Positions 1 to 39,971 of a stretch of 39,971 nt of DNA are shown here, one piece after another. The stretch comes from a virus (taxonomy: Duplodnaviria; Caudoviricetes): the IMG/VR virus record IMGVR_UViG_3300049927_000070, positions 1-39,971 of that record; one strand, given 5' to 3'. The translations under genes were made by a program, and so were the position numbers. The notes under the pieces are model-generated. The model saw only the letters and a program-made list of their open reading frames with translations. It was not told where the DNA came from and searched no databases. The number at the start of each line of letters is the position of its first letter. Positions within the stretch are counted from its first letter, which is position 1.

Positions 1-3000
1 CCCTTTTTCCCATAGGTCGCAGTCTTGATCAGCCCGGACGCTGTCTTGTACTTGGCCTTGTTTTCGCCGTCTAGCTTTACAGCTATCAGGCCTGTATCGG
101 TGATGGATGAGATGGTCCCGGACGCACCCTTGTAGTCGATCTTGTCGCCTTCGTAGACGATTTCACCGGTCTTGGAGTAGAAGAACTTCGAGCCGGAGGT
201 GGGGGCGCTGATTGTTGCGGTAGTGTTTGCAGAAATACCGTCAGACATGTATGGCGCGTCGTTTGTCTCCTTCCCGTTCTTGAACAGCTTCCATGTGGCA
301 TCCGGCTGCTTGACATAGTAGAACGCCGAAGAGCCGTAGGCGGACTCCTTCTTCATTGAGGTACCGGCAGGCTGGGCGTCAAGGAGCTCCTTGGAGATCG
401 TGTGGCCGGTGGTCACTCCTGTAAGCGATGGTGTACCGGTTTCTTCCGGGGATGCGGGAACAGATGACTCTGTTACGGTGTACTTGTCAGACAGGGACGC
501 CGGAACATTATCGAAAGCCGAATCCTCCTTGACCATTGGATCCAGTGCCCCGGTGTCCTTAGTCATTTTCTGCCAAGAGTTTGGCGCGGTCTTCTTGTAA
601 ACATGGTTACCGTTATGGAGCTCGGTACCGACAGGCAGCGCGGAGACGCCATCGCCCTTCATGACGTCGGTCAGCGTCTTTCCGATATATGAGGGAGACG
701 CTGTCTCGGCTGGAGTTACCGGGTGGTCACCCACCTTGCCGAGAACGTATGGGTCAAGGGCGTGGTCTTCCAGAGACGTGAAGTCTTTATCGTTGTATTC
801 CGTAAGGGCAGCAACACCGGTCGCGAGATAGATTCGGTTCCACGTGTTGTTTGCTACTTTCCTGTACGCAAACGAGTCGTCTAGCTTGCTGTGAATTTCG
901 GACCCGATGGGCAGAGAACTGAATTTGTCGGCGTGCATGACGTCAAGCAGCGGCTTGCCGGTGAGGTCGTCCGCAGCGGGTGCGTTCTCTGCGGGAAGCT
1001 CGGCCTTCAGCGGGAAGCCGTTCGACATCAGGGCAGCAATGTAGCTGGACCCAGTCGGCTCGAACCCCGTCAGTTCATCATACTCTTTGAAGGTTCCGTC
1101 TGACTGCTTGACCCAGTAAGGCTTGGAATATCCGCCGGACACCACGTGATTCGTGGTGATCTTGGTTCCGGTCGGGAAGTCCTTGAGCTCTTGTGTCGAC
1201 ATCGGCTTGAAGCCATCATCAGATTGAGTAGTCTCCGGCGCGTCAAGGAGCCCGTCAACATCCGTATCGATCAGGTGTTGAAGAGTTTTTGGTGGCAGTT
1301 GCACATGGTACGAACTTCCATCTGCCAGAGTCGATGTGCCTATTTCGTAGATCCCACCGTCAGGACCGGTCTGAGTCCACGAACCGTTATCTTTATGGAA
1401 AGAATATCCCTCAAGATTTGAGTCGGTGAGTATCGTCCCATCTGGGTAGCCGTCAAGAGTGCTTATCGAGGGGTCATGGACAATGTTCGGTTCCGCAACA
1501 GGCTCTGTCGGCATATTTGCCGCAGGCTCGTCGCTGACCGTGTAGCCTTCCGGTGCTTGGACATGGTAGTCGGACCCGTCCACGAGGGAGTTCGGGGACA
1601 GCCCTTGGTTCTGACCGGCTGGTCCCTGCTGGTCCCAGACATCGCCGTTCTTGGTGAAGGTGAACCCCTCAAGAGTAGGGTCCGTGAGTACAGTCCCGTC
1701 CGGGAGCTTGGCAAGATCTTCTTTGGTCGGGGAGTGGAGCATCGAAGGTATGGTGGCGGGGACCGTAGCCGGAGCACTCTCGTGCGTGCTCGATGCCTCG
1801 CCGGAAGTCTCCGGGAGATTGATTATCTTGTACGCCCCACCACTGTTTTGTAGTGCTTGATGGGTAGCTTCATCGGAATCCGCGAAAGCAAACGCCGGTT
1901 CACCAGTACTGGCCTTCGTCATCTGCCACTGGTTCTCGCCGATCTTCTTTTTGTAGAAGGAGGCGTCCGGACCCTTGTGTAGGGTTGTTCCGATCGGCAG
2001 CGCGGAGAGGTCTTCCTTGGTCAGTTGCGACGGACTCTTGCTAGCAAGGCTTTCAACTGGCGAGGTATTTGTAGGTGCAGATTCGTGGTCATCGTCTCCA
2101 GACGGGACGGAGACAATACTCCAGTCGTGTCCGTTCTGAGTCTGTGAGTACTCGACGGTTCCTTCGTGCATGTAAGTCCCGTTTTGTGTCTTCCACATGC
2201 CCTCGTTGTCGGCCTTGGTGAGGATGACGGTACTGCTGGCGGACTTGTTTTCGATGACAGTCCCGACCGGCAAGTCTGTGACGGCTGGCACACCAGAGTC
2301 GCCGAGAGACTTACCGACAAGGGATGCACCCTCTTCGGAGACGGGAGCGGGCTCTTGGACCGGTTCGGCGACAGGCTCGTGTACGGGCTCCGGTGCTGGT
2401 TCTTCGTGTGCCGGGGCCGGGGCCTGAGGTTCGTGGGCAGGCTCCTGCGGGGCAGCAGGGGTCTCGTTCTGTGGGGCGCTTGGTTCGCCCGGAACGTGCT
2501 TGTTTTCGGACTCAAGGGTGCTGGCCTTCTTGGGGCCGGAGGTGTGCCCGTCAGACCACTCGACCTTGACGGTCTTCTCGCCCTTGTAGATGCCCTTGAC
2601 GACACCTTTATCACCGCTGGAGTGTGTGACGGTGTCGCCGACGTGGATGAGCGAATTGTTGCTACCGACGATGAAGGCCGTGTGCGTGGCTGGATCGATG
2701 CCGTGGTCGCCTACCTTCAGGTCGGTCGGAAGGGTATCAACCTTCGGGGCATCTCCTTCGACCTTGGTGACGGCCTTGGACAGGTGGGTGGCCTTGGATC
2801 CGTCAGGATAGACAACCTTGACCGAGTTGGTGGACGGCAGGCCGATGAAGACCTTGCCGACACCCTTCTTGGGGTGGTGGATGAGGTCGTTGACTTTGAT
2901 CGTCGCGCCGTTGGCGTCGGTCTGGTCCTTACCCATGTCGGGGTAGGTGGCCTCGAAGTCCGGGTGGCTGGTCGGGGCTTCGGGTGCTACTTGCCCTTGG

Positions 3001-6000
3001 GCTGCTGGTTCTTCTTGCGGAGCGCTAGGAGTGCTTGAGTCTGTTGGTCCAGAGACGTTGTCTCCTCCGGAGTGGTCTTCTGTACCTGATCCTCCGTTCC
3101 CATGAACCTGCTCTGAATCCGCTCCTGTGGCGTGCCCTTCTGGGGATCCTTCGGTGTGGTCATTTTGTCCTCCTGTATCAAAGTTGTGTTCGGTCAGGTA
3201 GGGGGTCATGGTGACCTTCCAGCCTGTTTGTCCTGAAGTATTAGTATACTCTTCTTTGGCCGTAACTTTAAACTTGGTTCCGTGGGGCAACACAACTTCG
3301 GATTCGTTGGAGAAGCTGTGGGACCCGAGGGCGTTGTAGTCCAGCTTGTGTGCCTTGAATCCGGCAGGAAGATGGATCTCCATAAGTACGGGCGTGCGGT
3401 CCCCGTCGGAGTATGCAACCCACTCATGACCGATCTTGTCGGTTGTGGATGTTGATGTGTATCCCTTGTCGGAATAGATGCCACCGTTGACAAGATCATT
3501 GACGACTTGGTCGCGGGCATTCAGCCCACGATATACCGTGGTGTCGGCGGTCAGCGGGCTCTTGTCGAGGATCTGGTCTAGCGCCGCGATCTCGAAGGTA
3601 TGGTCGCTTGTCGCGTCCCCTCGTAGCGCGTTGTTGACGTCCAAGCTGCTGCTGATGAAGTCTGCGGCCTGCTCCTTCTCCGCAGTGTTGTATCCCGGAA
3701 AGAGGTGGTGAGGGTCATTTACGGAGGTATATCCGTAAGGATGTGTGACACCTTCGGCGAGCAGCGCCTTGTCGTGTGACGGCAATTTGTCGTAGAAGTT
3801 CTCGTCCGGAGTGTCCGGCATCGGCTTCACGATGTGGGTATCACCTACCGGCTTGAAGTCAGGCTTGTTCTTGAGCGTGCTCTGTACCATGCTCGTGGTT
3901 ATGGACATGCCGTCTTTATTGGAGTTCGGCGTAAATGTCATGAACCACTTGTTGGACTGCTTGTACAGGCTTCCGGAAGGACCGGAGAACATCGCACCGT
4001 TGGGTAGCGCCACTAGGTCAGCGTATTTGTACTCTTTCGGGGCAGCGTCCTCCGTGGGTGCCTCAACAGTGGGTGCTTCGGCTGGAGCCTCTGCCGGGGC
4101 AGGGCTCAGCTTCGCGGCGTGGGCGAGGATGTCCTCACGGCGTGCCACCAGCTTGTCCTTGAGCTCCGTGGAGGTCTTGTTGTCGAAGCCGATGGCGTCA
4201 ACGATCGCGTTGATCTTCTCGGGGGTCAGCGCCTCGACGTGCTTGGCCGAATCGGCAAGCTGCTGGTCGGTCATCTTGCCGAACAACGCCTTGGCTGTCA
4301 TGTTGCTGTGTGAGCCCAGTCCGCGCAGGGACTCCCACTCACCGACCTTGTTGCCGAACTGGTCGCCCTTGGGTTGTCCTTGGGCACGGAAGAGCAGGGC
4401 TCCGCCCGGATCAACGCGGACGGGGTTGCCGTGCTCGTCAGTGATGACGTTGTCATACCCGAGACCGGCGACATCCCAGTTGGCCAGCAGCGCGTCCATG
4501 GCGAAGCCGTCTTGAATCTTGGCCATGTACTCGGCGTCGTCTAGACGTGATTCGACGTCCTTCTGAGTACCGGACATCATCTGTGATGCAGTACCAAGTT
4601 TTCCGTTGCCGACATCGGCCAGCTTCAGGTTGGACGTCTGTATTCCAGCAGCCTTGTACAGGTCGTCGGCCAATACCTCGGAGCGGGCATGGTCGTCCGA
4701 CTGCGAAAGCTTGACATACCAGTCGTTGCCGTGCTGGTCGGTGTAGATGCCTCCGGCGTTGGAGCCCATCTGGGTTCCGGGCTTTTTTGTCCAGCCAGAG
4801 ATGTTGATAGGCTTACTTGAGTCCTCGACCTCAGACGTCGGTACAACGTCCATTCCAATAACTCTTTGGCCATTTTCGGTCGAGTCAGAGGTAATCTTGA
4901 ATTGGGTACCCGGAGGAAGAATAAACTCTTGGAGCCCCTTACTGGCATCCTTGTTTCTTACACCATTAGAGTCTATTCCTTGTACGCCTTTGGGAGCATT
5001 TATCTTATATACCGCACCGTTATTGGATTTGGAGGCATAGATGCCTGCCTGCTCCGCATTCATGGTAGTGGATACGAACCCTAGATCCGTTACGGTCTCC
5101 CCTATCTTGACGTCTCCGACAAGATGGTCTGGGTTGCCGCCACGGTAAATCGTTATGGCGTTGTTCAGGGGTTTCTGTTTTTCCAGTAGAGATTTGAGGT
5201 CTATATACTCAGACTCAGCCTTGACCGATGCATCGTTGGCTCGTAGACGACCATTTAGGTCAGTGGCACCGCTCATTACGTAATGGTCAATAGCTGAAAG
5301 TTCTGCGCTGGTTGGCGCTACTACGGTTTTTTGAGCTACCTCCATGGCCTTCTTTTCCGCAATCTTTGCGGAATCGTTGGCGTCTACATCTTCCTGATCC
5401 TTTTTGAGTTTAGCGATCAGTGCTGCGGAATCAGCGGATTTCTTGGCCTCTTCCTCCTCCATGTGCTTCTGAAGCTTGGCCAGAATATCGGTCATATCAT
5501 CTGGCTTGGGCTCGACAGGGGGCGGTGTGGACGAGGAGCCATCCTTGCGGTAAAGACCGTGGACCTGTCCGGCAACGATCGTCGGCGTACCGTGGACCGT
5601 CTTGTCGGAATTCAGCTTTTCGACAAGGATATTGATCGGGTTGACCGACATGACCTTGCCGAGGTTGTTTTCCTTGCCGTAGACGACGTGGTCGCCGGAC
5701 TTGAAGCTTTCGTTGTTCGGCTTGGACAGGTCGAAGGAGTGGCCGTGGAAGCCATCGCCGAAGGGGTTGGGGCCTGCGGTGGGTACGACAAGATTCTTGG
5801 GGCGGTAGATGGCGGCAATGTCCTTGCCCACAATGACGGACTCCTTGCCGTCCACGGAGAACCTGTTGCCCGGAACCTTCGAGCCGTCTTCAAGGGTCAG
5901 CTGCCCCTTGCCGACCCACGCACCGATGCTTCCGTCCTTGAGGACAACAACGTCGCCCTTCTTGAAGTTGGCGAGGCCGTTGATCTTGGCGAAGTTGTCG

Positions 6001-6974
6001 CCGAAGGGGTTGTCCGACGCCGGAGCCTTGTCAATATACATGTGCTCGTCCGGTGCCTTTTCAGGGGCAGGACCCATCATGTGATCAACTACATCGTTGC
6101 CCAGTTTGACGCCGTTGGTCTCGTTCGTCCACTCGTCTTCGCCGGTCTTGGTGAGCGGGATGATCGTGGAGTTGATTCCGGTGCTCTCGACCTTGGTCCC
6201 GACGGGAGATTTGGAGGCGTCGAACTTGTCCTGCGTGGTGTGGACACCCTTGACATCATCTACAAGGCCGCTCTTTGTCTCATGGCCCATGGCCTGCGAC
6301 TCATGGGTGTGGCCGTCGAGGATCGCCTGATCTAGCGTGTCGTGCTGCTTGATGGCGTAGTGCTGCGCGGACGGGAAGTGGTCCTTGCCCTTTTTGTCCG
6401 TGATGACGGCGTACTTGGGCTTACCGGTGTCCTTGTCGTGGACGACCTTCTTCACCACACCGTGGCCGGAGGTGGCGAACTTCTGGAAGTTGGCCTTGGT
6501 CGTCGGATCCTTGACGTTGTACGGGGACTTCTGGATCGAGGATGGAGTGTTTTCGTCGTGGTTCTTGATCGGGTAGACGACATCACCGGGCTTGAGGTCC
6601 GAGATCTTCGTCGTCAGCGGGGCGTTGGGGCTCTTCGAGGTGACGCCGTAGTGGGTAACCGTGTGCACGACCGTGACGCCGTGGTCGTTGATGTTGGGCG
6701 TGTTGGTGTGTCCACCCATGTGGTCAACATACTCAGGGTCAAGGTGCGCCTTGGCGTTGATGACCTCGACCTTGTTGTGCGGGACGTTGATGTGGTAGGT
6801 CTGTCCGGCGTGCTTGAACTCAACAATGATGTTGTTCCCTGCTTCGCCACGCGCGATGCCCGTGACGTCCGTACCCTCTTCGAGGGAGTGCCACTTGACG
6901 TGGGACCCCATCTTGATCCACTTACCCTTTTTGTCCCTAAGCTGGAGCTTTACGGCGGCGCTGCGATCGAACAT
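1..6974 (-). CDS. Giant polyvalent, probably virion-associated protein (at least 2324 aa, 3' end outside window): two ADP-ribosyltransferases, an atypical kinase, KOW/SH3-like and LPxGT repeat domains
   Basis: ATG at 6972-6974, 3 nt after the portal stop. Translates MFDRSAAVKLQLRDKKGKWIKMG... and the same frame still reads ...TASGLIKTATYGKK at positions 3-44. The ORF track lists no ORF closing in this frame, consistent with no stop before the edge. Confidence 0.9.
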   Translation of the reverse strand, partial: MFDRSAAVKLQLRDKKGKWIKMGSHVKWHSLEEGTDVTGIARGEAGNNIIVEFKHAGQTYHINVPHNKVEVINAKAHLDPEYVDHMGGHTNTPNINDHGVTVVHTVTHYGVTSKSPNAPLTTKISDLKPGDVVYPIKNHDENTPSSIQKSPYNVKDPTTKANFQKFATSGHGVVKKVVHDKDTGKPKYAVITDKKGKDHFPSAQHYAIKQHDTLDQAILDGHTHESQAMGHETKSGLVDDVKGVHTTQDKFDASKSPVGTKVESTGINSTIIPLTKTGEDEWTNETNGVKLGNDVVDHMMGPAPEKAPDEHMYIDKAPASDNPFGDNFAKINGLANFKKGDVVVLKDGSIGAWVGKGQLTLEDGSKVPGNRFSVDGKESVIVGKDIAAIYRPKNLVVPTAGPNPFGDGFHGHSFDLSKPNNESFKSGDHVVYGKENNLGKVMSVNPINILVEKLNSDKTVHGTPTIVAGQVHGLYRKDGSSSTPPPVEPKPDDMTDILAKLQKHMEEEEAKKSADSAALIAKLKKDQEDVDANDSAKIAEKKAMEVAQKTVVAPTSAELSAIDHYVMSGATDLNGRLRANDASVKAESEYIDLKSLLEKQKPLNNAITIYRGGNPDHLVGDVKIGETVTDLGFVSTTMNAEQAGIYASKSNNGAVYKINAPKGVQGIDSNGVRNKDASKGLQEFILPPGTQFKITSDSTENGQRVIGMDVVPTSEVEDSSKPINISGWTKKPGTQMGSNAGGIYTDQHGNDWYVKLSQSDDHARSEVLADDLYKAAGIQTSNLKLADVGNGKLGTASQMMSGTQKDVESRLDDAEYMAKIQDGFAMDALLANWDVAGLGYDNVITDEHGNPVRVDPGGALLFRAQGQPKGDQFGNKVGEWESLRGLGSHSNMTAKALFGKMTDQQLADSAKHVEALTPEKINAIVDAIGFDNKTSTELKDKLVARREDILAHAAKLSPAPAEAPAEAPTVEAPTEDAAPKEYKYADLVALPNGAMFSGPSGSLYKQSNKWFMTFTPNSNKDGMSITTSMVQSTLKNKPDFKPVGDTHIVKPMPDTPDENFYDKLPSHDKALLAEGVTHPYGYTSVNDPHHLFPGYNTAEKEQAADFISSSLDVNNALRGDATSDHTFEIAALDQILDKSPLTADTTVYRGLNARDQVVNDLVNGGIYSDKGYTSTSTTDKIGHEWVAYSDGDRTPVLMEIHLPAGFKAHKLDYNALGSHSFSNESEVVLPHGTKFKVTAKEEYTNTSGQTGWKVTMTPYLTEHNFDTGGQNDHTEGSPEGHATGADSEQVHGNGGSGTEDHSGGDNVSGPTDSSTPSAPQEEPAAQGQVAPEAPTSHPDFEATYPDMGKDQTDANGATIKVNDLIHHPKKGVGKVFIGLPSTNSVKVVYPDGSKATHLSKAVTKVEGDAPKVDTLPTDLKVGDHGIDPATHTAFIVGSNNSLIHVGDTVTHSSGDKGVVKGIYKGEKTVKVEWSDGHTSGPKKASTLESENKHVPGEPSAPQNETPAAPQEPAHEPQAPAPAHEEPAPEPVHEPVAEPVQEPAPVSEEGASLVGKSLGDSGVPAVTDLPVGTVIENKSASSTVILTKADNEGMWKTQNGTYMHEGTVEYSQTQNGHDWSIVSVPSGDDDHESAPTNTSPVESLASKSPSQLTKEDLSALPIGTTLHKGPDASFYKKKIGENQWQMTKASTGEPAFAFADSDEATHQALQNSGGAYKIINLPETSGEASSTHESAPATVPATIPSMLHSPTKEDLAKLPDGTVLTDPTLEGFTFTKNGDVWDQQGPAGQNQGLSPNSLVDGSDYHVQAPEGYTVSDEPAANMPTEPVAEPNIVHDPSISTLDGYPDGTILTDSNLEGYSFHKDNGSWTQTGPDGGIYEIGTSTLADGSSYHVQLPPKTLQHLIDTDVDGLLDAPETTQSDDGFKPMSTQELKDFPTGTKITTNHVVSGGYSKPYWVKQSDGTFKEYDELTGFEPTGSSYIAALMSNGFPLKAELPAENAPAADDLTGKPLLDVMHADKFSSLPIGSEIHSKLDDSFAYRKVANNTWNRIYLATGVAALTEYNDKDFTSLEDHALDPYVLGKVGDHPVTPAETASPSYIGKTLTDVMKGDGVSALPVGTELHNGNHVYKKTAPNSWQKMTKDTGALDPMVKEDSAFDNVPASLSDKYTVTESSVPASPEETGTPSLTGVTTGHTISKELLDAQPAGTSMKKESAYGSSAFYYVKQPDATWKLFKNGKETNDAPYMSDGISANTTATISAPTSGSKFFYSKTGEIVYEGDKIDYKGASGTISSITDTGLIAVKLDGENKAKYKTASGLIKTATYGKK
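290..2290 (-). repeat. Eight tandem protein-level repeats of about 90 aa (LPxGT...Kxxxx-W)
   Basis: LPVGTV (~2270), LPIGTT (~2000), LPDGTV (~1700), YPDGTI (~1445), FPTGTK (~1170), LPIGSE (~910), LPVGTE (~630), QPAGTS (~370). Isolated copies near 4000 and 6200. Confidence 0.8.
2987..3163 (-). CDS. Nested out-of-frame 58-aa protein directly after ART2 (candidate immunity/antitoxin)
   Basis: AGGAGG (3169-3174), 5 nt, then ATG (3163). Product MTTPKDPQKGTPQERIQSRFMGTEDQVQK...PKGK*, with mostly G/C-ending codons. The host frame here is a low-complexity G/S/D/E linker. Confidence 0.6.
   Translation of the reverse strand: MTTPKDPQKGTPQERIQSRFMGTEDQVQKTTPEETTSLDQQTQALLALRKKNQQPKGK
3200..3690 (-). 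other. ART domain 2 (VIP2-like, ExE type, likely arginine-specific) within the giant protein
   Basis: Translation: VNNALRG...TVYRGL (3522-3539)...GYTSTS...NESEVVLPHGTKFKVT (ESE at 3297-3305). Confidence 0.9.
4130..4800 (-). other. Atypical HopBF1/PI3K-PI4K-like kinase domain within the giant protein
   Basis: Translation: QMGSNAGGIY..WYVK..HARSEVLADDLY...FAMDALLANWDVAGLGYDNV...VRVDPGGALLFRAQG. This gives a Gly-rich loop, Lys, helix-C Glu, catalytic Asp/Asn and a DxG motif. Confidence 0.8.
4845..5310 (-). other. ART domain 1 (VIP2/C3-like, R-S-E class) within the giant protein
   Basis: Translation: ELSAIDHYVMSGATDLNGRLR...ITIYRG...GFVSTT...GLQEFILPPGTQFKIT. Boundaries approximate. Confidence 0.85.
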
Positions 6975-6977
6975 AGA

Positions 6978-8663
6978 CTATGGCTCCAGCAGTGTTGAAG
7001 GGGGCGGTGTACTAGTGTCTATTGTACCAGAATCTGCGGGTGTATCTGATGCTGGGGCCTCGTCGGGCGTGGCTGGAACCGGTGGTGTATCACCGCTTAG
7101 TGCATCATTGAGGGCCGCTGCGGAGCTCGGGTCGGACTGCTGAAGCTGTTCCTTGCGCAGGTCTGCCATGAGGTCCGGGATCAGGGTGGAGATCAGCTTC
7201 TCGGCCAGCGGCTCGGAGATGAGGCCCTTGGAGACGGCGAGGCGCTGGGCGATCTCAAGCTGCGTCGGAGCGTCGGAGATCGAGAAACCGTGGGCGCGTC
7301 GAAGCGCATCGGCGGAAAGGACCTGCTTGTCGAAGAGCAGCACGGAGGACTCGGACTTGGACGGCTTGGAGGTGACGGCGGACGGGTCATACCAGATGAC
7401 CGTGCGCATGATGTGCTCTTCCGGGAAGCCCAGTGCGCGGAGCGCAGGGCGAAGGAAGGCGACGGTGAGCATGTCGCAGAGCATGAGGATCATGGGCTCG
7501 ACGTGGGAGGAAAACATCGACTCCTCCACGATCTTGGCGTTGGCACCCTTGAGGTCCGCCATGCCGCCGACAATCTCCTTGGGCAGGTCGAGGCCGGAGA
7601 TGATGCGTCCCAGCACGGAGTCCATGTGCTTGGCCAGTTGCGGGTCCCATGACCGGGCGAAGCTGAAGTGCTGCATCTTCGAGCCCAGTTCCTCGGGTCC
7701 ACGGACCAAGAGGGGGACCACGGCGGACGCGCTGGAAGGGTCGCCGATGGGTGTGATCATGGCGTCGATGAACTGCTCTTCGAAGTCGTCCTGATCATCG
7801 GACGAAACGGCGTCGGGGTCGTCCGGATCCGTCATCTCGGCATCGTTGCCAGCGGCGTAGGACAGGCCGTCCGGGACGAAGAAGACACCGGCAGCGAGAC
7901 GGGACTTGGCAGCTGCCGAAGCCGTGCGGCTCATAAGCAGTAGTTCATCACAAAGATCGAGCACGCCACGGACGGAGGACTCGGCCTCGTTCGACCAGCG
8001 GGGGTGCGGACGCCAGAGGCGGGCGATGTATCCGTTGACCGGAATCTCGATATACTCGTCCTGTGTGGCGTCACGGGTGGGCTTGATGGACCAACCGCTC
8101 TTGGGGAGGGAGTTGCCTCGACCCTTTTTCTTGAGCGCGGGGGTGGCCACGATTTCATCGACGGAACGGATCTGATACTTGTCCGGTTCGCCGGTCGACC
8201 ACTTGGAGGGCTCACGAACGAGGTAGCACTCTCCGGCGACGAAGAGGTTCAGTGCGGCGTTGCGAAGGAGCCCCGCAGTCCCGCCACTGCCGGTCTCAAG
8301 GAGATAGAGCATCGAGGATGCCTTTTCCTTGTACTCGTCATCGAGGTGGTCGATGACTCCGACTCGGGCGGGGATCTGCGAGGAGTCTGCAATATATGCA
8401 GCGTAAATGTTTACACGAGAGAGGGTGTTTGCCATAATGGTGGCAGCGAACTTGATCTCACCGATGAGGTCGTAGAATTCCCACGCATCGTGCTGCCACT
8501 TGGAGATGTTGCGGCGACGGACGACGGCTTCAAGTTCGGTCGTGCTCTTGAGATCCACACGTGCCGCGCTGGCGGTAAGTGGTCGTGGCGTGTTGTACGG
8601 TACTGCGTCGAAAGGAACGTTCTCTTCAGGCGAGGACCCGCTTGGTCGTGTAAAAAGGGACAT
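6978..8663 (-). CDS. Portal protein
   Basis: 561 aa. N-terminal WQHDAWEFYDLIGEIKF and NLFVAGECYLV, RLWRPHPR, VPLLVRGP and IWYDPS motifs are typical of actinophage (cluster-B-like) portals. Confidence 0.85.
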   Translation of the reverse strand: MSLFTRPSGSSPEENVPFDAVPYNTPRPLTASAARVDLKSTTELEAVVRRRNISKWQHDAWEFYDLIGEIKFAATIMANTLSRVNIYAAYIADSSQIPARVGVIDHLDDEYKEKASSMLYLLETGSGGTAGLLRNAALNLFVAGECYLVREPSKWSTGEPDKYQIRSVDEIVATPALKKKGRGNSLPKSGWSIKPTRDATQDEYIEIPVNGYIARLWRPHPRWSNEAESSVRGVLDLCDELLLMSRTASAAAKSRLAAGVFFVPDGLSYAAGNDAEMTDPDDPDAVSSDDQDDFEEQFIDAMITPIGDPSSASAVVPLLVRGPEELGSKMQHFSFARSWDPQLAKHMDSVLGRIISGLDLPKEIVGGMADLKGANAKIVEESMFSSHVEPMILMLCDMLTVAFLRPALRALGFPEEHIMRTVIWYDPSAVTSKPSKSESSVLLFDKQVLSADALRRAHGFSISDAPTQLEIAQRLAVSKGLISEPLAEKLISTLIPDLMADLRKEQLQQSDPSSAAALNDALSGDTPPVPATPDEAPASDTPADSGTIDTSTPPPSTLLEP

Positions 8664-8710
8664 TGTCTACTCCGCTATCAGAAAAAACGTCTGTAGACAA
8701 TTTTATCATT

Positions 8711-9031
8711 CTATATACCCTTGTTTGCGGCTAGCCCTGTCAATGCTGATGCTGCAAGGATGGAAGAGAGATATGTGGCGGTATCCGGGCTGATTTTTCG
8801 TAGTGTAAAGACAAATGCAGCTGCCCAAATGGAGATACACCACGGACAATTGATGAGGTATGTGATTTTGCTCGCACGTCGCACCTTCGTCCGCTTGTCG
8901 ACCACGGCGGGGAACTTCTCCCGCAACATCAGGCGAAGATCTTCGGTGATGTAGTCCTCGGTCACCAGCTTGGTCAGTCGATACACCGATAGTGTATCTA
9001 GAATAAGGTAGACAAAAGTACTAAGAGACAT
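8711..9031 (-). CDS. DUF1360-like membrane protein
   Basis: YRLTKLVTEDYI...LINCPWCISIW motif and hydrophobic helices; lies just upstream of the portal. Confidence 0.75.
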   Translation of the reverse strand: MSLSTFVYLILDTLSVYRLTKLVTEDYITEDLRLMLREKFPAVVDKRTKVRRASKITYLINCPWCISIWAAAFVFTLRKISPDTATYLSSILAASALTGLAANKGI

Positions 9032-9218
9032 TCGTCTGCGTCCTCTGGAGATGGGCTTGGGTGTGCTTCATACACATCGAGTATCCACCCACGTTATAGA
9101 TGATCTCCTGCGGGGCGTGGACGCCCTCGCTGAGGCACTGGACACATCCGGTTTGACTGCCTCCGCCTTCGGGTTTGGTGACAGCGCCGTAAATGAGGCT
9201 GGGGATAGGGCTTGGCAT
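9021..9218 (-). CDS. Small putative Zn-binding protein
   Basis: CVQC...CMKH; overlaps the next gene in operon fashion. Confidence 0.6.
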   Translation of the reverse strand: MPSPIPSLIYGAVTKPEGGGSQTGCVQCLSEGVHAPQEIIYNVGGYSMCMKHTQAHLQRTQTNVS

Positions 9219-9224
9219 GGGTTC

Positions 9225-9563
9225 CTAGCTGGGTCGAACGTACTGGGCGTCGGTGAACAGGTGTAGGCCCCGCAGGGAGGCCCCACATCCACAGTTCGGT
9301 GCCCGCTTGATGTAATAGATCTCGAACTCCGTCTCGACCGTATAGCCTGTCTTGTTGGTCCCGCTGAAGCTGGTCAAGAGCTCCTTGATCAGCATTTCCG
9401 GGCCGTCAGGGGTGTCCTCGATGGCATAGAGGTAGTTGTCAGTGACGACGGCCCGGATTTCCTCGCCTAGAAGCGTAGCGTCCGTGGCGAAGTTCACAAC
9501 TGAGACGCTGGCCGGGAAGAGGTCTAGGTAGAGCAGGGTGGCCGGTTCTAGGTCCAGACTCAA
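9225..9563 (-). CDS. Hypothetical protein with CGCG motif
   Basis: 112 aa, 4-nt overlap with the upstream gene. Confidence 0.7.
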   Translation of the reverse strand: MSLDLEPATLLYLDLFPASVSVVNFATDATLLGEEIRAVVTDNYLYAIEDTPDGPEMLIKELLTSFSGTNKTGYTVETEFEIYYIKRAPNCGCGASLRGLHLFTDAQYVRPS

Positions 9564-10072
9564 GAGGCCTTGTCCCGCTTCTCCAAGCGCTGGGCAATGG
9601 CACGACGGGAGACGCCACAGGCCACCTTGAGCGTGTTCAAAGAGGCACCCCGCTCCTTGTGGTAATGCAGGAGTTCTTCGAGCTCCAGAGCGGCTTCACG
9701 GGCCGGGGAGTCGGAGTCGGTGAACCGGCGCACCTTGGAGGCTTCGCGGGCCAAGACGTACATCTTTGTCGACTCTTCGTCCGAAAGCTCGTAGCGCAGG
9801 TAGATGGGCTTCACCTGATCATCGATGGATTTGGGCAGCTGCTCGGTGACGGGCAGCGGTGAGTTCTCGGGAACCTTGTTCTCCCAGATCTGCACGATCG
9901 AGCGTGAGACGCCCAGAGGCTGTGAAATGGCACGAAGCGGCCACTTGTTTTTGCGCAGCGAGGCGACGTATTCGTAGAAGGCTGGGCGGTCGGTGTCTCG
10001 GAGCCGCTTCAACTGCGCTACGGTAGCATCGGAGAGCTCCGGTAGGGTTGATTTTTCTGTCATGGTATTCAT
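9560..10072 (-). CDS. Tandem helix-turn-helix DNA-binding protein
   Basis: WPLRAISQPLGVSRSIVQIW and ASLNTLKVACGVSRRAIAQRL; AAGGAG SD. Confidence 0.75.
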   Translation of the reverse strand: MNTMTEKSTLPELSDATVAQLKRLRDTDRPAFYEYVASLRKNKWPLRAISQPLGVSRSIVQIWENKVPENSPLPVTEQLPKSIDDQVKPIYLRYELSDEESTKMYVLAREASKVRRFTDSDSPAREAALELEELLHYHKERGASLNTLKVACGVSRRAIAQRLEKRDKAS

Positions 10073-10079
10073 GCTCCTT

Positions 10080-10107
10080 AGTATATCAGGTTATTGCGTG
10101 TTGTCAA
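10080..10107 (-). promoter_or_regulatory. Sigma-70/SigA-type promoter
   Basis: TTGACA-N16-TATACT upstream of the HTH gene. Confidence 0.7.
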
Positions 10108-10891
10108 GGTTTGACAACGCTTCGGCGACCCAGTCGGGTTTGAGGGTGACGGTATGTTTGACGAGCCTGCCGGTACCCTGATCCAGTCCGTAAACATGGG
10201 CGGGGGTCCTGTCCTCGTCCTCGTGCCGGAAGGACCCGAACATCGCCATGTGGTAGTGGCCATGAAACACAAGACGGGGCGTGACGACGTCGGTGACGCG
10301 TTGCAGGGTCCTGCGGTGCTCGTTACACATGAACACCATGTCACCGCCGAAGTGTCGGGAGGCCTCGGCCTGTCCGTAGGGGTCGTCGGTCACCGAGTTG
10401 GGGGCGGTGAGGGGGCTGTCGTGGGCGAGAAGGATGTCCACCTTACCTCCAGCGATCGCAGCCTGTATGTCATCCTCGGTGATCAGTTCCTCGGGCCACC
10501 AGCTGTGTCCTTTGCGCCGGAAGGGCTTGTCGATGGACGCTGCCCCTCCGAGCGCGAGGGCACTGTAACCCTCCCATGTGAAGCGGAAGCCCCGTGGGAG
10601 GTGGAAGATGTGGTCCCGTACCTTGCGGGTACCGTCCTCTTGAACCTTCTTGGCGTAGAGGCGCGGAAAATTCTCGTGGTTGCCGTCGATGAAATACAGG
10701 ACAATGTCGTGCTCGGCCAGACGCTTCTCCAGCTTGATGAGATAGGGCTTGTCGTCTTCCCAGATACCGAAGTCGCCCAGCTGGATGATCGTCTTGATGC
10801 CCTCGCGGACGGCGTAGTCGATGACATTCAACGCCTGTGGGGCGTTTCCATGCCAGTCGCCTGCGAGCACGACATTGCCTGTGAGTTCCAT
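10091..10891 (-). CDS. Calcineurin-like metallophosphoesterase
   Basis: GDWHGN, GDFG, DGNHE, AHDSP and HGHYH motifs. Confidence 0.9.
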   Translation of the reverse strand: MELTGNVVLAGDWHGNAPQALNVIDYAVREGIKTIIQLGDFGIWEDDKPYLIKLEKRLAEHDIVLYFIDGNHENFPRLYAKKVQEDGTRKVRDHIFHLPRGFRFTWEGYSALALGGAASIDKPFRRKGHSWWPEELITEDDIQAAIAGGKVDILLAHDSPLTAPNSVTDDPYGQAEASRHFGGDMVFMCNEHRRTLQRVTDVVTPRLVFHGHYHMAMFGSFRHEDEDRTPAHVYGLDQGTGRLVKHTVTLKPDWVAEALSNLDNTQ

Positions 10892-10894
10892 GTG

Positions 10895-12391
10895 TTAGAT
10901 GCTTCCGTTGCGTTCGAGGATACCGGTGGTGCGCTTGACGTTGGCGCGGACATCGGCGAAGGAGTACGTCTTGAGGAACTTGCCGTTCTCCCAGACGGGC
11001 TGGATGACGGAGTTCTTGATCTGGTCGTCCGTGGCCTTCTGGATGAGGTACAGGTTTCCGTCTGCCATGTGGGCGACCGCCAATCGACCCGTGGCCGACT
11101 TCTTGGTGCCGTCGTCCGTCTTCGGGTCCTTGAAGATGTTCCGGCCTTCGCCGTTGACCTCAACGTAGGTGGCCTTGACGGCGGAGCCGAAGGTGTCGCG
11201 GGTCACCATCTGGTAGGAGTAGGATCCGATACCGGCCACCCAGTTGGTGGAGGCGAAGCCCTTGGCCTTGAGACGGGAGTTGATGTCCTCAATGCGCTCC
11301 TTGTACATACCGTCGCCGTAGATTAGGCCGATATGAGAATCTAGTTCCAGATATCCAGATTCGTTCTCAGTACCGCCGAAGGTGTCCCACAGGAGCTCGA
11401 TAGCGCCCAACTGCTCTGGGTCAGTCTCATTCCGGTATTCTCCTGCGAGGGCTGTTCCGCAGATGATGTCAGCCGGGTCGCCGGAGTCCGGGCGGATGAC
11501 TAACTTACCGTCGCGGGCCAAGATCTCGTCCTTGAGGACGGGAAGGTATTCGGTGAGTACCTTGAAGAGGTCCCACGTGTCGGCCACGATGGACAGGATC
11601 CCGGTCGGGAAGGTCTTGAGCAGGCGGCGGAAGGTCTCGATCTCGTCTTCCTTACCACCGGCACACATCACGGAGTGCTCCGTGGCAGGGACGGAGGCGG
11701 CGATCAGGCCGTTGTCCTCGCCGGGGTAGTAGTAATTGACCCACGGCACAGCCGGTACAGCGTCGGAGCCGAAGAAGGAGGTCAGGTGTGCGGCACCGGA
11801 GGATGCTGCGGCCTCGCGGTTGACCTGTCCACGGTAGGAGAAGTCGTGCAGCTGGAAGTCGACGGCACCGGGGGCACCACCAGTCTCGCGAGCGGCCTTC
11901 TCGAAGGAGCGGCGCAGAGCCCATGCAAGGGTTGCCACGGTGGACGTGTGCCAGATGCCAGCGGAGAGGTCGGACTCAAGGTAGTTGACCAGCCATGCGA
12001 AGTCCTTGTGGGTGGACTTGATCAGGATGGACGGGACGCCGATGGGGACAAGCGTACCTTCCGGGACCTGAGAGAACTGGATCGGCAGGTAGCCGAGGTC
12101 GTGCAGGTCCTCAAGCTCGGTCAGGCTGTAGCCGGGGGAGACGAAGGTCTCGGTGTTCTTCCTGAACTCCTCGATGACCGTGTCCTTGTCGGCAGCAAAG
12201 AACGCCTCGTAGGATTCGGTGAGGTCCGTGAGCCATGCCTGAAGGCCGAAGTTCACGACGTGGTTGACGCCGTCGACGCGGGACTTGCGGTTGGTGTAGT
12301 TGGACTCTACGTGCTCCAAGCCCTCGGGGTACATGTCTTTGTGAGACAATTTGTAACTATCCGTGCGGAGAAGCGGGTTAATCGTAAACAT
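10895..12391 (-). CDS. nadV: Nicotinamide phosphoribosyltransferase-family protein (probably the NARP1 Namat)
   Basis: TDSYKLSH, LHDFSYRG, SVPATEHSVM, SIVADTWD, VIRPDSGDP, LIYGDG, TRDTFGSAVKAT and KDPKTDDGTKKSATG motifs. Confidence 0.92.
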   Translation of the reverse strand: MFTINPLLRTDSYKLSHKDMYPEGLEHVESNYTNRKSRVDGVNHVVNFGLQAWLTDLTESYEAFFAADKDTVIEEFRKNTETFVSPGYSLTELEDLHDLGYLPIQFSQVPEGTLVPIGVPSILIKSTHKDFAWLVNYLESDLSAGIWHTSTVATLAWALRRSFEKAARETGGAPGAVDFQLHDFSYRGQVNREAAASSGAAHLTSFFGSDAVPAVPWVNYYYPGEDNGLIAASVPATEHSVMCAGGKEDEIETFRRLLKTFPTGILSIVADTWDLFKVLTEYLPVLKDEILARDGKLVIRPDSGDPADIICGTALAGEYRNETDPEQLGAIELLWDTFGGTENESGYLELDSHIGLIYGDGMYKERIEDINSRLKAKGFASTNWVAGIGSYSYQMVTRDTFGSAVKATYVEVNGEGRNIFKDPKTDDGTKKSATGRLAVAHMADGNLYLIQKATDDQIKNSVIQPVWENGKFLKTYSFADVRANVKRTTGILERNGSI

Positions 12392-12425
12392 TGTTCCCTT
12401 TCAATTGTCTTATGTCGTTGGTCTA

Positions 12426-12454
12426 AATGTATCTATGTATCTTTAGATTGTCAA
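12426..12454 (-). promoter_or_regulatory. SigA-type promoter for the NAMPT-like gene
   Basis: TTGACA-N17-TACATT; the spacer contains a GATACATAGATACAT repeat. Confidence 0.6.
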
Positions 12455-13350
12455 ATCGAGATACGGTCAAGCAGCGGACGGATGATGTCGATGCGCCGGA
12501 ACACGTCCCTCGACAACTGGTCGCCGAAGTCTCCGTGGTCATCCAGCAGGCGCAGCGGGGCGTAGGAGTTGGTGGTGAAGATGTTGACGAAACTCTGGGG
12601 CAGGTTCCGCAGGGCATCCTTGGAGAAGATGCCGTGCGAGACATAGAGGTCCAGCTTGACGCCTTCCGGAACGACTCCGGCCAGCCCGAGGAAGGTCCCT
12701 CCGGCGTCGCAGATGTCATCCACTATCAGAAAGTGTCCGGTCTCCGGGCGCTCGATGCTGAAGCCCGAGAGCTTGCCGGTCTCGAAGTCTCGCTGCTTCT
12801 CGGCAGTGTAGAGTGGGATCCCGAAGGCACCGGCGACGCCGGAAGCCCTGCCGTGTGCACCCTTGTCCGGGGCGATGATACCGTCGTACTTGTTCGGCAT
12901 GACGATCCCGGCATTGCGGGTGTTCAGGAGCTCTTCGGGGTAGACGACGGTGAGTATGGCGTCATCGTACTGACACATTTTCAGCTGCTCCACGATGGTC
13001 GAGGAGTGCGGGTCGTAGGTGATGACCTGATCGATCCACAGTTCGCCGATGAAGTCCGCGTAGACGTTGGCCCCGAAGGGCCTCCCTCGGTCGGCACGTG
13101 CGCCGGGGAGGTAGGGGGCGATGAGAACGGATTTGGAATTTTCGATGAGGACGTAGTTAGCCCACATGGCCAGTTCGAACAGGTCGTCGTGCATGGAGTA
13201 AGCATCGGGCTGGAAGATGGCGATCTCGACAGGTTCGAGTTCGCGCTGCTCCTCACGCTTGATGTGCTTCTCGCCTGCCGGGAAAGTGAAGCCTGAGAGG
13301 GCGGAGTTGATGATCTCGCCGTTGGACGTGCGGGCCTTGAATGTAATCAT
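12451..13350 (-). CDS. prs: Ribose-phosphate pyrophosphokinase-family protein (probably the NARP1 Adps)
   Basis: FPAGEKH, PYLPGARADR, DPHS, IAPDKGA, KQRDFETG, IVDDICDAGGTF and LYVSHGIFS motifs. Start moved to ATG 13350 because the longer start overlaps the next gene. Confidence 0.9.
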   Translation of the reverse strand: MITFKARTSNGEIINSALSGFTFPAGEKHIKREEQRELEPVEIAIFQPDAYSMHDDLFELAMWANYVLIENSKSVLIAPYLPGARADRGRPFGANVYADFIGELWIDQVITYDPHSSTIVEQLKMCQYDDAILTVVYPEELLNTRNAGIVMPNKYDGIIAPDKGAHGRASGVAGAFGIPLYTAEKQRDFETGKLSGFSIERPETGHFLIVDDICDAGGTFLGLAGVVPEGVKLDLYVSHGIFSKDALRNLPQSFVNIFTTNSYAPLRLLDDHGDFGDQLSRDVFRRIDIIRPLLDRISI

Positions 13351-13356
13351 GAAGTA

Positions 13357-13385
13357 AGCATATCCTTGTATATTTATTCTGTCAA
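13357..13385 (-). promoter_or_regulatory. Leaderless SigA-type promoter for the PRPS-like gene
   Basis: TTGACA-N17-TATGCT-N6-ATG. Confidence 0.7.
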
Positions 13386-13630
13386 AATCCGGTACGGTTT
13401 CGCGGGACGAAGTCGCATTCAAGCTTGTAGGTCTGCGCAAGAAGGTCCCCGCGACCCAGCATCATCCATATCTGGGTCGCGTGGACCAAATCGTGCGCGT
13501 TCTGGAATGCAGGGGCGAGGCGGATCTCTTCGCCTTTGCCCATGGTGTTTCCGTTGGGGGCCTTGACTACCCAGTGGTATTTGCCGTTCTTGAAGTACAC
13601 ACGGCCTTTGAGGTCTGGAGTGATAAGCAT
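13382..13630 (-). CDS. Small protein, possibly YegP/DUF1508-like
   Basis: GKYHWVVKAPNGNTMGKGE motif; preceded by TTGACA-N16-TATGAT-N6-ATG (13637-13664). Confidence 0.6.
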   Translation of the reverse strand: MLITPDLKGRVYFKNGKYHWVVKAPNGNTMGKGEEIRLAPAFQNAHDLVHATQIWMMLGRGDLLAQTYKLECDFVPRNRTGF

Positions 13631-13647
13631 ACGCTAATCATACCCAG

Positions 13648-13767
13648 CTATTCGAAAATGTCAACCGTTCCGGTCGCGGGGTCGACGTCGTAGAAGGCTC
13701 GACCGATGAAGGGCGGGCGGTAGATGTCTGCGGGGTCCAGCTGCGGGCGCTCGGTGGGCTCAGTCAT
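13648..13767 (-). CDS. 39-aa hypothetical protein
   Basis: [39 protein letters not shown]; fills the gap and overlaps the SLOG stop. Below the ORF-track cutoff. Confidence 0.5.
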
Positions 13768-14134
13768 CGCTGGTCTCCGTGAACCGGAAGGTCGGGATCA
13801 AGGCCTTCTCCGCGAGATTGGCGGTCATGGTTGCGCCCTTGGAGCCGTTCTTGATGAAGGCGAAGCAGACGTCCGCTCCGAGGGATACCATTTCGGCATT
13901 GCGGACGAACCCTGCCTGCTTGCCGAGGGACCAGTCTGCGGGGTGGGATTCGATCGGGAAGCCCTGCCGGTCCCAGACCTCCTCGGCAATGGCGTCGGCC
14001 CCGGTGCGGCAGGACCCAGACACGAGGACGATGTCGTCGGGGTGTCCAGCGACGATCCATGCGCCCCTGAGGACTTCGGTGATCTTGTTGATGTCAGTCC
14101 AGTCGCGGGAGCCCGTGATGAGGATGCGCGTCAT
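13760..14134 (-). CDS. SLOG/YspA-like (DUF2493) nucleotide-binding protein
   Basis: [32 protein letters not shown] and SKGA motifs. Confidence 0.85.
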
Positions 14135-14424
14135 TTGTCCCTCAGGGTGTGCTGGATATCTTGGGCGATCTTGGCCGCAGCCTCCTTGGCGTCCGTCTCA
14201 GCATTGTTGATGGTGATGTAGAAGTTCTGCATGGTCTTTACGGCCCATTTTTCGGCCTTGTAGTTCTGGTAGGCGTCCCACGTCAGCCATGCGCTGAGAA
14301 TCACACCGATGAGGGCGAAGATGATGCCGATGACGGATCCTTCAACAATGTATGTAATGAAAGAGTAGATGTTGGCCACCAGCAGGACGGCCCAAAAAAT
14401 AACTGTATAGCGTTTAGATGCCAT
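14131..14424 (-). CDS. Membrane protein (2 TM helices)
   Basis: Two hydrophobic helices; 4-nt overlap with the next gene. Confidence 0.7.
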
Positions 14425-14442
14425 GATTTCCTAGGATTGTTA

Positions 14443-14592
14443 TTACAGTTTACGGAAAGTGTCGAACTTCTTGTGCATCGTCTTCTGTGCCTTGAAGACG
14501 CGTACGAAAACGTAGGCGGCAAAGGTGACGACACATAGGAAGAACAGGACGGTGATACAAATGATGAGGCCGAAGAGCGGGGCGAAGTCCAT
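14443..14592 (-). CDS. Small membrane protein (49 aa)
   Basis: MDFAPLFGLIICITVLFFLCVVTFAAYVFVRVFK...; fills the gap. Confidence 0.55.
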   Translation of the reverse strand: MDFAPLFGLIICITVLFFLCVVTFAAYVFVRVFKAQKTMHKKFDTFRKL

Positions 14593-14594
14593 GG

Positions 14595-14918
14595 TCAGTG
14601 CTTCTTATCGCAGGTGCACTCAACGAAGCTGACGCACTTCTTTGTCTCGGCTGCTACGCGCTCGCGCTCGTATTCGATTCTTTGCCCGGTGAAGTAGTTT
14701 AGGGTTTTGACTTCGCGGTTGTCGTATTCGGCTTGCTCGCGGAGGTGGACAAGATTTTCGCGGATATCGGTCAGGTAATCGACCTTGTGGATGCGCTTGC
14801 GGGCGAGGGTGCGGTCACTGTTGAGGATGCGGATCTGTTCCGACTGGACCCAGTCGAGGACGATTTTGAGTTCTGCTGTCGGAATGACGACGGGCTCTAG
14901 GATTTCGTTTTCGGACAA
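14595..14918 (-). CDS. Hypothetical protein
   Basis: Probable TTG start after the DUF3307 stop; C-terminal Cys/His residues. Confidence 0.6.
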   Translation of the reverse strand: MSENEILEPVVIPTAELKIVLDWVQSEQIRILNSDRTLARKRIHKVDYLTDIRENLVHLREQAEYDNREVKTLNYFTGQRIEYERERVAAETKKCVSFVECTCDKKH

Positions 14919-14929
14919 GATGTTTCTTT

Positions 14930-15313
14930 CTAGGTAAGCCACGTGAGGGCGGCAGCGTTGATCAGGATGTGGACGATGTTGTCGCTGAGAATGAGTAACC
15001 AAACAGCCATCCAGTCCGGCTTGTCCGGGCCATAGCCGGTGGCGGTCATCGGCGGGCGGAAGGCCTTGGGGGCGAACTGGTTCTTGAACCAGACCAGATA
15101 CTTCGCCAGACGGTAGCGGTCGATCACGATGTGAGTGCCGCCGATGACCAGTAGCGCGAGCGGCGACTGGGTCAGGAAGGCGAACGGGATGGTGTAGGTG
15201 ATGCCGTGCAGGATGGCCGGGAGCCAGCGCTTGACCTTCTCCTGCGCCATGTAGTCGGTCTGGAGAAGGTAGTCGCCGACGAAGTGTGCCGCGAGGGCGT
15301 AGAGGAGAATCAT
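14930..15313 (-). CDS. DUF3307-like membrane protein
   Basis: AHFVGDYLLQT, LHGITY, THIVIDR and DNIVH motifs. Confidence 0.8.
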   Translation of the reverse strand: MILLYALAAHFVGDYLLQTDYMAQEKVKRWLPAILHGITYTIPFAFLTQSPLALLVIGGTHIVIDRYRLAKYLVWFKNQFAPKAFRPPMTATGYGPDKPDWMAVWLLILSDNIVHILINAAALTWLT

Positions 15314-15627
15314 TGATTCAGTTCCGTAAATATTGCCTCGGCCTCTTCGTCGGTGTACGCGCTGAAGGTTCCGCCGGTGTTCCTGACGATCCAGTAGTCA
15401 TCCGAGGCGAAGAACTCGCCTCTCTGGAGGTAGTAGTAGTACACGTCCCGAGAGTCGACCCCGTCATACAGGTTGGCCCCGCACCATTCGGAAGCGGCCT
15501 TGTACTCGTCGGCGTACTTCTGGTACTCCTCGCTGCTGATGTCGTTGTCGTAGTTAGTGTCGGGCGTGGGCGGGAGCCTGAAGGCATCCCTGACCAGCAC
15601 TTTCAGAACAACTTGGGTTGCAGGCAT
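15310..15627 (-). CDS. Hypothetical protein
   Basis: 105 aa in operon; C-terminal DYWIVRNTGGTFSAY..E..AIF. Confidence 0.65.
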   Translation of the reverse strand: MPATQVVLKVLVRDAFRLPPTPDTNYDNDISSEEYQKYADEYKAASEWCGANLYDGVDSRDVYYYYLQRGEFFASDDYWIVRNTGGTFSAYTDEEAEAIFTELNQ

Positions 15628-15842
15628 TCGTCCTCCTCTGGTTGGGGTTGGTTCTCGTCCTCTACGAAGAAGTCACGACCGGGACGGCCCACGCTGCCCC
15701 ATGCGGCGATCCAGTGGCCGTTGACATGGATCTCCGGTGGGCAGGGGCGCTCCACTTGCCACGGGTGCCAGCAGTCGGTGTCGGTCAGGATCATCTCCTG
15801 CTTGCAGGAGGCGCAGGTGCCGAGCCTCGCTTCGCCGCTCAT
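15603..15842 (-). CDS. Hypothetical Cys-containing protein
   Basis: CASC...CWH...CP; operonic position. Confidence 0.55.
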   Translation of the reverse strand: MSGEARLGTCASCKQEMILTDTDCWHPWQVERPCPPEIHVNGHWIAAWGSVGRPGRDFFVEDENQPQPEEDECLQPKLF

Positions 15843-15976
15843 GCGAGGAAGATGAGCATCAGTACGGTGAGCAGGACGTTGTCCCCGAACCAGTGCCACA
15901 ACAGGACTGCGGGCTCAAAGGCTAGGGACTGGAGGATGCAGGTGAGAAGCCAGACAAGAATCATTGTATTCTTTCG

Positions 15977-16438
15977 TTAATCGGTGGTTGAGTTCAGTGC
16001 TTCGGCAAGCTTGCGGACAGCTGCATCGAATTCGTATTCGGCGATCTCGATCGCGGCTGCGCCGTTCGGGTTGTCGGGCCGCAGGTCGAAGTCCAGCTGT
16101 GCGCCGACGACCTTGTTGGCGGCTCGGATGGCCGTGGAGCGCAGGACGCCGATGTTAGGGGCGGGCTTTGGTTCTGGTGTCGGATGCGTGATCCGCAGCA
16201 GGTGGTAGGTGGTCGAGTCTGTGGAGTTGATCTGCTTGTAGCTGCCGTCCGTGAACTCGATCTTCGCCCCGCACTGGTTCCAGTTATCCTTACCGTCGCT
16301 GGTCTCGTAAGGGGCGACTGCGGCGATCGTGCCGAGACGGTGCATGGCGGAGGCGTGCTTCTCCATGCAGTACAGAACGGCTCCGATGTCTTTGTAGGCA
16401 ATCGTGGACGGGGTGATCCTGTTGAAACTGTGTGACAT
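15977..16438 (-). CDS. Hypothetical protein
   Basis: Start overlaps the upstream stop; phage-like codon use. Confidence 0.65.
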   Translation of the reverse strand: MSHSFNRITPSTIAYKDIGAVLYCMEKHASAMHRLGTIAAVAPYETSDGKDNWNQCGAKIEFTDGSYKQINSTDSTTYHLLRITHPTPEPKPAPNIGVLRSTAIRAANKVVGAQLDFDLRPDNPNGAAAIEIAEYEFDAAVRKLAEALNSTTD

Positions 16439-16722
16439 CAGACCCACACCCAGTCGGTGACCGTACGCTCGCGGGTCTCTGCCGGGGAGAATCTGCCGTA
16501 GGTGTTCAACCCGTAGGTGAAGTCCGTCTCGGCCATGAAATAGGTTCGGGAGCGCTTGCCGAAGAAGATGATGATCGCCATGGTGTCTGTCGGGACCCGC
16601 TCGAAGTGTGCAGGATTCGGTGTGGGTGCGGAGGATCCTCGGTGGGCTGAGAAGAGTCGGTTGAGGGTTGACTGTTCCTCGAAGACGACGGCGTAGTCGA
16701 TGTCAGTGGTGGCGTGGGTCAT
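16438..16722 (-). CDS. Hypothetical protein
   Basis: 94 aa, operonic. Confidence 0.6.
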   Translation of the reverse strand: MTHATTDIDYAVVFEEQSTLNRLFSAHRGSSAPTPNPAHFERVPTDTMAIIIFFGKRSRTYFMAETDFTYGLNTYGRFSPAETRERTVTDWVWV

Positions 16723-17117
16723 TTCTTGATCTTGTCTTTCAGTATTTTCATCAGCCGGATGAAGTCCGACTCTGGTTTCGGGCCTTGGAACGTGTCACGG
16801 GAGGCCTTGAGGTCACGCTTGAATAACGGGTACAGAATTCCCGCGACCACCAAGGCAAGGATGAGGGCTATCAGTAAGTTATCCATGCTGTCCTTTGGTT
16901 GGTCTCCTGTAAGTATATGCAGGAATCAAGTTTTCGTCAATAGTTAGGGTGGATATGTTGAAAAAGACGCGGTTTCAAGGCAAAATGACGGTATTTTCTT
17001 GTAAATGTGCCGTAAATACGGGGCACACAAAAGCCTCCGGAGAAGGTGGAAGAGCATCTCGGGAGGCCTTTGTGGGGCTATTTAGTTGACAAGTATATAT
17101 GTTTATAGGTATTTTTG

Positions 17118-17444
17118 CTAAATTTTGGGCGCATTTTCCTCATGCACCCTGTCGAGTTCCCCCATGGAGACATCGCGGAAGCGCTCAAGGATCCTCTTGC
17201 CGAGGTCGAGGCCCTTCAGACGCTCGGCACTGAGGTGCCCGGTGAGCCCTTCGAGTGCCTTGTCGTAGCTGTCGAGGATCAGATCCCACATCTGGGCCTC
17301 TGCGAGCCTCAGATTCTCGCTGATGAGGTCCGCAAACTCCTCCTTCTCGACAATGACGTGCGTCTCGGCGAGCATCTGGAGTGTCATGCGGGCCAGACGG
17401 GCGACTTCCTCGGGACTGGTCTTCTTTTCGGGTTCAGGCGTCAA
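17118..17444 (-). CDS. Hypothetical protein
   Basis: 108 aa, predicted helical. Confidence 0.65.
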   Translation of the reverse strand: MTPEPEKKTSPEEVARLARMTLQMLAETHVIVEKEEFADLISENLRLAEAQMWDLILDSYDKALEGLTGHLSAERLKGLDLGKRILERFRDVSMGELDRVHEENAPKI

Positions 17445-17760
17445 CGGTCACACCGTTCTGGAGCATGCCGAGGGCGATTTCTCGGGCTTCCTCGCGGTTG
17501 TGGTCGGTGTTTTCGAGGATGATGGTGATCATCCGCTCCATTTCGGGCGAAATATTCAGGTCCCGGATGGTCATGGCGATCGAGTAGAGCTCTTGGGCCT
17601 TGATCCGGAGCTCGTCATAGCTGAGGGAGGCCCCGGAACGTGTCAGGGAGGTGTTTCCGCAGACAAAACGGTCATCCTCGACGGTGACCTCGGGAAGATC
17701 GGCCAGATCGAAGATCACGAGGCCGTTTACATTAAATTCTGTGGGATATTCGCTAGTCAT
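17434..17760 (-). CDS. Hypothetical protein
   Basis: 108 aa, AAGGA SD. Confidence 0.65.
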   Translation of the reverse strand: MTSEYPTEFNVNGLVIFDLADLPEVTVEDDRFVCGNTSLTRSGASLSYDELRIKAQELYSIAMTIRDLNISPEMERMITIILENTDHNREEAREIALGMLQNGVTVDA

Positions 17761-17821
17761 TATACGGTTCCTTAGGCATTAGAAGGTGGTTGAGAGAGAG
17801 AGAGTGGCATGAAAAACTAGC

Positions 17822-18037
17822 CTATACGAAGAGAGATTCGAGCCGGTAGACTTCCCGGCACACGGTGCGGGACCATGCTCGGCCCGCCAGCGGGTCCTCG
17901 AAGAGGTCCGCGAGCGAAAGGAAGTCATCCAGCATGTCGAGCGAGACGGTTCCGTCGTAGAATCCGTAGAGAGTGATGAAATCTGCGCGTGCTGACGCGA
18001 TCCCCGCCCGGATTGAGACCATTGAAGCGATGTCCAT
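17822..18037 (-). CDS. Hypothetical protein
   Basis: 71 aa, AGGA SD. Confidence 0.55.
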   Translation of the reverse strand: MDIASMVSIRAGIASARADFITLYGFYDGTVSLDMLDDFLSLADLFEDPLAGRAWSRTVCREVYRLESLFV

Positions 18038-18353
18038 TGTTTCCTAGTGTGTATCAAGGTAATAATGCCACGAATCGCCCCTCAGCGCCTGACTCCGTGA
18101 CAACTTGGTTGTATATCTTACAAGTCTAGTCTCACGAGAGTAACTAGTCCAGACCTGTTGTGATACATATGTCAAAAGGTAGGCCATACATATGTCAACT
18201 GGACCATATAAGCAGACTTAATTCGTGACTGGGACTACCCTAGCAGCACTTGGGGTGTGCTCTAAACCCTTATTCGGCGTGTCGCAGAACATTCCTCCAA
18301 CCTGTTTAGTTAACTACTCACGAGTAGTCATCTGGGCGGGTAAAGACGGGCAC

Positions 18354-18551
18354 TCAGGGTCCGTATTGGTGGATTTCCAGCGCAGGCACCTGAGGATCGA
18401 CGGCGATCGTGTAGCCTCCGTCGTAGTGGTCGACACGGACCCCGCAGCCTGCCTGAAGCGCCCGCCAGCACATCCGGTCCACGTCCTGCGAGTACTTGGT
18501 GAGGGAGGAGCGTACGATCTGCTGAACCAGATCGTGGTAGGCCTCGGTCAT
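18354..18551 (-). CDS. Hypothetical protein
   Basis: MTEAYHDL...; ATGA overlap with the upstream gene. Confidence 0.6.
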   Translation of the reverse strand: MTEAYHDLVQQIVRSSLTKYSQDVDRMCWRALQAGCGVRVDHYDGGYTIAVDPQVPALEIHQYGP

Positions 18552-18949
18552 GACGGTACCGGCTTGGCGCTGAGGATGGCGTTCCGGACGGATTCCGAGA
18601 CATCGTGGTCCCATGCATGTAGCGCGACGATCCTGACAAGCTCGTCAAGGCCGTGTACGTCTACGGTGATGGCGTACTGGGTCTTCTTTGGTGTGTCCGG
18701 TACGGGCACGGTGACGGGGTCTTCGGTCCGCCGCCTGAGCTCGTGACCCATCACCCGGACGGTGGTGCCGTCCTCGAACAATACCCGGTGTCCGGTGCCG
18801 CGCGTGTAGTGTGAGTCCGGCTCCTCGGTGCTGACGATTGTGGCCCGCTTGAGGTGGTACCCGGCGTAGAAGGGGTCGTACTTGGATAGTGCGACAAAAA
18901 CTTTGTCGCCGACCTTGAACTCTGTATCGTTTGTCATGTTTTCTATCAT
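18548..18949 (-). CDS. Hypothetical protein with KOW/SH3-like N-terminus
   Basis: AAGGAGG SD then MIENMTNDTEFKVGDKVFV. The 333-aa track ORF is over-extended across two other genes. Confidence 0.65.
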   Translation of the reverse strand: MIENMTNDTEFKVGDKVFVALSKYDPFYAGYHLKRATIVSTEEPDSHYTRGTGHRVLFEDGTTVRVMGHELRRRTEDPVTVPVPDTPKKTQYAITVDVHGLDELVRIVALHAWDHDVSESVRNAILSAKPVPS

Positions 18950-19314
18950 ACCAAGATGTCCTCCTTGGTGTAAAGCCACGCACTGACAGGGTAGACCAAG
19001 ATCCCGAGGGCTGCGGCCAGATAGATCTCGGCGTTGGCACCCTTGGAGTACTCCCAGTTGGGAAGCAAGGCCAGTCCGTCCGCGTGGTCGCAGATCCAGC
19101 TGAGGTCTTGCTTGAGGGTGGTCCGCAGGTCGAAGCCGAGGGACATCGCCTCGTGCCCCTTGTGGCCGGTGAAGTCGAAGCCGTTGGCGCGGTCGTTCTC
19201 CGCAGGGTTGAAGACGGTATAGCCGTGTGAAGTCAGGAGCTCGGCGGCTGCGTCGAAGGCCGGGAAGTTGTAGGACTCGATCCCGGACATGGGTCCACAG
19301 ATGTAGAGCTTCAC
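18946..19314 (-). CDS. DUF4406 / nucleoside 2-deoxyribosyltransferase-like protein
   Basis: LYICGPMSG..YNFPAF, VFNPAE and LPNWEYSKGANAE motifs. Confidence 0.85.
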   Translation of the reverse strand: MKLYICGPMSGIESYNFPAFDAAAELLTSHGYTVFNPAENDRANGFDFTGHKGHEAMSLGFDLRTTLKQDLSWICDHADGLALLPNWEYSKGANAEIYLAAALGILVYPVSAWLYTKEDILV

Positions 19315-19709
19315 TTCTTGTCTCCGTACATCTTGATGAGGTTGGCGGCGTACGGGCCGTTGAGGACCCTGATCCCGTAGCTAGGGAGCAGGTCGGCGTC
19401 GGGGAGGTTCGTAGACAGGATGATCTCTGCCTGATCGACGTTGACTCCGTATGCATCGAACAAAAGCCCCGGCAATACCCAATCGAAGTTGTCGAAGGCA
19501 ATTCCCACACCGGACGGGTCGGTAAGGCCTTCGAGGTGGTCCTTCGCATCGACGTAGTGTATGAACTTATGGGAGAGGCCTTCGTCCGCCATGATGTCGC
19601 CGGTCTGCGCGTTGAGTCCGACGATGTAGCGGTTGTCCTTCTCCTTGACCCACTGGATCAGGGCGTACGTCTTGCCTGCGCCGCTACCGGCGTTCATGAT
19701 CTGGATCAT
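19311..19709 (-). CDS. Short P-loop-containing protein
   Basis: N-terminal AGSGAGKT Walker A motif; only 132 aa. Confidence 0.6.
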   Translation of the reverse strand: MIQIMNAGSGAGKTYALIQWVKEKDNRYIVGLNAQTGDIMADEGLSHKFIHYVDAKDHLEGLTDPSGVGIAFDNFDWVLPGLLFDAYGVNVDQAEIILSTNLPDADLLPSYGIRVLNGPYAANLIKMYGDKK

Positions 19710-19936
19710 TGTGTGTCCTCGTCCATGCGCCGGAGGGTGTGTTCCTGAAGCTGATCCTTCATCTCGGTGAGGTGGACGATGACGCCCAAGCTGATGATCT
19801 TCGCGAGAGGCTCGGGCTGGGCGTCGTGCATCGTCTGGAGGAACGCGATCTCAAGGTCGAGCCATTCGAGGATGGCGGCGACGGTCATGGTAGGTGTTCG
19901 GCGAGAGAGCGGGTTCATGTAGTTGTCGTGGCTCAC
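19706..19936 (-). CDS. Hypothetical protein
   Basis: 76 aa, overlapping operon. Confidence 0.6.
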   Translation of the reverse strand: MSHDNYMNPLSRRTPTMTVAAILEWLDLEIAFLQTMHDAQPEPLAKIISLGVIVHLTEMKDQLQEHTLRRMDEDTQ

Positions 19937-20100
19937 TGTTCTTCGTCTTCCCAGTAGTCGGAGTCGCCCGCGTCGTAGTAATCTGCCGGGTAGGGCTCCT
20001 CGTCCTCTTCGACGGGATTGGTCGGGCCGGTGGTCAGGTCGAGGTAGGGGCCGACTGCTCCGAGGAGCGGCTGGAGGTCGTCGTTGGTGTCTTCGTTCAT
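19933..20100 (-). CDS. Small acidic protein
   Basis: MNEDTNDD...EDEEQ; ATGA overlap. Confidence 0.55.
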   Translation of the reverse strand: MNEDTNDDLQPLLGAVGPYLDLTTGPTNPVEEDEEPYPADYYDAGDSDYWEDEEQ

Positions 20101-20330
20101 CGGGTCAGGTCCGTTCGGTTGTCGCATAGTGCTTCGATGATGAGCTCCGGGGAGAGCAGGATGTAGTGGTCGGACTGCGCCCACGTTTCGGCGATGGATT
20201 CGCCCGCGCCTTGGGGCAGGGTGGACTCGACTTGGTAGGCCTTCTTCGGGACGAAGTAGGTGTAGTCGGGATCGTACTCGTCGGTCTCCTTGGAGAAGGT
20301 GATCCGGATGTCCATGTAGTGCTTAGGCAT
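20097..20330 (-). CDS. Hypothetical protein
   Basis: 77 aa, operonic. Confidence 0.6.
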   Translation of the reverse strand: MPKHYMDIRITFSKETDEYDPDYTYFVPKKAYQVESTLPQGAGESIAETWAQSDHYILLSPELIIEALCDNRTDLTR

Positions 20331-20646
20331 TGAGGCCCTCCAGACGGAGCAGGGCGTTGGTCACGCCGACGTATTCTTCGGGGGTCATGTCGGTTCCGTT
20401 CTCATGGATGCCCATGTAGGCGCTGTAGGTGATACCTGCACGGTGGCAGTCTTCGAGCTCTTTCATCTGGGCCTTGGCGTCCTCCACGGTGATGACCGTG
20501 TCGCACCAGTAATAAAGCTCCTCTTGGGACTTCAGCAGGTTGGAGGCGACGGGGTTGTGGCACGTGAGGCAGGTGGATGTCAGGATGCGTGTGGTCTTGT
20601 GCTTTGTTTCGGTGTATGCAAAGACTGCGGCGCACGGCGCACCCAT
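20323..20646 (-). CDS. Hypothetical protein
   Basis: 107 aa with CxxC; operonic. Confidence 0.6.
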   Translation of the reverse strand: MGAPCAAVFAYTETKHKTTRILTSTCLTCHNPVASNLLKSQEELYYWCDTVITVEDAKAQMKELEDCHRAGITYSAYMGIHENGTDMTPEEYVGVTNALLRLEGLNA

Positions 20647-21005
20647 CAGAGGACACCCTTGAAGGCATCGGAGATGTCGCTAACCAGTTCGTGGGGGTCG
20701 TCCCAGAAGGTGTGGATGGCGTACTCGATGTCGTCCTTGGTCGTGCCTTCGGGCAGGGCGTCGTTAATACGTTCGACGCGCCAAAGGTATACACCGTTGA
20801 TGTCGGGATCGATCTCGCGCCCGAAGACGAAGCGGACGTCGATGTAGCCTTCGTTGACGGCAGTCACCGATGGTTCAAGGACTTCGGCATCGAGCTCGTC
20901 AAACGTGGGTTCGGGCGTTGGCCGTTCCGTGCGCGTGTAGCTGATGCCGCCTCGCTTGGCACTCGTGGGGACCAGAATCATCGGGGTCTTGAACGGTAGC
21001 ATCAT
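20646..21005 (-). CDS. Hypothetical protein
   Basis: 119 aa, operonic. Confidence 0.6.
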   Translation of the reverse strand: MMLPFKTPMILVPTSAKRGGISYTRTERPTPEPTFDELDAEVLEPSVTAVNEGYIDVRFVFGREIDPDINGVYLWRVERINDALPEGTTKDDIEYAIHTFWDDPHELVSDISDAFKGVL

Positions 21006-21250
21006 GGCTTCTTTCGGTAGGGATTGAAGTTGGTCCAGCCGGAGACGCCGGAGTAGCCGGAGTCCTGATATTCGGCGTTGGTGAAGCCCTTGTCGTAGGC
21101 CAGTTCGAGCAGGGCCATGATCTCCCGGACGTACTCGTAGCGCTCATCCAGCGGTGCGGCATCGGGAAGAGCAGTGGACTCGACCCAGTCGAGGGTGTCT
21201 TGATAAAGTTCGTCGTATTGTTTGACGAATTCTTCGTGAGAAATTGTCAT
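21002..21250 (-). CDS. Hypothetical protein, paralogous to the C-terminus of 21253-22509
   Basis: REIMALLELAYDKGF...NPY. Confidence 0.65.
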   Translation of the reverse strand: MTISHEEFVKQYDELYQDTLDWVESTALPDAAPLDERYEYVREIMALLELAYDKGFTNAEYQDSGYSGVSGWTNFNPYRKKP

Positions 21251-21252
21251 GA

Positions 21253-22509
21253 CTAGTTCTGATACGGGTTGGTCTCGGCGGTGGTCAGGCCGAGAGCGAA
21301 GCCCTCGTTGTAGGCGTAGGCGAGCAGTTCCATGATTTCCTTGGCGGCGAACTCGAAGTCCTGCTCGCGGGGGTTCACGCGCAGGATCGCGAGGGCGTCG
21401 TAGACACTGCTGAGGTTCTTGGAGTAGTCGGATTCGGCGGGGACGTGAGAGGTGAGGAGGTCGGCCTTGTAGAGGTGGTCTGCTTTTTCGGCGGGCATGG
21501 TGACCTTTTTCGTGAAGTCGTGCGGGGTGAAGATGGTGCGGAAGACGCTGGTGCTGTATATGCAGAAGTGCGGGAGCTCGTTGTCGCGCCGGGTGATGGT
21601 GACCCAGTCTCCGGGACGGACGGTGACCGGGACGGTGGAGTCCTTCGGCGCGTTGAAGACTTCGATGTATCTGGGGTCGTGGAGGAAGAGGGCCGTGGTG
21701 TCGTGGAGGTGCTGGAAGGTGTCCCCGTAGGGGGAGAGCATGTCCCGGAGGAGGATGTAGTTTCGCTCGGGCTCGTACTGCATCGCGTAAACAGTGAAGG
21801 GGGCCTGTGTCTCGCTCAGGCGGCGGTACGTCTGGATATCATGATACACAGGTTTGGTCTTCTCTTCAACTGGGAGAGGAGACGGGAACTTGGTGAGTTC
21901 GACCGGTATGTACAGATCGTGAAAGCGGTCGAGAGGGAGTGCGAAGACCACGGTCGGGTCCTCTCCGTGGACGATGGCGACCTGTCCGGGGTAGACCCAC
22001 GTGGTGGAGATGGAGTCACCCCTGTCCTGTACCGCACCGATGGCTGGGAGTGATGCCCCGGTCTTGTGGTTGACGGTGGACGTGGAGATGGAGAGCCTGT
22101 TGAGCCGGTTATCGAGGAAACGCCGGACGTCGACGGCGTTACTTTCGTCGGGGAGGTAGTAGTGGGCCTCGACAACCAGCGCGTCCTTGAGGTAACCGTC
22201 GGTCTTGGCGACGTAGTGTCCGCCCGTGGGCAGTGGATGGTAGTTGGCGTCGAAGAACTGCTGGGTCAGTACGGCAAAAGATTTGTCGGGGTATGCGACC
22301 GCCCTGAATCCGGGGTAGATGCGGTAGTCGTTGGCCCTGAAGCCTCCGAACCGGATGACGACCGTAGTGCCTTCGGCGGCAATGGCTCTGGCCTTGATGC
22401 GGGACGACAAAAACGCCACCACCTCCGATTGGTTGCTGCCGTCTTCCTTGTAGAAGAGGGCCTCGACTATCAGAGATGGTGACGTCTTGTTCTGAAACTT
22501 CTCGTACAT
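21253..22509 (-). CDS. Protein with three internal repeats and a C-terminal helical domain
   Basis: 418 aa; repeated VEA/VYA...(Y/R)PG...F units; AAGGA SD. Confidence 0.75.
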   Translation of the reverse strand: MYEKFQNKTSPSLIVEALFYKEDGSNQSEVVAFLSSRIKARAIAAEGTTVVIRFGGFRANDYRIYPGFRAVAYPDKSFAVLTQQFFDANYHPLPTGGHYVAKTDGYLKDALVVEAHYYLPDESNAVDVRRFLDNRLNRLSISTSTVNHKTGASLPAIGAVQDRGDSISTTWVYPGQVAIVHGEDPTVVFALPLDRFHDLYIPVELTKFPSPLPVEEKTKPVYHDIQTYRRLSETQAPFTVYAMQYEPERNYILLRDMLSPYGDTFQHLHDTTALFLHDPRYIEVFNAPKDSTVPVTVRPGDWVTITRRDNELPHFCIYSTSVFRTIFTPHDFTKKVTMPAEKADHLYKADLLTSHVPAESDYSKNLSSVYDALAILRVNPREQDFEFAAKEIMELLAYAYNEGFALGLTTAETNPYQN

Positions 22510-22644
22510 ACGTGGTGTCCTTGAATTTCTGGGGGGTCGGTGGGTGTTGGCTCTTCCCTTAGTATAGCCAACCGTCCACTCGAATGCAAGGACTCCTGTG
22601 TACCTTAGTCAGGTTCGTTGTTGGTGGTGCGGGTGTGAGGTTCC

Positions 22645-23154
22645 TTAGGCCTCGTTCGTTTCGTCGTAGGTGTCTTCGAGCTCTGGGTCGTCCACACGCA
22701 TTCCGGCGTTGTAGTAGGCTTCGGCGATGTTCTGCGTGGCCTGTGTGCGCTGGCGCTTGGCCCGGTTGGGCTGGGTGGAGAGGTAGGCCTCCTCCAGCAG
22801 GTGGATCTGGCGCAGCCGGAGCTTGGCCTCTGCACGGGTGCGGGACTCGCGCTCTTCACGCTCCTTGGCCTTCTTGAGGATGATCTCGCGCCGGATGGAG
22901 AGGGCCTCCAGTGCCGCGATGGCACGGTAGCGGATCTCGCCGTCCGACTGGGAGATGTCGTGTGCTATTTCCTCGGGTGAGCCGTAAGCTTCATCCAGAG
23001 GTGGAGCCTCGCCGAGAAGGGCCAGCGCGATGTGGAGGCGGTCATCCTCCGTTGGGGTGAAATCTAGTCCCGTACCGTGGGAGTCGATCTCGATGGTGTC
23101 GGTGTCGATTTTCAGGAGTGTGTCGCCGTTGTGGGCGGTTTCAAATGTTTTCAT
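22645..23154 (-). CDS. Hypothetical protein (leaderless)
   Basis: 169 aa; TTGACA(23184-23189)-N17-TACCTT-N6-ATG. Confidence 0.7.
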   Translation of the reverse strand: MKTFETAHNGDTLLKIDTDTIEIDSHGTGLDFTPTEDDRLHIALALLGEAPPLDEAYGSPEEIAHDISQSDGEIRYRAIAALEALSIRREIILKKAKEREERESRTRAEAKLRLRQIHLLEEAYLSTQPNRAKRQRTQATQNIAEAYYNAGMRVDDPELEDTYDETNEA

Positions 23155-23414
23155 AGCTCAAAGGTACATGGAGGTCAAGTCGGTGTCAAGGGTGTCTCGC
23201 AAGGGGTTGACATGGGTGTATGCTAACGAATATTTTTTGGAAATTTGGAGAGCGGGTACCGCGATGGTAAAAGCGGCACCCCCCGATTCGTTTCAAAAAC
23301 ACCGCAACCGCATCCCAGCCGTTCCGCAGACGGCATTGCAAATGTTGCAAAACTTACAAGGCAAGCATGCCGTACGGCCCCGGCCAGCTGGCGAGTCCTC
23401 GGGCGCAGCTTGTC

Positions 23415-23685
23415 AGAGACAAGAGACAAGAGACACAACACTAAGAACTCACACAACACTCACAACACAAGACTCCTACCTAGTCTTGACACAGCCTCAC
23501 ACAGAGGCACACTCACGAGCCTCACAACAGAGGCACACAGAGCACCACCTACACACAGCCCTGACACAGAGCTACACACAACCTCACACAGAGACACAGT
23601 GACAGAGCCTCACACTCCACCTCCTACAGCCAAGGCCTACACAGCCCTCACACCCACCACCTACACAAGACACAACACACAAAGA
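23415..23685 (+). repeat. Strand-biased CA-rich low-complexity tract (CACACAGAG/CTCACAC units)
   Basis: About 270 bp dominated by A and C with very little T. Confidence 0.85.
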
Positions 23686-23766
23686 TGTTTCACCCTGCCC
23701 TTGCAACCCACTAGACAGGGGTGTATATTTAGAGGTGTAGGCAGGACAACCCCACAGGAGCACACC

Positions 23767-24228
23767 ATGAATATTCACACCAAGATTGCGAAGGCCGTTT
23801 TCTACTACGTTGCAATTCTTGCAGCCGTCGTTTCGTTGGCCGTCCTAAATAATCACCCGACAAACGTAGCCGTCCAGCAGCCGGTAAAATCTTCAGCCGG
23901 AATTTCGCAGCCCGTCGACCCAGCCGGTACCGACACCTCCACAGCAGCGGACGCCGGAATTATTAAGGCCTCCCAAACCTGCGCCGATCAAGGCTACCTC
24001 GGATGCTCTGACGACGTCAGAGACTACTGGGCAAAGGACGCATATAACGCCTACGCCGCCCCTATTGGTGGCACCTCACGCGCCGATATCCTCAAGGGTT
24101 TCGTGGCCTCATACGAGGGCAGCTACACCGGCCCCGTCAACTGGGGACCAACCTACCTGAACGTACGGTCCTTGACCTCACCAGATGTCTATCACGTCTT
24201 CCACGTGATCCAGCCTCGCAACGCCTAG
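23767..24228 (+). CDS. Membrane-anchored exported protein (WAKDAY...YHVF family)
   Basis: AGGAG SD; N-terminal TM helix; paralogous to 32909-33304. Confidence 0.75.
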   Translation: MNIHTKIAKAVFYYVAILAAVVSLAVLNNHPTNVAVQQPVKSSAGISQPVDPAGTDTSTAADAGIIKASQTCADQGYLGCSDDVRDYWAKDAYNAYAAPIGGTSRADILKGFVASYEGSYTGPVNWGPTYLNVRSLTSPDVYHVFHVIQPRNA

Positions 24229-24235
24229 CCCGACA

Positions 24236-24260
24236 GCCCCCGTCGAAAGACGGGGGTTCT
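24236..24260 (+). terminator. Intrinsic terminator
   Basis: GCCCCCGTC-GAAA-GACGGGGGT hairpin after the stop. Confidence 0.65.
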
Positions 24261-24288
24261 GTAATTCTTGCAAAGGACACCACCCAAC

Positions 24289-24813
24289 ATGAACACCACA
24301 GCAGCCCGTCGACACGCTCGCAACCTCATGATCAAGCATGGTCTGTCAGCATGGCGCCTCGACTTCATGAATAACACCAAGACAGCAGCCCTCACACACT
24401 TCAAGAAACACCTCATAGAGCTCTCCGTCGAGTTCACCCAAGCCTACGATCAAGAGCAGCTTACGCAGCTTGTCCTCCACGAGATTGCCCACGCGTACAG
24501 GGGACGGGGCAAGGAGCACGCCCATGACGAGCGCTGGCTATTCATTGCCCGCCTCATTGGCTACACCGGGGACGAGTGCATGCCAGCCGACTACCCCACC
24601 CCCAAAATAGTCTGGGATATCGTCTGCACCACTACTGGCCTAATCCAGCAAGTCCACACAGCACCCGACGCCGCCGATTGCAAAAATTGCAATTCCGAGC
24701 ATTGCACCCCCATTGTCCAGCGTCGCCAGATAGTCCGGGCCGACCTCCACACCATCCCTACCCCACCACACATCGCAGCCCGAGCAATCCGGAAACTGTT
24801 CCGTCGCCCTTGA
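24289..24813 (+). CDS. SprT-like zinc metalloprotease
   Basis: IELS...LVLHEIAHA...HDERW...IG and C-terminal Cys pairs. Confidence 0.85.
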   Translation: MNTTAARRHARNLMIKHGLSAWRLDFMNNTKTAALTHFKKHLIELSVEFTQAYDQEQLTQLVLHEIAHAYRGRGKEHAHDERWLFIARLIGYTGDECMPADYPTPKIVWDIVCTTTGLIQQVHTAPDAADCKNCNSEHCTPIVQRRQIVRADLHTIPTPPHIAARAIRKLFRRP

Positions 24814-24868
24814 CACTCCACCCCAGCCCCCATATTGTTGGTACACCACCAACAATCGAAGGAACAAA

Positions 24869-24985
24869 GTGGAAACGCTCGCTATCATCCCCGCCCTGTT
24901 CGCCCTCACCACTCTCACACTCGGAGCAACAGCCCTAGCCGTCGTCGGCCTCGCACTAAGGATCTACGCAGCGTTCACCGCCTAA
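24869..24985 (+). CDS. 38-aa membrane peptide
   Basis: GAAGGA SD, GTG start, hydrophobic; TTGACA promoter at 24810. Confidence 0.55.
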   Translation: METLAIIPALFALTTLTLGATALAVVGLALRIYAAFTA

Positions 24986-24997
24986 CCACCTAACAAG

Positions 24998-25028
24998 TCC
25001 CGGCCCAACCAGCCGGGATTTTTCTTTG
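24998..25028 (+). terminator. Intrinsic terminator
   Basis: TCCCGGC-N7-GCCGGGA followed by TTTTTCTTT. Confidence 0.75.
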
Positions 25029-25031
25029 CCT

Positions 25032-25081
25032 ACTAGTTGACAACTGTGTATCTAACCCATAGACTTGATACATCAGCAAGA
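25032..25081 (+). promoter_or_regulatory. Promoter/leader cassette, identical 50-bp copy 1
   Basis: TTGACA-N17-TAGACT; identical to 26765-26814. Confidence 0.85.
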
Positions 25082-25104
25082 AACACCCAAGCAAAGGAAC
25101 GATC

Positions 25105-25371
25105 ATGAACATCGCAACCCTCGTCGCAGTCACAGGAAACCAGCACGGCGGCGGGCTCGGAACCGTGATCGGCCTTGCAATTGTTGCAATCGTCGTCCTA
25201 GTTGCCGGTGTCCGGTTCACCATCCTCGACATCATCGACAATCGGGCACGCAAAATTGGTGACGCCGTCTACGCCGAAATGAGGGCGGAAAATGACCCCA
25301 AGCTCGCCCGTGACTGGCAGCTGTTCGCCGCTGAATACCAAGCCCGACTCGCAGCAAGACGTGCCAAGTAG
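25105..25371 (+). CDS. Membrane protein
   Basis: AAAGGA SD; one TM helix. Confidence 0.7.
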   Translation: MNIATLVAVTGNQHGGGLGTVIGLAIVAIVVLVAGVRFTILDIIDNRARKIGDAVYAEMRAENDPKLARDWQLFAAEYQARLAARRAK

Positions 25372-25503
25372 TTTGACAACTGTATATCTTTAGTGCAATA
25401 ATTAATACATCAGCAAGAAACACAGACATACGGAGTGATTCAGATGATGAAACGCAGTCTTGCACACGAAAACCTCAGGTTCCACGCAAACAAAGGACAC
25501 ACA

Positions 25504-25887
25504 ATGGACTTCACCTCAGCTGCCCAGATCCTCGTTTCTGCCACCCTCGCCGAAGGTGGGGCGACTATGAACCCCAAGACGCTCACCCTTGAGACCACCC
25601 CCGTAACCCTCGTCGGAGGTGCAACCGACATCACGGGCAACCGAGTCCCTGAGACCTCCATCCCCGTGGATGACTTCACCGAAGAATTCGCAGCCGAATA
25701 CATCCGGCGTATGTCAGTCCTCGCCCGTGATTCCTACATCGGAACGTGGATCGAAAACGGCCTAGTCATCCTCGACGCAGCCGACGCCTTTGAGTCCCTC
25801 AACGCCGCTATGTTCATTGCAACGGAGCGCGGCGAACGTGCCGTGTACACCATCGGAGTTGGCGAAACAGTAGTCCAGTACGCCTAA
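25504..25887 (+). CDS. Hypothetical protein
   Basis: AAAGGA SD; GGAT...YIGTW...LD...GERAVY pattern. Confidence 0.7.
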   Translation: MDFTSAAQILVSATLAEGGATMNPKTLTLETTPVTLVGGATDITGNRVPETSIPVDDFTEEFAAEYIRRMSVLARDSYIGTWIENGLVILDAADAFESLNAAMFIATERGERAVYTIGVGETVVQYA

Positions 25888-25898
25888 CCCTACCTGCA

Positions 25899-25930
25899 AG
25901 GCCCGTCACCTAAGTGGCGGGCTTTTGCTT
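25899..25930 (+). terminator. Intrinsic terminator
   Basis: GCCCGTCAC-CTAA-GTGGCGGGC followed by TTTT. Confidence 0.7.
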
Positions 25931-26016
25931 TGCCCTAAAGCATCTATTGACAAGTGTGTATCTATGCCTCATACTGAATACAGAGCAGCAAACCACAGCA
26001 AACAAAGGATCAAGCC

Positions 26017-26769
26017 ATGCGTATCGTCCCCACCCTCGCAGCAGTCGCAGTAGCTACCACCCTCGCGCTGACCGGTTGCACCACCTCAACACCTACCACC
26101 CCGGCCCCCACTCGCGAGTCCTCCACCACAGCCCCGATTGCTCGCCCCACAGCAACACCTACCCCCACACCCACGCCGTCCACCACCCCGGCCCCCGTAG
26201 CCGCCCCACTGGATACGATCACGGCCCCTACATGCCAAGAGGATGAGCCGTGTTGGGATTGCACAACCATGGGAAACCTCACCTGTGGCCAGACCGCCGA
26301 ACCTCTTGCAAACTCTGCGGCGAACACCCCGGCAATCGCCGTCCCCCAGCCCGTAGCTGCCCCTGTCCCGGCCCCTCAGCCCGTCAAGGTCCAGACACCC
26401 ACCCCAGCCGCTACTAAGCCCGTACAGACACAGCCAGCACCCAGCCTCGCACCTCTAACGTATGAGCAGCGCGTAGCACTGTGTGGCAAGATTGCAGCCC
26501 CTGAAAAGTCCCCGTACTGCGTCGATATCAAGGACACACGGATCGACACCCCGGCCATTCGTCAAGACGCCCTTGCAAATCTTGCAATCGGCTGGACCAC
26601 TGACCTCACGTCCGTAGAGTTGCGCGAGACCTTCCGAGACACCTACCTCCGCTCCGACTCTGCGGCCCCGGCAACCCAGCCCGGAACGATCATTGTAAAA
26701 TCTGCAATGACCCCCAACGTCTGGCACACCTTCAAGCTCAACCGCGACACAGCCTTCAAACAGCACTAG
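26017..26769 (+). CDS. Lipoprotein with Pro/Thr-rich linkers and a CQEDEPCWDCTTMGNLTCG motif
   Basis: Signal peptide with LTGC lipobox; own TTGACA promoter at about 25947. Confidence 0.8.
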   Translation: MRIVPTLAAVAVATTLALTGCTTSTPTTPAPTRESSTTAPIARPTATPTPTPTPSTTPAPVAAPLDTITAPTCQEDEPCWDCTTMGNLTCGQTAEPLANSAANTPAIAVPQPVAAPVPAPQPVKVQTPTPAATKPVQTQPAPSLAPLTYEQRVALCGKIAAPEKSPYCVDIKDTRIDTPAIRQDALANLAIGWTTDLTSVELRETFRDTYLRSDSAAPATQPGTIIVKSAMTPNVWHTFKLNRDTAFKQH

Positions 26770-26814
26770 TTGACAACTGTGTATCTAACCCATAGACTTG
26801 ATACATCAGCAAGA
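26765..26814 (+). promoter_or_regulatory. Promoter/leader cassette, identical 50-bp copy 2
   Basis: Identical to 25032-25081. Confidence 0.85.
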
Positions 26815-26833
26815 CACCACAAAGGAGCACGAA

Positions 26834-27085
26834 ATGACCACCCTGAATCGCGACCAAATCATCTCCGTAGGCCACTCCCTCCCGGCAATCATGGAATACA
26901 TGGAAGCAGCTGAGGTCACCGTCACCCTGACCCACACCACCCTCAAGGGCGAACCTCGCGCCCACCTCGACCCCACTAACGGAAACACCCTCACGATCGT
27001 CGACAAGCGCCACGGCGAAGTCGAGCTCTTCTCCCACAAATACAATAACTTCCTCCCTCACAACCTCGTGAACATCCGCTTCTAG
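26834..27085 (+). CDS. Hypothetical protein
   Basis: AAAGGAG SD; followed by a terminator hairpin at about 27099-27130. Confidence 0.7.
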   Translation: MTTLNRDQIISVGHSLPAIMEYMEAAEVTVTLTHTTLKGEPRAHLDPTNGNTLTIVDKRHGEVELFSHKYNNFLPHNLVNIRF

Positions 27086-27210
27086 TCAAGCCCCGAGAAT
27101 CCCCGGTCACCATGGCCGGGGATTTTCTTTTGCCCAACAGTTGACAAGTGTGTATCCCAGGTCTTAGACTGATTACACAAGCAAGGAATACCCCGAACAA
27201 AGGAACTGAA

Positions 27211-27510
27211 ATGACCGCCTCCAAGATCACCGTCACCGAAGGTTTCTACCTCGTCAACGCAGGCGCATTCAAGGTCACCCGCAGCAAGGAGTCAGGCCGA
27301 CTCTACGCAAAGAAGCTCGACCTCGACACCGGCAAGTTCGAATATGACAAGGGCGCAATCTTCAACCTCCGCCCCGAGACCCGGATGACCAAGGAGCAGG
27401 CAGCAGCCTACGGGCGCGAGACCGGGATCTGCATGATTTGCAACCGGACTCTCACAGACCCTAAGTCCATCGCACAGGGTATCGGCCCCATCTGCATCAA
27501 AGGCTTCTAA
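27211..27510 (+). CDS. DUF6011-like Zn-ribbon protein
   Basis: YGRETGICMICNRTLTDPKSIAQGIGPIC motif. Confidence 0.8.
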   Translation: MTASKITVTEGFYLVNAGAFKVTRSKESGRLYAKKLDLDTGKFEYDKGAIFNLRPETRMTKEQAAAYGRETGICMICNRTLTDPKSIAQGIGPICIKGF

Positions 27511-27517
27511 CCCACAA

Positions 27518-27556
27518 GAAAAGCCCCGGCTACCGAGAGGTAGACCGGGGCATTTC
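27518..27556. terminator. Terminator at the convergence point of the plus and minus early genes
   Basis: GCCCCGG-CTACC-GAGA-GGTAG-ACCGGGGC hairpin flanked by A and T runs. Confidence 0.7.
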
Positions 27557-27566
27557 GTCGTCTCAG

Positions 27567-27716
27567 CTAGGGCGTCAACACGGCCTCAGCCAGCAGCAGC
27601 ACCACAGCCAGTGTCACCAGATACTGTGCGGCACCCCAGTCACCCAGTACGGCGAACACTCCGGACGTCACCACCAACACGCTTGCAAAAATTGCAAACC
27701 AGCGAACCCTACTCAT
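27567..27716 (-). CDS. Small membrane protein (about 49 aa)
   Basis: MSRVRWFAIFASVLVV...; hydrophobic; AAGGA SD. Confidence 0.5.
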   Translation of the reverse strand: MSRVRWFAIFASVLVVTSGVFAVLGDWGAAQYLVTLAVVLLLAEAVLTP

Positions 27717-28185
27717 TCGGCGCTTCCTTCATGAGGCCTTCGTAAAAGCTCTCGTCGTCTTCGTCCTCAAGGGACCATTCACTCTGTAGTCCCCACGCCC
27801 GGTCACGCGGCCCGGTCTCTTCCGTAGGCCCGTCGTCAACCGCCAGCATCTTGACCCACACACCCATGGTTGCGGAGTGCCATGTCTCTCCACGCGCAGC
27901 CGTCAGGGCCGTCTTGAAGTTATCGTAGTTCAGGTAGTTCAGTACCTCGAATTGCAGGAACAGAACGAACGTGGCCTTGCTGACCGTCACGCGCCAGCGA
28001 TAGTCGCCGGGTACTGTCACAATCTCCGGACGATCAAACACCTCGCCGTTTGCATTTCCTGCAAGCTCGATACCCTCAAGCATTGTTTCCAAGCTCTGAC
28101 GGTCACGCGCTCGGACCATGACCAGATCCTCATTGTCCCGGTGCTGCACGGCGGACACAAAGCCGCCACTCGTAAATACCCACAT
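27709..28185 (-). CDS. Conserved hypothetical protein
   Basis: MWVFTSGGFVSAV...VRAR...DYRWR...YDNFK; AAGGAG SD. Confidence 0.75.
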   Translation of the reverse strand: MWVFTSGGFVSAVQHRDNEDLVMVRARDRQSLETMLEGIELAGNANGEVFDRPEIVTVPGDYRWRVTVSKATFVLFLQFEVLNYLNYDNFKTALTAARGETWHSATMGVWVKMLAVDDGPTEETGPRDRAWGLQSEWSLEDEDDESFYEGLMKEAPNE

Positions 28186-28306
28186 ATCAATCTCCTTTGT
28201 CGTTGGTAGATCCTTCGATCTCTCCTTTAAGCATACCACTTAACCTACACAATGTCCACCCCTACAAAAACAAAAGCCACCCGAAGGTGGCCGTTGTCAA
28301 GGTGTC

Positions 28307-28714
28307 TTAGCCTTTGGCGGGAGTCTCCACCGATACAGGGGCAGCAGACACAGCAGCGGAGTCCGACGTCACGACGTCAGCAGTAGGGGCAACAGCGTCC
28401 GTCACAGCGGCACCAGAGCCTTTAGGCGCTACGCCGATGTTAGCCTCGACGTTAGTGGCCAGAGACTTCAAGAGCGTATTATACACAGCTTGCTGGAGTC
28501 CGTAGACAATCGGGAACGCATAGGCCAGATTAGTCCAGTCGGAGATGCCCCCGGTCATAACCTCATACACTACAGCGATTGCAAGACTTACAATCATTGC
28601 AATCGAGTTCTTCGTACGGGAAGACATAGCCGAGTGTGTGAAGACAGACGTGAGCAGCGGAGAAGCGACGACTACCAGAGCCGTCACAACATTAAGCAAT
28701 ACAGTTGTGTCCAT
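28307..28714 (-). CDS. Holin-like membrane protein
   Basis: Three predicted TM helices and a polar tail; followed by a terminator at 28266-28292. Confidence 0.6.
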   Translation of the reverse strand: MDTTVLLNVVTALVVVASPLLTSVFTHSAMSSRTKNSIAMIVSLAIAVVYEVMTGGISDWTNLAYAFPIVYGLQQAVYNTLLKSLATNVEANIGVAPKGSGAAVTDAVAPTADVVTSDSAAVSAAPVSVETPAKG

Positions 28715-28722
28715 AACTTTCC

Positions 28723-29046
28723 TTAGGGTTTTACGATACTTGTTAGAGCGGTGGCTTCATTCGGAACGGTCGCGGCCTTGGTAGGGTCAGCTGTAATCTG
28801 GGCAGCTGCTCCGCAAGCCTCGACATGGTCCTTGTAAAAATTGTAAGTTTTGCAAGCATCCGCCAGAGCCGGGGCGATCGTCGCCGAGTTGTTCACCGCG
28901 ACGTCGGCCTGTTGAGTCGAGCTAGCTATCTGGGCTACAGATCCCAATCCACCAAACAAGAGCAAGGCAAAGGCAAAGTACAAAAGCTTTGTCCGCTTGA
29001 CCATTAGAGCCGTACCCAAGGCCTCAAGTTCACTGTGAATACCCAT
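28723..29046 (-). CDS. Single-TM membrane protein with a Cys pair
   Basis: One TM helix, then C-x11-C. Confidence 0.65.
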   Translation of the reverse strand: MGIHSELEALGTALMVKRTKLLYFAFALLLFGGLGSVAQIASSTQQADVAVNNSATIAPALADACKTYNFYKDHVEACGAAAQITADPTKAATVPNEATALTSIVKP

Positions 29047-29048
29047 AG

Positions 29049-29399
29049 CTAGTCCGATTCTTTCGACCGTTTGATTTTGCGAAGCTGATCGAGCAAGTCC
29101 TCAGCGCGCCTAGATTCATTATACGCTTTGTCTTCTAGACCTCTGTTGGCTGCACGGAAGCGATCAAACTCTTCCTCTTTTTCGTCGAGCTCTGCCTGTA
29201 GCGCATCAATGCGAGTCTGCAAGGCCTCTTTGTCTTTTTGCAATCTTTGCAACGACGAAACAAGCTCACTACGTAGTCCGGCCTCAGACCTACGCAGATA
29301 GTAAAAGAGCATCAGCACACCGCCCAAAAGCGACGTCGGATATCCCGCCGGACCAACGGCGGAGAGAAAAGCGCTGACCCCCTCAAACACCTTATCCAC
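29049..29399 (-). CDS. TM plus coiled-coil protein
   Basis: GTG start after a GAGGGGGTGAGG SD-like stretch; hydrophobic N-terminus and long heptad region. Confidence 0.65.
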   Translation of the reverse strand: MDKVFEGVSAFLSAVGPAGYPTSLLGGVLMLFYYLRRSEAGLRSELVSSLQRLQKDKEALQTRIDALQAELDEKEEEFDRFRAANRGLEDKAYNESRRAEDLLDQLRKIKRSKESD

Positions 29400-29588
29400 A
29401 GCCTCACCCCCTCTGAAACAAAAATAGCCGTCGACATGATTTGTCGGACGGCGTAATTGAAAGTATATCAGAAAAAGCGAGAGACCTGCGTCACAATGAG
29501 AAAAGCTGAACGGGGATTCGATCACCCGTTCAGCCCTCTTTGTTGGTTTATGTAATTATGATAGCAGCATATACAGCCGCCAGACAAG

Positions 29589-29771
29589 CTACGGCGTGAT
29601 CAAACTTGCCAGCAGCCCCAAAACCAAGGCCACTCCGATTAGTGAAAGCTGACCCTGTGTCGTGTCAATCCAGCGATTGAGCTTCGACAGAGTTTCCTGA
29701 ACCCGTGTCTGCACCGCTCCCAGACGTTCCGCGTTATCCCGCTTGCGATTCCTGCCAGCTGCGTTGCTCAT
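29589..29771 (-). CDS. Small protein with C-terminal TM helix
   Basis: AAAGGAG SD and conserved leader. Confidence 0.65.
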   Translation of the reverse strand: MSNAAGRNRKRDNAERLGAVQTRVQETLSKLNRWIDTTQGQLSLIGVALVLGLLASLITP

Positions 29772-29822
29772 GTCATTCTCCTTTGTTGGTACTCTAAGTA
29801 TACACACCCAGAGCCGGCATGT

Positions 29823-30158
29823 CTAGTCCGTTGTTTGTGCTGCGATGATGTAATCATAATCAGCAGCGGTCATTGCCGCCTTGAAGTAGCCGCGCACAAT
29901 CTTGCCATACTCCACACCCTCACGGTCAAAGAAGACTGTGAAGAGTGCGGCCTCTAGCATGTCAAGCTGTGCCGACGACGTGGACAGATCCATTGCCTCG
30001 TTGGGCCGGATGGCACTCGGTACGCCTCCGACGGCGAGCCGTTCCTCGTTGAGCTTCATGTCGGATTGAATCCGCTCACAAGCTGTGCGGTAAACTCTCG
30101 CAGCCCTTGCGACCAGATTCAAGAAATGCGCTTGCTCTTTGGTGATCGGCAGTTCCAT
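29823..30158 (-). CDS. Hypothetical protein
   Basis: AAAGGAG SD. Confidence 0.7.
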   Translation of the reverse strand: MELPITKEQAHFLNLVARAARVYRTACERIQSDMKLNEERLAVGGVPSAIRPNEAMDLSTSSAQLDMLEAALFTVFFDREGVEYGKIVRGYFKAAMTAADYDYIIAAQTTD

Positions 30159-30256
30159 GACGTCTCCTTTGTGATTGGTAGTACTAGTCGTGTAGGCTCA
30201 AAGAGCAGCCCGGATCATTGTCCCCCATGATGGTCCGGGCTGCACCTTTGCAATTT

Positions 30257-30559
30257 TTACAAGAGCACCTTCGAGTGCTCCACCCCGTGTCTCGTCAGGA
30301 ATGACTTGATCGGGACCAGTGCCGACTTGAGGTCAGCCTCGGTGCAGTCCTCGGAGTAGCGTGCCGACCGGTCAGCCCAGTAGAGCAACTCCATCAGCTT
30401 TTTAGCGGCCTTAGACGGCTTCTGCCAGTACGGCCAGCCGTCCGAGTTCTCGTTGGTCCAGTTCTTGAGACGGTACAGAATCTGTGCGCCGCGTTCCAAG
30501 TTCGTTCCCTCAGGGGTCCGGTTCAACGCGTCTTCGATGTCATACTCATTCATCCACAT
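30257..30559 (-). CDS. Hypothetical early protein
   Basis: MWMNEYDIE...WTNENSDGWPYWQKPSKAA...PIKSFLTR; own promoter at 30591-30620. Confidence 0.75.
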   Translation of the reverse strand: MWMNEYDIEDALNRTPEGTNLERGAQILYRLKNWTNENSDGWPYWQKPSKAAKKLMELLYWADRSARYSEDCTEADLKSALVPIKSFLTRHGVEHSKVLL

Positions 30560-30600
30560 GGTCTGTGTCCTTTGCTTTGTTGGTACTCTAAGCATAAGGC

Positions 30601-30801
30601 CTAAGGTATAACGTTGTCAAGTCTTTTCTTGGGCGCGATGTATGGCGTGAATTCCATGCCCCGGTCAGCCAACGCCCTCGACCCTGCATGCCCACACTCA
30701 CAAGCGCAGTCCCGCGTCGCAAAGTGTTCCGGACACTTGTCGTGCTCTTCTGTGTTCCACTCCGTCACGGGCAGCTTCATACACCAGCCAGACCTATCCA
30801 C
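30601..30801 (-). CDS. Small Cys-rich protein
   Basis: SGWC...HDKC...CACECGH. Confidence 0.6.
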   Translation of the reverse strand: MDRSGWCMKLPVTEWNTEEHDKCPEHFATRDCACECGHAGSRALADRGMEFTPYIAPKKRLDNVIP

Positions 30802-30803
30802 GC

Positions 30804-31001
30804 CTAGTCATCCGACTCGACTGTGACTACGTCGGGCAAACGCATAATCCCGCCGTCAGGTTCAGTGTTGATGGCCCACCCGTCGCCATACTCAAACGGG
30901 TCACCCGTTGCCGTAACCGTCTTGCCGGGGGCCAGAACGATACGTTCGCCCTTCATAAGCTCACTTGCCGGGACTTTATGGTTATACATGGTCTGCTCCA
31001 T
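30804..31001 (-). CDS. Hypothetical protein
   Basis: VPASELMKGERI, SH3-like start. Confidence 0.6.
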   Translation of the reverse strand: MEQTMYNHKVPASELMKGERIVLAPGKTVTATGDPFEYGDGWAINTEPDGGIMRLPDVVTVESDD

Positions 31002-31052
31002 TCTTCAGCAAAAGCCCCTTGCAAACTTTACAAGGGGCCGTTGCGATTGTGT

Positions 31053-31340
31053 CTAGCCCTCGATTGCCGAGGGCAGTTCGCTGATGTTCTTCATGTGCTC
31101 CAAGACTTCCAGCGGAGTAAGCCAGCCGATAACGCCGCCGTCAGTCTCTCCGATCAAGCCCAGATCAAGCTCGCCCTGCGTCCGACCCGCAATCTCGAAG
31201 AGTCCCCGTGACCCTCCGTAAGAGTACTGGTGTCGGATGATGCTGATCCCGTGGCCGTTAGGAAAGTCCACCTTCTCGTCATGGTCACCCGTCGCGAGTA
31301 AGTCCGTTGCAACTTTTGCAATCTCGTGCGCTTCCATCAT
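31053..31340 (-). CDS. Hypothetical protein
   Basis: FPNGHGISII...SYGGSRGLFEIA...VIGWLT motif. Confidence 0.7.
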   Translation of the reverse strand: MMEAHEIAKVATDLLATGDHDEKVDFPNGHGISIIRHQYSYGGSRGLFEIAGRTQGELDLGLIGETDGGVIGWLTPLEVLEHMKNISELPSAIEG

Positions 31341-31585
31341 GCTCCTAAGCAAACGTCGTGGTTGTGCTCTACCAGCCGGTGACCATACTCCCGGTCTGTC
31401 CCGCGATCCATATAGCCGTCTTCCCATGCGTCATAGCGGAAGTCACCGCCGCTGAACGGGTTACCGTCAAGCCCTTGGTGATTCGGGATATCCAGATTGT
31501 CCGAGTAGTTCCAGCCCCGTTTGTATGCCCCGCGAAACTTGGCGCGGTCTGTTTTATCTACTTGCCAAAAATGTACGATAGCCAT
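31337..31585 (-). CDS. Hypothetical protein
   Basis: GAAGGAG SD; AYKRGW...AWEDGYMD. Confidence 0.7.
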   Translation of the reverse strand: MAIVHFWQVDKTDRAKFRGAYKRGWNYSDNLDIPNHQGLDGNPFSGGDFRYDAWEDGYMDRGTDREYGHRLVEHNHDVCLGA

Positions 31586-31723
31586 GGGAAACTCCTTCGT
31601 TGCTGGTAATAACAGCATATCACCTTGTCTAGCTGTGTGCAAGTACTTGACAAGTGTGGACCCCAAAAACTCTAGGCCCCGAGACAAAGCAAAACGGAGG
31701 CCCGAAGGCCCCCGTTGCAATTT

Positions 31724-32068
31724 TTACAGGGACTCCCAGATCACCTTGCCCTTTGAGTCCTTCTTGCCGTAGTCATACTGGAGTTCGGTGCAACCGGCGT
31801 TAGGGGTCCCGAAATTATCCAGCGGGGCAAACTCCGGTTCGGCGTAGTAGCCCTTGTCAGCATCCGACTCTTCGAGCCTGCGCCCGTAGTAATAGATTTC
31901 ACCGTCGTCATCCAACATCCGGAACCGGGTACCTTCACCGGCCTTGAGGCGCTTCACGTCATTCTCGGAGGCCGTGTGCGGCCCCCACAGACCCTTGGCA
32001 TTGCCATTGGTCCCCTCGGTTGAGTCCGTGTCAGCGATCTTGTCTTTGGTGATGATCCACGCGGTCAT
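31724..32068 (-). CDS. Hypothetical protein
   Basis: AWIITKD...FRMLDDDGEIYYYG...PLDNFGTPNAGCT; GAAGGAG SD. Confidence 0.75.
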   Translation of the reverse strand: MTAWIITKDKIADTDSTEGTNGNAKGLWGPHTASENDVKRLKAGEGTRFRMLDDDGEIYYYGRRLEESDADKGYYAEPEFAPLDNFGTPNAGCTELQYDYGKKDSKGKVIWESL

Positions 32069-32175
32069 GATGACTCCTTCGTAAGTCTCTCAGCCCCTTG
32101 CTGATGCCTCTACTTTACATGGGTATATGCTGCCGCGCAACCCCGAAAGACGATATTCTTTTATTTCTTTTGCCC

Positions 32176-32351
32176 TTGACAAGTGTGTATCTTAGACCTT
32201 AGAATTGAGGTATGAAGCGGACGTGGCTGGGTCACCGGAGGACCCCAAAAATAATCGCCCCCGTTTTATGGCTCCTCTCGTTTCCCTGCTTGTCCCTCGG
32301 GGGACCTCCGCTTCATACTTCAATTTTCGCATAAACATATACACGTGTCAA
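32176..32351. promoter_or_regulatory. Convergent promoter pair with a 19-bp inverted repeat
   Basis: Plus strand TTGACA-N18-TAGAAT (32176-32205); minus strand TTGACA at 32346-32351; inverted repeat at 32203-32221 / 32307-32325. Confidence 0.6.
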
Positions 32352-32420
32352 GCCCCGGCCAAAAGTTTCTTTGACCGGGGCCGATTGTAATTCTTGCAAC
32401 TAGAACATGACGTCGTGCAT

Positions 32421-32912
32421 CTAGCGCATCTTGAGTTTTGTCGGCTTTGGCGGTTTAGCGAAAGCATACTGTGTCGCTTGTGAGACCGTCAGGATCAACG
32501 GCTTGGCCGTCGTCGCCTTAGTCGTCTTGGACTTCGACGGCTGCTTTATTTTTGCCGACTGCTGCTTCGCTTGCTTGGGTTGCTTGGGCTGTTTGAGAGC
32601 TTTCGTTTTTGCAACTTTTGCAATGGTGACCCCGGCTTTGAGCAGGACCGTGGAGCTATGCACCGGGACATTCTGTGTTGTGTCCGTTGCCTTAGCCCGC
32701 GCGGTATCCTTGAATCCGCCGTGGAGCAATTGGTATAGGTCACCCTTACCTGATGCAGGTGGCTTGATCTTGTGGTGACTAGGGGACGGCTCTACGGGCG
32801 CACCAGTCAGGCTGTAGCTCTGGTCCTCCGGTACCGGTTCAGCGGCCAGAGCCGGGGCAGCTACGCCGCTAAGCGCTAGCGTCACTGCTGCTATTGCAGC
32901 GAGCCGCCTCAA
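32421..32912 (-). CDS. Secreted Lys-rich protein
   Basis: Signal peptide ending ALA-A; K/Q/A/P-rich tail. Confidence 0.7.
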   Translation of the reverse strand: MRRLAAIAAVTLALSGVAAPALAAEPVPEDQSYSLTGAPVEPSPSHHKIKPPASGKGDLYQLLHGGFKDTARAKATDTTQNVPVHSSTVLLKAGVTIAKVAKTKALKQPKQPKQAKQQSAKIKQPSKSKTTKATTAKPLILTVSQATQYAFAKPPKPTKLKMR

Positions 32913-33304
32913 CCGTTCACCGCCGTATCTGCGGCATCCGTCACCGTGGAGTCCACCGGGTTACCGGGCACCACCACAAAGACGTGGTAAGTGTTTTCGT
33001 ACTTGTCGGAGGGCACCACGGCATAACCGTCGCCCCACTCCGGTGCAGTGTCATAAGTCCCGTAGTACGTCGCCGTAAAGGCATCCTTGACATCCTGCTC
33101 CGGCATATCCTTCACCGTGGACTTGAAGGTCTCATAGGCATCCTTCGCCCAGAAGTCGGCGTAGGCCGTCTTGCACGTCGAGTCCTTCGACGGATCGCAG
33201 TCCGATGCAACAATGTCCGAACTACTCGGAACGCTTGCCGCGACGGATACCCCGCCGATAGCGAGTGCAGCGGACAATACCGCGCTTGCAATATTTACAA
33301 TCAT
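32909..33304 (-). CDS. Exported protein (WAKDAY...YHVF family)
   Basis: Signal peptide; paralogous to 23767-24228. Confidence 0.75.
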   Translation of the reverse strand: MIVNIASAVLSAALAIGGVSVAASVPSSSDIVASDCDPSKDSTCKTAYADFWAKDAYETFKSTVKDMPEQDVKDAFTATYYGTYDTAPEWGDGYAVVPSDKYENTYHVFVVVPGNPVDSTVTDAADTAVNG

Positions 33305-33538
33305 TTAGATGTCCTCTTTCAGAATCATGGTTGCGAGTTGGTCAAGTTGGTTGCGGGACAGAGACAGAGTGTCAAGAAGTTCCCGCGCCGCCCTGAGTCC
33401 GTCGAGGTGTTCTCCGTAGCAAGCTTCGGATACCCGTCGAGCCTCATCTTCGTCCGGATATGAGACAAGCGCGTGGGGTAAGTCATCCGCTAACCATTGC
33501 TCAAGCGTAGGTACGTCCATTGCGTTTCCAAGTTCCAT
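33305..33538 (-). CDS. Hypothetical protein
   Basis: AAAGGAG SD before MELGNAMDV. Confidence 0.65.
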   Translation of the reverse strand: MELGNAMDVPTLEQWLADDLPHALVSYPDEDEARRVSEACYGEHLDGLRAARELLDTLSLSRNQLDQLATMILKEDI

Positions 33539-33563
33539 GACTACTCCTTTGTAAGTTTTACAA

Positions 33564-33836
33564 TTACGGCGCGCAGTCTTCGCAACGCCGGTCATAGCAT
33601 CCAGTGCACCATCCGTGTTCACGGCATCCGGCAACGGGCGTACCGTTAGGTACTTCGATAACCGTTCCGTCGCACTCCGCATCCGTACACGCGTTGCCGA
33701 TATCCGTCACGCTGTAATCATCGTCGCCACACGTGTCGCAGTCGTAGCGCGAGTCGCACTCACACTCGGGCGCATAGGACGGTTCCATGTTCTCCCATGC
33801 CCGTTGCGCGCTTGCGAATCCCGGAATGCTGTTCAT
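33564..33836 (-). CDS. Cys-rich Zn-binding protein
   Basis: CEC, CDTC, C..AEC, CREH, CTGC and CEDC; own promoter. Confidence 0.7.
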   Translation of the reverse strand: MNSIPGFASAQRAWENMEPSYAPECECDSRYDCDTCGDDDYSVTDIGNACTDAECDGTVIEVPNGTPVAGCREHGWCTGCYDRRCEDCAP

Positions 33837-33912
33837 GGTGACTCCTTCGTTGTTGGTAATACCAGTCTAGGGCCTAACATATATGTTTGTCAAGCCCTAG
33901 ACTAGACTAGTT

Positions 33913-34545
33913 CTACTCGCCAGCAAGGCCCTTGAGTCGTCGCCATACAGTCCACGTAACGGCTTGTAGCTGGCAGGGCGAGATATCCAGCCCGGTCTCA
34001 GTTTCAATCGTCTTAGCGGCCCGTACGTAGGCCCGTGCGAACTGGTCATAGACGCCCTTGCGAGACAGAGCCGTCCGTGACTTGTCGTTAGTGATCCGGC
34101 CTACCGCGATATCAAACGCGTGGCGGTCAATCACTACGGCAGAGCCGTCGTGCGGATCAGCGATAGCCTTGTAAAAATTGCAAACCTTGTTGCCGCCCAG
34201 CACGTCGAGCGGTTCAGAACCGGCCATGATCGCGTCCGCCTTGGCACAGTTGGCATACAGACCGCCCGATGCGTAGCCGTCCGCGTAGGCCCGTACAGCC
34301 ATGTTCACATTCTTACCCCACGTCTTCATGGGAGATAGCGCGGCGAGTACCCCGGCAGCTGCATGGGGCCGTTCCGGATCGAGGGCCACGGCCAGCTTGT
34401 GTGCGTCAAGGTACCAGTCCAAACCGTCTTGCAATTCTTGCAACGTCGCTTGACGGTAGACGTCAAGGATGCGCGCCGCGTTAGGCTTGGCTGCGTACAC
34501 TACGTTGCGCGGTTCGGTCAGGGTGTTGTCAAGGCGGAAGACCAT
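33913..34545 (-). CDS. Conserved phage protein, possibly HhH-GPD glycosylase-like fold
   Basis: GLDWY, GVLAALSP..W..N, GNKVCNFY, VVIDRHA and QLQAVTWTVWR motifs. Confidence 0.7.
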   Translation of the reverse strand: MVFRLDNTLTEPRNVVYAAKPNAARILDVYRQATLQELQDGLDWYLDAHKLAVALDPERPHAAAGVLAALSPMKTWGKNVNMAVRAYADGYASGGLYANCAKADAIMAGSEPLDVLGGNKVCNFYKAIADPHDGSAVVIDRHAFDIAVGRITNDKSRTALSRKGVYDQFARAYVRAAKTIETETGLDISPCQLQAVTWTVWRRLKGLAGE

Positions 34546-34729
34546 TGCAGTTCCTTTGTTCGTTGGTAGTTACTACTATACACGCTTGCCTAGTCTTTTG
34601 CAAACTGTATCAACATTACGTACAAACACATAGGCCCCGCCGCAGCTAGACGTTCGCTAGCTAAACGACGGGGCACAGATCCCTACGTTGCGTTGAGGGC
34701 AAACGCCGGGTGATCAAGCCGGAGTTCAA

Positions 34730-34927
34730 TTACTTGACGTTGACCACCTTGAGCCGGTTAGCGTAGCGCACGATCACCTTGAGGCCTAGGCGGTCCGCGT
34801 CTTGCTTGTTGGTGTAGCTGCCCGTGGAGGTCTCACGGAAGTCTTTGCCCTCGGCCCATGCCGCCTTGACTTCCTTCTGGTTCTTGTAGTCCCGGCCATA
34901 CGCGGGCTCAACTTCAATCCAAGTCAT
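34730..34927 (-). CDS. Hypothetical early protein
   Basis: PAYGRDYK..KEVKAAWAEGKDF; own promoter (TTGACA at about 34980-34985). Confidence 0.75.
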   Translation of the reverse strand: MTWIEVEPAYGRDYKNQKEVKAAWAEGKDFRETSTGSYTNKQDADRLGLKVIVRYANRLKVVNVK

Positions 34928-35000
34928 GGTAACTCCTTTGTTGTTGGTGTACTACAATTCTAAGCCTAGGGTATATGCTTGTCAAGCTCTACCCGTTCCA

Positions 35001-35405
35001 TTAGTTTTCTTCGACCCCGGCCCATTCCAAAAGCTGTACGTCTCCCGGCTCTATGAATTCTACGAGCGACTGCAATTCTGCTATCTCAGAGTAGCTGATC
35101 GTCTCGGCCTCAATTTGGCTGCGCAGGTACTTCAAGCGTTGCTGTACGTCAGTCGGCTGGACGGTTGCCCGTTGGATAAACTCGGGCATCTTGCCGTCGG
35201 CGTTGAGGCGCATGCTCACGGCCCGAACAGCTTCACCTAGGGTCAGTTCGTCATAGAACCGGCCAATCCAGTGGGTGACGGCCACAGAGTCGCCAGTCGC
35301 CATCTTTGCGCCCTCGGCCAATGCCTTGAGTCCGTCAAGGTATCCGAACACGTGGACGGTTTCGTCCGTCTCGGAGTGGACTGTAATCAAGTGTGCAGTG
35401 AACAT
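35001..35405 (-). CDS. Hypothetical early protein
   Basis: C-terminal RLKYLRSQIEAETISYSEIAELQSL...LLEWAGV; own promoter at 35433-35462. Confidence 0.75.
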   Translation of the reverse strand: MFTAHLITVHSETDETVHVFGYLDGLKALAEGAKMATGDSVAVTHWIGRFYDELTLGEAVRAVSMRLNADGKMPEFIQRATVQPTDVQQRLKYLRSQIEAETISYSEIAELQSLVEFIEPGDVQLLEWAGVEEN

Positions 35406-35462
35406 TTTGTGCCCTTCGTTGTTGGTACTCTAAGCATAAGGCCTAAGGTATATGCTTGTCAA

Positions 35463-35744
35463 CTACTCGACGGTGACGTGTGCAGCGTAGGACCAGTCTT
35501 CGCCGGTCTCCAGATTCATACGGGAGTCTTCCGCGTAGTAAGTCCAGTCACCATTGTCGACGACTGATCCAATTGCGTCTTCGATAAATTCCGCCGCGTC
35601 ATCGATGTTATCGAATTCGAAGGTGCGAACGTCTTCCGGCTCGCTCCGGAGTTCGAAAGAGTTCCAGTTGGGGTCCACCCACCCATTGAACGTCTCTTCC
35701 GTGTCGGGGTTGAAAACATCTGCGGTGAACTTGACCTTGACCAT
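35463..35744 (-). CDS. Acidic hypothetical early protein
   Basis: AGGAG SD before MVKVKF; D/E-rich. Confidence 0.7.
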   Translation of the reverse strand: MVKVKFTADVFNPDTEETFNGWVDPNWNSFELRSEPEDVRTFEFDNIDDAAEFIEDAIGSVVDNGDWTYYAEDSRMNLETGEDWSYAAHVTVE

Positions 35745-35807
35745 TGTGACTCCTAAGTTGTTGGTAGTACTAGTCTGGGGCATAAGATACAAGCTTGTCA
35801 AGCCCTA

Positions 35808-35942
35808 CTACAGAGCAAACACTTCATAGTAGACGTGCGAGCAATTGGTGTTGAGACGTTCGCAAGCTTGCTCTGCTTCCGGCTTAGTGGCGTACTTGAA
35901 GGTCAAAGATATGCGAGACGTGATGTGTACGAGACCAAACAT
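35808..35942 (-). CDS. 44-aa hypothetical protein
   Basis: GAAGGAG SD; MFGLVHITSRISLTFKYATKPEAEQACERLN... Confidence 0.55.
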   Translation of the reverse strand: MFGLVHITSRISLTFKYATKPEAEQACERLNTNCSHVYYEVFAL

Positions 35943-36258
35943 GGGAACCACTCCTTCGGAAGCTCAAGCTGCGTTGCTTGATACTTCTAGAATACATGTA
36001 TGTCTACAGATTAGCAATACCGTTTCAGAAAAAAGATTCTTTGGTTTTGGGGTTGACACGCGCTGTATATGCTGGCATGATTGAGGTATGAACAAAAACA
36101 AGGATCCGCCGGACGGGGACAAAGAGTAGGGGGTGAGCCCCTGACATCGGCCCTGACGCGGGGTCGGGGGGAAGGCCGAATCTGGGCTCCGCCCTAGGGG
36201 GGGGGCTGGCCGGGGAACGCGCCCTAGGCATCGCCCACAGCGCTGGCCGCGCGCCCTG

Positions 36259-36482
36259 CGAGGGTATGTCGATTAGCGCTAGAGGGGGTATGTCGATGCG
36301 AGGGTGTGTCGATTAGTGAGGGTAGGGCGTTGCGAGCCTATGTCGATTCCGGCCCCTAGAGGGTATGTCGATTCAGGGGGGCCTAGCGAGGGTGTGGCGA
36401 TTTACCTTAGAGGGTATGTCAAATCAGGCCCTGCGAGGGTATGTCAATTTCGGCCACACCCCTTGCGAGGGTATGTCAATTT
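36259..36482 (+). repeat. Array of about 9 GAGGGTATGTC(G/A)AT repeats
   Basis: Copies at about 36260, 36285, 36300, 36334, 36359, 36388, 36410, 36435 and 36467, several degenerate. Confidence 0.85.
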
Positions 36483-36541
36483 CAGGTCGAGGATGTATGT
36501 ATATGCAGACTTGGTGCAGTGTATGGATATTCAGACATGAG

Positions 36542-36670
36542 CTAGAAGGTCCAGTACTTGGGGTCATAGCCCTTCACGAAGAAGCACTTCCAGATCTTGA
36601 CGACCTGCTTGTAGTAGAAGACTGCTAGAAAGAGTACGGGGTTATAGTTCCAGTCGAGCCATTTCTTCAT
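36542..36670 (-). CDS. 42-aa aromatic-rich peptide
   Basis: AAAGGA SD; TTGACA(36726-36731)...TATACT promoter. Confidence 0.55.
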   Translation of the reverse strand: MKKWLDWNYNPVLFLAVFYYKQVVKIWKCFFVKGYDPKYWTF

Positions 36671-36889
36671 GGTGTTTGTATCCTTTCGTTGATATACCTC
36701 TAGTATAGGCTACATCATACAAGGATGTCAAGTACCATCTGTTGTTGCATATATGCACAGGTGTGTATAGTTTTGCGTATATGCAACCAGCTGTTGCAAC
36801 TTTTGCAAGGACTGACGAGACTGCGAGCGCCGAGCTTTATCTGATCCCTATAAAGCTGGAGCCCTCGGGACCATGCCCCGTATTCTCCA

Positions 36890-37131
36890 CCGCATCGAAA
36901 ATAGGAGCCGCATACCGCACCGCATCGACCGCATGCCTTTTAGCCGCACCGCATCGATTTTACGCGACCGCACCGCATCCGCATCGAAAAAAGCATGCTT
37001 ACCGCACCGCATGCCCGTAAGGAGGGTGACCCTCCTCCTACCGCACCGCATGCTTTTCACGACCGCATGCCCCTGACCGCATCCGCATCGTCCCGGAGGG
37101 TCACCGCATCGCCTTGACCGCATCAACCGCA
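36890..37131 (+). repeat. Array of 20 CCGCA(C/T) pentamer repeats
   Basis: I counted 20 CCGCA in about 240 bp, often as ACCGCACCGCATG/CG. Confidence 0.9.
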
Positions 37132-37172
37132 CCACATAGGCTTGAGTTGTCGGGTGGTTGAGAACCTGAGAC

Positions 37173-37209
37173 ACAACGAACTCTCCGGTATTTCCGGAGA
37201 GTTCGTTGT
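37173..37209. terminator. Strong hairpin, likely terminator
   Basis: Perfect 16-bp stem ACAACGAACTCTCCGG / CCGGAGAGTTCGTTGT with a 5-nt loop. Confidence 0.75.
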
Positions 37210-37220
37210 TTTTGCAAAAC

Positions 37221-37601
37221 TTACAACAGGCTGATCATGACTTCCTGCAAGGGCATCGTGATCTTCTCGGACGGGACAGCTGCGAACAGCGCCTTGCCGA
37301 TCCGGGAGCTCGAAGGGTCCCCGTGGATGAAGACGATCTCGTCGGAGTCGTTGGCGAGCGCGGCGAACATCTCCGCGAAGTCGACGTGTCCCTCGGCGGT
37401 CTGCTCGTACTCGAAGACGTTCATGGCGTGATCCGGCACGATGTATCGTACGGCCCGCTCCACACCCATGGCGAGGTTGCCGGTGGCCACGGAGAGGTCT
37501 CCGTTGTTCTGGACGATGAGGTCCTTGATGACGGCATCAACTGCGCCGACGGCGATGACGAGATCCATGGAACGGTCACCTGTGATGAAGATCTTTTTCA
37601 T
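37221..37601 (-). CDS. Divergent SLOG-like Rossmannoid protein
   Basis: KIFITGDRS...ATGNLAMGVERAV resembles the SLOG TGxR...GxAxGxD pattern; AAGGAG SD. Confidence 0.6.
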   Translation of the reverse strand: MKKIFITGDRSMDLVIAVGAVDAVIKDLIVQNNGDLSVATGNLAMGVERAVRYIVPDHAMNVFEYEQTAEGHVDFAEMFAALANDSDEIVFIHGDPSSSRIGKALFAAVPSEKITMPLQEVMISLL

Positions 37602-37642
37602 AGTGTTTCTCCTTTTGTTATCGTTTGTTATTTTTGTAAAAC

Positions 37643-38170
37643 TTACAACGCGCCGAGCGCGGTCGGGTCCTGACGAACCTTGCGCAGGTTGGCGATCCAG
37701 TGTCTCTGCATCTCCATGCACTCGAAGACTTCGAACGTCTTCTCGGACTTCGGATAGGCCAGCCTGTAGAGGGCGTAGGCGTCCTCGGTCAGCTGCTTCT
37801 CCTCGGCGCTGTTGCGCTCGCGGATGATCATTGCGGCCCGGAGATTGATTACGGCTATCGCCAGAGCAGCATCCACGTAGGCTGGGTCGGAGTCTGGGTC
37901 GGAGAGGATCTGATCCGCCCGCCGCTGGGCGGTACTCTCCACAGCATCAGTCACGCGCCCCACTCCGAGGACTGCGATGGCCATGGCAAGGTTGTCTTCG
38001 GTCTTGGCTGGGAAGACAACCAGATCTTTATCTCCGGTGAGCGATAGCTTAGTGATCTCAATCGAGGAGACGTTGGTGCGCTTGACGTCCTCGTTCCGGA
38101 AATTGATCTCCAGTCCGGCGAGAGGGGACCGGAACTGATTCGTGAGGCCGAGTTCTTCAAACTTTTCCAT
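37643..38170 (-). CDS. Hypothetical protein
   Basis: 175 aa; AAGGAG SD. Confidence 0.75.
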   Translation of the reverse strand: MEKFEELGLTNQFRSPLAGLEINFRNEDVKRTNVSSIEITKLSLTGDKDLVVFPAKTEDNLAMAIAVLGVGRVTDAVESTAQRRADQILSDPDSDPAYVDAALAIAVINLRAAMIIRERNSAEEKQLTEDAYALYRLAYPKSEKTFEVFECMEMQRHWIANLRKVRQDPTALGAL

Positions 38171-38182
38171 AGTGTATCTCCT

Positions 38183-38455
38183 TTAGTTGGCGGGGTTGCG
38201 GAGGGCGTTGTCTGCGCGAGAGACGCGCATGCCGTGCTTGGCGAGGATGGCGTCAATCTTGAGAGAGTCGACGGTCTGGTTGGCCTCATCGATCTGCTCC
38301 CAGAACAAGACGTACGCCCGCTGGAGTTCGGCGATCTCTCGGTCCTTGTTGGCGAAGACTTGGTTGGTCGCCCACTCGGACTGCTTCGCGTTGGCCGTGA
38401 AGATGTCGGCGAGGAGGGAGTTGAAGGGCATCTGTTCTGGTTCGTTGATCGGCAT
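38183..38455 (-). CDS. Hypothetical protein (leaderless)
   Basis: TTGACA(38485-38490)-N17-TATGCT-N6-ATG. Confidence 0.7.
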   Translation of the reverse strand: MPINEPEQMPFNSLLADIFTANAKQSEWATNQVFANKDREIAELQRAYVLFWEQIDEANQTVDSLKIDAILAKHGMRVSRADNALRNPAN

Positions 38456-38827
38456 ATACTAAGCATACATGGGTGTCGAACCTGTGTCAACAAGAAAGCC
38501 GTGAGTTCTGCTAAGTCTTCCGAACTGGACAGGGGGTCTCACGGCCTCTTGTCCCAACCTGTGACAACTGGTGAGGCTGGGAGTATTGAGTTATGTACGC
38601 AGCCTAGCATGCGCGAGGGCAAAAGAAAACCCAGCCTCAAGGGAATGTGGGGCTGGGGTCTCTCGTACTGCTCTAGCGGTACACTTTGAATAACTTAGAC
38701 ACCTCTAGTATATACCAATGATGGACAAAAGAAAACCCAGCCCCCGTTCGCAAAGGGCTGGGCTTCCTTGGATGCGTGGTCTCGACATCCTACCAGCCCC
38801 GGGGTAGTGGTTGCTGGTGGCTACAGA

Positions 38828-39448
38828 CTAAACGCTGGGTTCTTCGGCGTCAACGATTTCGCCGAGATCTTCGGGTTCGTCGGCCTTCGTGATGCGTGCT
38901 GCCATGCCCTTGAGTTTTTCAGCGATCGTGTCCGCCGCGCTCATGGTGTGTTCGACATGGACTGTGAGGTCAGGTGCGCCCTTGACTCCGGCACGGTCGA
39001 GGATCTCGGTTGCTGCCTTGAGACGTACAGCTGCTTGCGTTCCGGGATTGGTCACGAGGTCTTCGATGGCATCGATGGCGTCATCGGTCAGGCCGATCAT
39101 CCGCATGCGTGCTGCTTCGACTACGGCTTGGGCGTGCTCCTTGACGGATGGCAGGTGTCCGCCATGTTGTAGGCAGACGGTCGCACCACGTAGGCTCCAC
39201 TTCGGACAGCGCTCACCTTTGCGATCACCATTACGCACAATGCCAGTGCACCGTACGACCGGGACTGGTTCAGCCACGGTTGGCTTCCACCCCATCGGAA
39301 CGTTCAGGCCCTGTTCACCAGCCGAGTTCTTGCCAGCGCTTCGGGATGTGGTTACCACCCCATCGATAGCGTCTAGTGTCGGCGGCGCGTCCTCAAAAGG
39401 ATCGGTAATCATGATAGCTCCATGTGGCGTTTGCTCTATAAGGTTCAC
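38828..39448 (-). CDS. Probable terminase small subunit (HGGxSTG-like Zn finger plus helical domain)
   Basis: RCTG...ERC...VCLQHGG followed by AIDAIEDLV...VRLKAATEILDRAG. Confidence 0.65.
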   Translation of the reverse strand: MNLIEQTPHGAIMITDPFEDAPPTLDAIDGVVTTSRSAGKNSAGEQGLNVPMGWKPTVAEPVPVVRCTGIVRNGDRKGERCPKWSLRGATVCLQHGGHLPSVKEHAQAVVEAARMRMIGLTDDAIDAIEDLVTNPGTQAAVRLKAATEILDRAGVKGAPDLTVHVEHTMSAADTIAEKLKGMAARITKADEPEDLGEIVDAEEPSV

Positions 39449-39971
39449 CTTAAAGTATACACTTAAGGAGTATCTTGTTGTATGGACAAGTATATATGAT
39501 AAAGGTCCTATTATGGAGATTAGACGACTTGTGGTCCGACTCCCCTTCGACCACTACATGTAGTAGTTACCTCGGCTTCTTACCATTGTGGATAAACACC
39601 ATCGCCACACGCCGCACCGGCATGTACATTGCCGAACCTAGCCAGCGTGACGCACGCCAACTCTCAGACCGTCCGATCAGATACGAGAACCGCCCGGTAT
39701 CAAACTGCGGGCGCAAGGGAATCATCTCGTGCGTGCACCCCTGCTTGTTCCACCGCCGCTGCGCTCTTGTCCTCTTCATCGTACCGGCCCAACTTCAGTC
39801 GCATTGTCAGCTAGTCGAAATATCTTTTTGCAAGATTTACAGATGTAGCGCGTATCCACCGCAATCATCTGCACAAGGGAATACACCCAACACGGTCGGC
39901 ACGTCGGCCACAACACAGTATGCTCGCAGTGAGGGCAGGACACCTTAACGTATATCTCGGCCTCGTGGTCG

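What the first reader, a model, noticed from the sequence alone, without database searches (positions are those of the whole stretch)
1..6974. Giant portal-linked polyvalent protein carrying two ARTs and a HopBF1-like kinase, absent from the ORF track
Seen: one frame is open for at least 2324 codons from 3 nt after the portal stop. It contains ART1, a kinase, ART2, several KOW/SH3-like units (KPGDVV, KKGDVV, KSGDHVV, KVNDLI, HVGDTV, YEGDKI) and tandem repeats. Established: the slot after the portal often holds MuF/minor head proteins, and phage polyvalent proteins with ART domains are thought to be packaged and injected. Inference: this is an injected multi-enzyme effector that both ADP-ribosylates and phosphorylates host targets. 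No MuF motif is visible in the part inside the window.
Basis: partly seen in the sequence, partly recalled or inferred. Interest (0 to 1): 0.8.

Follow-up and report, generated by a model that had tools for sequence, protein, structure and literature searches.

The report
Giant phage kinase-ADP-ribosyltransferase head cargo
A soil phage gene right behind the portal encodes a giant modular protein with two ADP-ribosyltransferase domains and a kinase fold; complete relatives end in a predicted DarT-like (DNA-modifying) domain, so it is likely a head-loaded, injected toolkit for disarming the host.

Summary
The open frame is real: window 3-6974 (-), 2324 codons, starting 3 nt after the portal stop and cut by the contig end. 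The phage resembles Arthrobacter phages Mimi, Racecar and Atuin (portal 50-52% identical).

Both ADP-ribosyltransferase (ART) domains are Alt/VIP2-type. ART2 is canonical (R-STS-ExE). ART1 has Leu at -2 and GC3 0.48, so it is likely a recent cassette. The kinase fold holds, but its nearest structure is CtkA (Z 17.6), then CotH, PI4KII and HipA; HopBF1 ranks 40th (Z 8.2).

Ten complete orthologs (2118-3313 aa) swap ART and Nudix cassettes, yet all keep the kinase and a C-terminal domain missing from the window. That domain models closest to DarT (Z 9.6, middling) with near-invariant His, Arg and Glu. The kinase family is large (4741 clusters), sits among head genes (39 of 51 loci), and is fused to MuF or portal elsewhere.

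Packaging, injection, activity and targets are inferred, not shown. It works like a polyvalent protein but fails that class's ART and kinase signatures. The scan noted similar head polyproteins on other genomes; my look-ups found none with this DarT-like end. Verdict: new variant of a known kind.

The parts
3..6974 (-). Giant modular post-portal protein, first 2324 aa (3'-truncated; about 3010 aa expected from orthologs)
   Evidence: P0002 aligns up to the window edge and runs on for 689 aa
6909..6974 (-). N-terminal basic module with the R-D-x-x-G-(R/K)-(W/F) motif (aa 1-22); candidate capsid-loading or ejection signal (inferred)
   Evidence: 82 hits in the first 320 aa of 150 kinase-bearing proteins (47,638 residues) against 6 in the 280,963 residues beyond; follows MuF in 12 of 15 MuF fusions; module shared with Atuin gp71 and Mimi gp77
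5535..6014 (-). Pair of small beta units, aa 321-480, KOW/SH3-like by eye; optional cassette
   Evidence: present in the window and 5 of 10 orthologs; no significant Pfam hit
4830..5324 (-). ART1, Alt/VIP2-type, aa 551-715: R611, S635 (S-T-T), E683 with Leu at -2; likely a recently gained cassette
   Evidence: PF03496 E 9.5e-16; Leu at -2 in 2 of 70 ART domains against Glu in 64; GC3 0.48; no ortholog has it at this place
4101..4814 (-). CtkA/HipA/PI4KII-like atypical kinase, aa 721-958; invariant K755, E766, N832, D834, N842, D855
   Evidence: alignment of 62, numbering; pLDDT 96.5; CtkA Z 17.6, rmsd 3.2, 214 aligned; Foldseek E 3e-7
3189..3707 (-). ART2, canonical Alt/VIP2 arginine-type ART, aa 1090-1262: R1149, S1174 (S-T-S), E1224-x-E1226
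   Evidence: PF03496 E 1.4e-15; PDB 1ojq and Vis hits; motif
2475..2939 (-). Conserved pair of KOW/SH3-like units, aa 1346-1500
   Evidence: in 10 of 10 orthologs and in Atuin gp71 and Mimi gp77; KOW4_SPT5 E 0.003, below cut-off
204..2288 (-). Eight divergent ~65-aa units with invariant Pro and Gly and near-invariant Lys and Trp (aa 1563-2257); a ninth at 3855-4043; no known family
   Evidence: no convincing PHROG, PDB or Atlas match
3..179 (-). Last KOW/SH3-like unit before the contig end (aa 2266-2324); in orthologs about 680-690 aa follow, ending in the DarT-like domain
   Evidence: a relative's contig in run X2 runs 2140 nt past the end
6978..8663 (-). Portal protein, 561 aa
   Evidence: phrog_776 E 4e-89; 50-52% identical to portals of Arthrobacter phages Mimi, Racecar, Talia1610 and Atuin
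10080..10107 (-). Near-consensus sigma-70-type promoter-like site upstream of the gene run that holds the portal and the giant gene
   Evidence: 11 of 12 matches with extended -10; no terminator-like site on the - strand in 1-10200; consensus match only

Best explanation
[quoted passage not shown] SHOWN: position behind the portal; folds and catalytic residues of ART2 and the kinase; cassette shuffling among orthologs; MuF and portal fusions of the same kinase in other phages; a DarT-like fold at the C-terminus of all 10 complete orthologs. INFERRED, step by step: (1) it is made late with the head genes; (2) its basic N-terminal module replaces MuF as the loading or ejection handle; (3) it leaves the head unfolded or cut at Pro/Ala/Glu-rich linkers; (4) the CtkA/HipA-like kinase phosphorylates host proteins, most likely defence or translation proteins; (5) ART2 puts ADP-ribose on arginines of host proteins, as T4 Alt does; (6) ART1 is an accessory with altered acceptor specificity or NADase-like activity; (7) the DarT-like end modifies single-stranded nucleic acid of the host or of rival elements; (8) the KOW/SH3-like and Pro-Gly units act as spacers or target-binding modules. 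The kinase and DarT-like domain are the fixed core; ARTs and Nudix, and UvrD in more distant phages, are exchangeable payload.
For: Starts 3 nt after the portal stop; in Atuin, Mimi and DSL-LC01 the equivalent giant lies between portal and protease/capsid genes. Kinase loci: 39 of 51 non-redundant viral loci hold a head-gene homolog, 30 of them a portal. Four kinase ORFs begin with a MuF-like head-morphogenesis domain and one with a portal; MuF occurs in 15 of the 150 best kinase hits, and 133 of the 150 are 1000 aa or longer. Catalytic residues are invariant in 62 of 62 kinase domains. Kinase and C-terminal domain are in 10 of 10 orthologs, an R-S-E ART in 8 of 10, Nudix in 4 of 10. C-terminal domain: the four best VIA rows are all DarT (Z 9.6, 8.8, 8.0, 7.9), the two best Foldseek rows too; His 65 of 66, Arg 66, Tyr 58, Glu 66. 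Precedent: Alt is packaged and injected (PMC5512222 section 9); about 44% of phage ARTs lie in contexts suggesting packaging (PMC9503650); T7 kinase disarms defences (PMC13645617).
Against: No virion proteomics or activity data were found for any member (searches; finds). The protein has no MuF, and none was found in 5 related records, 2 of them at least 90% complete. It lacks the hydrophobic-Ala-(Ala/Ser) candidate cleavage motif that punctuates neighbouring head proteins, so processing is unexplained. The DarT-like domain is outside the window and inferred from orthologs. Its match is middling (rmsd 4.3, Foldseek E 0.006) and below the Pfam DarT cut-off. Complete genome G007 carries it with no Macro or NADAR hit, which is awkward for a DNA toxin made late. 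Atuin gp71 and Mimi gp77 have neither kinase nor DarT-like domain, so neither is universal in the wider lineage. The kinase's structural neighbours include lipid kinases (PI4KII and MavQ, Z 13.6), so a protein substrate is not established.
Confidence: 0.68

Rival explanations
1. The protein is made late and acts in the producing cell, bound to procapsids or free, to shield portal, terminase and capsid from defences that sense them or to shut the host down before lysis. It is not delivered to the next cell.
For: Head-module position fits late expression just as well; PMC9503650 raises this alternative for head-linked ARTs. No MuF and no candidate cleavage motif in the protein.
Against: Direct MuF and portal fusions of the same kinase. 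The N-terminal motif sits just behind MuF and the candidate cleavage motif in those fusions, where a matured internal cargo would begin.
Confidence: 0.17
2. It is a virion-surface or structural accessory: the repeats and SH3-like units bind the cell envelope or matrix, and the kinase acts on envelope lipid (for example phosphatidylinositol of actinobacteria; recalled) or another small substrate.
For: More than half the chain is small repeats and Pro/Ala/Glu linkers with net charge -106; lipid kinases PI4KII and MavQ score Z 13.6.
Against: The same kinase occurs in 8 records of phages of Proteobacteria. ARTs, Nudix and UvrD need cytoplasmic substrates. The protein kinase CtkA scores higher (Z 17.6).
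Confidence: 0.07
3. It is delivered, but its main targets are rival phages or defence-signalling NAD+ chemistry rather than host take-over: the DarT-like end blocks co-infecting phage DNA, and ART1 and Nudix consume or reshape NAD+/ADP-ribose.
For: DarT's known target is phage DNA (PMC11543638). ART1 lacks the -2 Glu. Nudix is a frequent partner (34 of 150). A PRPP-synthetase-like and NAMPT-like pair and a SLOG gene lie 4-7 kb upstream.
Against: ART2 keeps the arginine-type ExE seen in 64 of 70 ART domains. Nothing here shows how the phage's own DNA would be spared.
Confidence: 0.08

Closest known systems
Polyvalent proteins of phages (Iyer et al. 2017, PMC5512222)
   Same: Over 2000 aa, several unrelated enzyme domains, encoded among virion genes, domains also fused to MuF elsewhere, mosaic among orthologs.
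   Different: [quoted passage not shown] Its kinase has lost the C-terminal subdomain; this one keeps a helical C-lobe. DarT and HipA are not mentioned in its main text.
T4 Alt and MuF-ART fusions (Alt/VIP2 clade; PMC5512222, PMC9503650)
   Same: R-S-E ART of PF03496 encoded with head genes; ART2 has the full R, STS, ExE set.
   Different: No MuF; ARTs are optional cassettes in a ~3000-aa chain; ART1 has Leu at -2.
CtkA (H. pylori, PDB 3akj), HipA/HipT, CotH and PI4KII-like atypical kinases
   Same: Fold (Z 17.6, 13.0/11.1, 14.4, 13.6) and the Lys, Glu, Asp-x-Asn, Asp catalytic set; HipA_C hits 18 of 62 family members at E up to 0.5, best E 2e-7.
   Different: Embedded in phage head proteins, no antitoxin partner seen, 11-16% identity, no Pfam model above cut-off.
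HopBF1 (PDB 6pwd)
   Same: Kinase superfamily fold (Z 8.2, 145 aligned).
   Different: Rank 40 of the structural list, far below CtkA; no sequence match in three PDB searches.
DarT1 and DarT2 DNA ADP-ribosyltransferase toxins
   Same: Nearest fold of the orthologs' C-terminal domain; conserved His, Arg, Tyr, Glu in the same order as DarT2 H13, R51, Y71, E160 (PMC9967889).
   Different: C-terminal domain of a phage head-module protein, not a bacterial toxin-antitoxin gene; no Macro or NADAR partner in complete G007; below Pfam cut-off; residue equivalence inferred from order only.
Arthrobacter phage Atuin gp71 and Mimi gp77 (annotated 'DNA helicase')
   Same: Same slot behind a 50-52% identical portal, same N-terminal module and SH3-like pair; Atuin also has an R-S-E ART.
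   Different: Payload is a UvrD helicase; no kinase or DarT-like domain.
T7 kinase gp0.7 (PMC13645617)
   Same: Phage kinase that disarms host defences: the functional model for the kinase here.
   Different: An early-expressed, non-virion kinase (recalled); no relationship was tested here.

Membership tests
Polyvalent proteins (Iyer 2017) | Large multidomain polypeptide (often over 2000 aa) with disparate enzyme domains | tested here: met
   2324+ aa; orthologs 2118-3313 aa
Polyvalent proteins (Iyer 2017) | Encoded near late/virion genes | tested here: met
   3 nt behind the portal; definition in section 32
Polyvalent proteins (Iyer 2017) | Its domains occur fused to MuF in other phage proteins | tested here: met
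   kinase with MuF in 4 loci and 15 of 150 proteins
Polyvalent proteins (Iyer 2017) | ART of the H-Y-D (Tox-ART-HYD2) type; Alt/VIP2 stated to be absent | tested here: not met
   both window ARTs are R-S-E PF03496; statement in section 9
Polyvalent proteins (Iyer 2017) | Kinase lacking the C-terminal subdomain | tested here: not met
   model has helices 159-236 and aligns 214 residues with CtkA; description
Polyvalent proteins (Iyer 2017) | Carries domains of the 131-domain inventory (LPD and others) | tested here: inconclusive
   no such Pfam hit; the paper's FTP files were not seen
Polyvalent proteins (Iyer 2017) | Packaged and injected | not testable with these tools
   needs virion proteomics
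Alt/VIP2 ART (ART2) | PF03496 above cut-off with R, S-T-S and E-x-E | tested here: met
   57.6 bits against 23.4; R1149, S1174, E1224/E1226
Alt/VIP2 ART (ART1) | PF03496 above cut-off with Arg, Ser and catalytic Glu | tested here: met
   58.1 bits; R611, S635, E683
Alt/VIP2 ART (ART1) | Glu or Gln at -2 of the catalytic Glu (recalled specificity rule) | tested here: not met
   Leu; shared with 1 other of 70 domains, in P0029
HopBF1 kinases | HopBF1 is the nearest structural or sequence neighbour | tested here: not met
   listed at rank 40, Z 8.2, against CtkA Z 17.6
CtkA/HipA/PI4KII-like atypical kinases | Fold | tested here: met
   Z 17.6, rmsd 3.2, 214 aligned; Foldseek E 3e-7, TMq 0.64
CtkA/HipA/PI4KII-like atypical kinases | Catalytic Lys, Glu, Asp, Asn, Asp | tested here: met
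   invariant in 62 of 62; roles assigned from recalled kinase motif order
CtkA/HipA/PI4KII-like atypical kinases | Protein (not lipid) substrate | not testable with these tools
   neighbours include both kinds
DarT (C-terminal domain of orthologs) | DarT fold | tested here: met
   top four VIA rows are DarT, Z 9.6 (rmsd 4.3, 159 aligned) to 7.9; next family Z 6.6; middling scores
DarT (C-terminal domain of orthologs) | Pfam DarT score above the curated cut-off | tested here: not met
   1 of 27 members hits, E 9e-4; 20 bits against 22.5, in 1 of 5 records
DarT (C-terminal domain of orthologs) | Catalytic Arg and Glu with NAD-binding His and Tyr | tested here: inconclusive
   His 65, Arg 66, Tyr 58, Glu 66 of 66, in DarT2 order; no residue-level superposition seen
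DarT (C-terminal domain of orthologs) | Cognate Macro (DarG) or NADAR antitoxin gene beside it | tested here: not met
   no Macro or NADAR in G007 (complete), G008 or G006; G002 has one Macro gene about 70 kb away and no NADAR
DarT (C-terminal domain of orthologs) | ADP-ribosylates ssDNA bases | not testable with these tools
   needs an in vitro assay
MuF-fused effectors | N-terminal MuF domain | tested here: not met
   none in the protein or in 5 related records
KOW/SH3/Tudor-like barrels | Profile or structural match of the small units | tested here: inconclusive
   only sub-threshold hits; no model made

The most novel reading that the evidence does not exclude
A widespread lineage of actinobacterial phages has turned DarT, a bacterial anti-phage DNA toxin fold, into a virion-delivered weapon. 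It is fixed at the end of a giant head cargo with an unnamed CtkA/HipA-like kinase, needs no DarG or NADAR antitoxin, and is loaded by a short MuF-independent N-terminal signal onto which ART, Nudix and helicase cassettes are swapped. The phage would ADP-ribosylate host or rival DNA and phosphorylate defences before expressing a single gene.
Probability: 0.3. Interest if true: 0.85.

Novelty: new variant of a known kind. Interest (0 to 1): 0.62.

Why it matters
Injected phage ARTs and phage anti-defence kinases are known separately. Here an unnamed kinase family of at least 4741 sequence clusters, with no Pfam model above cut-off, is tied to head modules across actinobacterial and proteobacterial phages. 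In 65 of the 150 closest carriers it is paired with a DarT-like domain. If these are virion-delivered, phosphorylation and nucleic-acid ADP-ribosylation become pre-expression weapons, the reverse of DarT's known role. Cultured carriers of the kinase on harmless hosts (Gordonia terrae phages Forza and GodonK, Pseudomonas putida phages Jeremy and Dolphis) make that part directly testable. The conserved N-terminal module is a candidate capsid-loading signal that works without MuF.

Tried and rejected
HopBF1 as nearest relative: rejected.

Sequence searches of the PDB with the kinase (single sequence and two profiles) and with the C-terminal profile gave only noise. NCBIfam named no domain of the window protein above cut-off.

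DNA tandem repeats: none. The ~65-aa units matched nothing convincing in PHROGs, the PDB or the Atlas; the HMM that counts them was built from them. The Atlas look-up of the C-terminal domain returned unnamed clusters only. A search for stand-alone homologs of that domain gave 2 proteins on short contigs.

Extending the contig: G000 is the window itself; no near-copy in the genome index; run X1's contig ends at the same place. No RNA holder was listed.

The candidate head-protease motif from finding e1-9909546 is present in the portal and neighbouring head proteins but absent from the window's giant protein and from 7 of 9 close orthologs scanned; the 2 single hits are unconvincing.

A linked Macro or NADAR antitoxin was not found. 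No complex prediction was run, because no binding claim is made. A profile test of the KOW/SH3-like units was not completed, so that label stays tentative. No tRNA genes in the window.
Full report
OBSERVATION. The - strand frame 3..6974 is open for 2324 codons and runs off the contig; the contig is the whole record G000. It starts 3 nt after the stop of a 561-aa portal (phrog_776 E 4e-89). By composition such a frame has a chance of about 1e-27, and its GC3 is 0.70. Contigs of run X1 (possibly the source sample, so not independent) match without differences or gaps over four pieces that cover 1-8700 except 2888-2945. A contig of a related strain in run X2 runs 2140 nt beyond the end; read by eye, its first 10 codons are in frame and match 7 of 10 residues of ortholog P0002. 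Pfam finds two ADPrib_exo_Tox domains, E about 1e-15 each. TRF finds no DNA tandem repeat. There are 9 divergent ~65-aa units that match no library searched. The KOW/SH3 label rests on sub-threshold hits only.

WHAT PHAGE. The nearest named portals are those of Arthrobacter phages Mimi, Racecar, Talia1610 and Atuin (50-52%, genomes about 193 kb). Upstream gene order (PRPP-synthetase-like, NAMPT-like, metallophosphoesterase, HTH, small genes, portal, giant) matches Atuin. In Atuin and Mimi the giant shares the N-terminal module and the SH3-like pair but carries a UvrD helicase, with an ART in Atuin only. The host is therefore inferred to be an actinobacterium; both runs are labelled soil metagenome.

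ORTHOLOGS. Portal and N-terminal searches gave 10 complete orthologs of 2118-3313 aa: P0002-P0009, L007 and L009. I left out L008 (truncated), L011 (ends in the portal), L012 (same as P0006) and L010 (a frame-split near-copy of P0005). All 10 have the N-terminal module, the kinase, the SH3-like pair, 4-12 repeat units and the C-terminal domain. An R-S-E ART is in 8 of 10, Nudix in 4 of 10, and ART1 ahead of the kinase in none. P0002 is 86% identical at the window's last domain and continues for 689 aa, so the full protein is likely about 3010 aa. ART1 has GC3 0.48 against 0.79-0.84 in the conserved N-terminal, SH3-like and kinase parts (ART2 0.69, repeats 0.65), which fits recent gain.

ARTs. 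ART2 has R1149, S-T-S at 1174 and E1224-x-E1226. ART1 has R611, S-T-T at 635 and E683 with Leu at -2. Of 70 ART domains in 49 of 169 proteins, 64 have Glu at -2 and 2 have Leu: ART1 and its closest relative in P0029 (42%). By the recalled rule that ExE marks arginine specificity, ART2 is Alt-like and ART1 is altered.

KINASE. Residues 721-960 find 4741 clusters at E up to 1e-3 and 903 at 1e-30. Only the best 150 were examined: 133 are 1000 aa or longer. In 62 aligned domains K755, E766, N832, D834, N842 and D855 are invariant. The model (pLDDT 96.5) matches CtkA best (Foldseek E 3e-7; Z 17.6, rmsd 3.2, 214 aligned), then CotH 14.4, PI4KII and MavQ 13.6, HipA 13.0; HopBF1 is rank 40 at Z 8.2. 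HipA_C hits 18 of 62 members at E up to 0.5. Twenty GenBank phage records hold it; all are annotated hypothetical or ADP-ribosyltransferase. BFVD shows portal-, ART- and Nudix-named carriers.

CONTEXT OF THE KINASE. Of 399 viral stretches, 80 were kept; 29 were dropped as near-duplicates or for stops. Of the remaining 51, 39 hold a homolog of an actinophage portal, terminase, protease, capsid or MuF within up to 10 kb, and 30 hold a portal. The references were actinophage only. Of the 12 loci without a mark, 7 kinase ORFs were scanned in PHROGs and one is a portal-kinase-ART fusion; four other ORFs are MuF-kinase-ART fusions. The R-D/G-x-x-G-(R/K/Q)-(W/F) motif that opens the window protein occurs 82 times in the first 320 residues of the 150 proteins and 6 times in the 280,963 residues beyond. 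In 12 of 15 MuF fusions it follows MuF. In 25 of 72 non-MuF proteins a hydrophobic-Ala-(Ala/Ser) motif precedes it within 30 residues (background 0.8%). The motif was defined from these proteins, so the enrichment is partly by selection. The alanine motif came as a lead from finding e1-9909546; it is absent from the window protein, which begins at the module itself.

THE MISSING END. The last ~260 aa of the orthologs form a conserved domain (model pLDDT 80.7). Its best structural matches are DarT1 (Z 9.6, rmsd 4.3, 159 aligned) and three DarT2 chains (8.8, 8.0, 7.9), then Tpt1 (6.6), SopF and CopC/OspC3 (about 5). Foldseek ranks DarT first but only at E 0.006. Pfam DarT hits 1 of 27 members and stays under cut-off. 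The domain is in 65 of the 150 kinase carriers, 57 of them at the C-terminus and none with MuF; His, Arg, Tyr and Glu are kept in 65, 66, 58 and 66 of 66. This is the order of DarT2 H13, R51, Y71 and E160 (PMC9967889); equivalence is inferred. Against a plain DarT reading: no Macro or NADAR in complete G007; G002 has one distant Macro. Among GenBank phages only DSL-LC01 has the domain, and its paper does not mention DarT, kinase or ADP-ribosylation.

MECHANISM. The best reading (0.68) is a late-made, head-loaded, injected cargo. Its fixed core (kinase, DarT-like end) and swappable payload (ARTs, Nudix, UvrD) would modify host targets before phage genes are expressed. Folds, residues, context and shuffling are shown; loading, injection, processing, activity and targets are inferred. 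Rivals: action in the producing cell only (0.17); targets being rival phages or NAD+ signalling (0.08); surface or lipid-directed accessory (0.07).

COMPARISON AND NOVELTY. It works like the polyvalent proteins of Iyer et al. 2017 and meets their size, context and MuF-fusion features. It fails their ART type (the paper says Alt/VIP2 ARTs are not found in genuine members) and their truncated kinase. Alt/VIP2-MuF fusions are described (PMC9503650), where a DarT-like viral family is noted only for arthropod viruses in the passages seen. Ten literature searches found no account of a CtkA/HipA-like kinase or a DarT-like domain in phage head cargo. The library lacks most subscription papers, and the 2017 paper's FTP domain files, which could list these domains, were not seen.

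PAPERS SEEN. PMC5512222: sections 5, 9 and 32 whole, plus passages. PMC9503650, PMC7824862, PMC13728456, PMC11543638, PMC9967889, PMC13645617 and PMC10611076: passages. PMC9503643: a term search with no hits. No supplements were read.

VERDICT. Real; new variant of a known kind; interest 0.62. The surprise lies less in the two ARTs than in the unnamed kinase family and the DarT-like end, which is inferred from orthologs and untested.

Noticed in passing
window 10895-13440 (-): Adjacent PRPP-synthetase-like (329 aa) and NAMPT-like (498 aa) genes, with a YAcAr SLOG gene at 13760-14134. The pair resembles the NAD+ reconstitution pathway NARP1 (pathway described; resemblance of its enzymes to Prs and Nampt is recalled). 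Conserved upstream of the portal in relatives and in Atuin and Mimi.
   Followed up: partly
L009:13352-14011 (+), also in P0014 and the kinase ORF of L049: An extra cassette in the giant with a PARP-like or H/R-Y-type ART look by eye; no Pfam or PHROG hit.
   Followed up: partly
L001:2729-3244 (Atuin gp54): Annotated 'ADP-ribosyltransferase' but scores as a Macro domain, an eraser rather than a writer; a similar Macro gene lies in G002 (L093).
   Followed up: partly
L001:12693-22034 and L002:12727-20856: Atuin gp71 and Mimi gp77, annotated 'DNA helicase', are the same head-cargo scaffold with a UvrD payload; Atuin's also has an unannotated R-S-E ART.
   Followed up: yes
L010:6989-14333: The giant is split in two frames near aa 1190, while near-identical P0005 is intact; probably an assembly error.
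   Followed up: partly
L004:18099-22730 (A3Wally gp87); L012:19670-21671: Head-region proteins carry many hydrophobic-Ala-(Ala/Ser) motifs (12 in gp87, 4 in the L012 protein), in line with finding e1-9909546.
   Followed up: partly
L003:10169-11569 (DSL-LC01): A DUF3626 protein sits directly behind the portal, ahead of the kinase and DarT-like giant.
   Followed up: no
P0010 (3416 aa), P0017 (7004 aa): Carriers with five kinase copies, or with two kinases, UvrD, several ARTs, Nudix and the DarT-like domain in one chain.
   Followed up: no
window 23000-24000: GC skew flips sign and coding switches to the + strand for a few kb (SprT-like gene at 24268-24810, DUF6011 at 27148-27507); typical of a divergent early region.
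   Followed up: no
window 21253-22509 (-): A 418-aa ORF with no Pfam or PHROG match; DUF4406 (18949-19314), DUF3307 (14933-15313) and DUF7178 (33913-34545) genes are also present.
   Followed up: no

Follow-up and report, generated by a model that had tools for sequence, protein, structure and literature searches.

In phage lambda, the Rz1 gene is embedded in Rz on the same strand and out of frame, with its own start and wholly inside its partner gene, and the two products are the subunits of the spanin. Small partner genes are also described for phage toxins. In the MuF polymorphic phage toxins, a small immunity ORF lies downstream of the toxin, according to the part of Jamet et al. 2017 covered here (PMC5576092). 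In the Bxa-Bsi pair of a Bacteroides stercoris prophage, the ADP-ribosyltransferase (ART) is neutralised by binding of the small non-enzymatic Bsi, for which K89 and E92 are needed (PMC11699363, in the part covered). The named viral ART toxin-antitoxin pairs use ARG, Dmd, Macro or HTH partners, as far as the portions of PMC5512222 and PMC9503650 covered here describe them. Here we analyse a phage locus in which a small frame nested inside a giant gene, behind an ART domain, may encode an inhibitor of that domain. The window is the whole stretch of 39,971 nucleotides.

The giant gene and the frame nested in it

The giant multidomain (polyvalent) gene occupies 3..6974 on the minus strand, encodes at least 2324 aa and is open at the window edge; its relatives span 2100-3800 aa. 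It sits directly after the portal gene (6978..8663, minus strand; PHROG 776, E 4e-89), and thus in a head-module context, and the gene order matches genes 62-71 of Arthrobacter phage Atuin. No MuF domain was detected in the giant protein with Pfam. The ART domain of interest, ART2 (3201..3689, minus strand; aa ~1096-1258), is internal, with more than 1000 aa following it. Its motif residues are R1149, S-T-S at 1174-1176 and E1224-x-E1226, and the R, S, S, E and E are invariant across 7 loci. It matches Pfam PF03496 (E 1e-28), PHROG 3895 and Alt-like 802, and its AlphaFold model (pLDDT 84.6) matches the CDTa/C3/VIP2 fold at E ~1e-11. By motifs and modelled fold, ART2 is an R-S-E (VIP2/C3/Alt-like) ADP-ribosyltransferase and a predicted enzyme. 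A second ART-like domain, ART1 (4830..5315, minus strand), was placed from the sequence, with Pfam giving two stretches; it has L-x-E instead of E-x-E, is missing in L001 and L002, and has no nested ORF led by a Shine-Dalgarno sequence (SD) behind it. The region 4125..4802 (minus strand; aa ~725-950), which we label kinase-like from its motifs, had no library match and no NCBIfam family at cut-off. It is common to many phages and is a rival partner of the nested peptide.

As originally predicted, AGGAGG-ACAAA-ATG opens 58 codons just behind ART2 in another frame (minus strand, 3174-2987). The SD, AGGAGG (3169..3174, minus strand), stands 5 nt (ACAAA) before the ATG at 3163, which lies ~37 nt past the last predicted strand of ART2. 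The nested frame, a candidate gene for an ART2 inhibitor peptide, covers 2987..3163 of the minus strand, is shifted by +1 relative to the giant gene, and is closed by a TAG ending at 2987. The SD letters come from Thr(ACA)-Gly(GGA) codons of the host frame, and the host stretch is a linker of G, S, T, D, E and P, in agreement with its earlier description as featureless. The nested SD is the strongest among the 92 ATGs in the giant gene (-10.3 kcal/mol; runner-up -6.5), the SD at the giant gene's own start being weaker at -5.6 kcal/mol, and the nested frame is the sole out-of-frame ORF of at least 40 aa with a 5-mer SD in that gene. Both features, together with the conservation described below, go beyond chance expectation.

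On the other hand, phage-like G/C at third positions and the openness of the frame, which had been put forward as gene evidence, are both weak alone. The GC3 of the nested frame (0.74) is uninformative since it equals the host GC1 (0.76) by construction. Moreover, the giant gene has 9 stop-free +1 runs longer than the nested frame, and 93% of synonymous shuffles kept the nested stretch free of stops. We rejected an assembly frameshift because both frames are kept by relatives and one contig of run X1 matches 2946-6606 without difference, although this contig may come from the source sample and is hence not independent.

Conservation and selection on the two frames

Comparison with homologous phages, proposed along with the original prediction, covered nine related contigs with an ART2 orthologue, corresponding to 6 distinct phages with ART2 identities of 40-63%. 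The SD, the ATG, the open +1 frame and the peptide core, R-F-x3-[PE]-[DE]-Q-[IV], are kept in all nine. The conserved core comprises nested residues 15-34 (3062..3121, minus strand; alignments A2 and A5); within it R15, R19 and F20 are invariant, and the [PE]-[DE]-Q-[IV] and P-E-E positions are also conserved. The SD context is ACAGGAG in 6 of 7 distinct loci, L033 having AAAGGAAC instead. Each of the 7 distinct giant genes (919-2459 codons covered) contains exactly one SD-led out-of-frame ORF of at least 40 aa, at the same place each time. Two further family members, P0029 and P0030, are annotated as separate genes.

The claim that the nested frame is the constrained one is borne out by the pN/pS, third-position and window tests, which agree. 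Over the nested stretch, pN/pS is 0.53 for the nested frame and 1.61 for the host frame (pairs not independent), while the ART2 control stretch gives the reverse pattern, 1.30 in the +1 frame and 0.37 in the host frame. The +1 value falls below the host value in 4 of 107 windows, and the two lowest +1 values are those of the core. Host third-position divergence is 0.29 in the core vs 0.56 at the ART2 C-terminus, and nested identity is at least as high as host identity in 15/15 pairs. The GGA share of Gly codons is 9/13 inside the nested stretch vs 36/197 outside (p 1.7e-4). Of the two frames, that of the small gene probably arose first, and the linker of the giant protein later.

It might be argued that the frame is an untranslated relic of a captured gene, or the shadow of a hydrophobe-free linker. 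Such a frame is open by default (P 0.75-1.0 in synonymous shuffles), the window's copy deviates from the core consensus with K-T-T where V-F-S is expected, and a look-up of 7 nested peptides in a collection of 15 billion proteins found none of them. However, nested frames are skipped by gene callers, purifying selection acts on the +1 frame among phages whose ART2 domains have diverged this far, and SD and ATG are kept everywhere with a joint chance of at most 0.044 per locus. We therefore give this explanation very little weight.

The window's nested peptide had no Pfam, PHROGs or NCBIfam profile match, its only PDB match was a repetitive designed protein, and its best Atlas value was 0.79. 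In IMG/VR, the single nested peptide gave no match, and the nested alignment and a DNA pattern returned known loci only (3 and 7 matches). A word-indexed protein search with the nested family found 0/812 candidates, and a full HMM scan gave 3 matches, P0029, P0030 and P0031, the last of which was rejected as a repeat artefact. No ART2 relative was found in GTDB genomes, no DNA match to the window among cultured phages, and no DNA in IMG/VR for P0009 or for DLP6-like or UBSmoodge-like proteins; DNA of P0008 was not found either. No RNA data set was listed as containing the locus.

Association with ART2 and look-alike motifs in other phages

Among relatives available as proteins only, 15 of 17 ART2-bearing proteins have their best attainable +1 match at 59-90 aa past the ExE; the signature is not the top window in P0010 and P0023, and the margin is small in P0017, P0021 and P0022. 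The close relatives P0005 and P0006, which do not have ART2, are also without the whole block (42 and 68 aa vs 393 in the window). Among ART2-less proteins, the signature is absent in three, P0005 and P0006 among them, and present in P0008 and P0009, where the host-frame signature stands right behind the kinase-like domain and the sole ART is a different one further upstream. These two proteins count against a strict ART2 link. They would fit a peptide that regulates the kinase-like domain or some other ART in the giant protein, or acts as its antitoxin, as would L006-L009, in which the signature lies between ART2 and the kinase-like domain. But P0005, P0006 and P0026 have a kinase-like domain without the signature, the domain is ~600 aa distant in P0021, P0022 and P0025, and the giant genes of DSL-LC01, Phendrix, Forza (gp78), Jeremy, Mecenats66 and ST4 have it with no SD-led nested ORF of at least 35 aa. 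Stand-alone look-alikes also sit behind ARTs. A partner other than ART2 seems highly improbable. Taken together, the retained SD, ATG, open frame and core, the uniqueness of the SD-led ORF, the frame-flipped selection and the absence from two close relatives without ART2 make it very likely, from sequence comparison, that the nested frame is a real gene.

A similar motif, D-[RK]-F-x-[WYFL]-x2-G-D-[VIL], with a length of only ~14 residues, occurs in unrelated phages in small genes directly behind a C-terminal ART (Araceli gp10, Forza gp81 and GMA2 gp15), and it also follows terminal ARTs in GMA6 (N-terminus of gp14), ctl617 and S4-3. The small genes of GMA2, Bacillus phage S4-3 and RP180 overlap the final codons of the ART and are likewise in its +1 frame, and in GMA6 the motif is located at the start of the next gene. 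The motif also stands in cis at the ART C-terminus in UBSmoodge, Hanem and ChisanaKitsune (Gordonia), while an N-terminal cis motif was found in two proteins only (L044 and L045). In the AlphaFold2 model of the cis-motif ART P0032, built with a 20-row alignment, residues 1-39 have pLDDT <50. The PhiXhv-12 ART matched only itself and one homologue without the motif, so that the N-terminal cis motif is limited to the two proteins named.

With a profile built from the nested peptides only, 9 of 31 ORFs after terminal ARTs scored higher than 95% of 321 control ORFs (p 8e-5 by Fisher test and 0.002 by rank test; the loci are not independent, and L060-L068 were found by a search with the Forza ART). 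The other 22 loci were under this threshold, and by eye two of the 9 high-scoring ones, L031 and L064, do not have the motif. Conversely, a profile of 9 stand-alone or cis motifs, chosen by eye, ranked the nested core 1st-3rd of 1458-5637 windows in 7/7 giant genes. Compared profile to profile with four Streptomyces gp10 proteins, the nested family gave no significant match (P 0.19).

The cis fusions and GMA6, where the motif has shifted to the next gene's start, would also fit a ribosomal frameshift into +1, with the SD as stimulator and a shortened giant protein ending in ART2 plus a cis motif tail as product. Against this, the ATG at SD spacing is retained in 7/7 distinct loci though its flanking letters vary, and a +1 stop lies ~11 codons upstream of the ATG in the window, L001, L002 and L004 and ~10 in L009, so that a shift would have little space there; L008 is an exception, with no such stop. 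A frameshift thus appears quite improbable. The look-alike small genes behind terminal ARTs and the cis fusions suggest that a cassette of toxin plus small gene was likely swallowed by the giant gene. The earlier view of an ART toxin-immunity cassette captured mid-protein is partly supported: the nested gene accompanies ART2 in most of the proteins compared, and the look-alikes fit such a capture. Its order of overprinting changes, the small gene probably being older.

More tentatively, and at slightly worse than even odds, we propose that phages share a hitherto undescribed short ART-inhibitor motif of the above form, with nested inhibitors widespread in giant genes. Four arrangements would occur: a small gene of its own behind a terminal ART, the beginning of the following gene, a cis tail or pro-peptide that can be cleaved off, and, in the present phage family, a nested gene out of frame within the giant protein's own gene. 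Among the papers listed by literature searches, none dealt with the motif or with a nested antitoxin in a phage ART gene, although tables of PMC9503650, PMC5576092 and PMC3482391 could name the peptide family.

Proposed role and comparison with known systems

Our main reading, to which we assign a probability of about 0.58, is that the nested peptide inhibits ART2 during late synthesis of the giant protein. The product would be a small unstructured peptide whose R-F core binds the neighbouring ART2 and holds it inactive. The ancestor would have been an ART gene with an overlapping small gene behind it; once the cassette had ended up inside the giant gene, the giant frame would read the small gene as a neutral linker. 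One late mRNA could serve both frames, the stronger internal SD yielding an excess of peptide. The giant protein would then be packaged in the head like T4 Alt, while the free peptide would stay unpackaged or dissociate, so that ART2 would be active in the next host. In the cis-motif phages, a head-maturation protease may cut the motif off at an acidic linker.

The evidence for a real, ART-linked gene fits equally well with a peptide that is not an inhibitor, but helps in folding or packaging, acts as an activator, or offers ART2 an Arg-bearing decoy to modify. ExE ARTs modify arginine, and R15 and R19 are invariant; cis fusion at either ART end could likewise suit a chaperone or adaptor. However, stand-alone versions often have K for R (Araceli, Forza and S4-3), which an Arg acceptor could not tolerate, and the place right behind the toxin is the usual position of an immunity gene in the covered part of PMC5576092. 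We consider such a non-inhibitory role unlikely.

If inhibition of ART2 is correct, it would explain how a lytic phage can synthesise a host-modifying ART late without self-sabotage and still deliver it active, and a peptide of ~20 residues with inhibitory action on Alt/VIP2-like ARTs would help to clone and study these otherwise toxic phage enzymes. The locus would also illustrate a route for toxin-immunity cassettes into the middle of giant proteins, and a case in which annotation shows the long frame, likely the younger of the two, and gene callers overlook the nested gene. Should the shared motif be real as well, antitoxin nesting would let polyvalent virion proteins acquire toxin domains internally, and annotation would miss cognate inhibitors hidden in many giant phage genes.

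When compared with the described systems, the locus shares with T4 Alt and polyvalent proteins an R-S-E ART of the Alt/VIP2 family, a multidomain architecture, a place among head genes, and predicted packaging and injection (PMC5512222 and PMC9503650, in the portions covered); those portions, including section 3.7.1 of PMC9503650, mention neither a nested gene nor a peptide that inhibits such ARTs. Like Bxa-Bsi, it would pair a phage ART with a small partner that binds and neutralises it, whereas Bsi is a separate, longer gene accompanied by a hydrolase (BAH) in the covered part of PMC11699363. With the MuF toxins, as far as the covered part of PMC5576092 describes them, it shares a head-module gene beside the portal, a VIP2-like ART and a small ORF right behind the toxin domain. 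Unlike in those toxins, the ART here is internal in a protein that exceeds 2300 aa and in which no MuF domain was detected, and the whole of the small ORF is contained in the same gene in another frame. By analogy, the nested gene and ART2 would work like a polymorphic or MuF toxin-immunity pair but are not a canonical member, the toxin domain not being C-terminal. Finally, in contrast to lambda Rz/Rz1, the pair here would consist of a toxin and its inhibitor, with the small gene apparently predating the frame that encloses it.

Genome setting of the giant gene

As a virus record the window is linear and about 22% complete; a soil metagenome is the only sequencing run listed as containing it. 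Its gene order matches that of genes 62-71 of Arthrobacter phage Atuin, with phosphoribosyltransferase, nicotinate phosphoribosyltransferase, HTH, portal and giant genes in shared order. The giant ORF follows the portal gene on the minus strand, from 6974 to below position 3 (at least 2324 aa), and contains the ART-like domain ART1, a domain which we label kinase-like by its motifs, and ART2, whose R, S-T-S and E-x-E motifs are invariant across 7 loci and whose predicted structure resembles VIP2/C3-type enzymes. ART1 (window 4830-5315, minus strand) has L-x-E in place of E-x-E and a low GC3 (0.45-0.57), is missing from loci L001 and L002 and has no nested partner; it is likely a recent insertion. 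In L002 the giant gene breaks at 1221 aa (about 7530-7570), apparently through a frameshift, while the near-identical protein P0003 has 2447 aa, and the break may reflect faulty assembly. A PRPP-synthetase-like gene and a nicotinamide/nicotinate phosphoribosyltransferase gene lie side by side (10895-13440, minus strand), five genes upstream of the giant gene. This pair also occurs in Atuin and looks like the phage NAD+ reconstitution pair NARP1.

Start signal and conservation of the nested gene

As originally described, an SD (AGGAGG, 3174-3169) and an ATG open 58 codons on the minus strand (3163-2987) in another frame, the +1 frame of the giant gene. Phage-like G/C third positions and the open frame had also been offered as evidence, and neither carries weight because the nested GC3 is the host GC1 by construction, the +1 frame of the giant gene has 9 longer stop-free runs, and the nested frame stays open in 75-100% of synonymous shuffles. 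Unlike these arguments, the start signal does carry weight: the SD is the best among the 92 ATGs of the giant gene, and the RNA at the start is weakly folded. GC1/2/3 is 0.59/0.41/0.74 in the nested frame, a genome-like codon pattern, versus 0.76/0.62/0.41 in the host frame.

In the scans, 9 contigs proved to carry a complete ART2 orthologue (L001/L003, L002/L005, L004, L006, L007, L008, L009, L032 and L033), which stand for 6 distinct relatives; a further 22 loci from the ART scan are distant ARTs that served as a comparison set only. In 9/9 contigs the SD and the ATG are kept and the +1 frame is open over 55-70 codons, with the core, a conserved R-F stretch of the nested peptide, also kept, as expected from the original prediction. 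None of the 7 distinct giant genes has another out-of-frame ATG ORF of at least 40 aa led by a 5-mer SD. The nested frame had been proposed to be the constrained one, and pN/pS by frame agrees: over the core stretch that aligns without gaps in 6 sequences (L033, gapped further on, was excluded), pN/pS is 0.53 nested and 1.61 host, the control is reversed (host 0.37, +1 frame 1.30), and nested identity equals or exceeds host identity in 15/15 pairs. Within this core the host's third positions vary least (0.29 versus 0.56 in the ART2 C-terminus). Along a four-gene alignment, the +1 pN/pS falls below that of the host in 4 of 107 windows. The core holds the two lowest +1 values; the remaining two windows, where the frames differ little, come directly after the nested stop. 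All these values are descriptive and not p-values, since the sequence pairs share ancestry.

Among 26 giant proteins collected, 22 were tested for the best +1-frame match that their residues allow, P0002, P0003, P0004 and P0014 being excluded since the profile already included their DNA or near copies. Of the 17 proteins with an ART2 orthologue, 15 have the top-scoring one of about 3000 windows 59-90 aa beyond ExE, with small margins in P0017, P0021 and P0022 and with P0024 near the training row L009; in P0010 and P0023 the signature is not the top window. It is absent from the ART2-less P0005, P0006 and P0026; at the place where the window has 393 residues, ART2 and nested gene included, the first two have 42 and 68. 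P0008 (about aa 1885-1935) and P0009 (about aa 1385-1430) carry the signature directly after the kinase-like domain, with no ART2 and only a different ART upstream, which counts against a strict ART2 link; a search for their DNA found none. An SD-led nested ORF of at least 35 aa is missing from seven giant or large cultured-phage genes that lack an ART2 orthologue. The full HMM scan added two family members annotated as genes, P0029 and P0030. The nested gene is conserved, under selection and mostly travels with ART2, and we put the probability that it is real at about 0.92.

Similar stretches beside other ARTs

Stretches similar to the nested core (in L008, ADRFTWTPDQVTFL) occur in small genes right after terminal ARTs, those at the C-terminus of their protein: Araceli gp10 (ADKFQYREGDIEWI), Forza gp81 (PDKFTYKEGDLKLI), GMA2 gp15 (VDRFVLKPGDLVEV), a ctl617 gene (SDRFTFMPGDLKEV) and an unannotated S4-3 ORF (EDKFTYGEGDLVVS). 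The start of GMA6 gp14 carries another (AERFAWTGDQGITV). In that Gordonia phage the [RK]F motif, D-[RK]-F-x-[WYFL]-x2-G-D-[VIL], forms the start of the gene after the ART (L060, 1142 onward). In three relatives among the Gordonia phages, UBSmoodge, Hanem and ChisanaKitsune, it ends the ART protein itself as a C-terminal tail after an acidic linker (L061, 168-1265; L069 and L070, 168-1256). The DLP6 and PhiXhv-12 ARTs have a weaker match near the N-terminus: these His-rich ARTs of large Stenotrophomonas and Xanthomonas phages (L044, 330-540; L045, 426-540) carry K-[FY]-x-W there, before Glu-rich stretches that, by the T4 gp21 rule, may be head-protease cut sites.

In GMA2, S4-3 and RP180 the small gene opens in the +1 frame inside the final codons of the ART, and lengthening the ART frame from this arrangement gives a nested gene; the ORFs of Bacillus phage S4-3 (L066, ~967-1110) and Raoultella phage RP180 (L065, ~997-1100) are unannotated. 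A profile built from the nested peptides only scores 9 of the 31 ORFs that follow terminal ARTs above the 95th percentile reached by 321 controls (Fisher p 8e-5; rank test p 0.002), in a set of 32 related and partly chosen loci, one without a candidate ORF; the motif is short, and by eye two of the nine do not show it. With the reverse profile, the nested core takes rank 1 to 3 in 7/7 giant genes. HHalign gave no significant match to four Streptomyces gp10 proteins (P 0.19). Other terminal ARTs have different partners, such as the Cys-rich type in L010-L012 and L018, whose C-x-AFP-x-GIP small genes (L011, 4397-4594; L018, 4354-4557) are a candidate immunity family.

Proposed function and known systems

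Since stand-alone look-alikes of the small gene exist and its codon pattern is genome-like, the giant-protein linker over it is likely the newer frame. We lean modestly towards the nested peptide being an inhibitor of ART2. Ribosomes would make it from the late mRNA by way of its own SD, and through the R-F core it would bind ART2 and block it during assembly; the giant protein would then be packaged and injected without free peptide, on the model of T4 Alt as outlined in PMC5512222 and in section 3.7.1 of PMC9503650. Among the papers listed by our literature searches, we saw neither an immunity gene nested within a virion gene that carries a toxin nor an account of the [RK]F motif. Toxin-immunity cassettes are of an already known kind, and embedded phage genes are known as well, for example Rz1.

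Follow-up and report, generated by a model that had tools for sequence, protein, structure and literature searches.

The motif-bearing region and the terminal repeat

The window, that is the whole analysed stretch of 39,971 nucleotides, is a fragment of a soil phage of about 190 kb that is related to the Arthrobacter phages Racecar and Atuin. About 16 kb of it (23.3-39.8 kb) carry 28 copies of a 15-letter word, and this stretch matches the 17-20 kb direct terminal repeat (DTR) of Racecar and Atuin. The motif-bearing stretch is very likely the long terminal repeat of this phage. The inferred repeat covers about 16.3 kb (23259-39560, ends approximate). An alignment with the DTR ends of Racecar and Atuin, in which a conserved end signature lines up, puts its inner end at 23259, and its outer end, at about 39,550-39,560, has been placed just upstream of the homologue of gene 1 (38828-39448, minus strand), as in DTRs of the Racecar/Atuin type. 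Gene 1 is the first DTR gene in the relatives and encodes a protein resembling a small terminase subunit. In run X1, a possible source run, there is a contig break with a drop in depth at 39544-39571, and contig depth, which is not the same as copy number, is 10-17 inside the DTR and 9.6 and 6.6 outside.

The repeat appears to hold early genes for host takeover. Between 22.5 and 40 kb there are 26 sigma-70-like promoters (7.6 in shuffled sequence), about 20 of them in the DTR and near consensus there, and in none of five whole genomes was a match to sigma-70 region 2 found. The window also encodes, on the minus strand at 9560-10072, a 170-residue protein with tandem helix-turn-helix (HTH) domains, preceded directly by a sigma-70-type promoter (TTGACA-16-TATACT, 10080-10107, minus strand).

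The motif in the window

The palindromic pattern TTGYAA-N3-TTRCAA has 21 exact matches in the window, all within 23336-37648. Allowing one mismatch raises the count to 29, namely 28 in 23336-39842 and a single outlier at 18109, while 100 dinucleotide-shuffled controls gave a mean of 0.09 matches and a maximum of 1. The recurrence of the motif is real. A preliminary description of this DNA had counted about 24 copies, which has to be corrected to the 28 just given, but it rightly noted the near-absence from 1-23 kb, where the match at 18109 is the only one. It had also described a typical recurrence every 0.3-1 kb; the spacing, with a mean of 634 bp, is not significantly regular (CV 0.86, P 0.32) and includes two gaps of more than 2 kb.

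When three matches with two mismatches are added, 32 sites can be listed, of which 18 lie in open reading frames on both strands, as had been described, 4 on stop codons and 10 between genes; the gene list behind this placement was hand-picked, and two small site-free genes with faulty coordinates were omitted. The site nearest the inner DTR end, 77 bp inside it, is an intergenic triple half-site array of two exact overlapping sites (23336-23359). Further intergenic sites precede the gene of an SprT-like protein (24259-24273, one mismatch), form the inner part of a hairpin (31019-31033, exact), lie about 33 bp (32385-32399, exact) and about 62 bp (36794-36808, exact) upstream of TTGACA boxes, or separate a stop codon from the next ribosome-binding site (33549-33563, exact), and one site with a single mismatch (39828-39842) lies outside the inferred DTR, about 270 bp from its start. 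The four overlaps with TAA stop codons that had been named (30257, 31724, 37221, 37643) belong to an exact site ahead of a hairpin (30248-30262), a site with one mismatch directly followed by a terminator-like hairpin (31715-31729), an exact site (37212-37226), and an exact site with a weak overlapping partner (37625-37648).

Among the copies within genes, those in plus-strand frames are at 23810-23824 (one mismatch, VAILAA), 25175-25189 (exact, LAIVAI; the orthologue in the related phage G001 has no site), 26573-26587 (exact, LANLAI) and 26693-26707 (one mismatch). The frame of the SprT-like protein contains an exact site (24678-24692, DCKNCN) that is retained in G001 and in a second relative, G009; the earlier mentioned peptides LAIVAI, CKNCN (here DCKNCN) and LANLAI are thus all present. 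Minus-strand frames contain exact sites at 27683-27697 (a small frame, FAIFAS), 29238-29252 (LQRLQ with both leucines encoded by TTG, retained in G001), 31307-31321 (IAKVAT, retained in G001 and G009), 32609-32623 (IAKVAK, retained in G009) and 33286-33300 (codons 2-7), a weak site with two mismatches and no conservation (28050-28064), and two triple half-site arrays, 28579-28602 (IAMIVSLAI, retained in G001 and G009) and 28832-28855 (ACKTYNFYK, one 15-mer retained in G001). All three triple arrays reported before exist, though in two of them one overlapping 15-mer is mismatched. A DUF6011 frame has a weak site with two mismatches (27429-27443), the G009 copy of which has one, and a DUF7178 frame has two exact sites, 34169-34183 (VCNFYK, retained in G001 and G009; G002 and G003 have VRAFYG and no site) and 34429-34443 (LQELQ).

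The copies within genes are under selection, as follows from a codon-shuffled null, a check that the preliminary description had proposed, and from retention at synonymous positions, which it had proposed as well. There are 16 sites with at most one mismatch within coding sequences against a mean of 1.17 and a maximum of 5 in 2000 synonymous-codon shuffles, and synonymous motif positions are identical between the window and G001 in 30 of 38 cases (58% outside the motif, P 0.006) and between the window and G009 in 26 of 29 (58.5% outside, P 0.0003). These copies occupy all three frames on both strands, and the flanking sequences of the motif copies are not common between them. The window variant is near-palindromic, and both of its readings are found in genes of either strand.

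The motif in related phages

Scanning G001 with the window pattern as it stands gave 39 matches, 30 of them in the 17 kb that are syntenic, out of a total of 158.6 kb. A slightly wider pattern gave 15 matches in the syntenic part of G009 and none in four other close fragments found via the HTH gene. The relatives have words of their own, which were initially found by unguided enrichment and then described by matrices trained on the DTR of each phage; counted in this way, sites in the DTR and in the rest of the genome number 38 and 5 in Racecar, 23 and 5 in Atuin, 16 and 0 in Big4, 36 and 7 in G001, 54 and 8 in G003, 34 and 2 in G011, and 46 and 12 in G012, so that relatives carry 16-54 sites per DTR in repeats of 16-21 kb. 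In phages with other motif variants, the site is kept at 0 of 14 aligned positions. There are at least five variants within one phage clade, and Racecar and Atuin have a common host strain, yet their right half-sites differ, which points to a phage-encoded rather than a host-encoded reader of the motif.

The preliminary description held that the sites ignore promoter position, and this is the case in the window, where 0 of 31 sites lie just upstream of a -35 box, but not in five relatives, in which a -35 box follows within 25 bp downstream of the site in 21 of 38 cases (Racecar), 12 of 23 (Atuin), 34 of 54 (G003), 39 of 54 (G002) and 24 of 34 (G011), with random means of 0.5-2.3 in these genomes. 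The gap between site and -35 box is mostly 9-10 bp; this holds for 71 of 95 hairpin-bearing cases and for 31 of 50 that lack a hairpin. The site is directional and oriented with transcription in Racecar, Atuin, G002, G003, G011 and G013. The system is thus tied to promoter control, and the former conclusion that the motif is not a simple operator is valid for the window lineage only. Elsewhere in the window clade, promoter-linked sites number 3 of 37, 3 of 24, and in G012 2 of 46. In the window itself, several promoters lie at 34.6-36.7 kb, with no site between 34443 and 36794, and promoter-like boxes outside the DTR (10107, 12454, 13385, 13664, 16940) have no site.

Comparison with known systems

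Codes of the parS, matS or SlmA type consist of short palindromic sites that cluster in one chromosomal region regardless of genes. The sites described here resemble them in this respect, but differ in being phage-borne, lineage-specific and, in sister lineages, promoter-phased, and also in sequence: the parS consensus palindrome has no match with at most one mismatch in the window. T4-type phages reportedly have PeSL cassettes, repeated modules of an early promoter and a hairpin between small genes. The DTR cassettes of the Racecar type are similar, but in the window the sites have no attachment to promoters or hairpins and are located in genes; the cassette idea does not account for them.

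In the lytic phage phi29, protein p4 sits upstream of the polymerase site and contacts the alpha subunit, thereby repressing an early promoter, and its partner p6 forms an extended coat on the genome ends and shuts off an early promoter, as far as the cited accounts go (PMC6524683, PMC10899789). Whereas p4 acts at few promoters, 16-54 sequence-specific sites tile a repeat of 16-21 kb here, and the fixed phase of the p4 type upstream of the -35 box, seen at 0 of 31 window sites, is present in the five relatives. Actinobacteriophages also have repeated motifs between genes (Microbacterium clusters EC, EF, EG and EI, and the SAS/ESAS elements), described as conserved words of unknown function in the non-structural regions of lytic phages, with 5-12 intergenic copies whose distance from the start codon is fixed (PMC7302621). 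Their words are unrelated in sequence, and none is described in that source's relevant sections as confined to a DTR or lying within genes (PMC7302621).

A similar logic is found in cluster A mycobacteriophages, where (PMC9283540, PMC6550527) the repressor (L5, TipsytheTRex) is a monomer with two HTH-type domains that reads an asymmetric operator/stoperator site, of which there are more than 20 short copies per genome, spread genome-wide in promoters and short intergenic spaces, oriented with transcription and differing in motif between related phages. The window likewise has more than 20 sites (28, with 16-54 per DTR in relatives), the motif again varies between lineages, and in the Racecar-type variants only, there is also the orientation with transcription. 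Unlike the cluster A motif, the window motif is near-palindromic without a clear link to direction, the sites are concentrated in the DTR with 18 of 32 inside open reading frames, and in contrast to the temperate cluster A phages, no tyrosine integrase was found in five of five genomes.

The candidate reader

The tandem HTH protein, which had been named before, appears to be the best candidate for the reader, as its recognition helices track the motif, albeit imperfectly and confounded by ancestry. Its predicted structure has two HTH-like domains, the second of which bears no more than a generic resemblance to the DNA-binding domains of KorB and ParB (Z 6.0, rmsd 2.3, 55 residues). Five types of the second helix are each paired with their own right half-site, and in G012, where the HTH protein is 51% and the portal 58% identical, both helix types and the TTGCAA motif are kept. 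Racecar and G011, however, have similar sites with both helices different, the first helix varies between lineages with a common left half-site, and as all helix-motif matches follow the portal tree, they are not independent. In four Microbacterium relatives, a paralogue is encoded inside the DTR, and a site lies, by eye, 0-9 bp before the likely -35 box of this paralogue. The 3 kb preceding the HTH gene are free of sites in eight of eight genomes checked, and thus there is no sign of autoregulation there. No match to a cluster A repressor was among seven weak hits (E<=1) or in the fold lists, an absence that is still compatible with kinship, and a search of a bacterial genome collection with one pattern found no relative of the protein.

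Possible functions

The explanation favoured here, to which a probability of roughly 0.4 may be assigned, is that the motif copies are binding sites of a phage protein, predicted to be the tandem HTH protein, which would coat the early module and silence its promoters for the host polymerase. After entry, the protein would be expressed from its own promoter; it would bind as a monomer to the half-sites spaced by 9 bp, one domain per half-site. At the directional, -35-phased sites, it may act on the polymerase by blocking it or by trapping it via the alpha subunit, whereas in the window clade a near-symmetric site would have arisen and shifted into genes and their ends; protein bound there may be a roadblock or cooperate across the region. 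Silencing of the early module with a stoperator-like logic, in a phage in which no tyrosine integrase was found, is the most likely role, and among the putative functions silencing ranks above coating, protecting or pulling in of DNA. The region-marking code proposed in the preliminary description stands in so far as a region, very likely the DTR, is marked and the in-gene copies are selected, but its independence of promoters holds in the window lineage only, given the phasing in five relatives.

Less probable, though worth serious consideration, is a code for the handling of genome ends, in which a phage protein (tandem HTH or gene-1 product) would coat the DTR to define it for duplication, cutting and packaging, or for protecting or drawing in the DNA that enters first, with the promoter phasing being secondary. 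The sites extend throughout the DTR and end at its inner edge, near which they form clusters in Racecar, Atuin, G002 and G003 and, at 77 bp, in the window. The HTH gene lies near the portal gene and in Microbacterium phages adjoins the terminase genes, a neighbourhood that suits a packaging role as well, and spacing is more even than random in G001 (P 0.001) and G009 (P 0.03). Big4 has 16 sites per DTR, some of them in genes, at an even spacing of 1142 bp (CV 0.33); a single one of the 16 is phased, and the 157 kb outside contain none, though early-type promoters exist there. This fits region marking better than promoter control. It is difficult to reconcile with this reading that phasing in five genomes is direction-specific at 9-10 bp, also without hairpins, that in Racecar, G002 and G003 promoters again follow several of the sites located outside the DTR, that directional sites follow transcription and not the genome end, and that spacing is irregular in the window and Racecar. 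In its widest form, which is doubtful to a similar degree, one phage protein would build a nucleoprotein domain along a private, fast-evolving address code that sets the repeat length and governs duplication, packaging or entry, written even at the cost of codons and residues. If true, this would be a sequence code for the biology of long terminal repeats, read by a cognate protein of two domains, the helices of which change together with it.

It is unlikely that the sites serve activation, with a protein upstream of the -35 box boosting early promoters instead of repressing them, or holding the polymerase on phage DNA in competition with host promoters. A position at about -46 to -64 with fixed phase and direction is typical class I activator geometry, and the window encodes an Alt-like ADP-ribosyltransferase domain in a 2324-aa frame, Alt of T4 being known to modify the alpha subunit of the polymerase. 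The promoters are, however, near consensus and are kept in the window clade without an adjacent site, and this mode of activation is impossible for the in-gene sites, which lie up to hundreds of bases away from a promoter.

Hardly more can be said for the same kind of site with another phage reader, be it the terminase-like gene-1 protein, the WhiB or the DndB-like protein of the phage, or some core protein that has escaped recognition. Both WhiB and gene 1 belong to the core set, and several core proteins have no family match. The gene-1 protein, a weaker candidate than the HTH protein, has a zinc-finger loop insertion that also tracks the window clade, but the zinc finger is nearly identical in Racecar, Atuin, G003, G010 and G011 despite differing motifs, and differs between G011 and G015 although their motif cores match. 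WhiB proteins act via the polymerase at promoters, which does not fit the in-gene sites. A DndB-like gene occurs in seven genomes or fragments with TTACAA-type or A-tract sites, but in none of four window-clade sequences tested (two near-complete), and it is missing from the near-complete, motif-bearing G001 and G012.

Recognition by a transcription factor or nucleoid protein of the host, with the sites as sensor or decoy, is very improbable in view of the different variants of Racecar and Atuin in one host strain and of the number of variants in the clade, even though the DTRs of relatives carry host-type sites, namely parS-like palindromes in Racecar, Atuin and G013, and DnaA-box-like words in Microbacterium phages. 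That the motif is a neutral by-product of promoter-hairpin cassettes copied by recombination, or an RNA-level signal, is already largely refuted and scarcely credible: in phased lineages the site does belong to a repeated unit of stop, site, hairpin and promoter, but copies within genes, which occur in all three frames and on both strands, outnumber those of the codon null and show conservation at synonymous positions, flanks are not shared, and some sites precede the first promoter of an array and would thus not be transcribed there.

A motif confined to a probable terminal repeat

The virus record that forms the window is rated 22% complete, and its portal as well as gene 1, the terminase-small-subunit-like gene at 38,828-39,448, are about 50% identical to the homologues of Racecar, Mimi, Talia1610 and Atuin, which are Arthrobacter phages of 192-194 kb. 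Exact direct terminal repeats (DTRs) measure 20,468 bp in Racecar, 17,312 bp in Atuin and 17,669 bp in the Microbacterium phage Big4, and all three begin directly ahead of the gene-1 homologue. The inner DTR end of Racecar and Atuin aligns to window position 23,259, 77 bp past the last site cluster, and a contig break lies at 39,544-39,571, where the depth falls from 17.2 to 6.6 in the one run that contains window DNA and is possibly its source (contig depth does not equal copy number). Because of this start at gene 1, the aligned inner end and, more weakly, the break with its drop in depth, the motif-bearing stretch of the window is very likely a terminal repeat. It is packed with small genes behind sigma-70-like promoters, of which 26 were found and 7.6 expected, and it resembles a typical early module for host takeover. 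A look-up of data sets that hold window DNA listed no RNA data set.

Exact matches to the motif TTGYAA-N3-TTRCAA number 21 in the window. Allowing one mismatch raises the count to 29, with 28 matches within 23,336-39,842 and the remaining one at 18,109. Shuffled window DNA gave a mean of 0.09 matches and never more than 1. The preliminary description had counted about 24 copies and found 1-23 kb nearly free of them; the confinement is borne out, and the number has to be corrected to 28. More than half of the listed sites (18 of 32) fall within ORFs, where every reading frame and either strand is represented, and the excess within genes survives the codon-shuffle null that had been proposed for it, with 16 in-gene sites observed against a mean of 1.17 and a maximum of 5 in 2000 synonymous-codon shuffles that kept the proteins. 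The triple arrays, the four overlaps with stop codons and the peptides quoted for in-gene sites are all as first described. A tandem-repeat scan of the window reported no array at the motif sites, and an Rfam search of the window gave 0 matches. A regular tiling is not supported, as the spacing in the window is no more even than random (P 0.32).

Conservation and turnover in close relatives

In the near-complete related genome G001 (158.6 kb), the unchanged pattern matches at 39 places, and 30 of these fall within the syntenic 17 kb; a slightly wider pattern has 15 matches in the syntenic part of a second relative, G009, and 0 in four other close fragments. Aligned sites in orthologous genes are kept with up to one mismatch in 7 of 12 cases in G001 and in 9 of 10 in G009. 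The preliminary description had named synonymous-site conservation as a check, and identity at synonymous motif positions is indeed elevated, with 30 of 38 positions identical in G001 (58% at other positions, P 0.006) and 26 of 29 in G009 (58.5% at other positions, P 0.0003), where the positions within one site are not independent. In phages with other motif variants the site is kept at 0 of 14 aligned positions. Turnover is seen as well, the sites at 25,175 and 28,832 being missing in G001. An Arg-to-Cys exchange in DUF7178 at site 34169 was considered as a costly substitution and rejected, because this position varies across the family.

Other lineages carry other words

The exact window pattern matches twice in Racecar, not at all in Atuin and Big4, and 0-2 times in the related genomes G002-G004, and the variants of the relatives surfaced only with relaxed and unguided searches. 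By unguided word enrichment, terminal-repeat words were located in most relatives examined, namely AGTTACAAAAMTTGMATAG in Racecar, ACTWACAAAAWTTCGGTAG in Atuin, AGTTACAARAAACGCWTAG in G002 and G003, AGTTACAAAACTTCA... in G011, AGTTACAAAASTTTCT... in G013, TTACAAAASTT with a loose flank in G015, and the window type in G012. The unrelated word TTTAGTG-N5-ACTCTTGCGT is common to four Microbacterium phages with 13-16 copies per repeat, and Pumpernickel has a variant of it. Counted in the repeat and in the rest of the genome, the own motif occurs 38 and 5 times in Racecar, 23 and 5 in Atuin, 16 and 0 in Big4, 36 and 7 in G001, 54 and 8 in G003, 34 and 2 in G011, and 46 and 12 in G012, with in-repeat counts somewhat inflated by matrices trained on each own repeat, and with inferred repeat limits in the G genomes.

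No match to any of five matrices was found in G004 and in the 10.7-kb fragment L096, in which only a promoter-start word was detected. In the 83 kb examined of the 114 kb of Gordonia phage Forza there was no comparable motif and only a weak match to the family of the helix-turn-helix (HTH) protein discussed below, and G016 possesses the HTH gene with no sites within the 20 kb examined. In G010 the variant, a short A-tract palindrome, matches 21 times in the repeat and 14 times outside it, and because of these many outside matches and an HTH gene missing from the contig, this genome was left out of the helix comparison. In the early region of DSL-LC01 (L117, record 22607-43303), CTAAAGNNGTTAT occurs 32 times, directly adjoining the -10 box of early-type promoters; the word resembles a promoter element and is not counted as a family member.

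Position relative to promoters

The site is directional in Racecar, Atuin, G002, G003 and G011, where 52-72% of the copies are followed by a -35 box no more than 25 bp downstream; the random expectation in these five genomes, with a hand-compiled list of -35 hexamers, is 0.5-2.3 sites. A gap of 9-10 bp separates site and -35 box in 71 of the 95 cases that have a hairpin and also in 31 of the 50 that lack one, so that hairpin length does not account for the phase. In the window clade, phased sites number 0 of 31, 3 of 37 and 3 of 24, and 2 of 46 in G012, with G013 and G015 being intermediate (5 of 19 and 5 of 24). Big4 has 1 of 16 sites phased and a very even spacing of 1142 bp (CV 0.33). The portal tree does not resolve the order of the three Arthrobacter-type lineages. 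The family would show a single system in different geometries: in some lineages the site is directional and phased to promoters, and in the window clade it is near-symmetric and lies within genes.

A candidate reader

Racecar and Atuin were isolated on one strain and differ in their right half-sites, which argues for a reader that is encoded by the phage and not by the host. A scan of 69 core proteins yielded WhiB and gene 1 as the candidates that could be recognised. The 170-aa tandem HTH protein (9,560-10,072, minus strand) belongs to the core too, with a single copy in each of 8 Arthrobacter-type genomes, and we regard it as the probable reader. Its second helix reads SRRA where the right half-site is TTGCAA, SRTA where it is TTGMAT, SRSA where it is TTTC (Atuin, G013, G014), SRSS where it is ACGC, and SDSS where the flank is shorter or looser (G011, G015), and in the deep sister G012 (portal 58%, HTH 51%) the two helix types are retained together with the TTGCAA motif. 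In Big4, which has three HTH paralogues, the one within the repeat has a site adjoining its likely -35 box, which looks like autoregulation and points to the HTH family as reader in this phage. Several points speak against this assignment: the helix/half-site pairings track the tree, the sites of Racecar and G011 are alike although their helices differ, the first helix is more variable than the left half-site, a loop insertion in gene 1 likewise marks the window clade, and in 8 of 8 genomes examined there is no site within 3 kb upstream of the HTH gene. The tandem HTH gene has its own TTGACA-16-TATACT promoter.

The predicted model consists of two four-helix domains (pLDDT 87, pTM 0.52). Foldseek against solved structures gave no match at E<=0.001, and VIA-align found generic HTH domains only, the best being KorB for the second domain (Z 6.0, rmsd 2.3, 55 residues), with the first domain barely tested; a viral library contained, at E<=0.001, two matches, including a 164-aa one with 50% identity. 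Should the mapping of helices to half-sites hold, the family would offer a collection of natural DNA readers that are small, monomeric and orthogonal.

Possible function and known systems

The system bears on how lytic phages with 10-20 kb terminal repeats turn off their many strong early promoters and on how repeats of this kind are delimited and duplicated. On entry, the host polymerase would transcribe the early genes of the repeat and the tandem HTH gene, and the accumulating HTH protein would occupy the 16-54 sites per repeat and damp the early module. In the phased lineages it would act at the individual promoters, and in the window clade by forming roadblocks or by coating the region cooperatively. 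With all functional steps taken jointly, this tentative silencing model is given a probability of roughly 40%. The main alternative, under which the sites would mark out the repeat to be duplicated, packaged or brought into the cell, would explain their confinement to the repeat, the clusters at its ends, the even spacing in Big4, the site-free promoters outside the repeat and the position of the tandem HTH gene near the portal, but it leaves the fixed phase to the -35 boxes unexplained and is considered rather unlikely. A single protein could also serve both silencing and genome-end roles. The site and its candidate reader are both open to direct tests in the cultured phages Racecar, Atuin, Big4 and Cece, which have laboratory soil hosts.

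For silencing by the tandem HTH protein there are precedents. Cluster A repressors are two-domain monomers that bind more than 20 asymmetric sites and stop elongation (PMC9283540), and their motifs vary together with the repressor (PMC6550527). In phi29, repression by p4 proceeds from a site upstream, through contact with the alpha subunit (PMC6524683), and p6 coats the genome ends and turns off an early promoter (PMC10899789). The array would work in the stoperator-like logic suggested at the outset, yet in the window's lineage it fails the orientation and distribution tests of the cluster A family. Tyrosine integrases were not found in 5 of 5 genomes searched. A Microbacterium survey reports other repeats, unrelated to the window motif (PMC7302621), and a search of mainly open-access literature returned no description of this motif or of the DTR sites of these phages.

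Further features in and near the repeats

Directly after the portal, the window has an open-ended ORF of 2324 aa (3-6974, minus strand) with a head-maturation-protease-like part and matches to ADP-ribosyltransferases, including an Alt-like family; in Racecar and Atuin this position is occupied by a gene with the annotation DNA helicase. Between a plus-strand promoter at 36053 and a gene ending near 36541, the gene-free stretch 36230-36500 contains, by eye, about nine imperfect copies of GAGGGTATGTCRAT, a candidate origin-like or second binding array. Behind the same promoter, about 50 bp (36125-36184) of the segment 36084-36231 (plus strand) are 85% conserved in G001, G003 and Racecar; its transcript is possibly a small RNA, with no match in Rfam. 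A candidate sense/antisense pair of small RNAs lies at 32176-32351, where convergent sigma-70-like promoters (32176, plus; 32351, minus) surround about 120 bp with the complementary ends GAAGTATGAAGCGGA ... TCCGCTTCATACCTC, partly conserved in G002. A run of ATGCGG/GTGCGG hexamers on the minus strand occupies the gene-poor stretch 36870-37090, and the repeat of Atuin is enriched in similar words.

Palindromes resembling parS lie by the inner repeat end at 20315 in Racecar, at 15671, 16195 and 135565 in Atuin and at 9631 in G013 (reversed contig), and are absent from the window clade. Seven genomes of the TTACAA or A-tract type carry, within the repeat or close to it, a DndB-like gene (PF14072; L001, 1985-3634; L002, 1600-3102) that was likewise not found in the window clade. 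In the repeats of three Microbacterium phages, the paired DnaA-box-like words TTATCCACA / TGTGGATAA follow right after a motif site (L003, ~15940; L112, ~15340; L113, ~13740). Inside the window repeat, three membrane/coiled-coil genes at 28307-29525 (minus strand), one of them with weak spanin matches, are kept in relatives and bear five sites, and they possibly form a lysis cassette.
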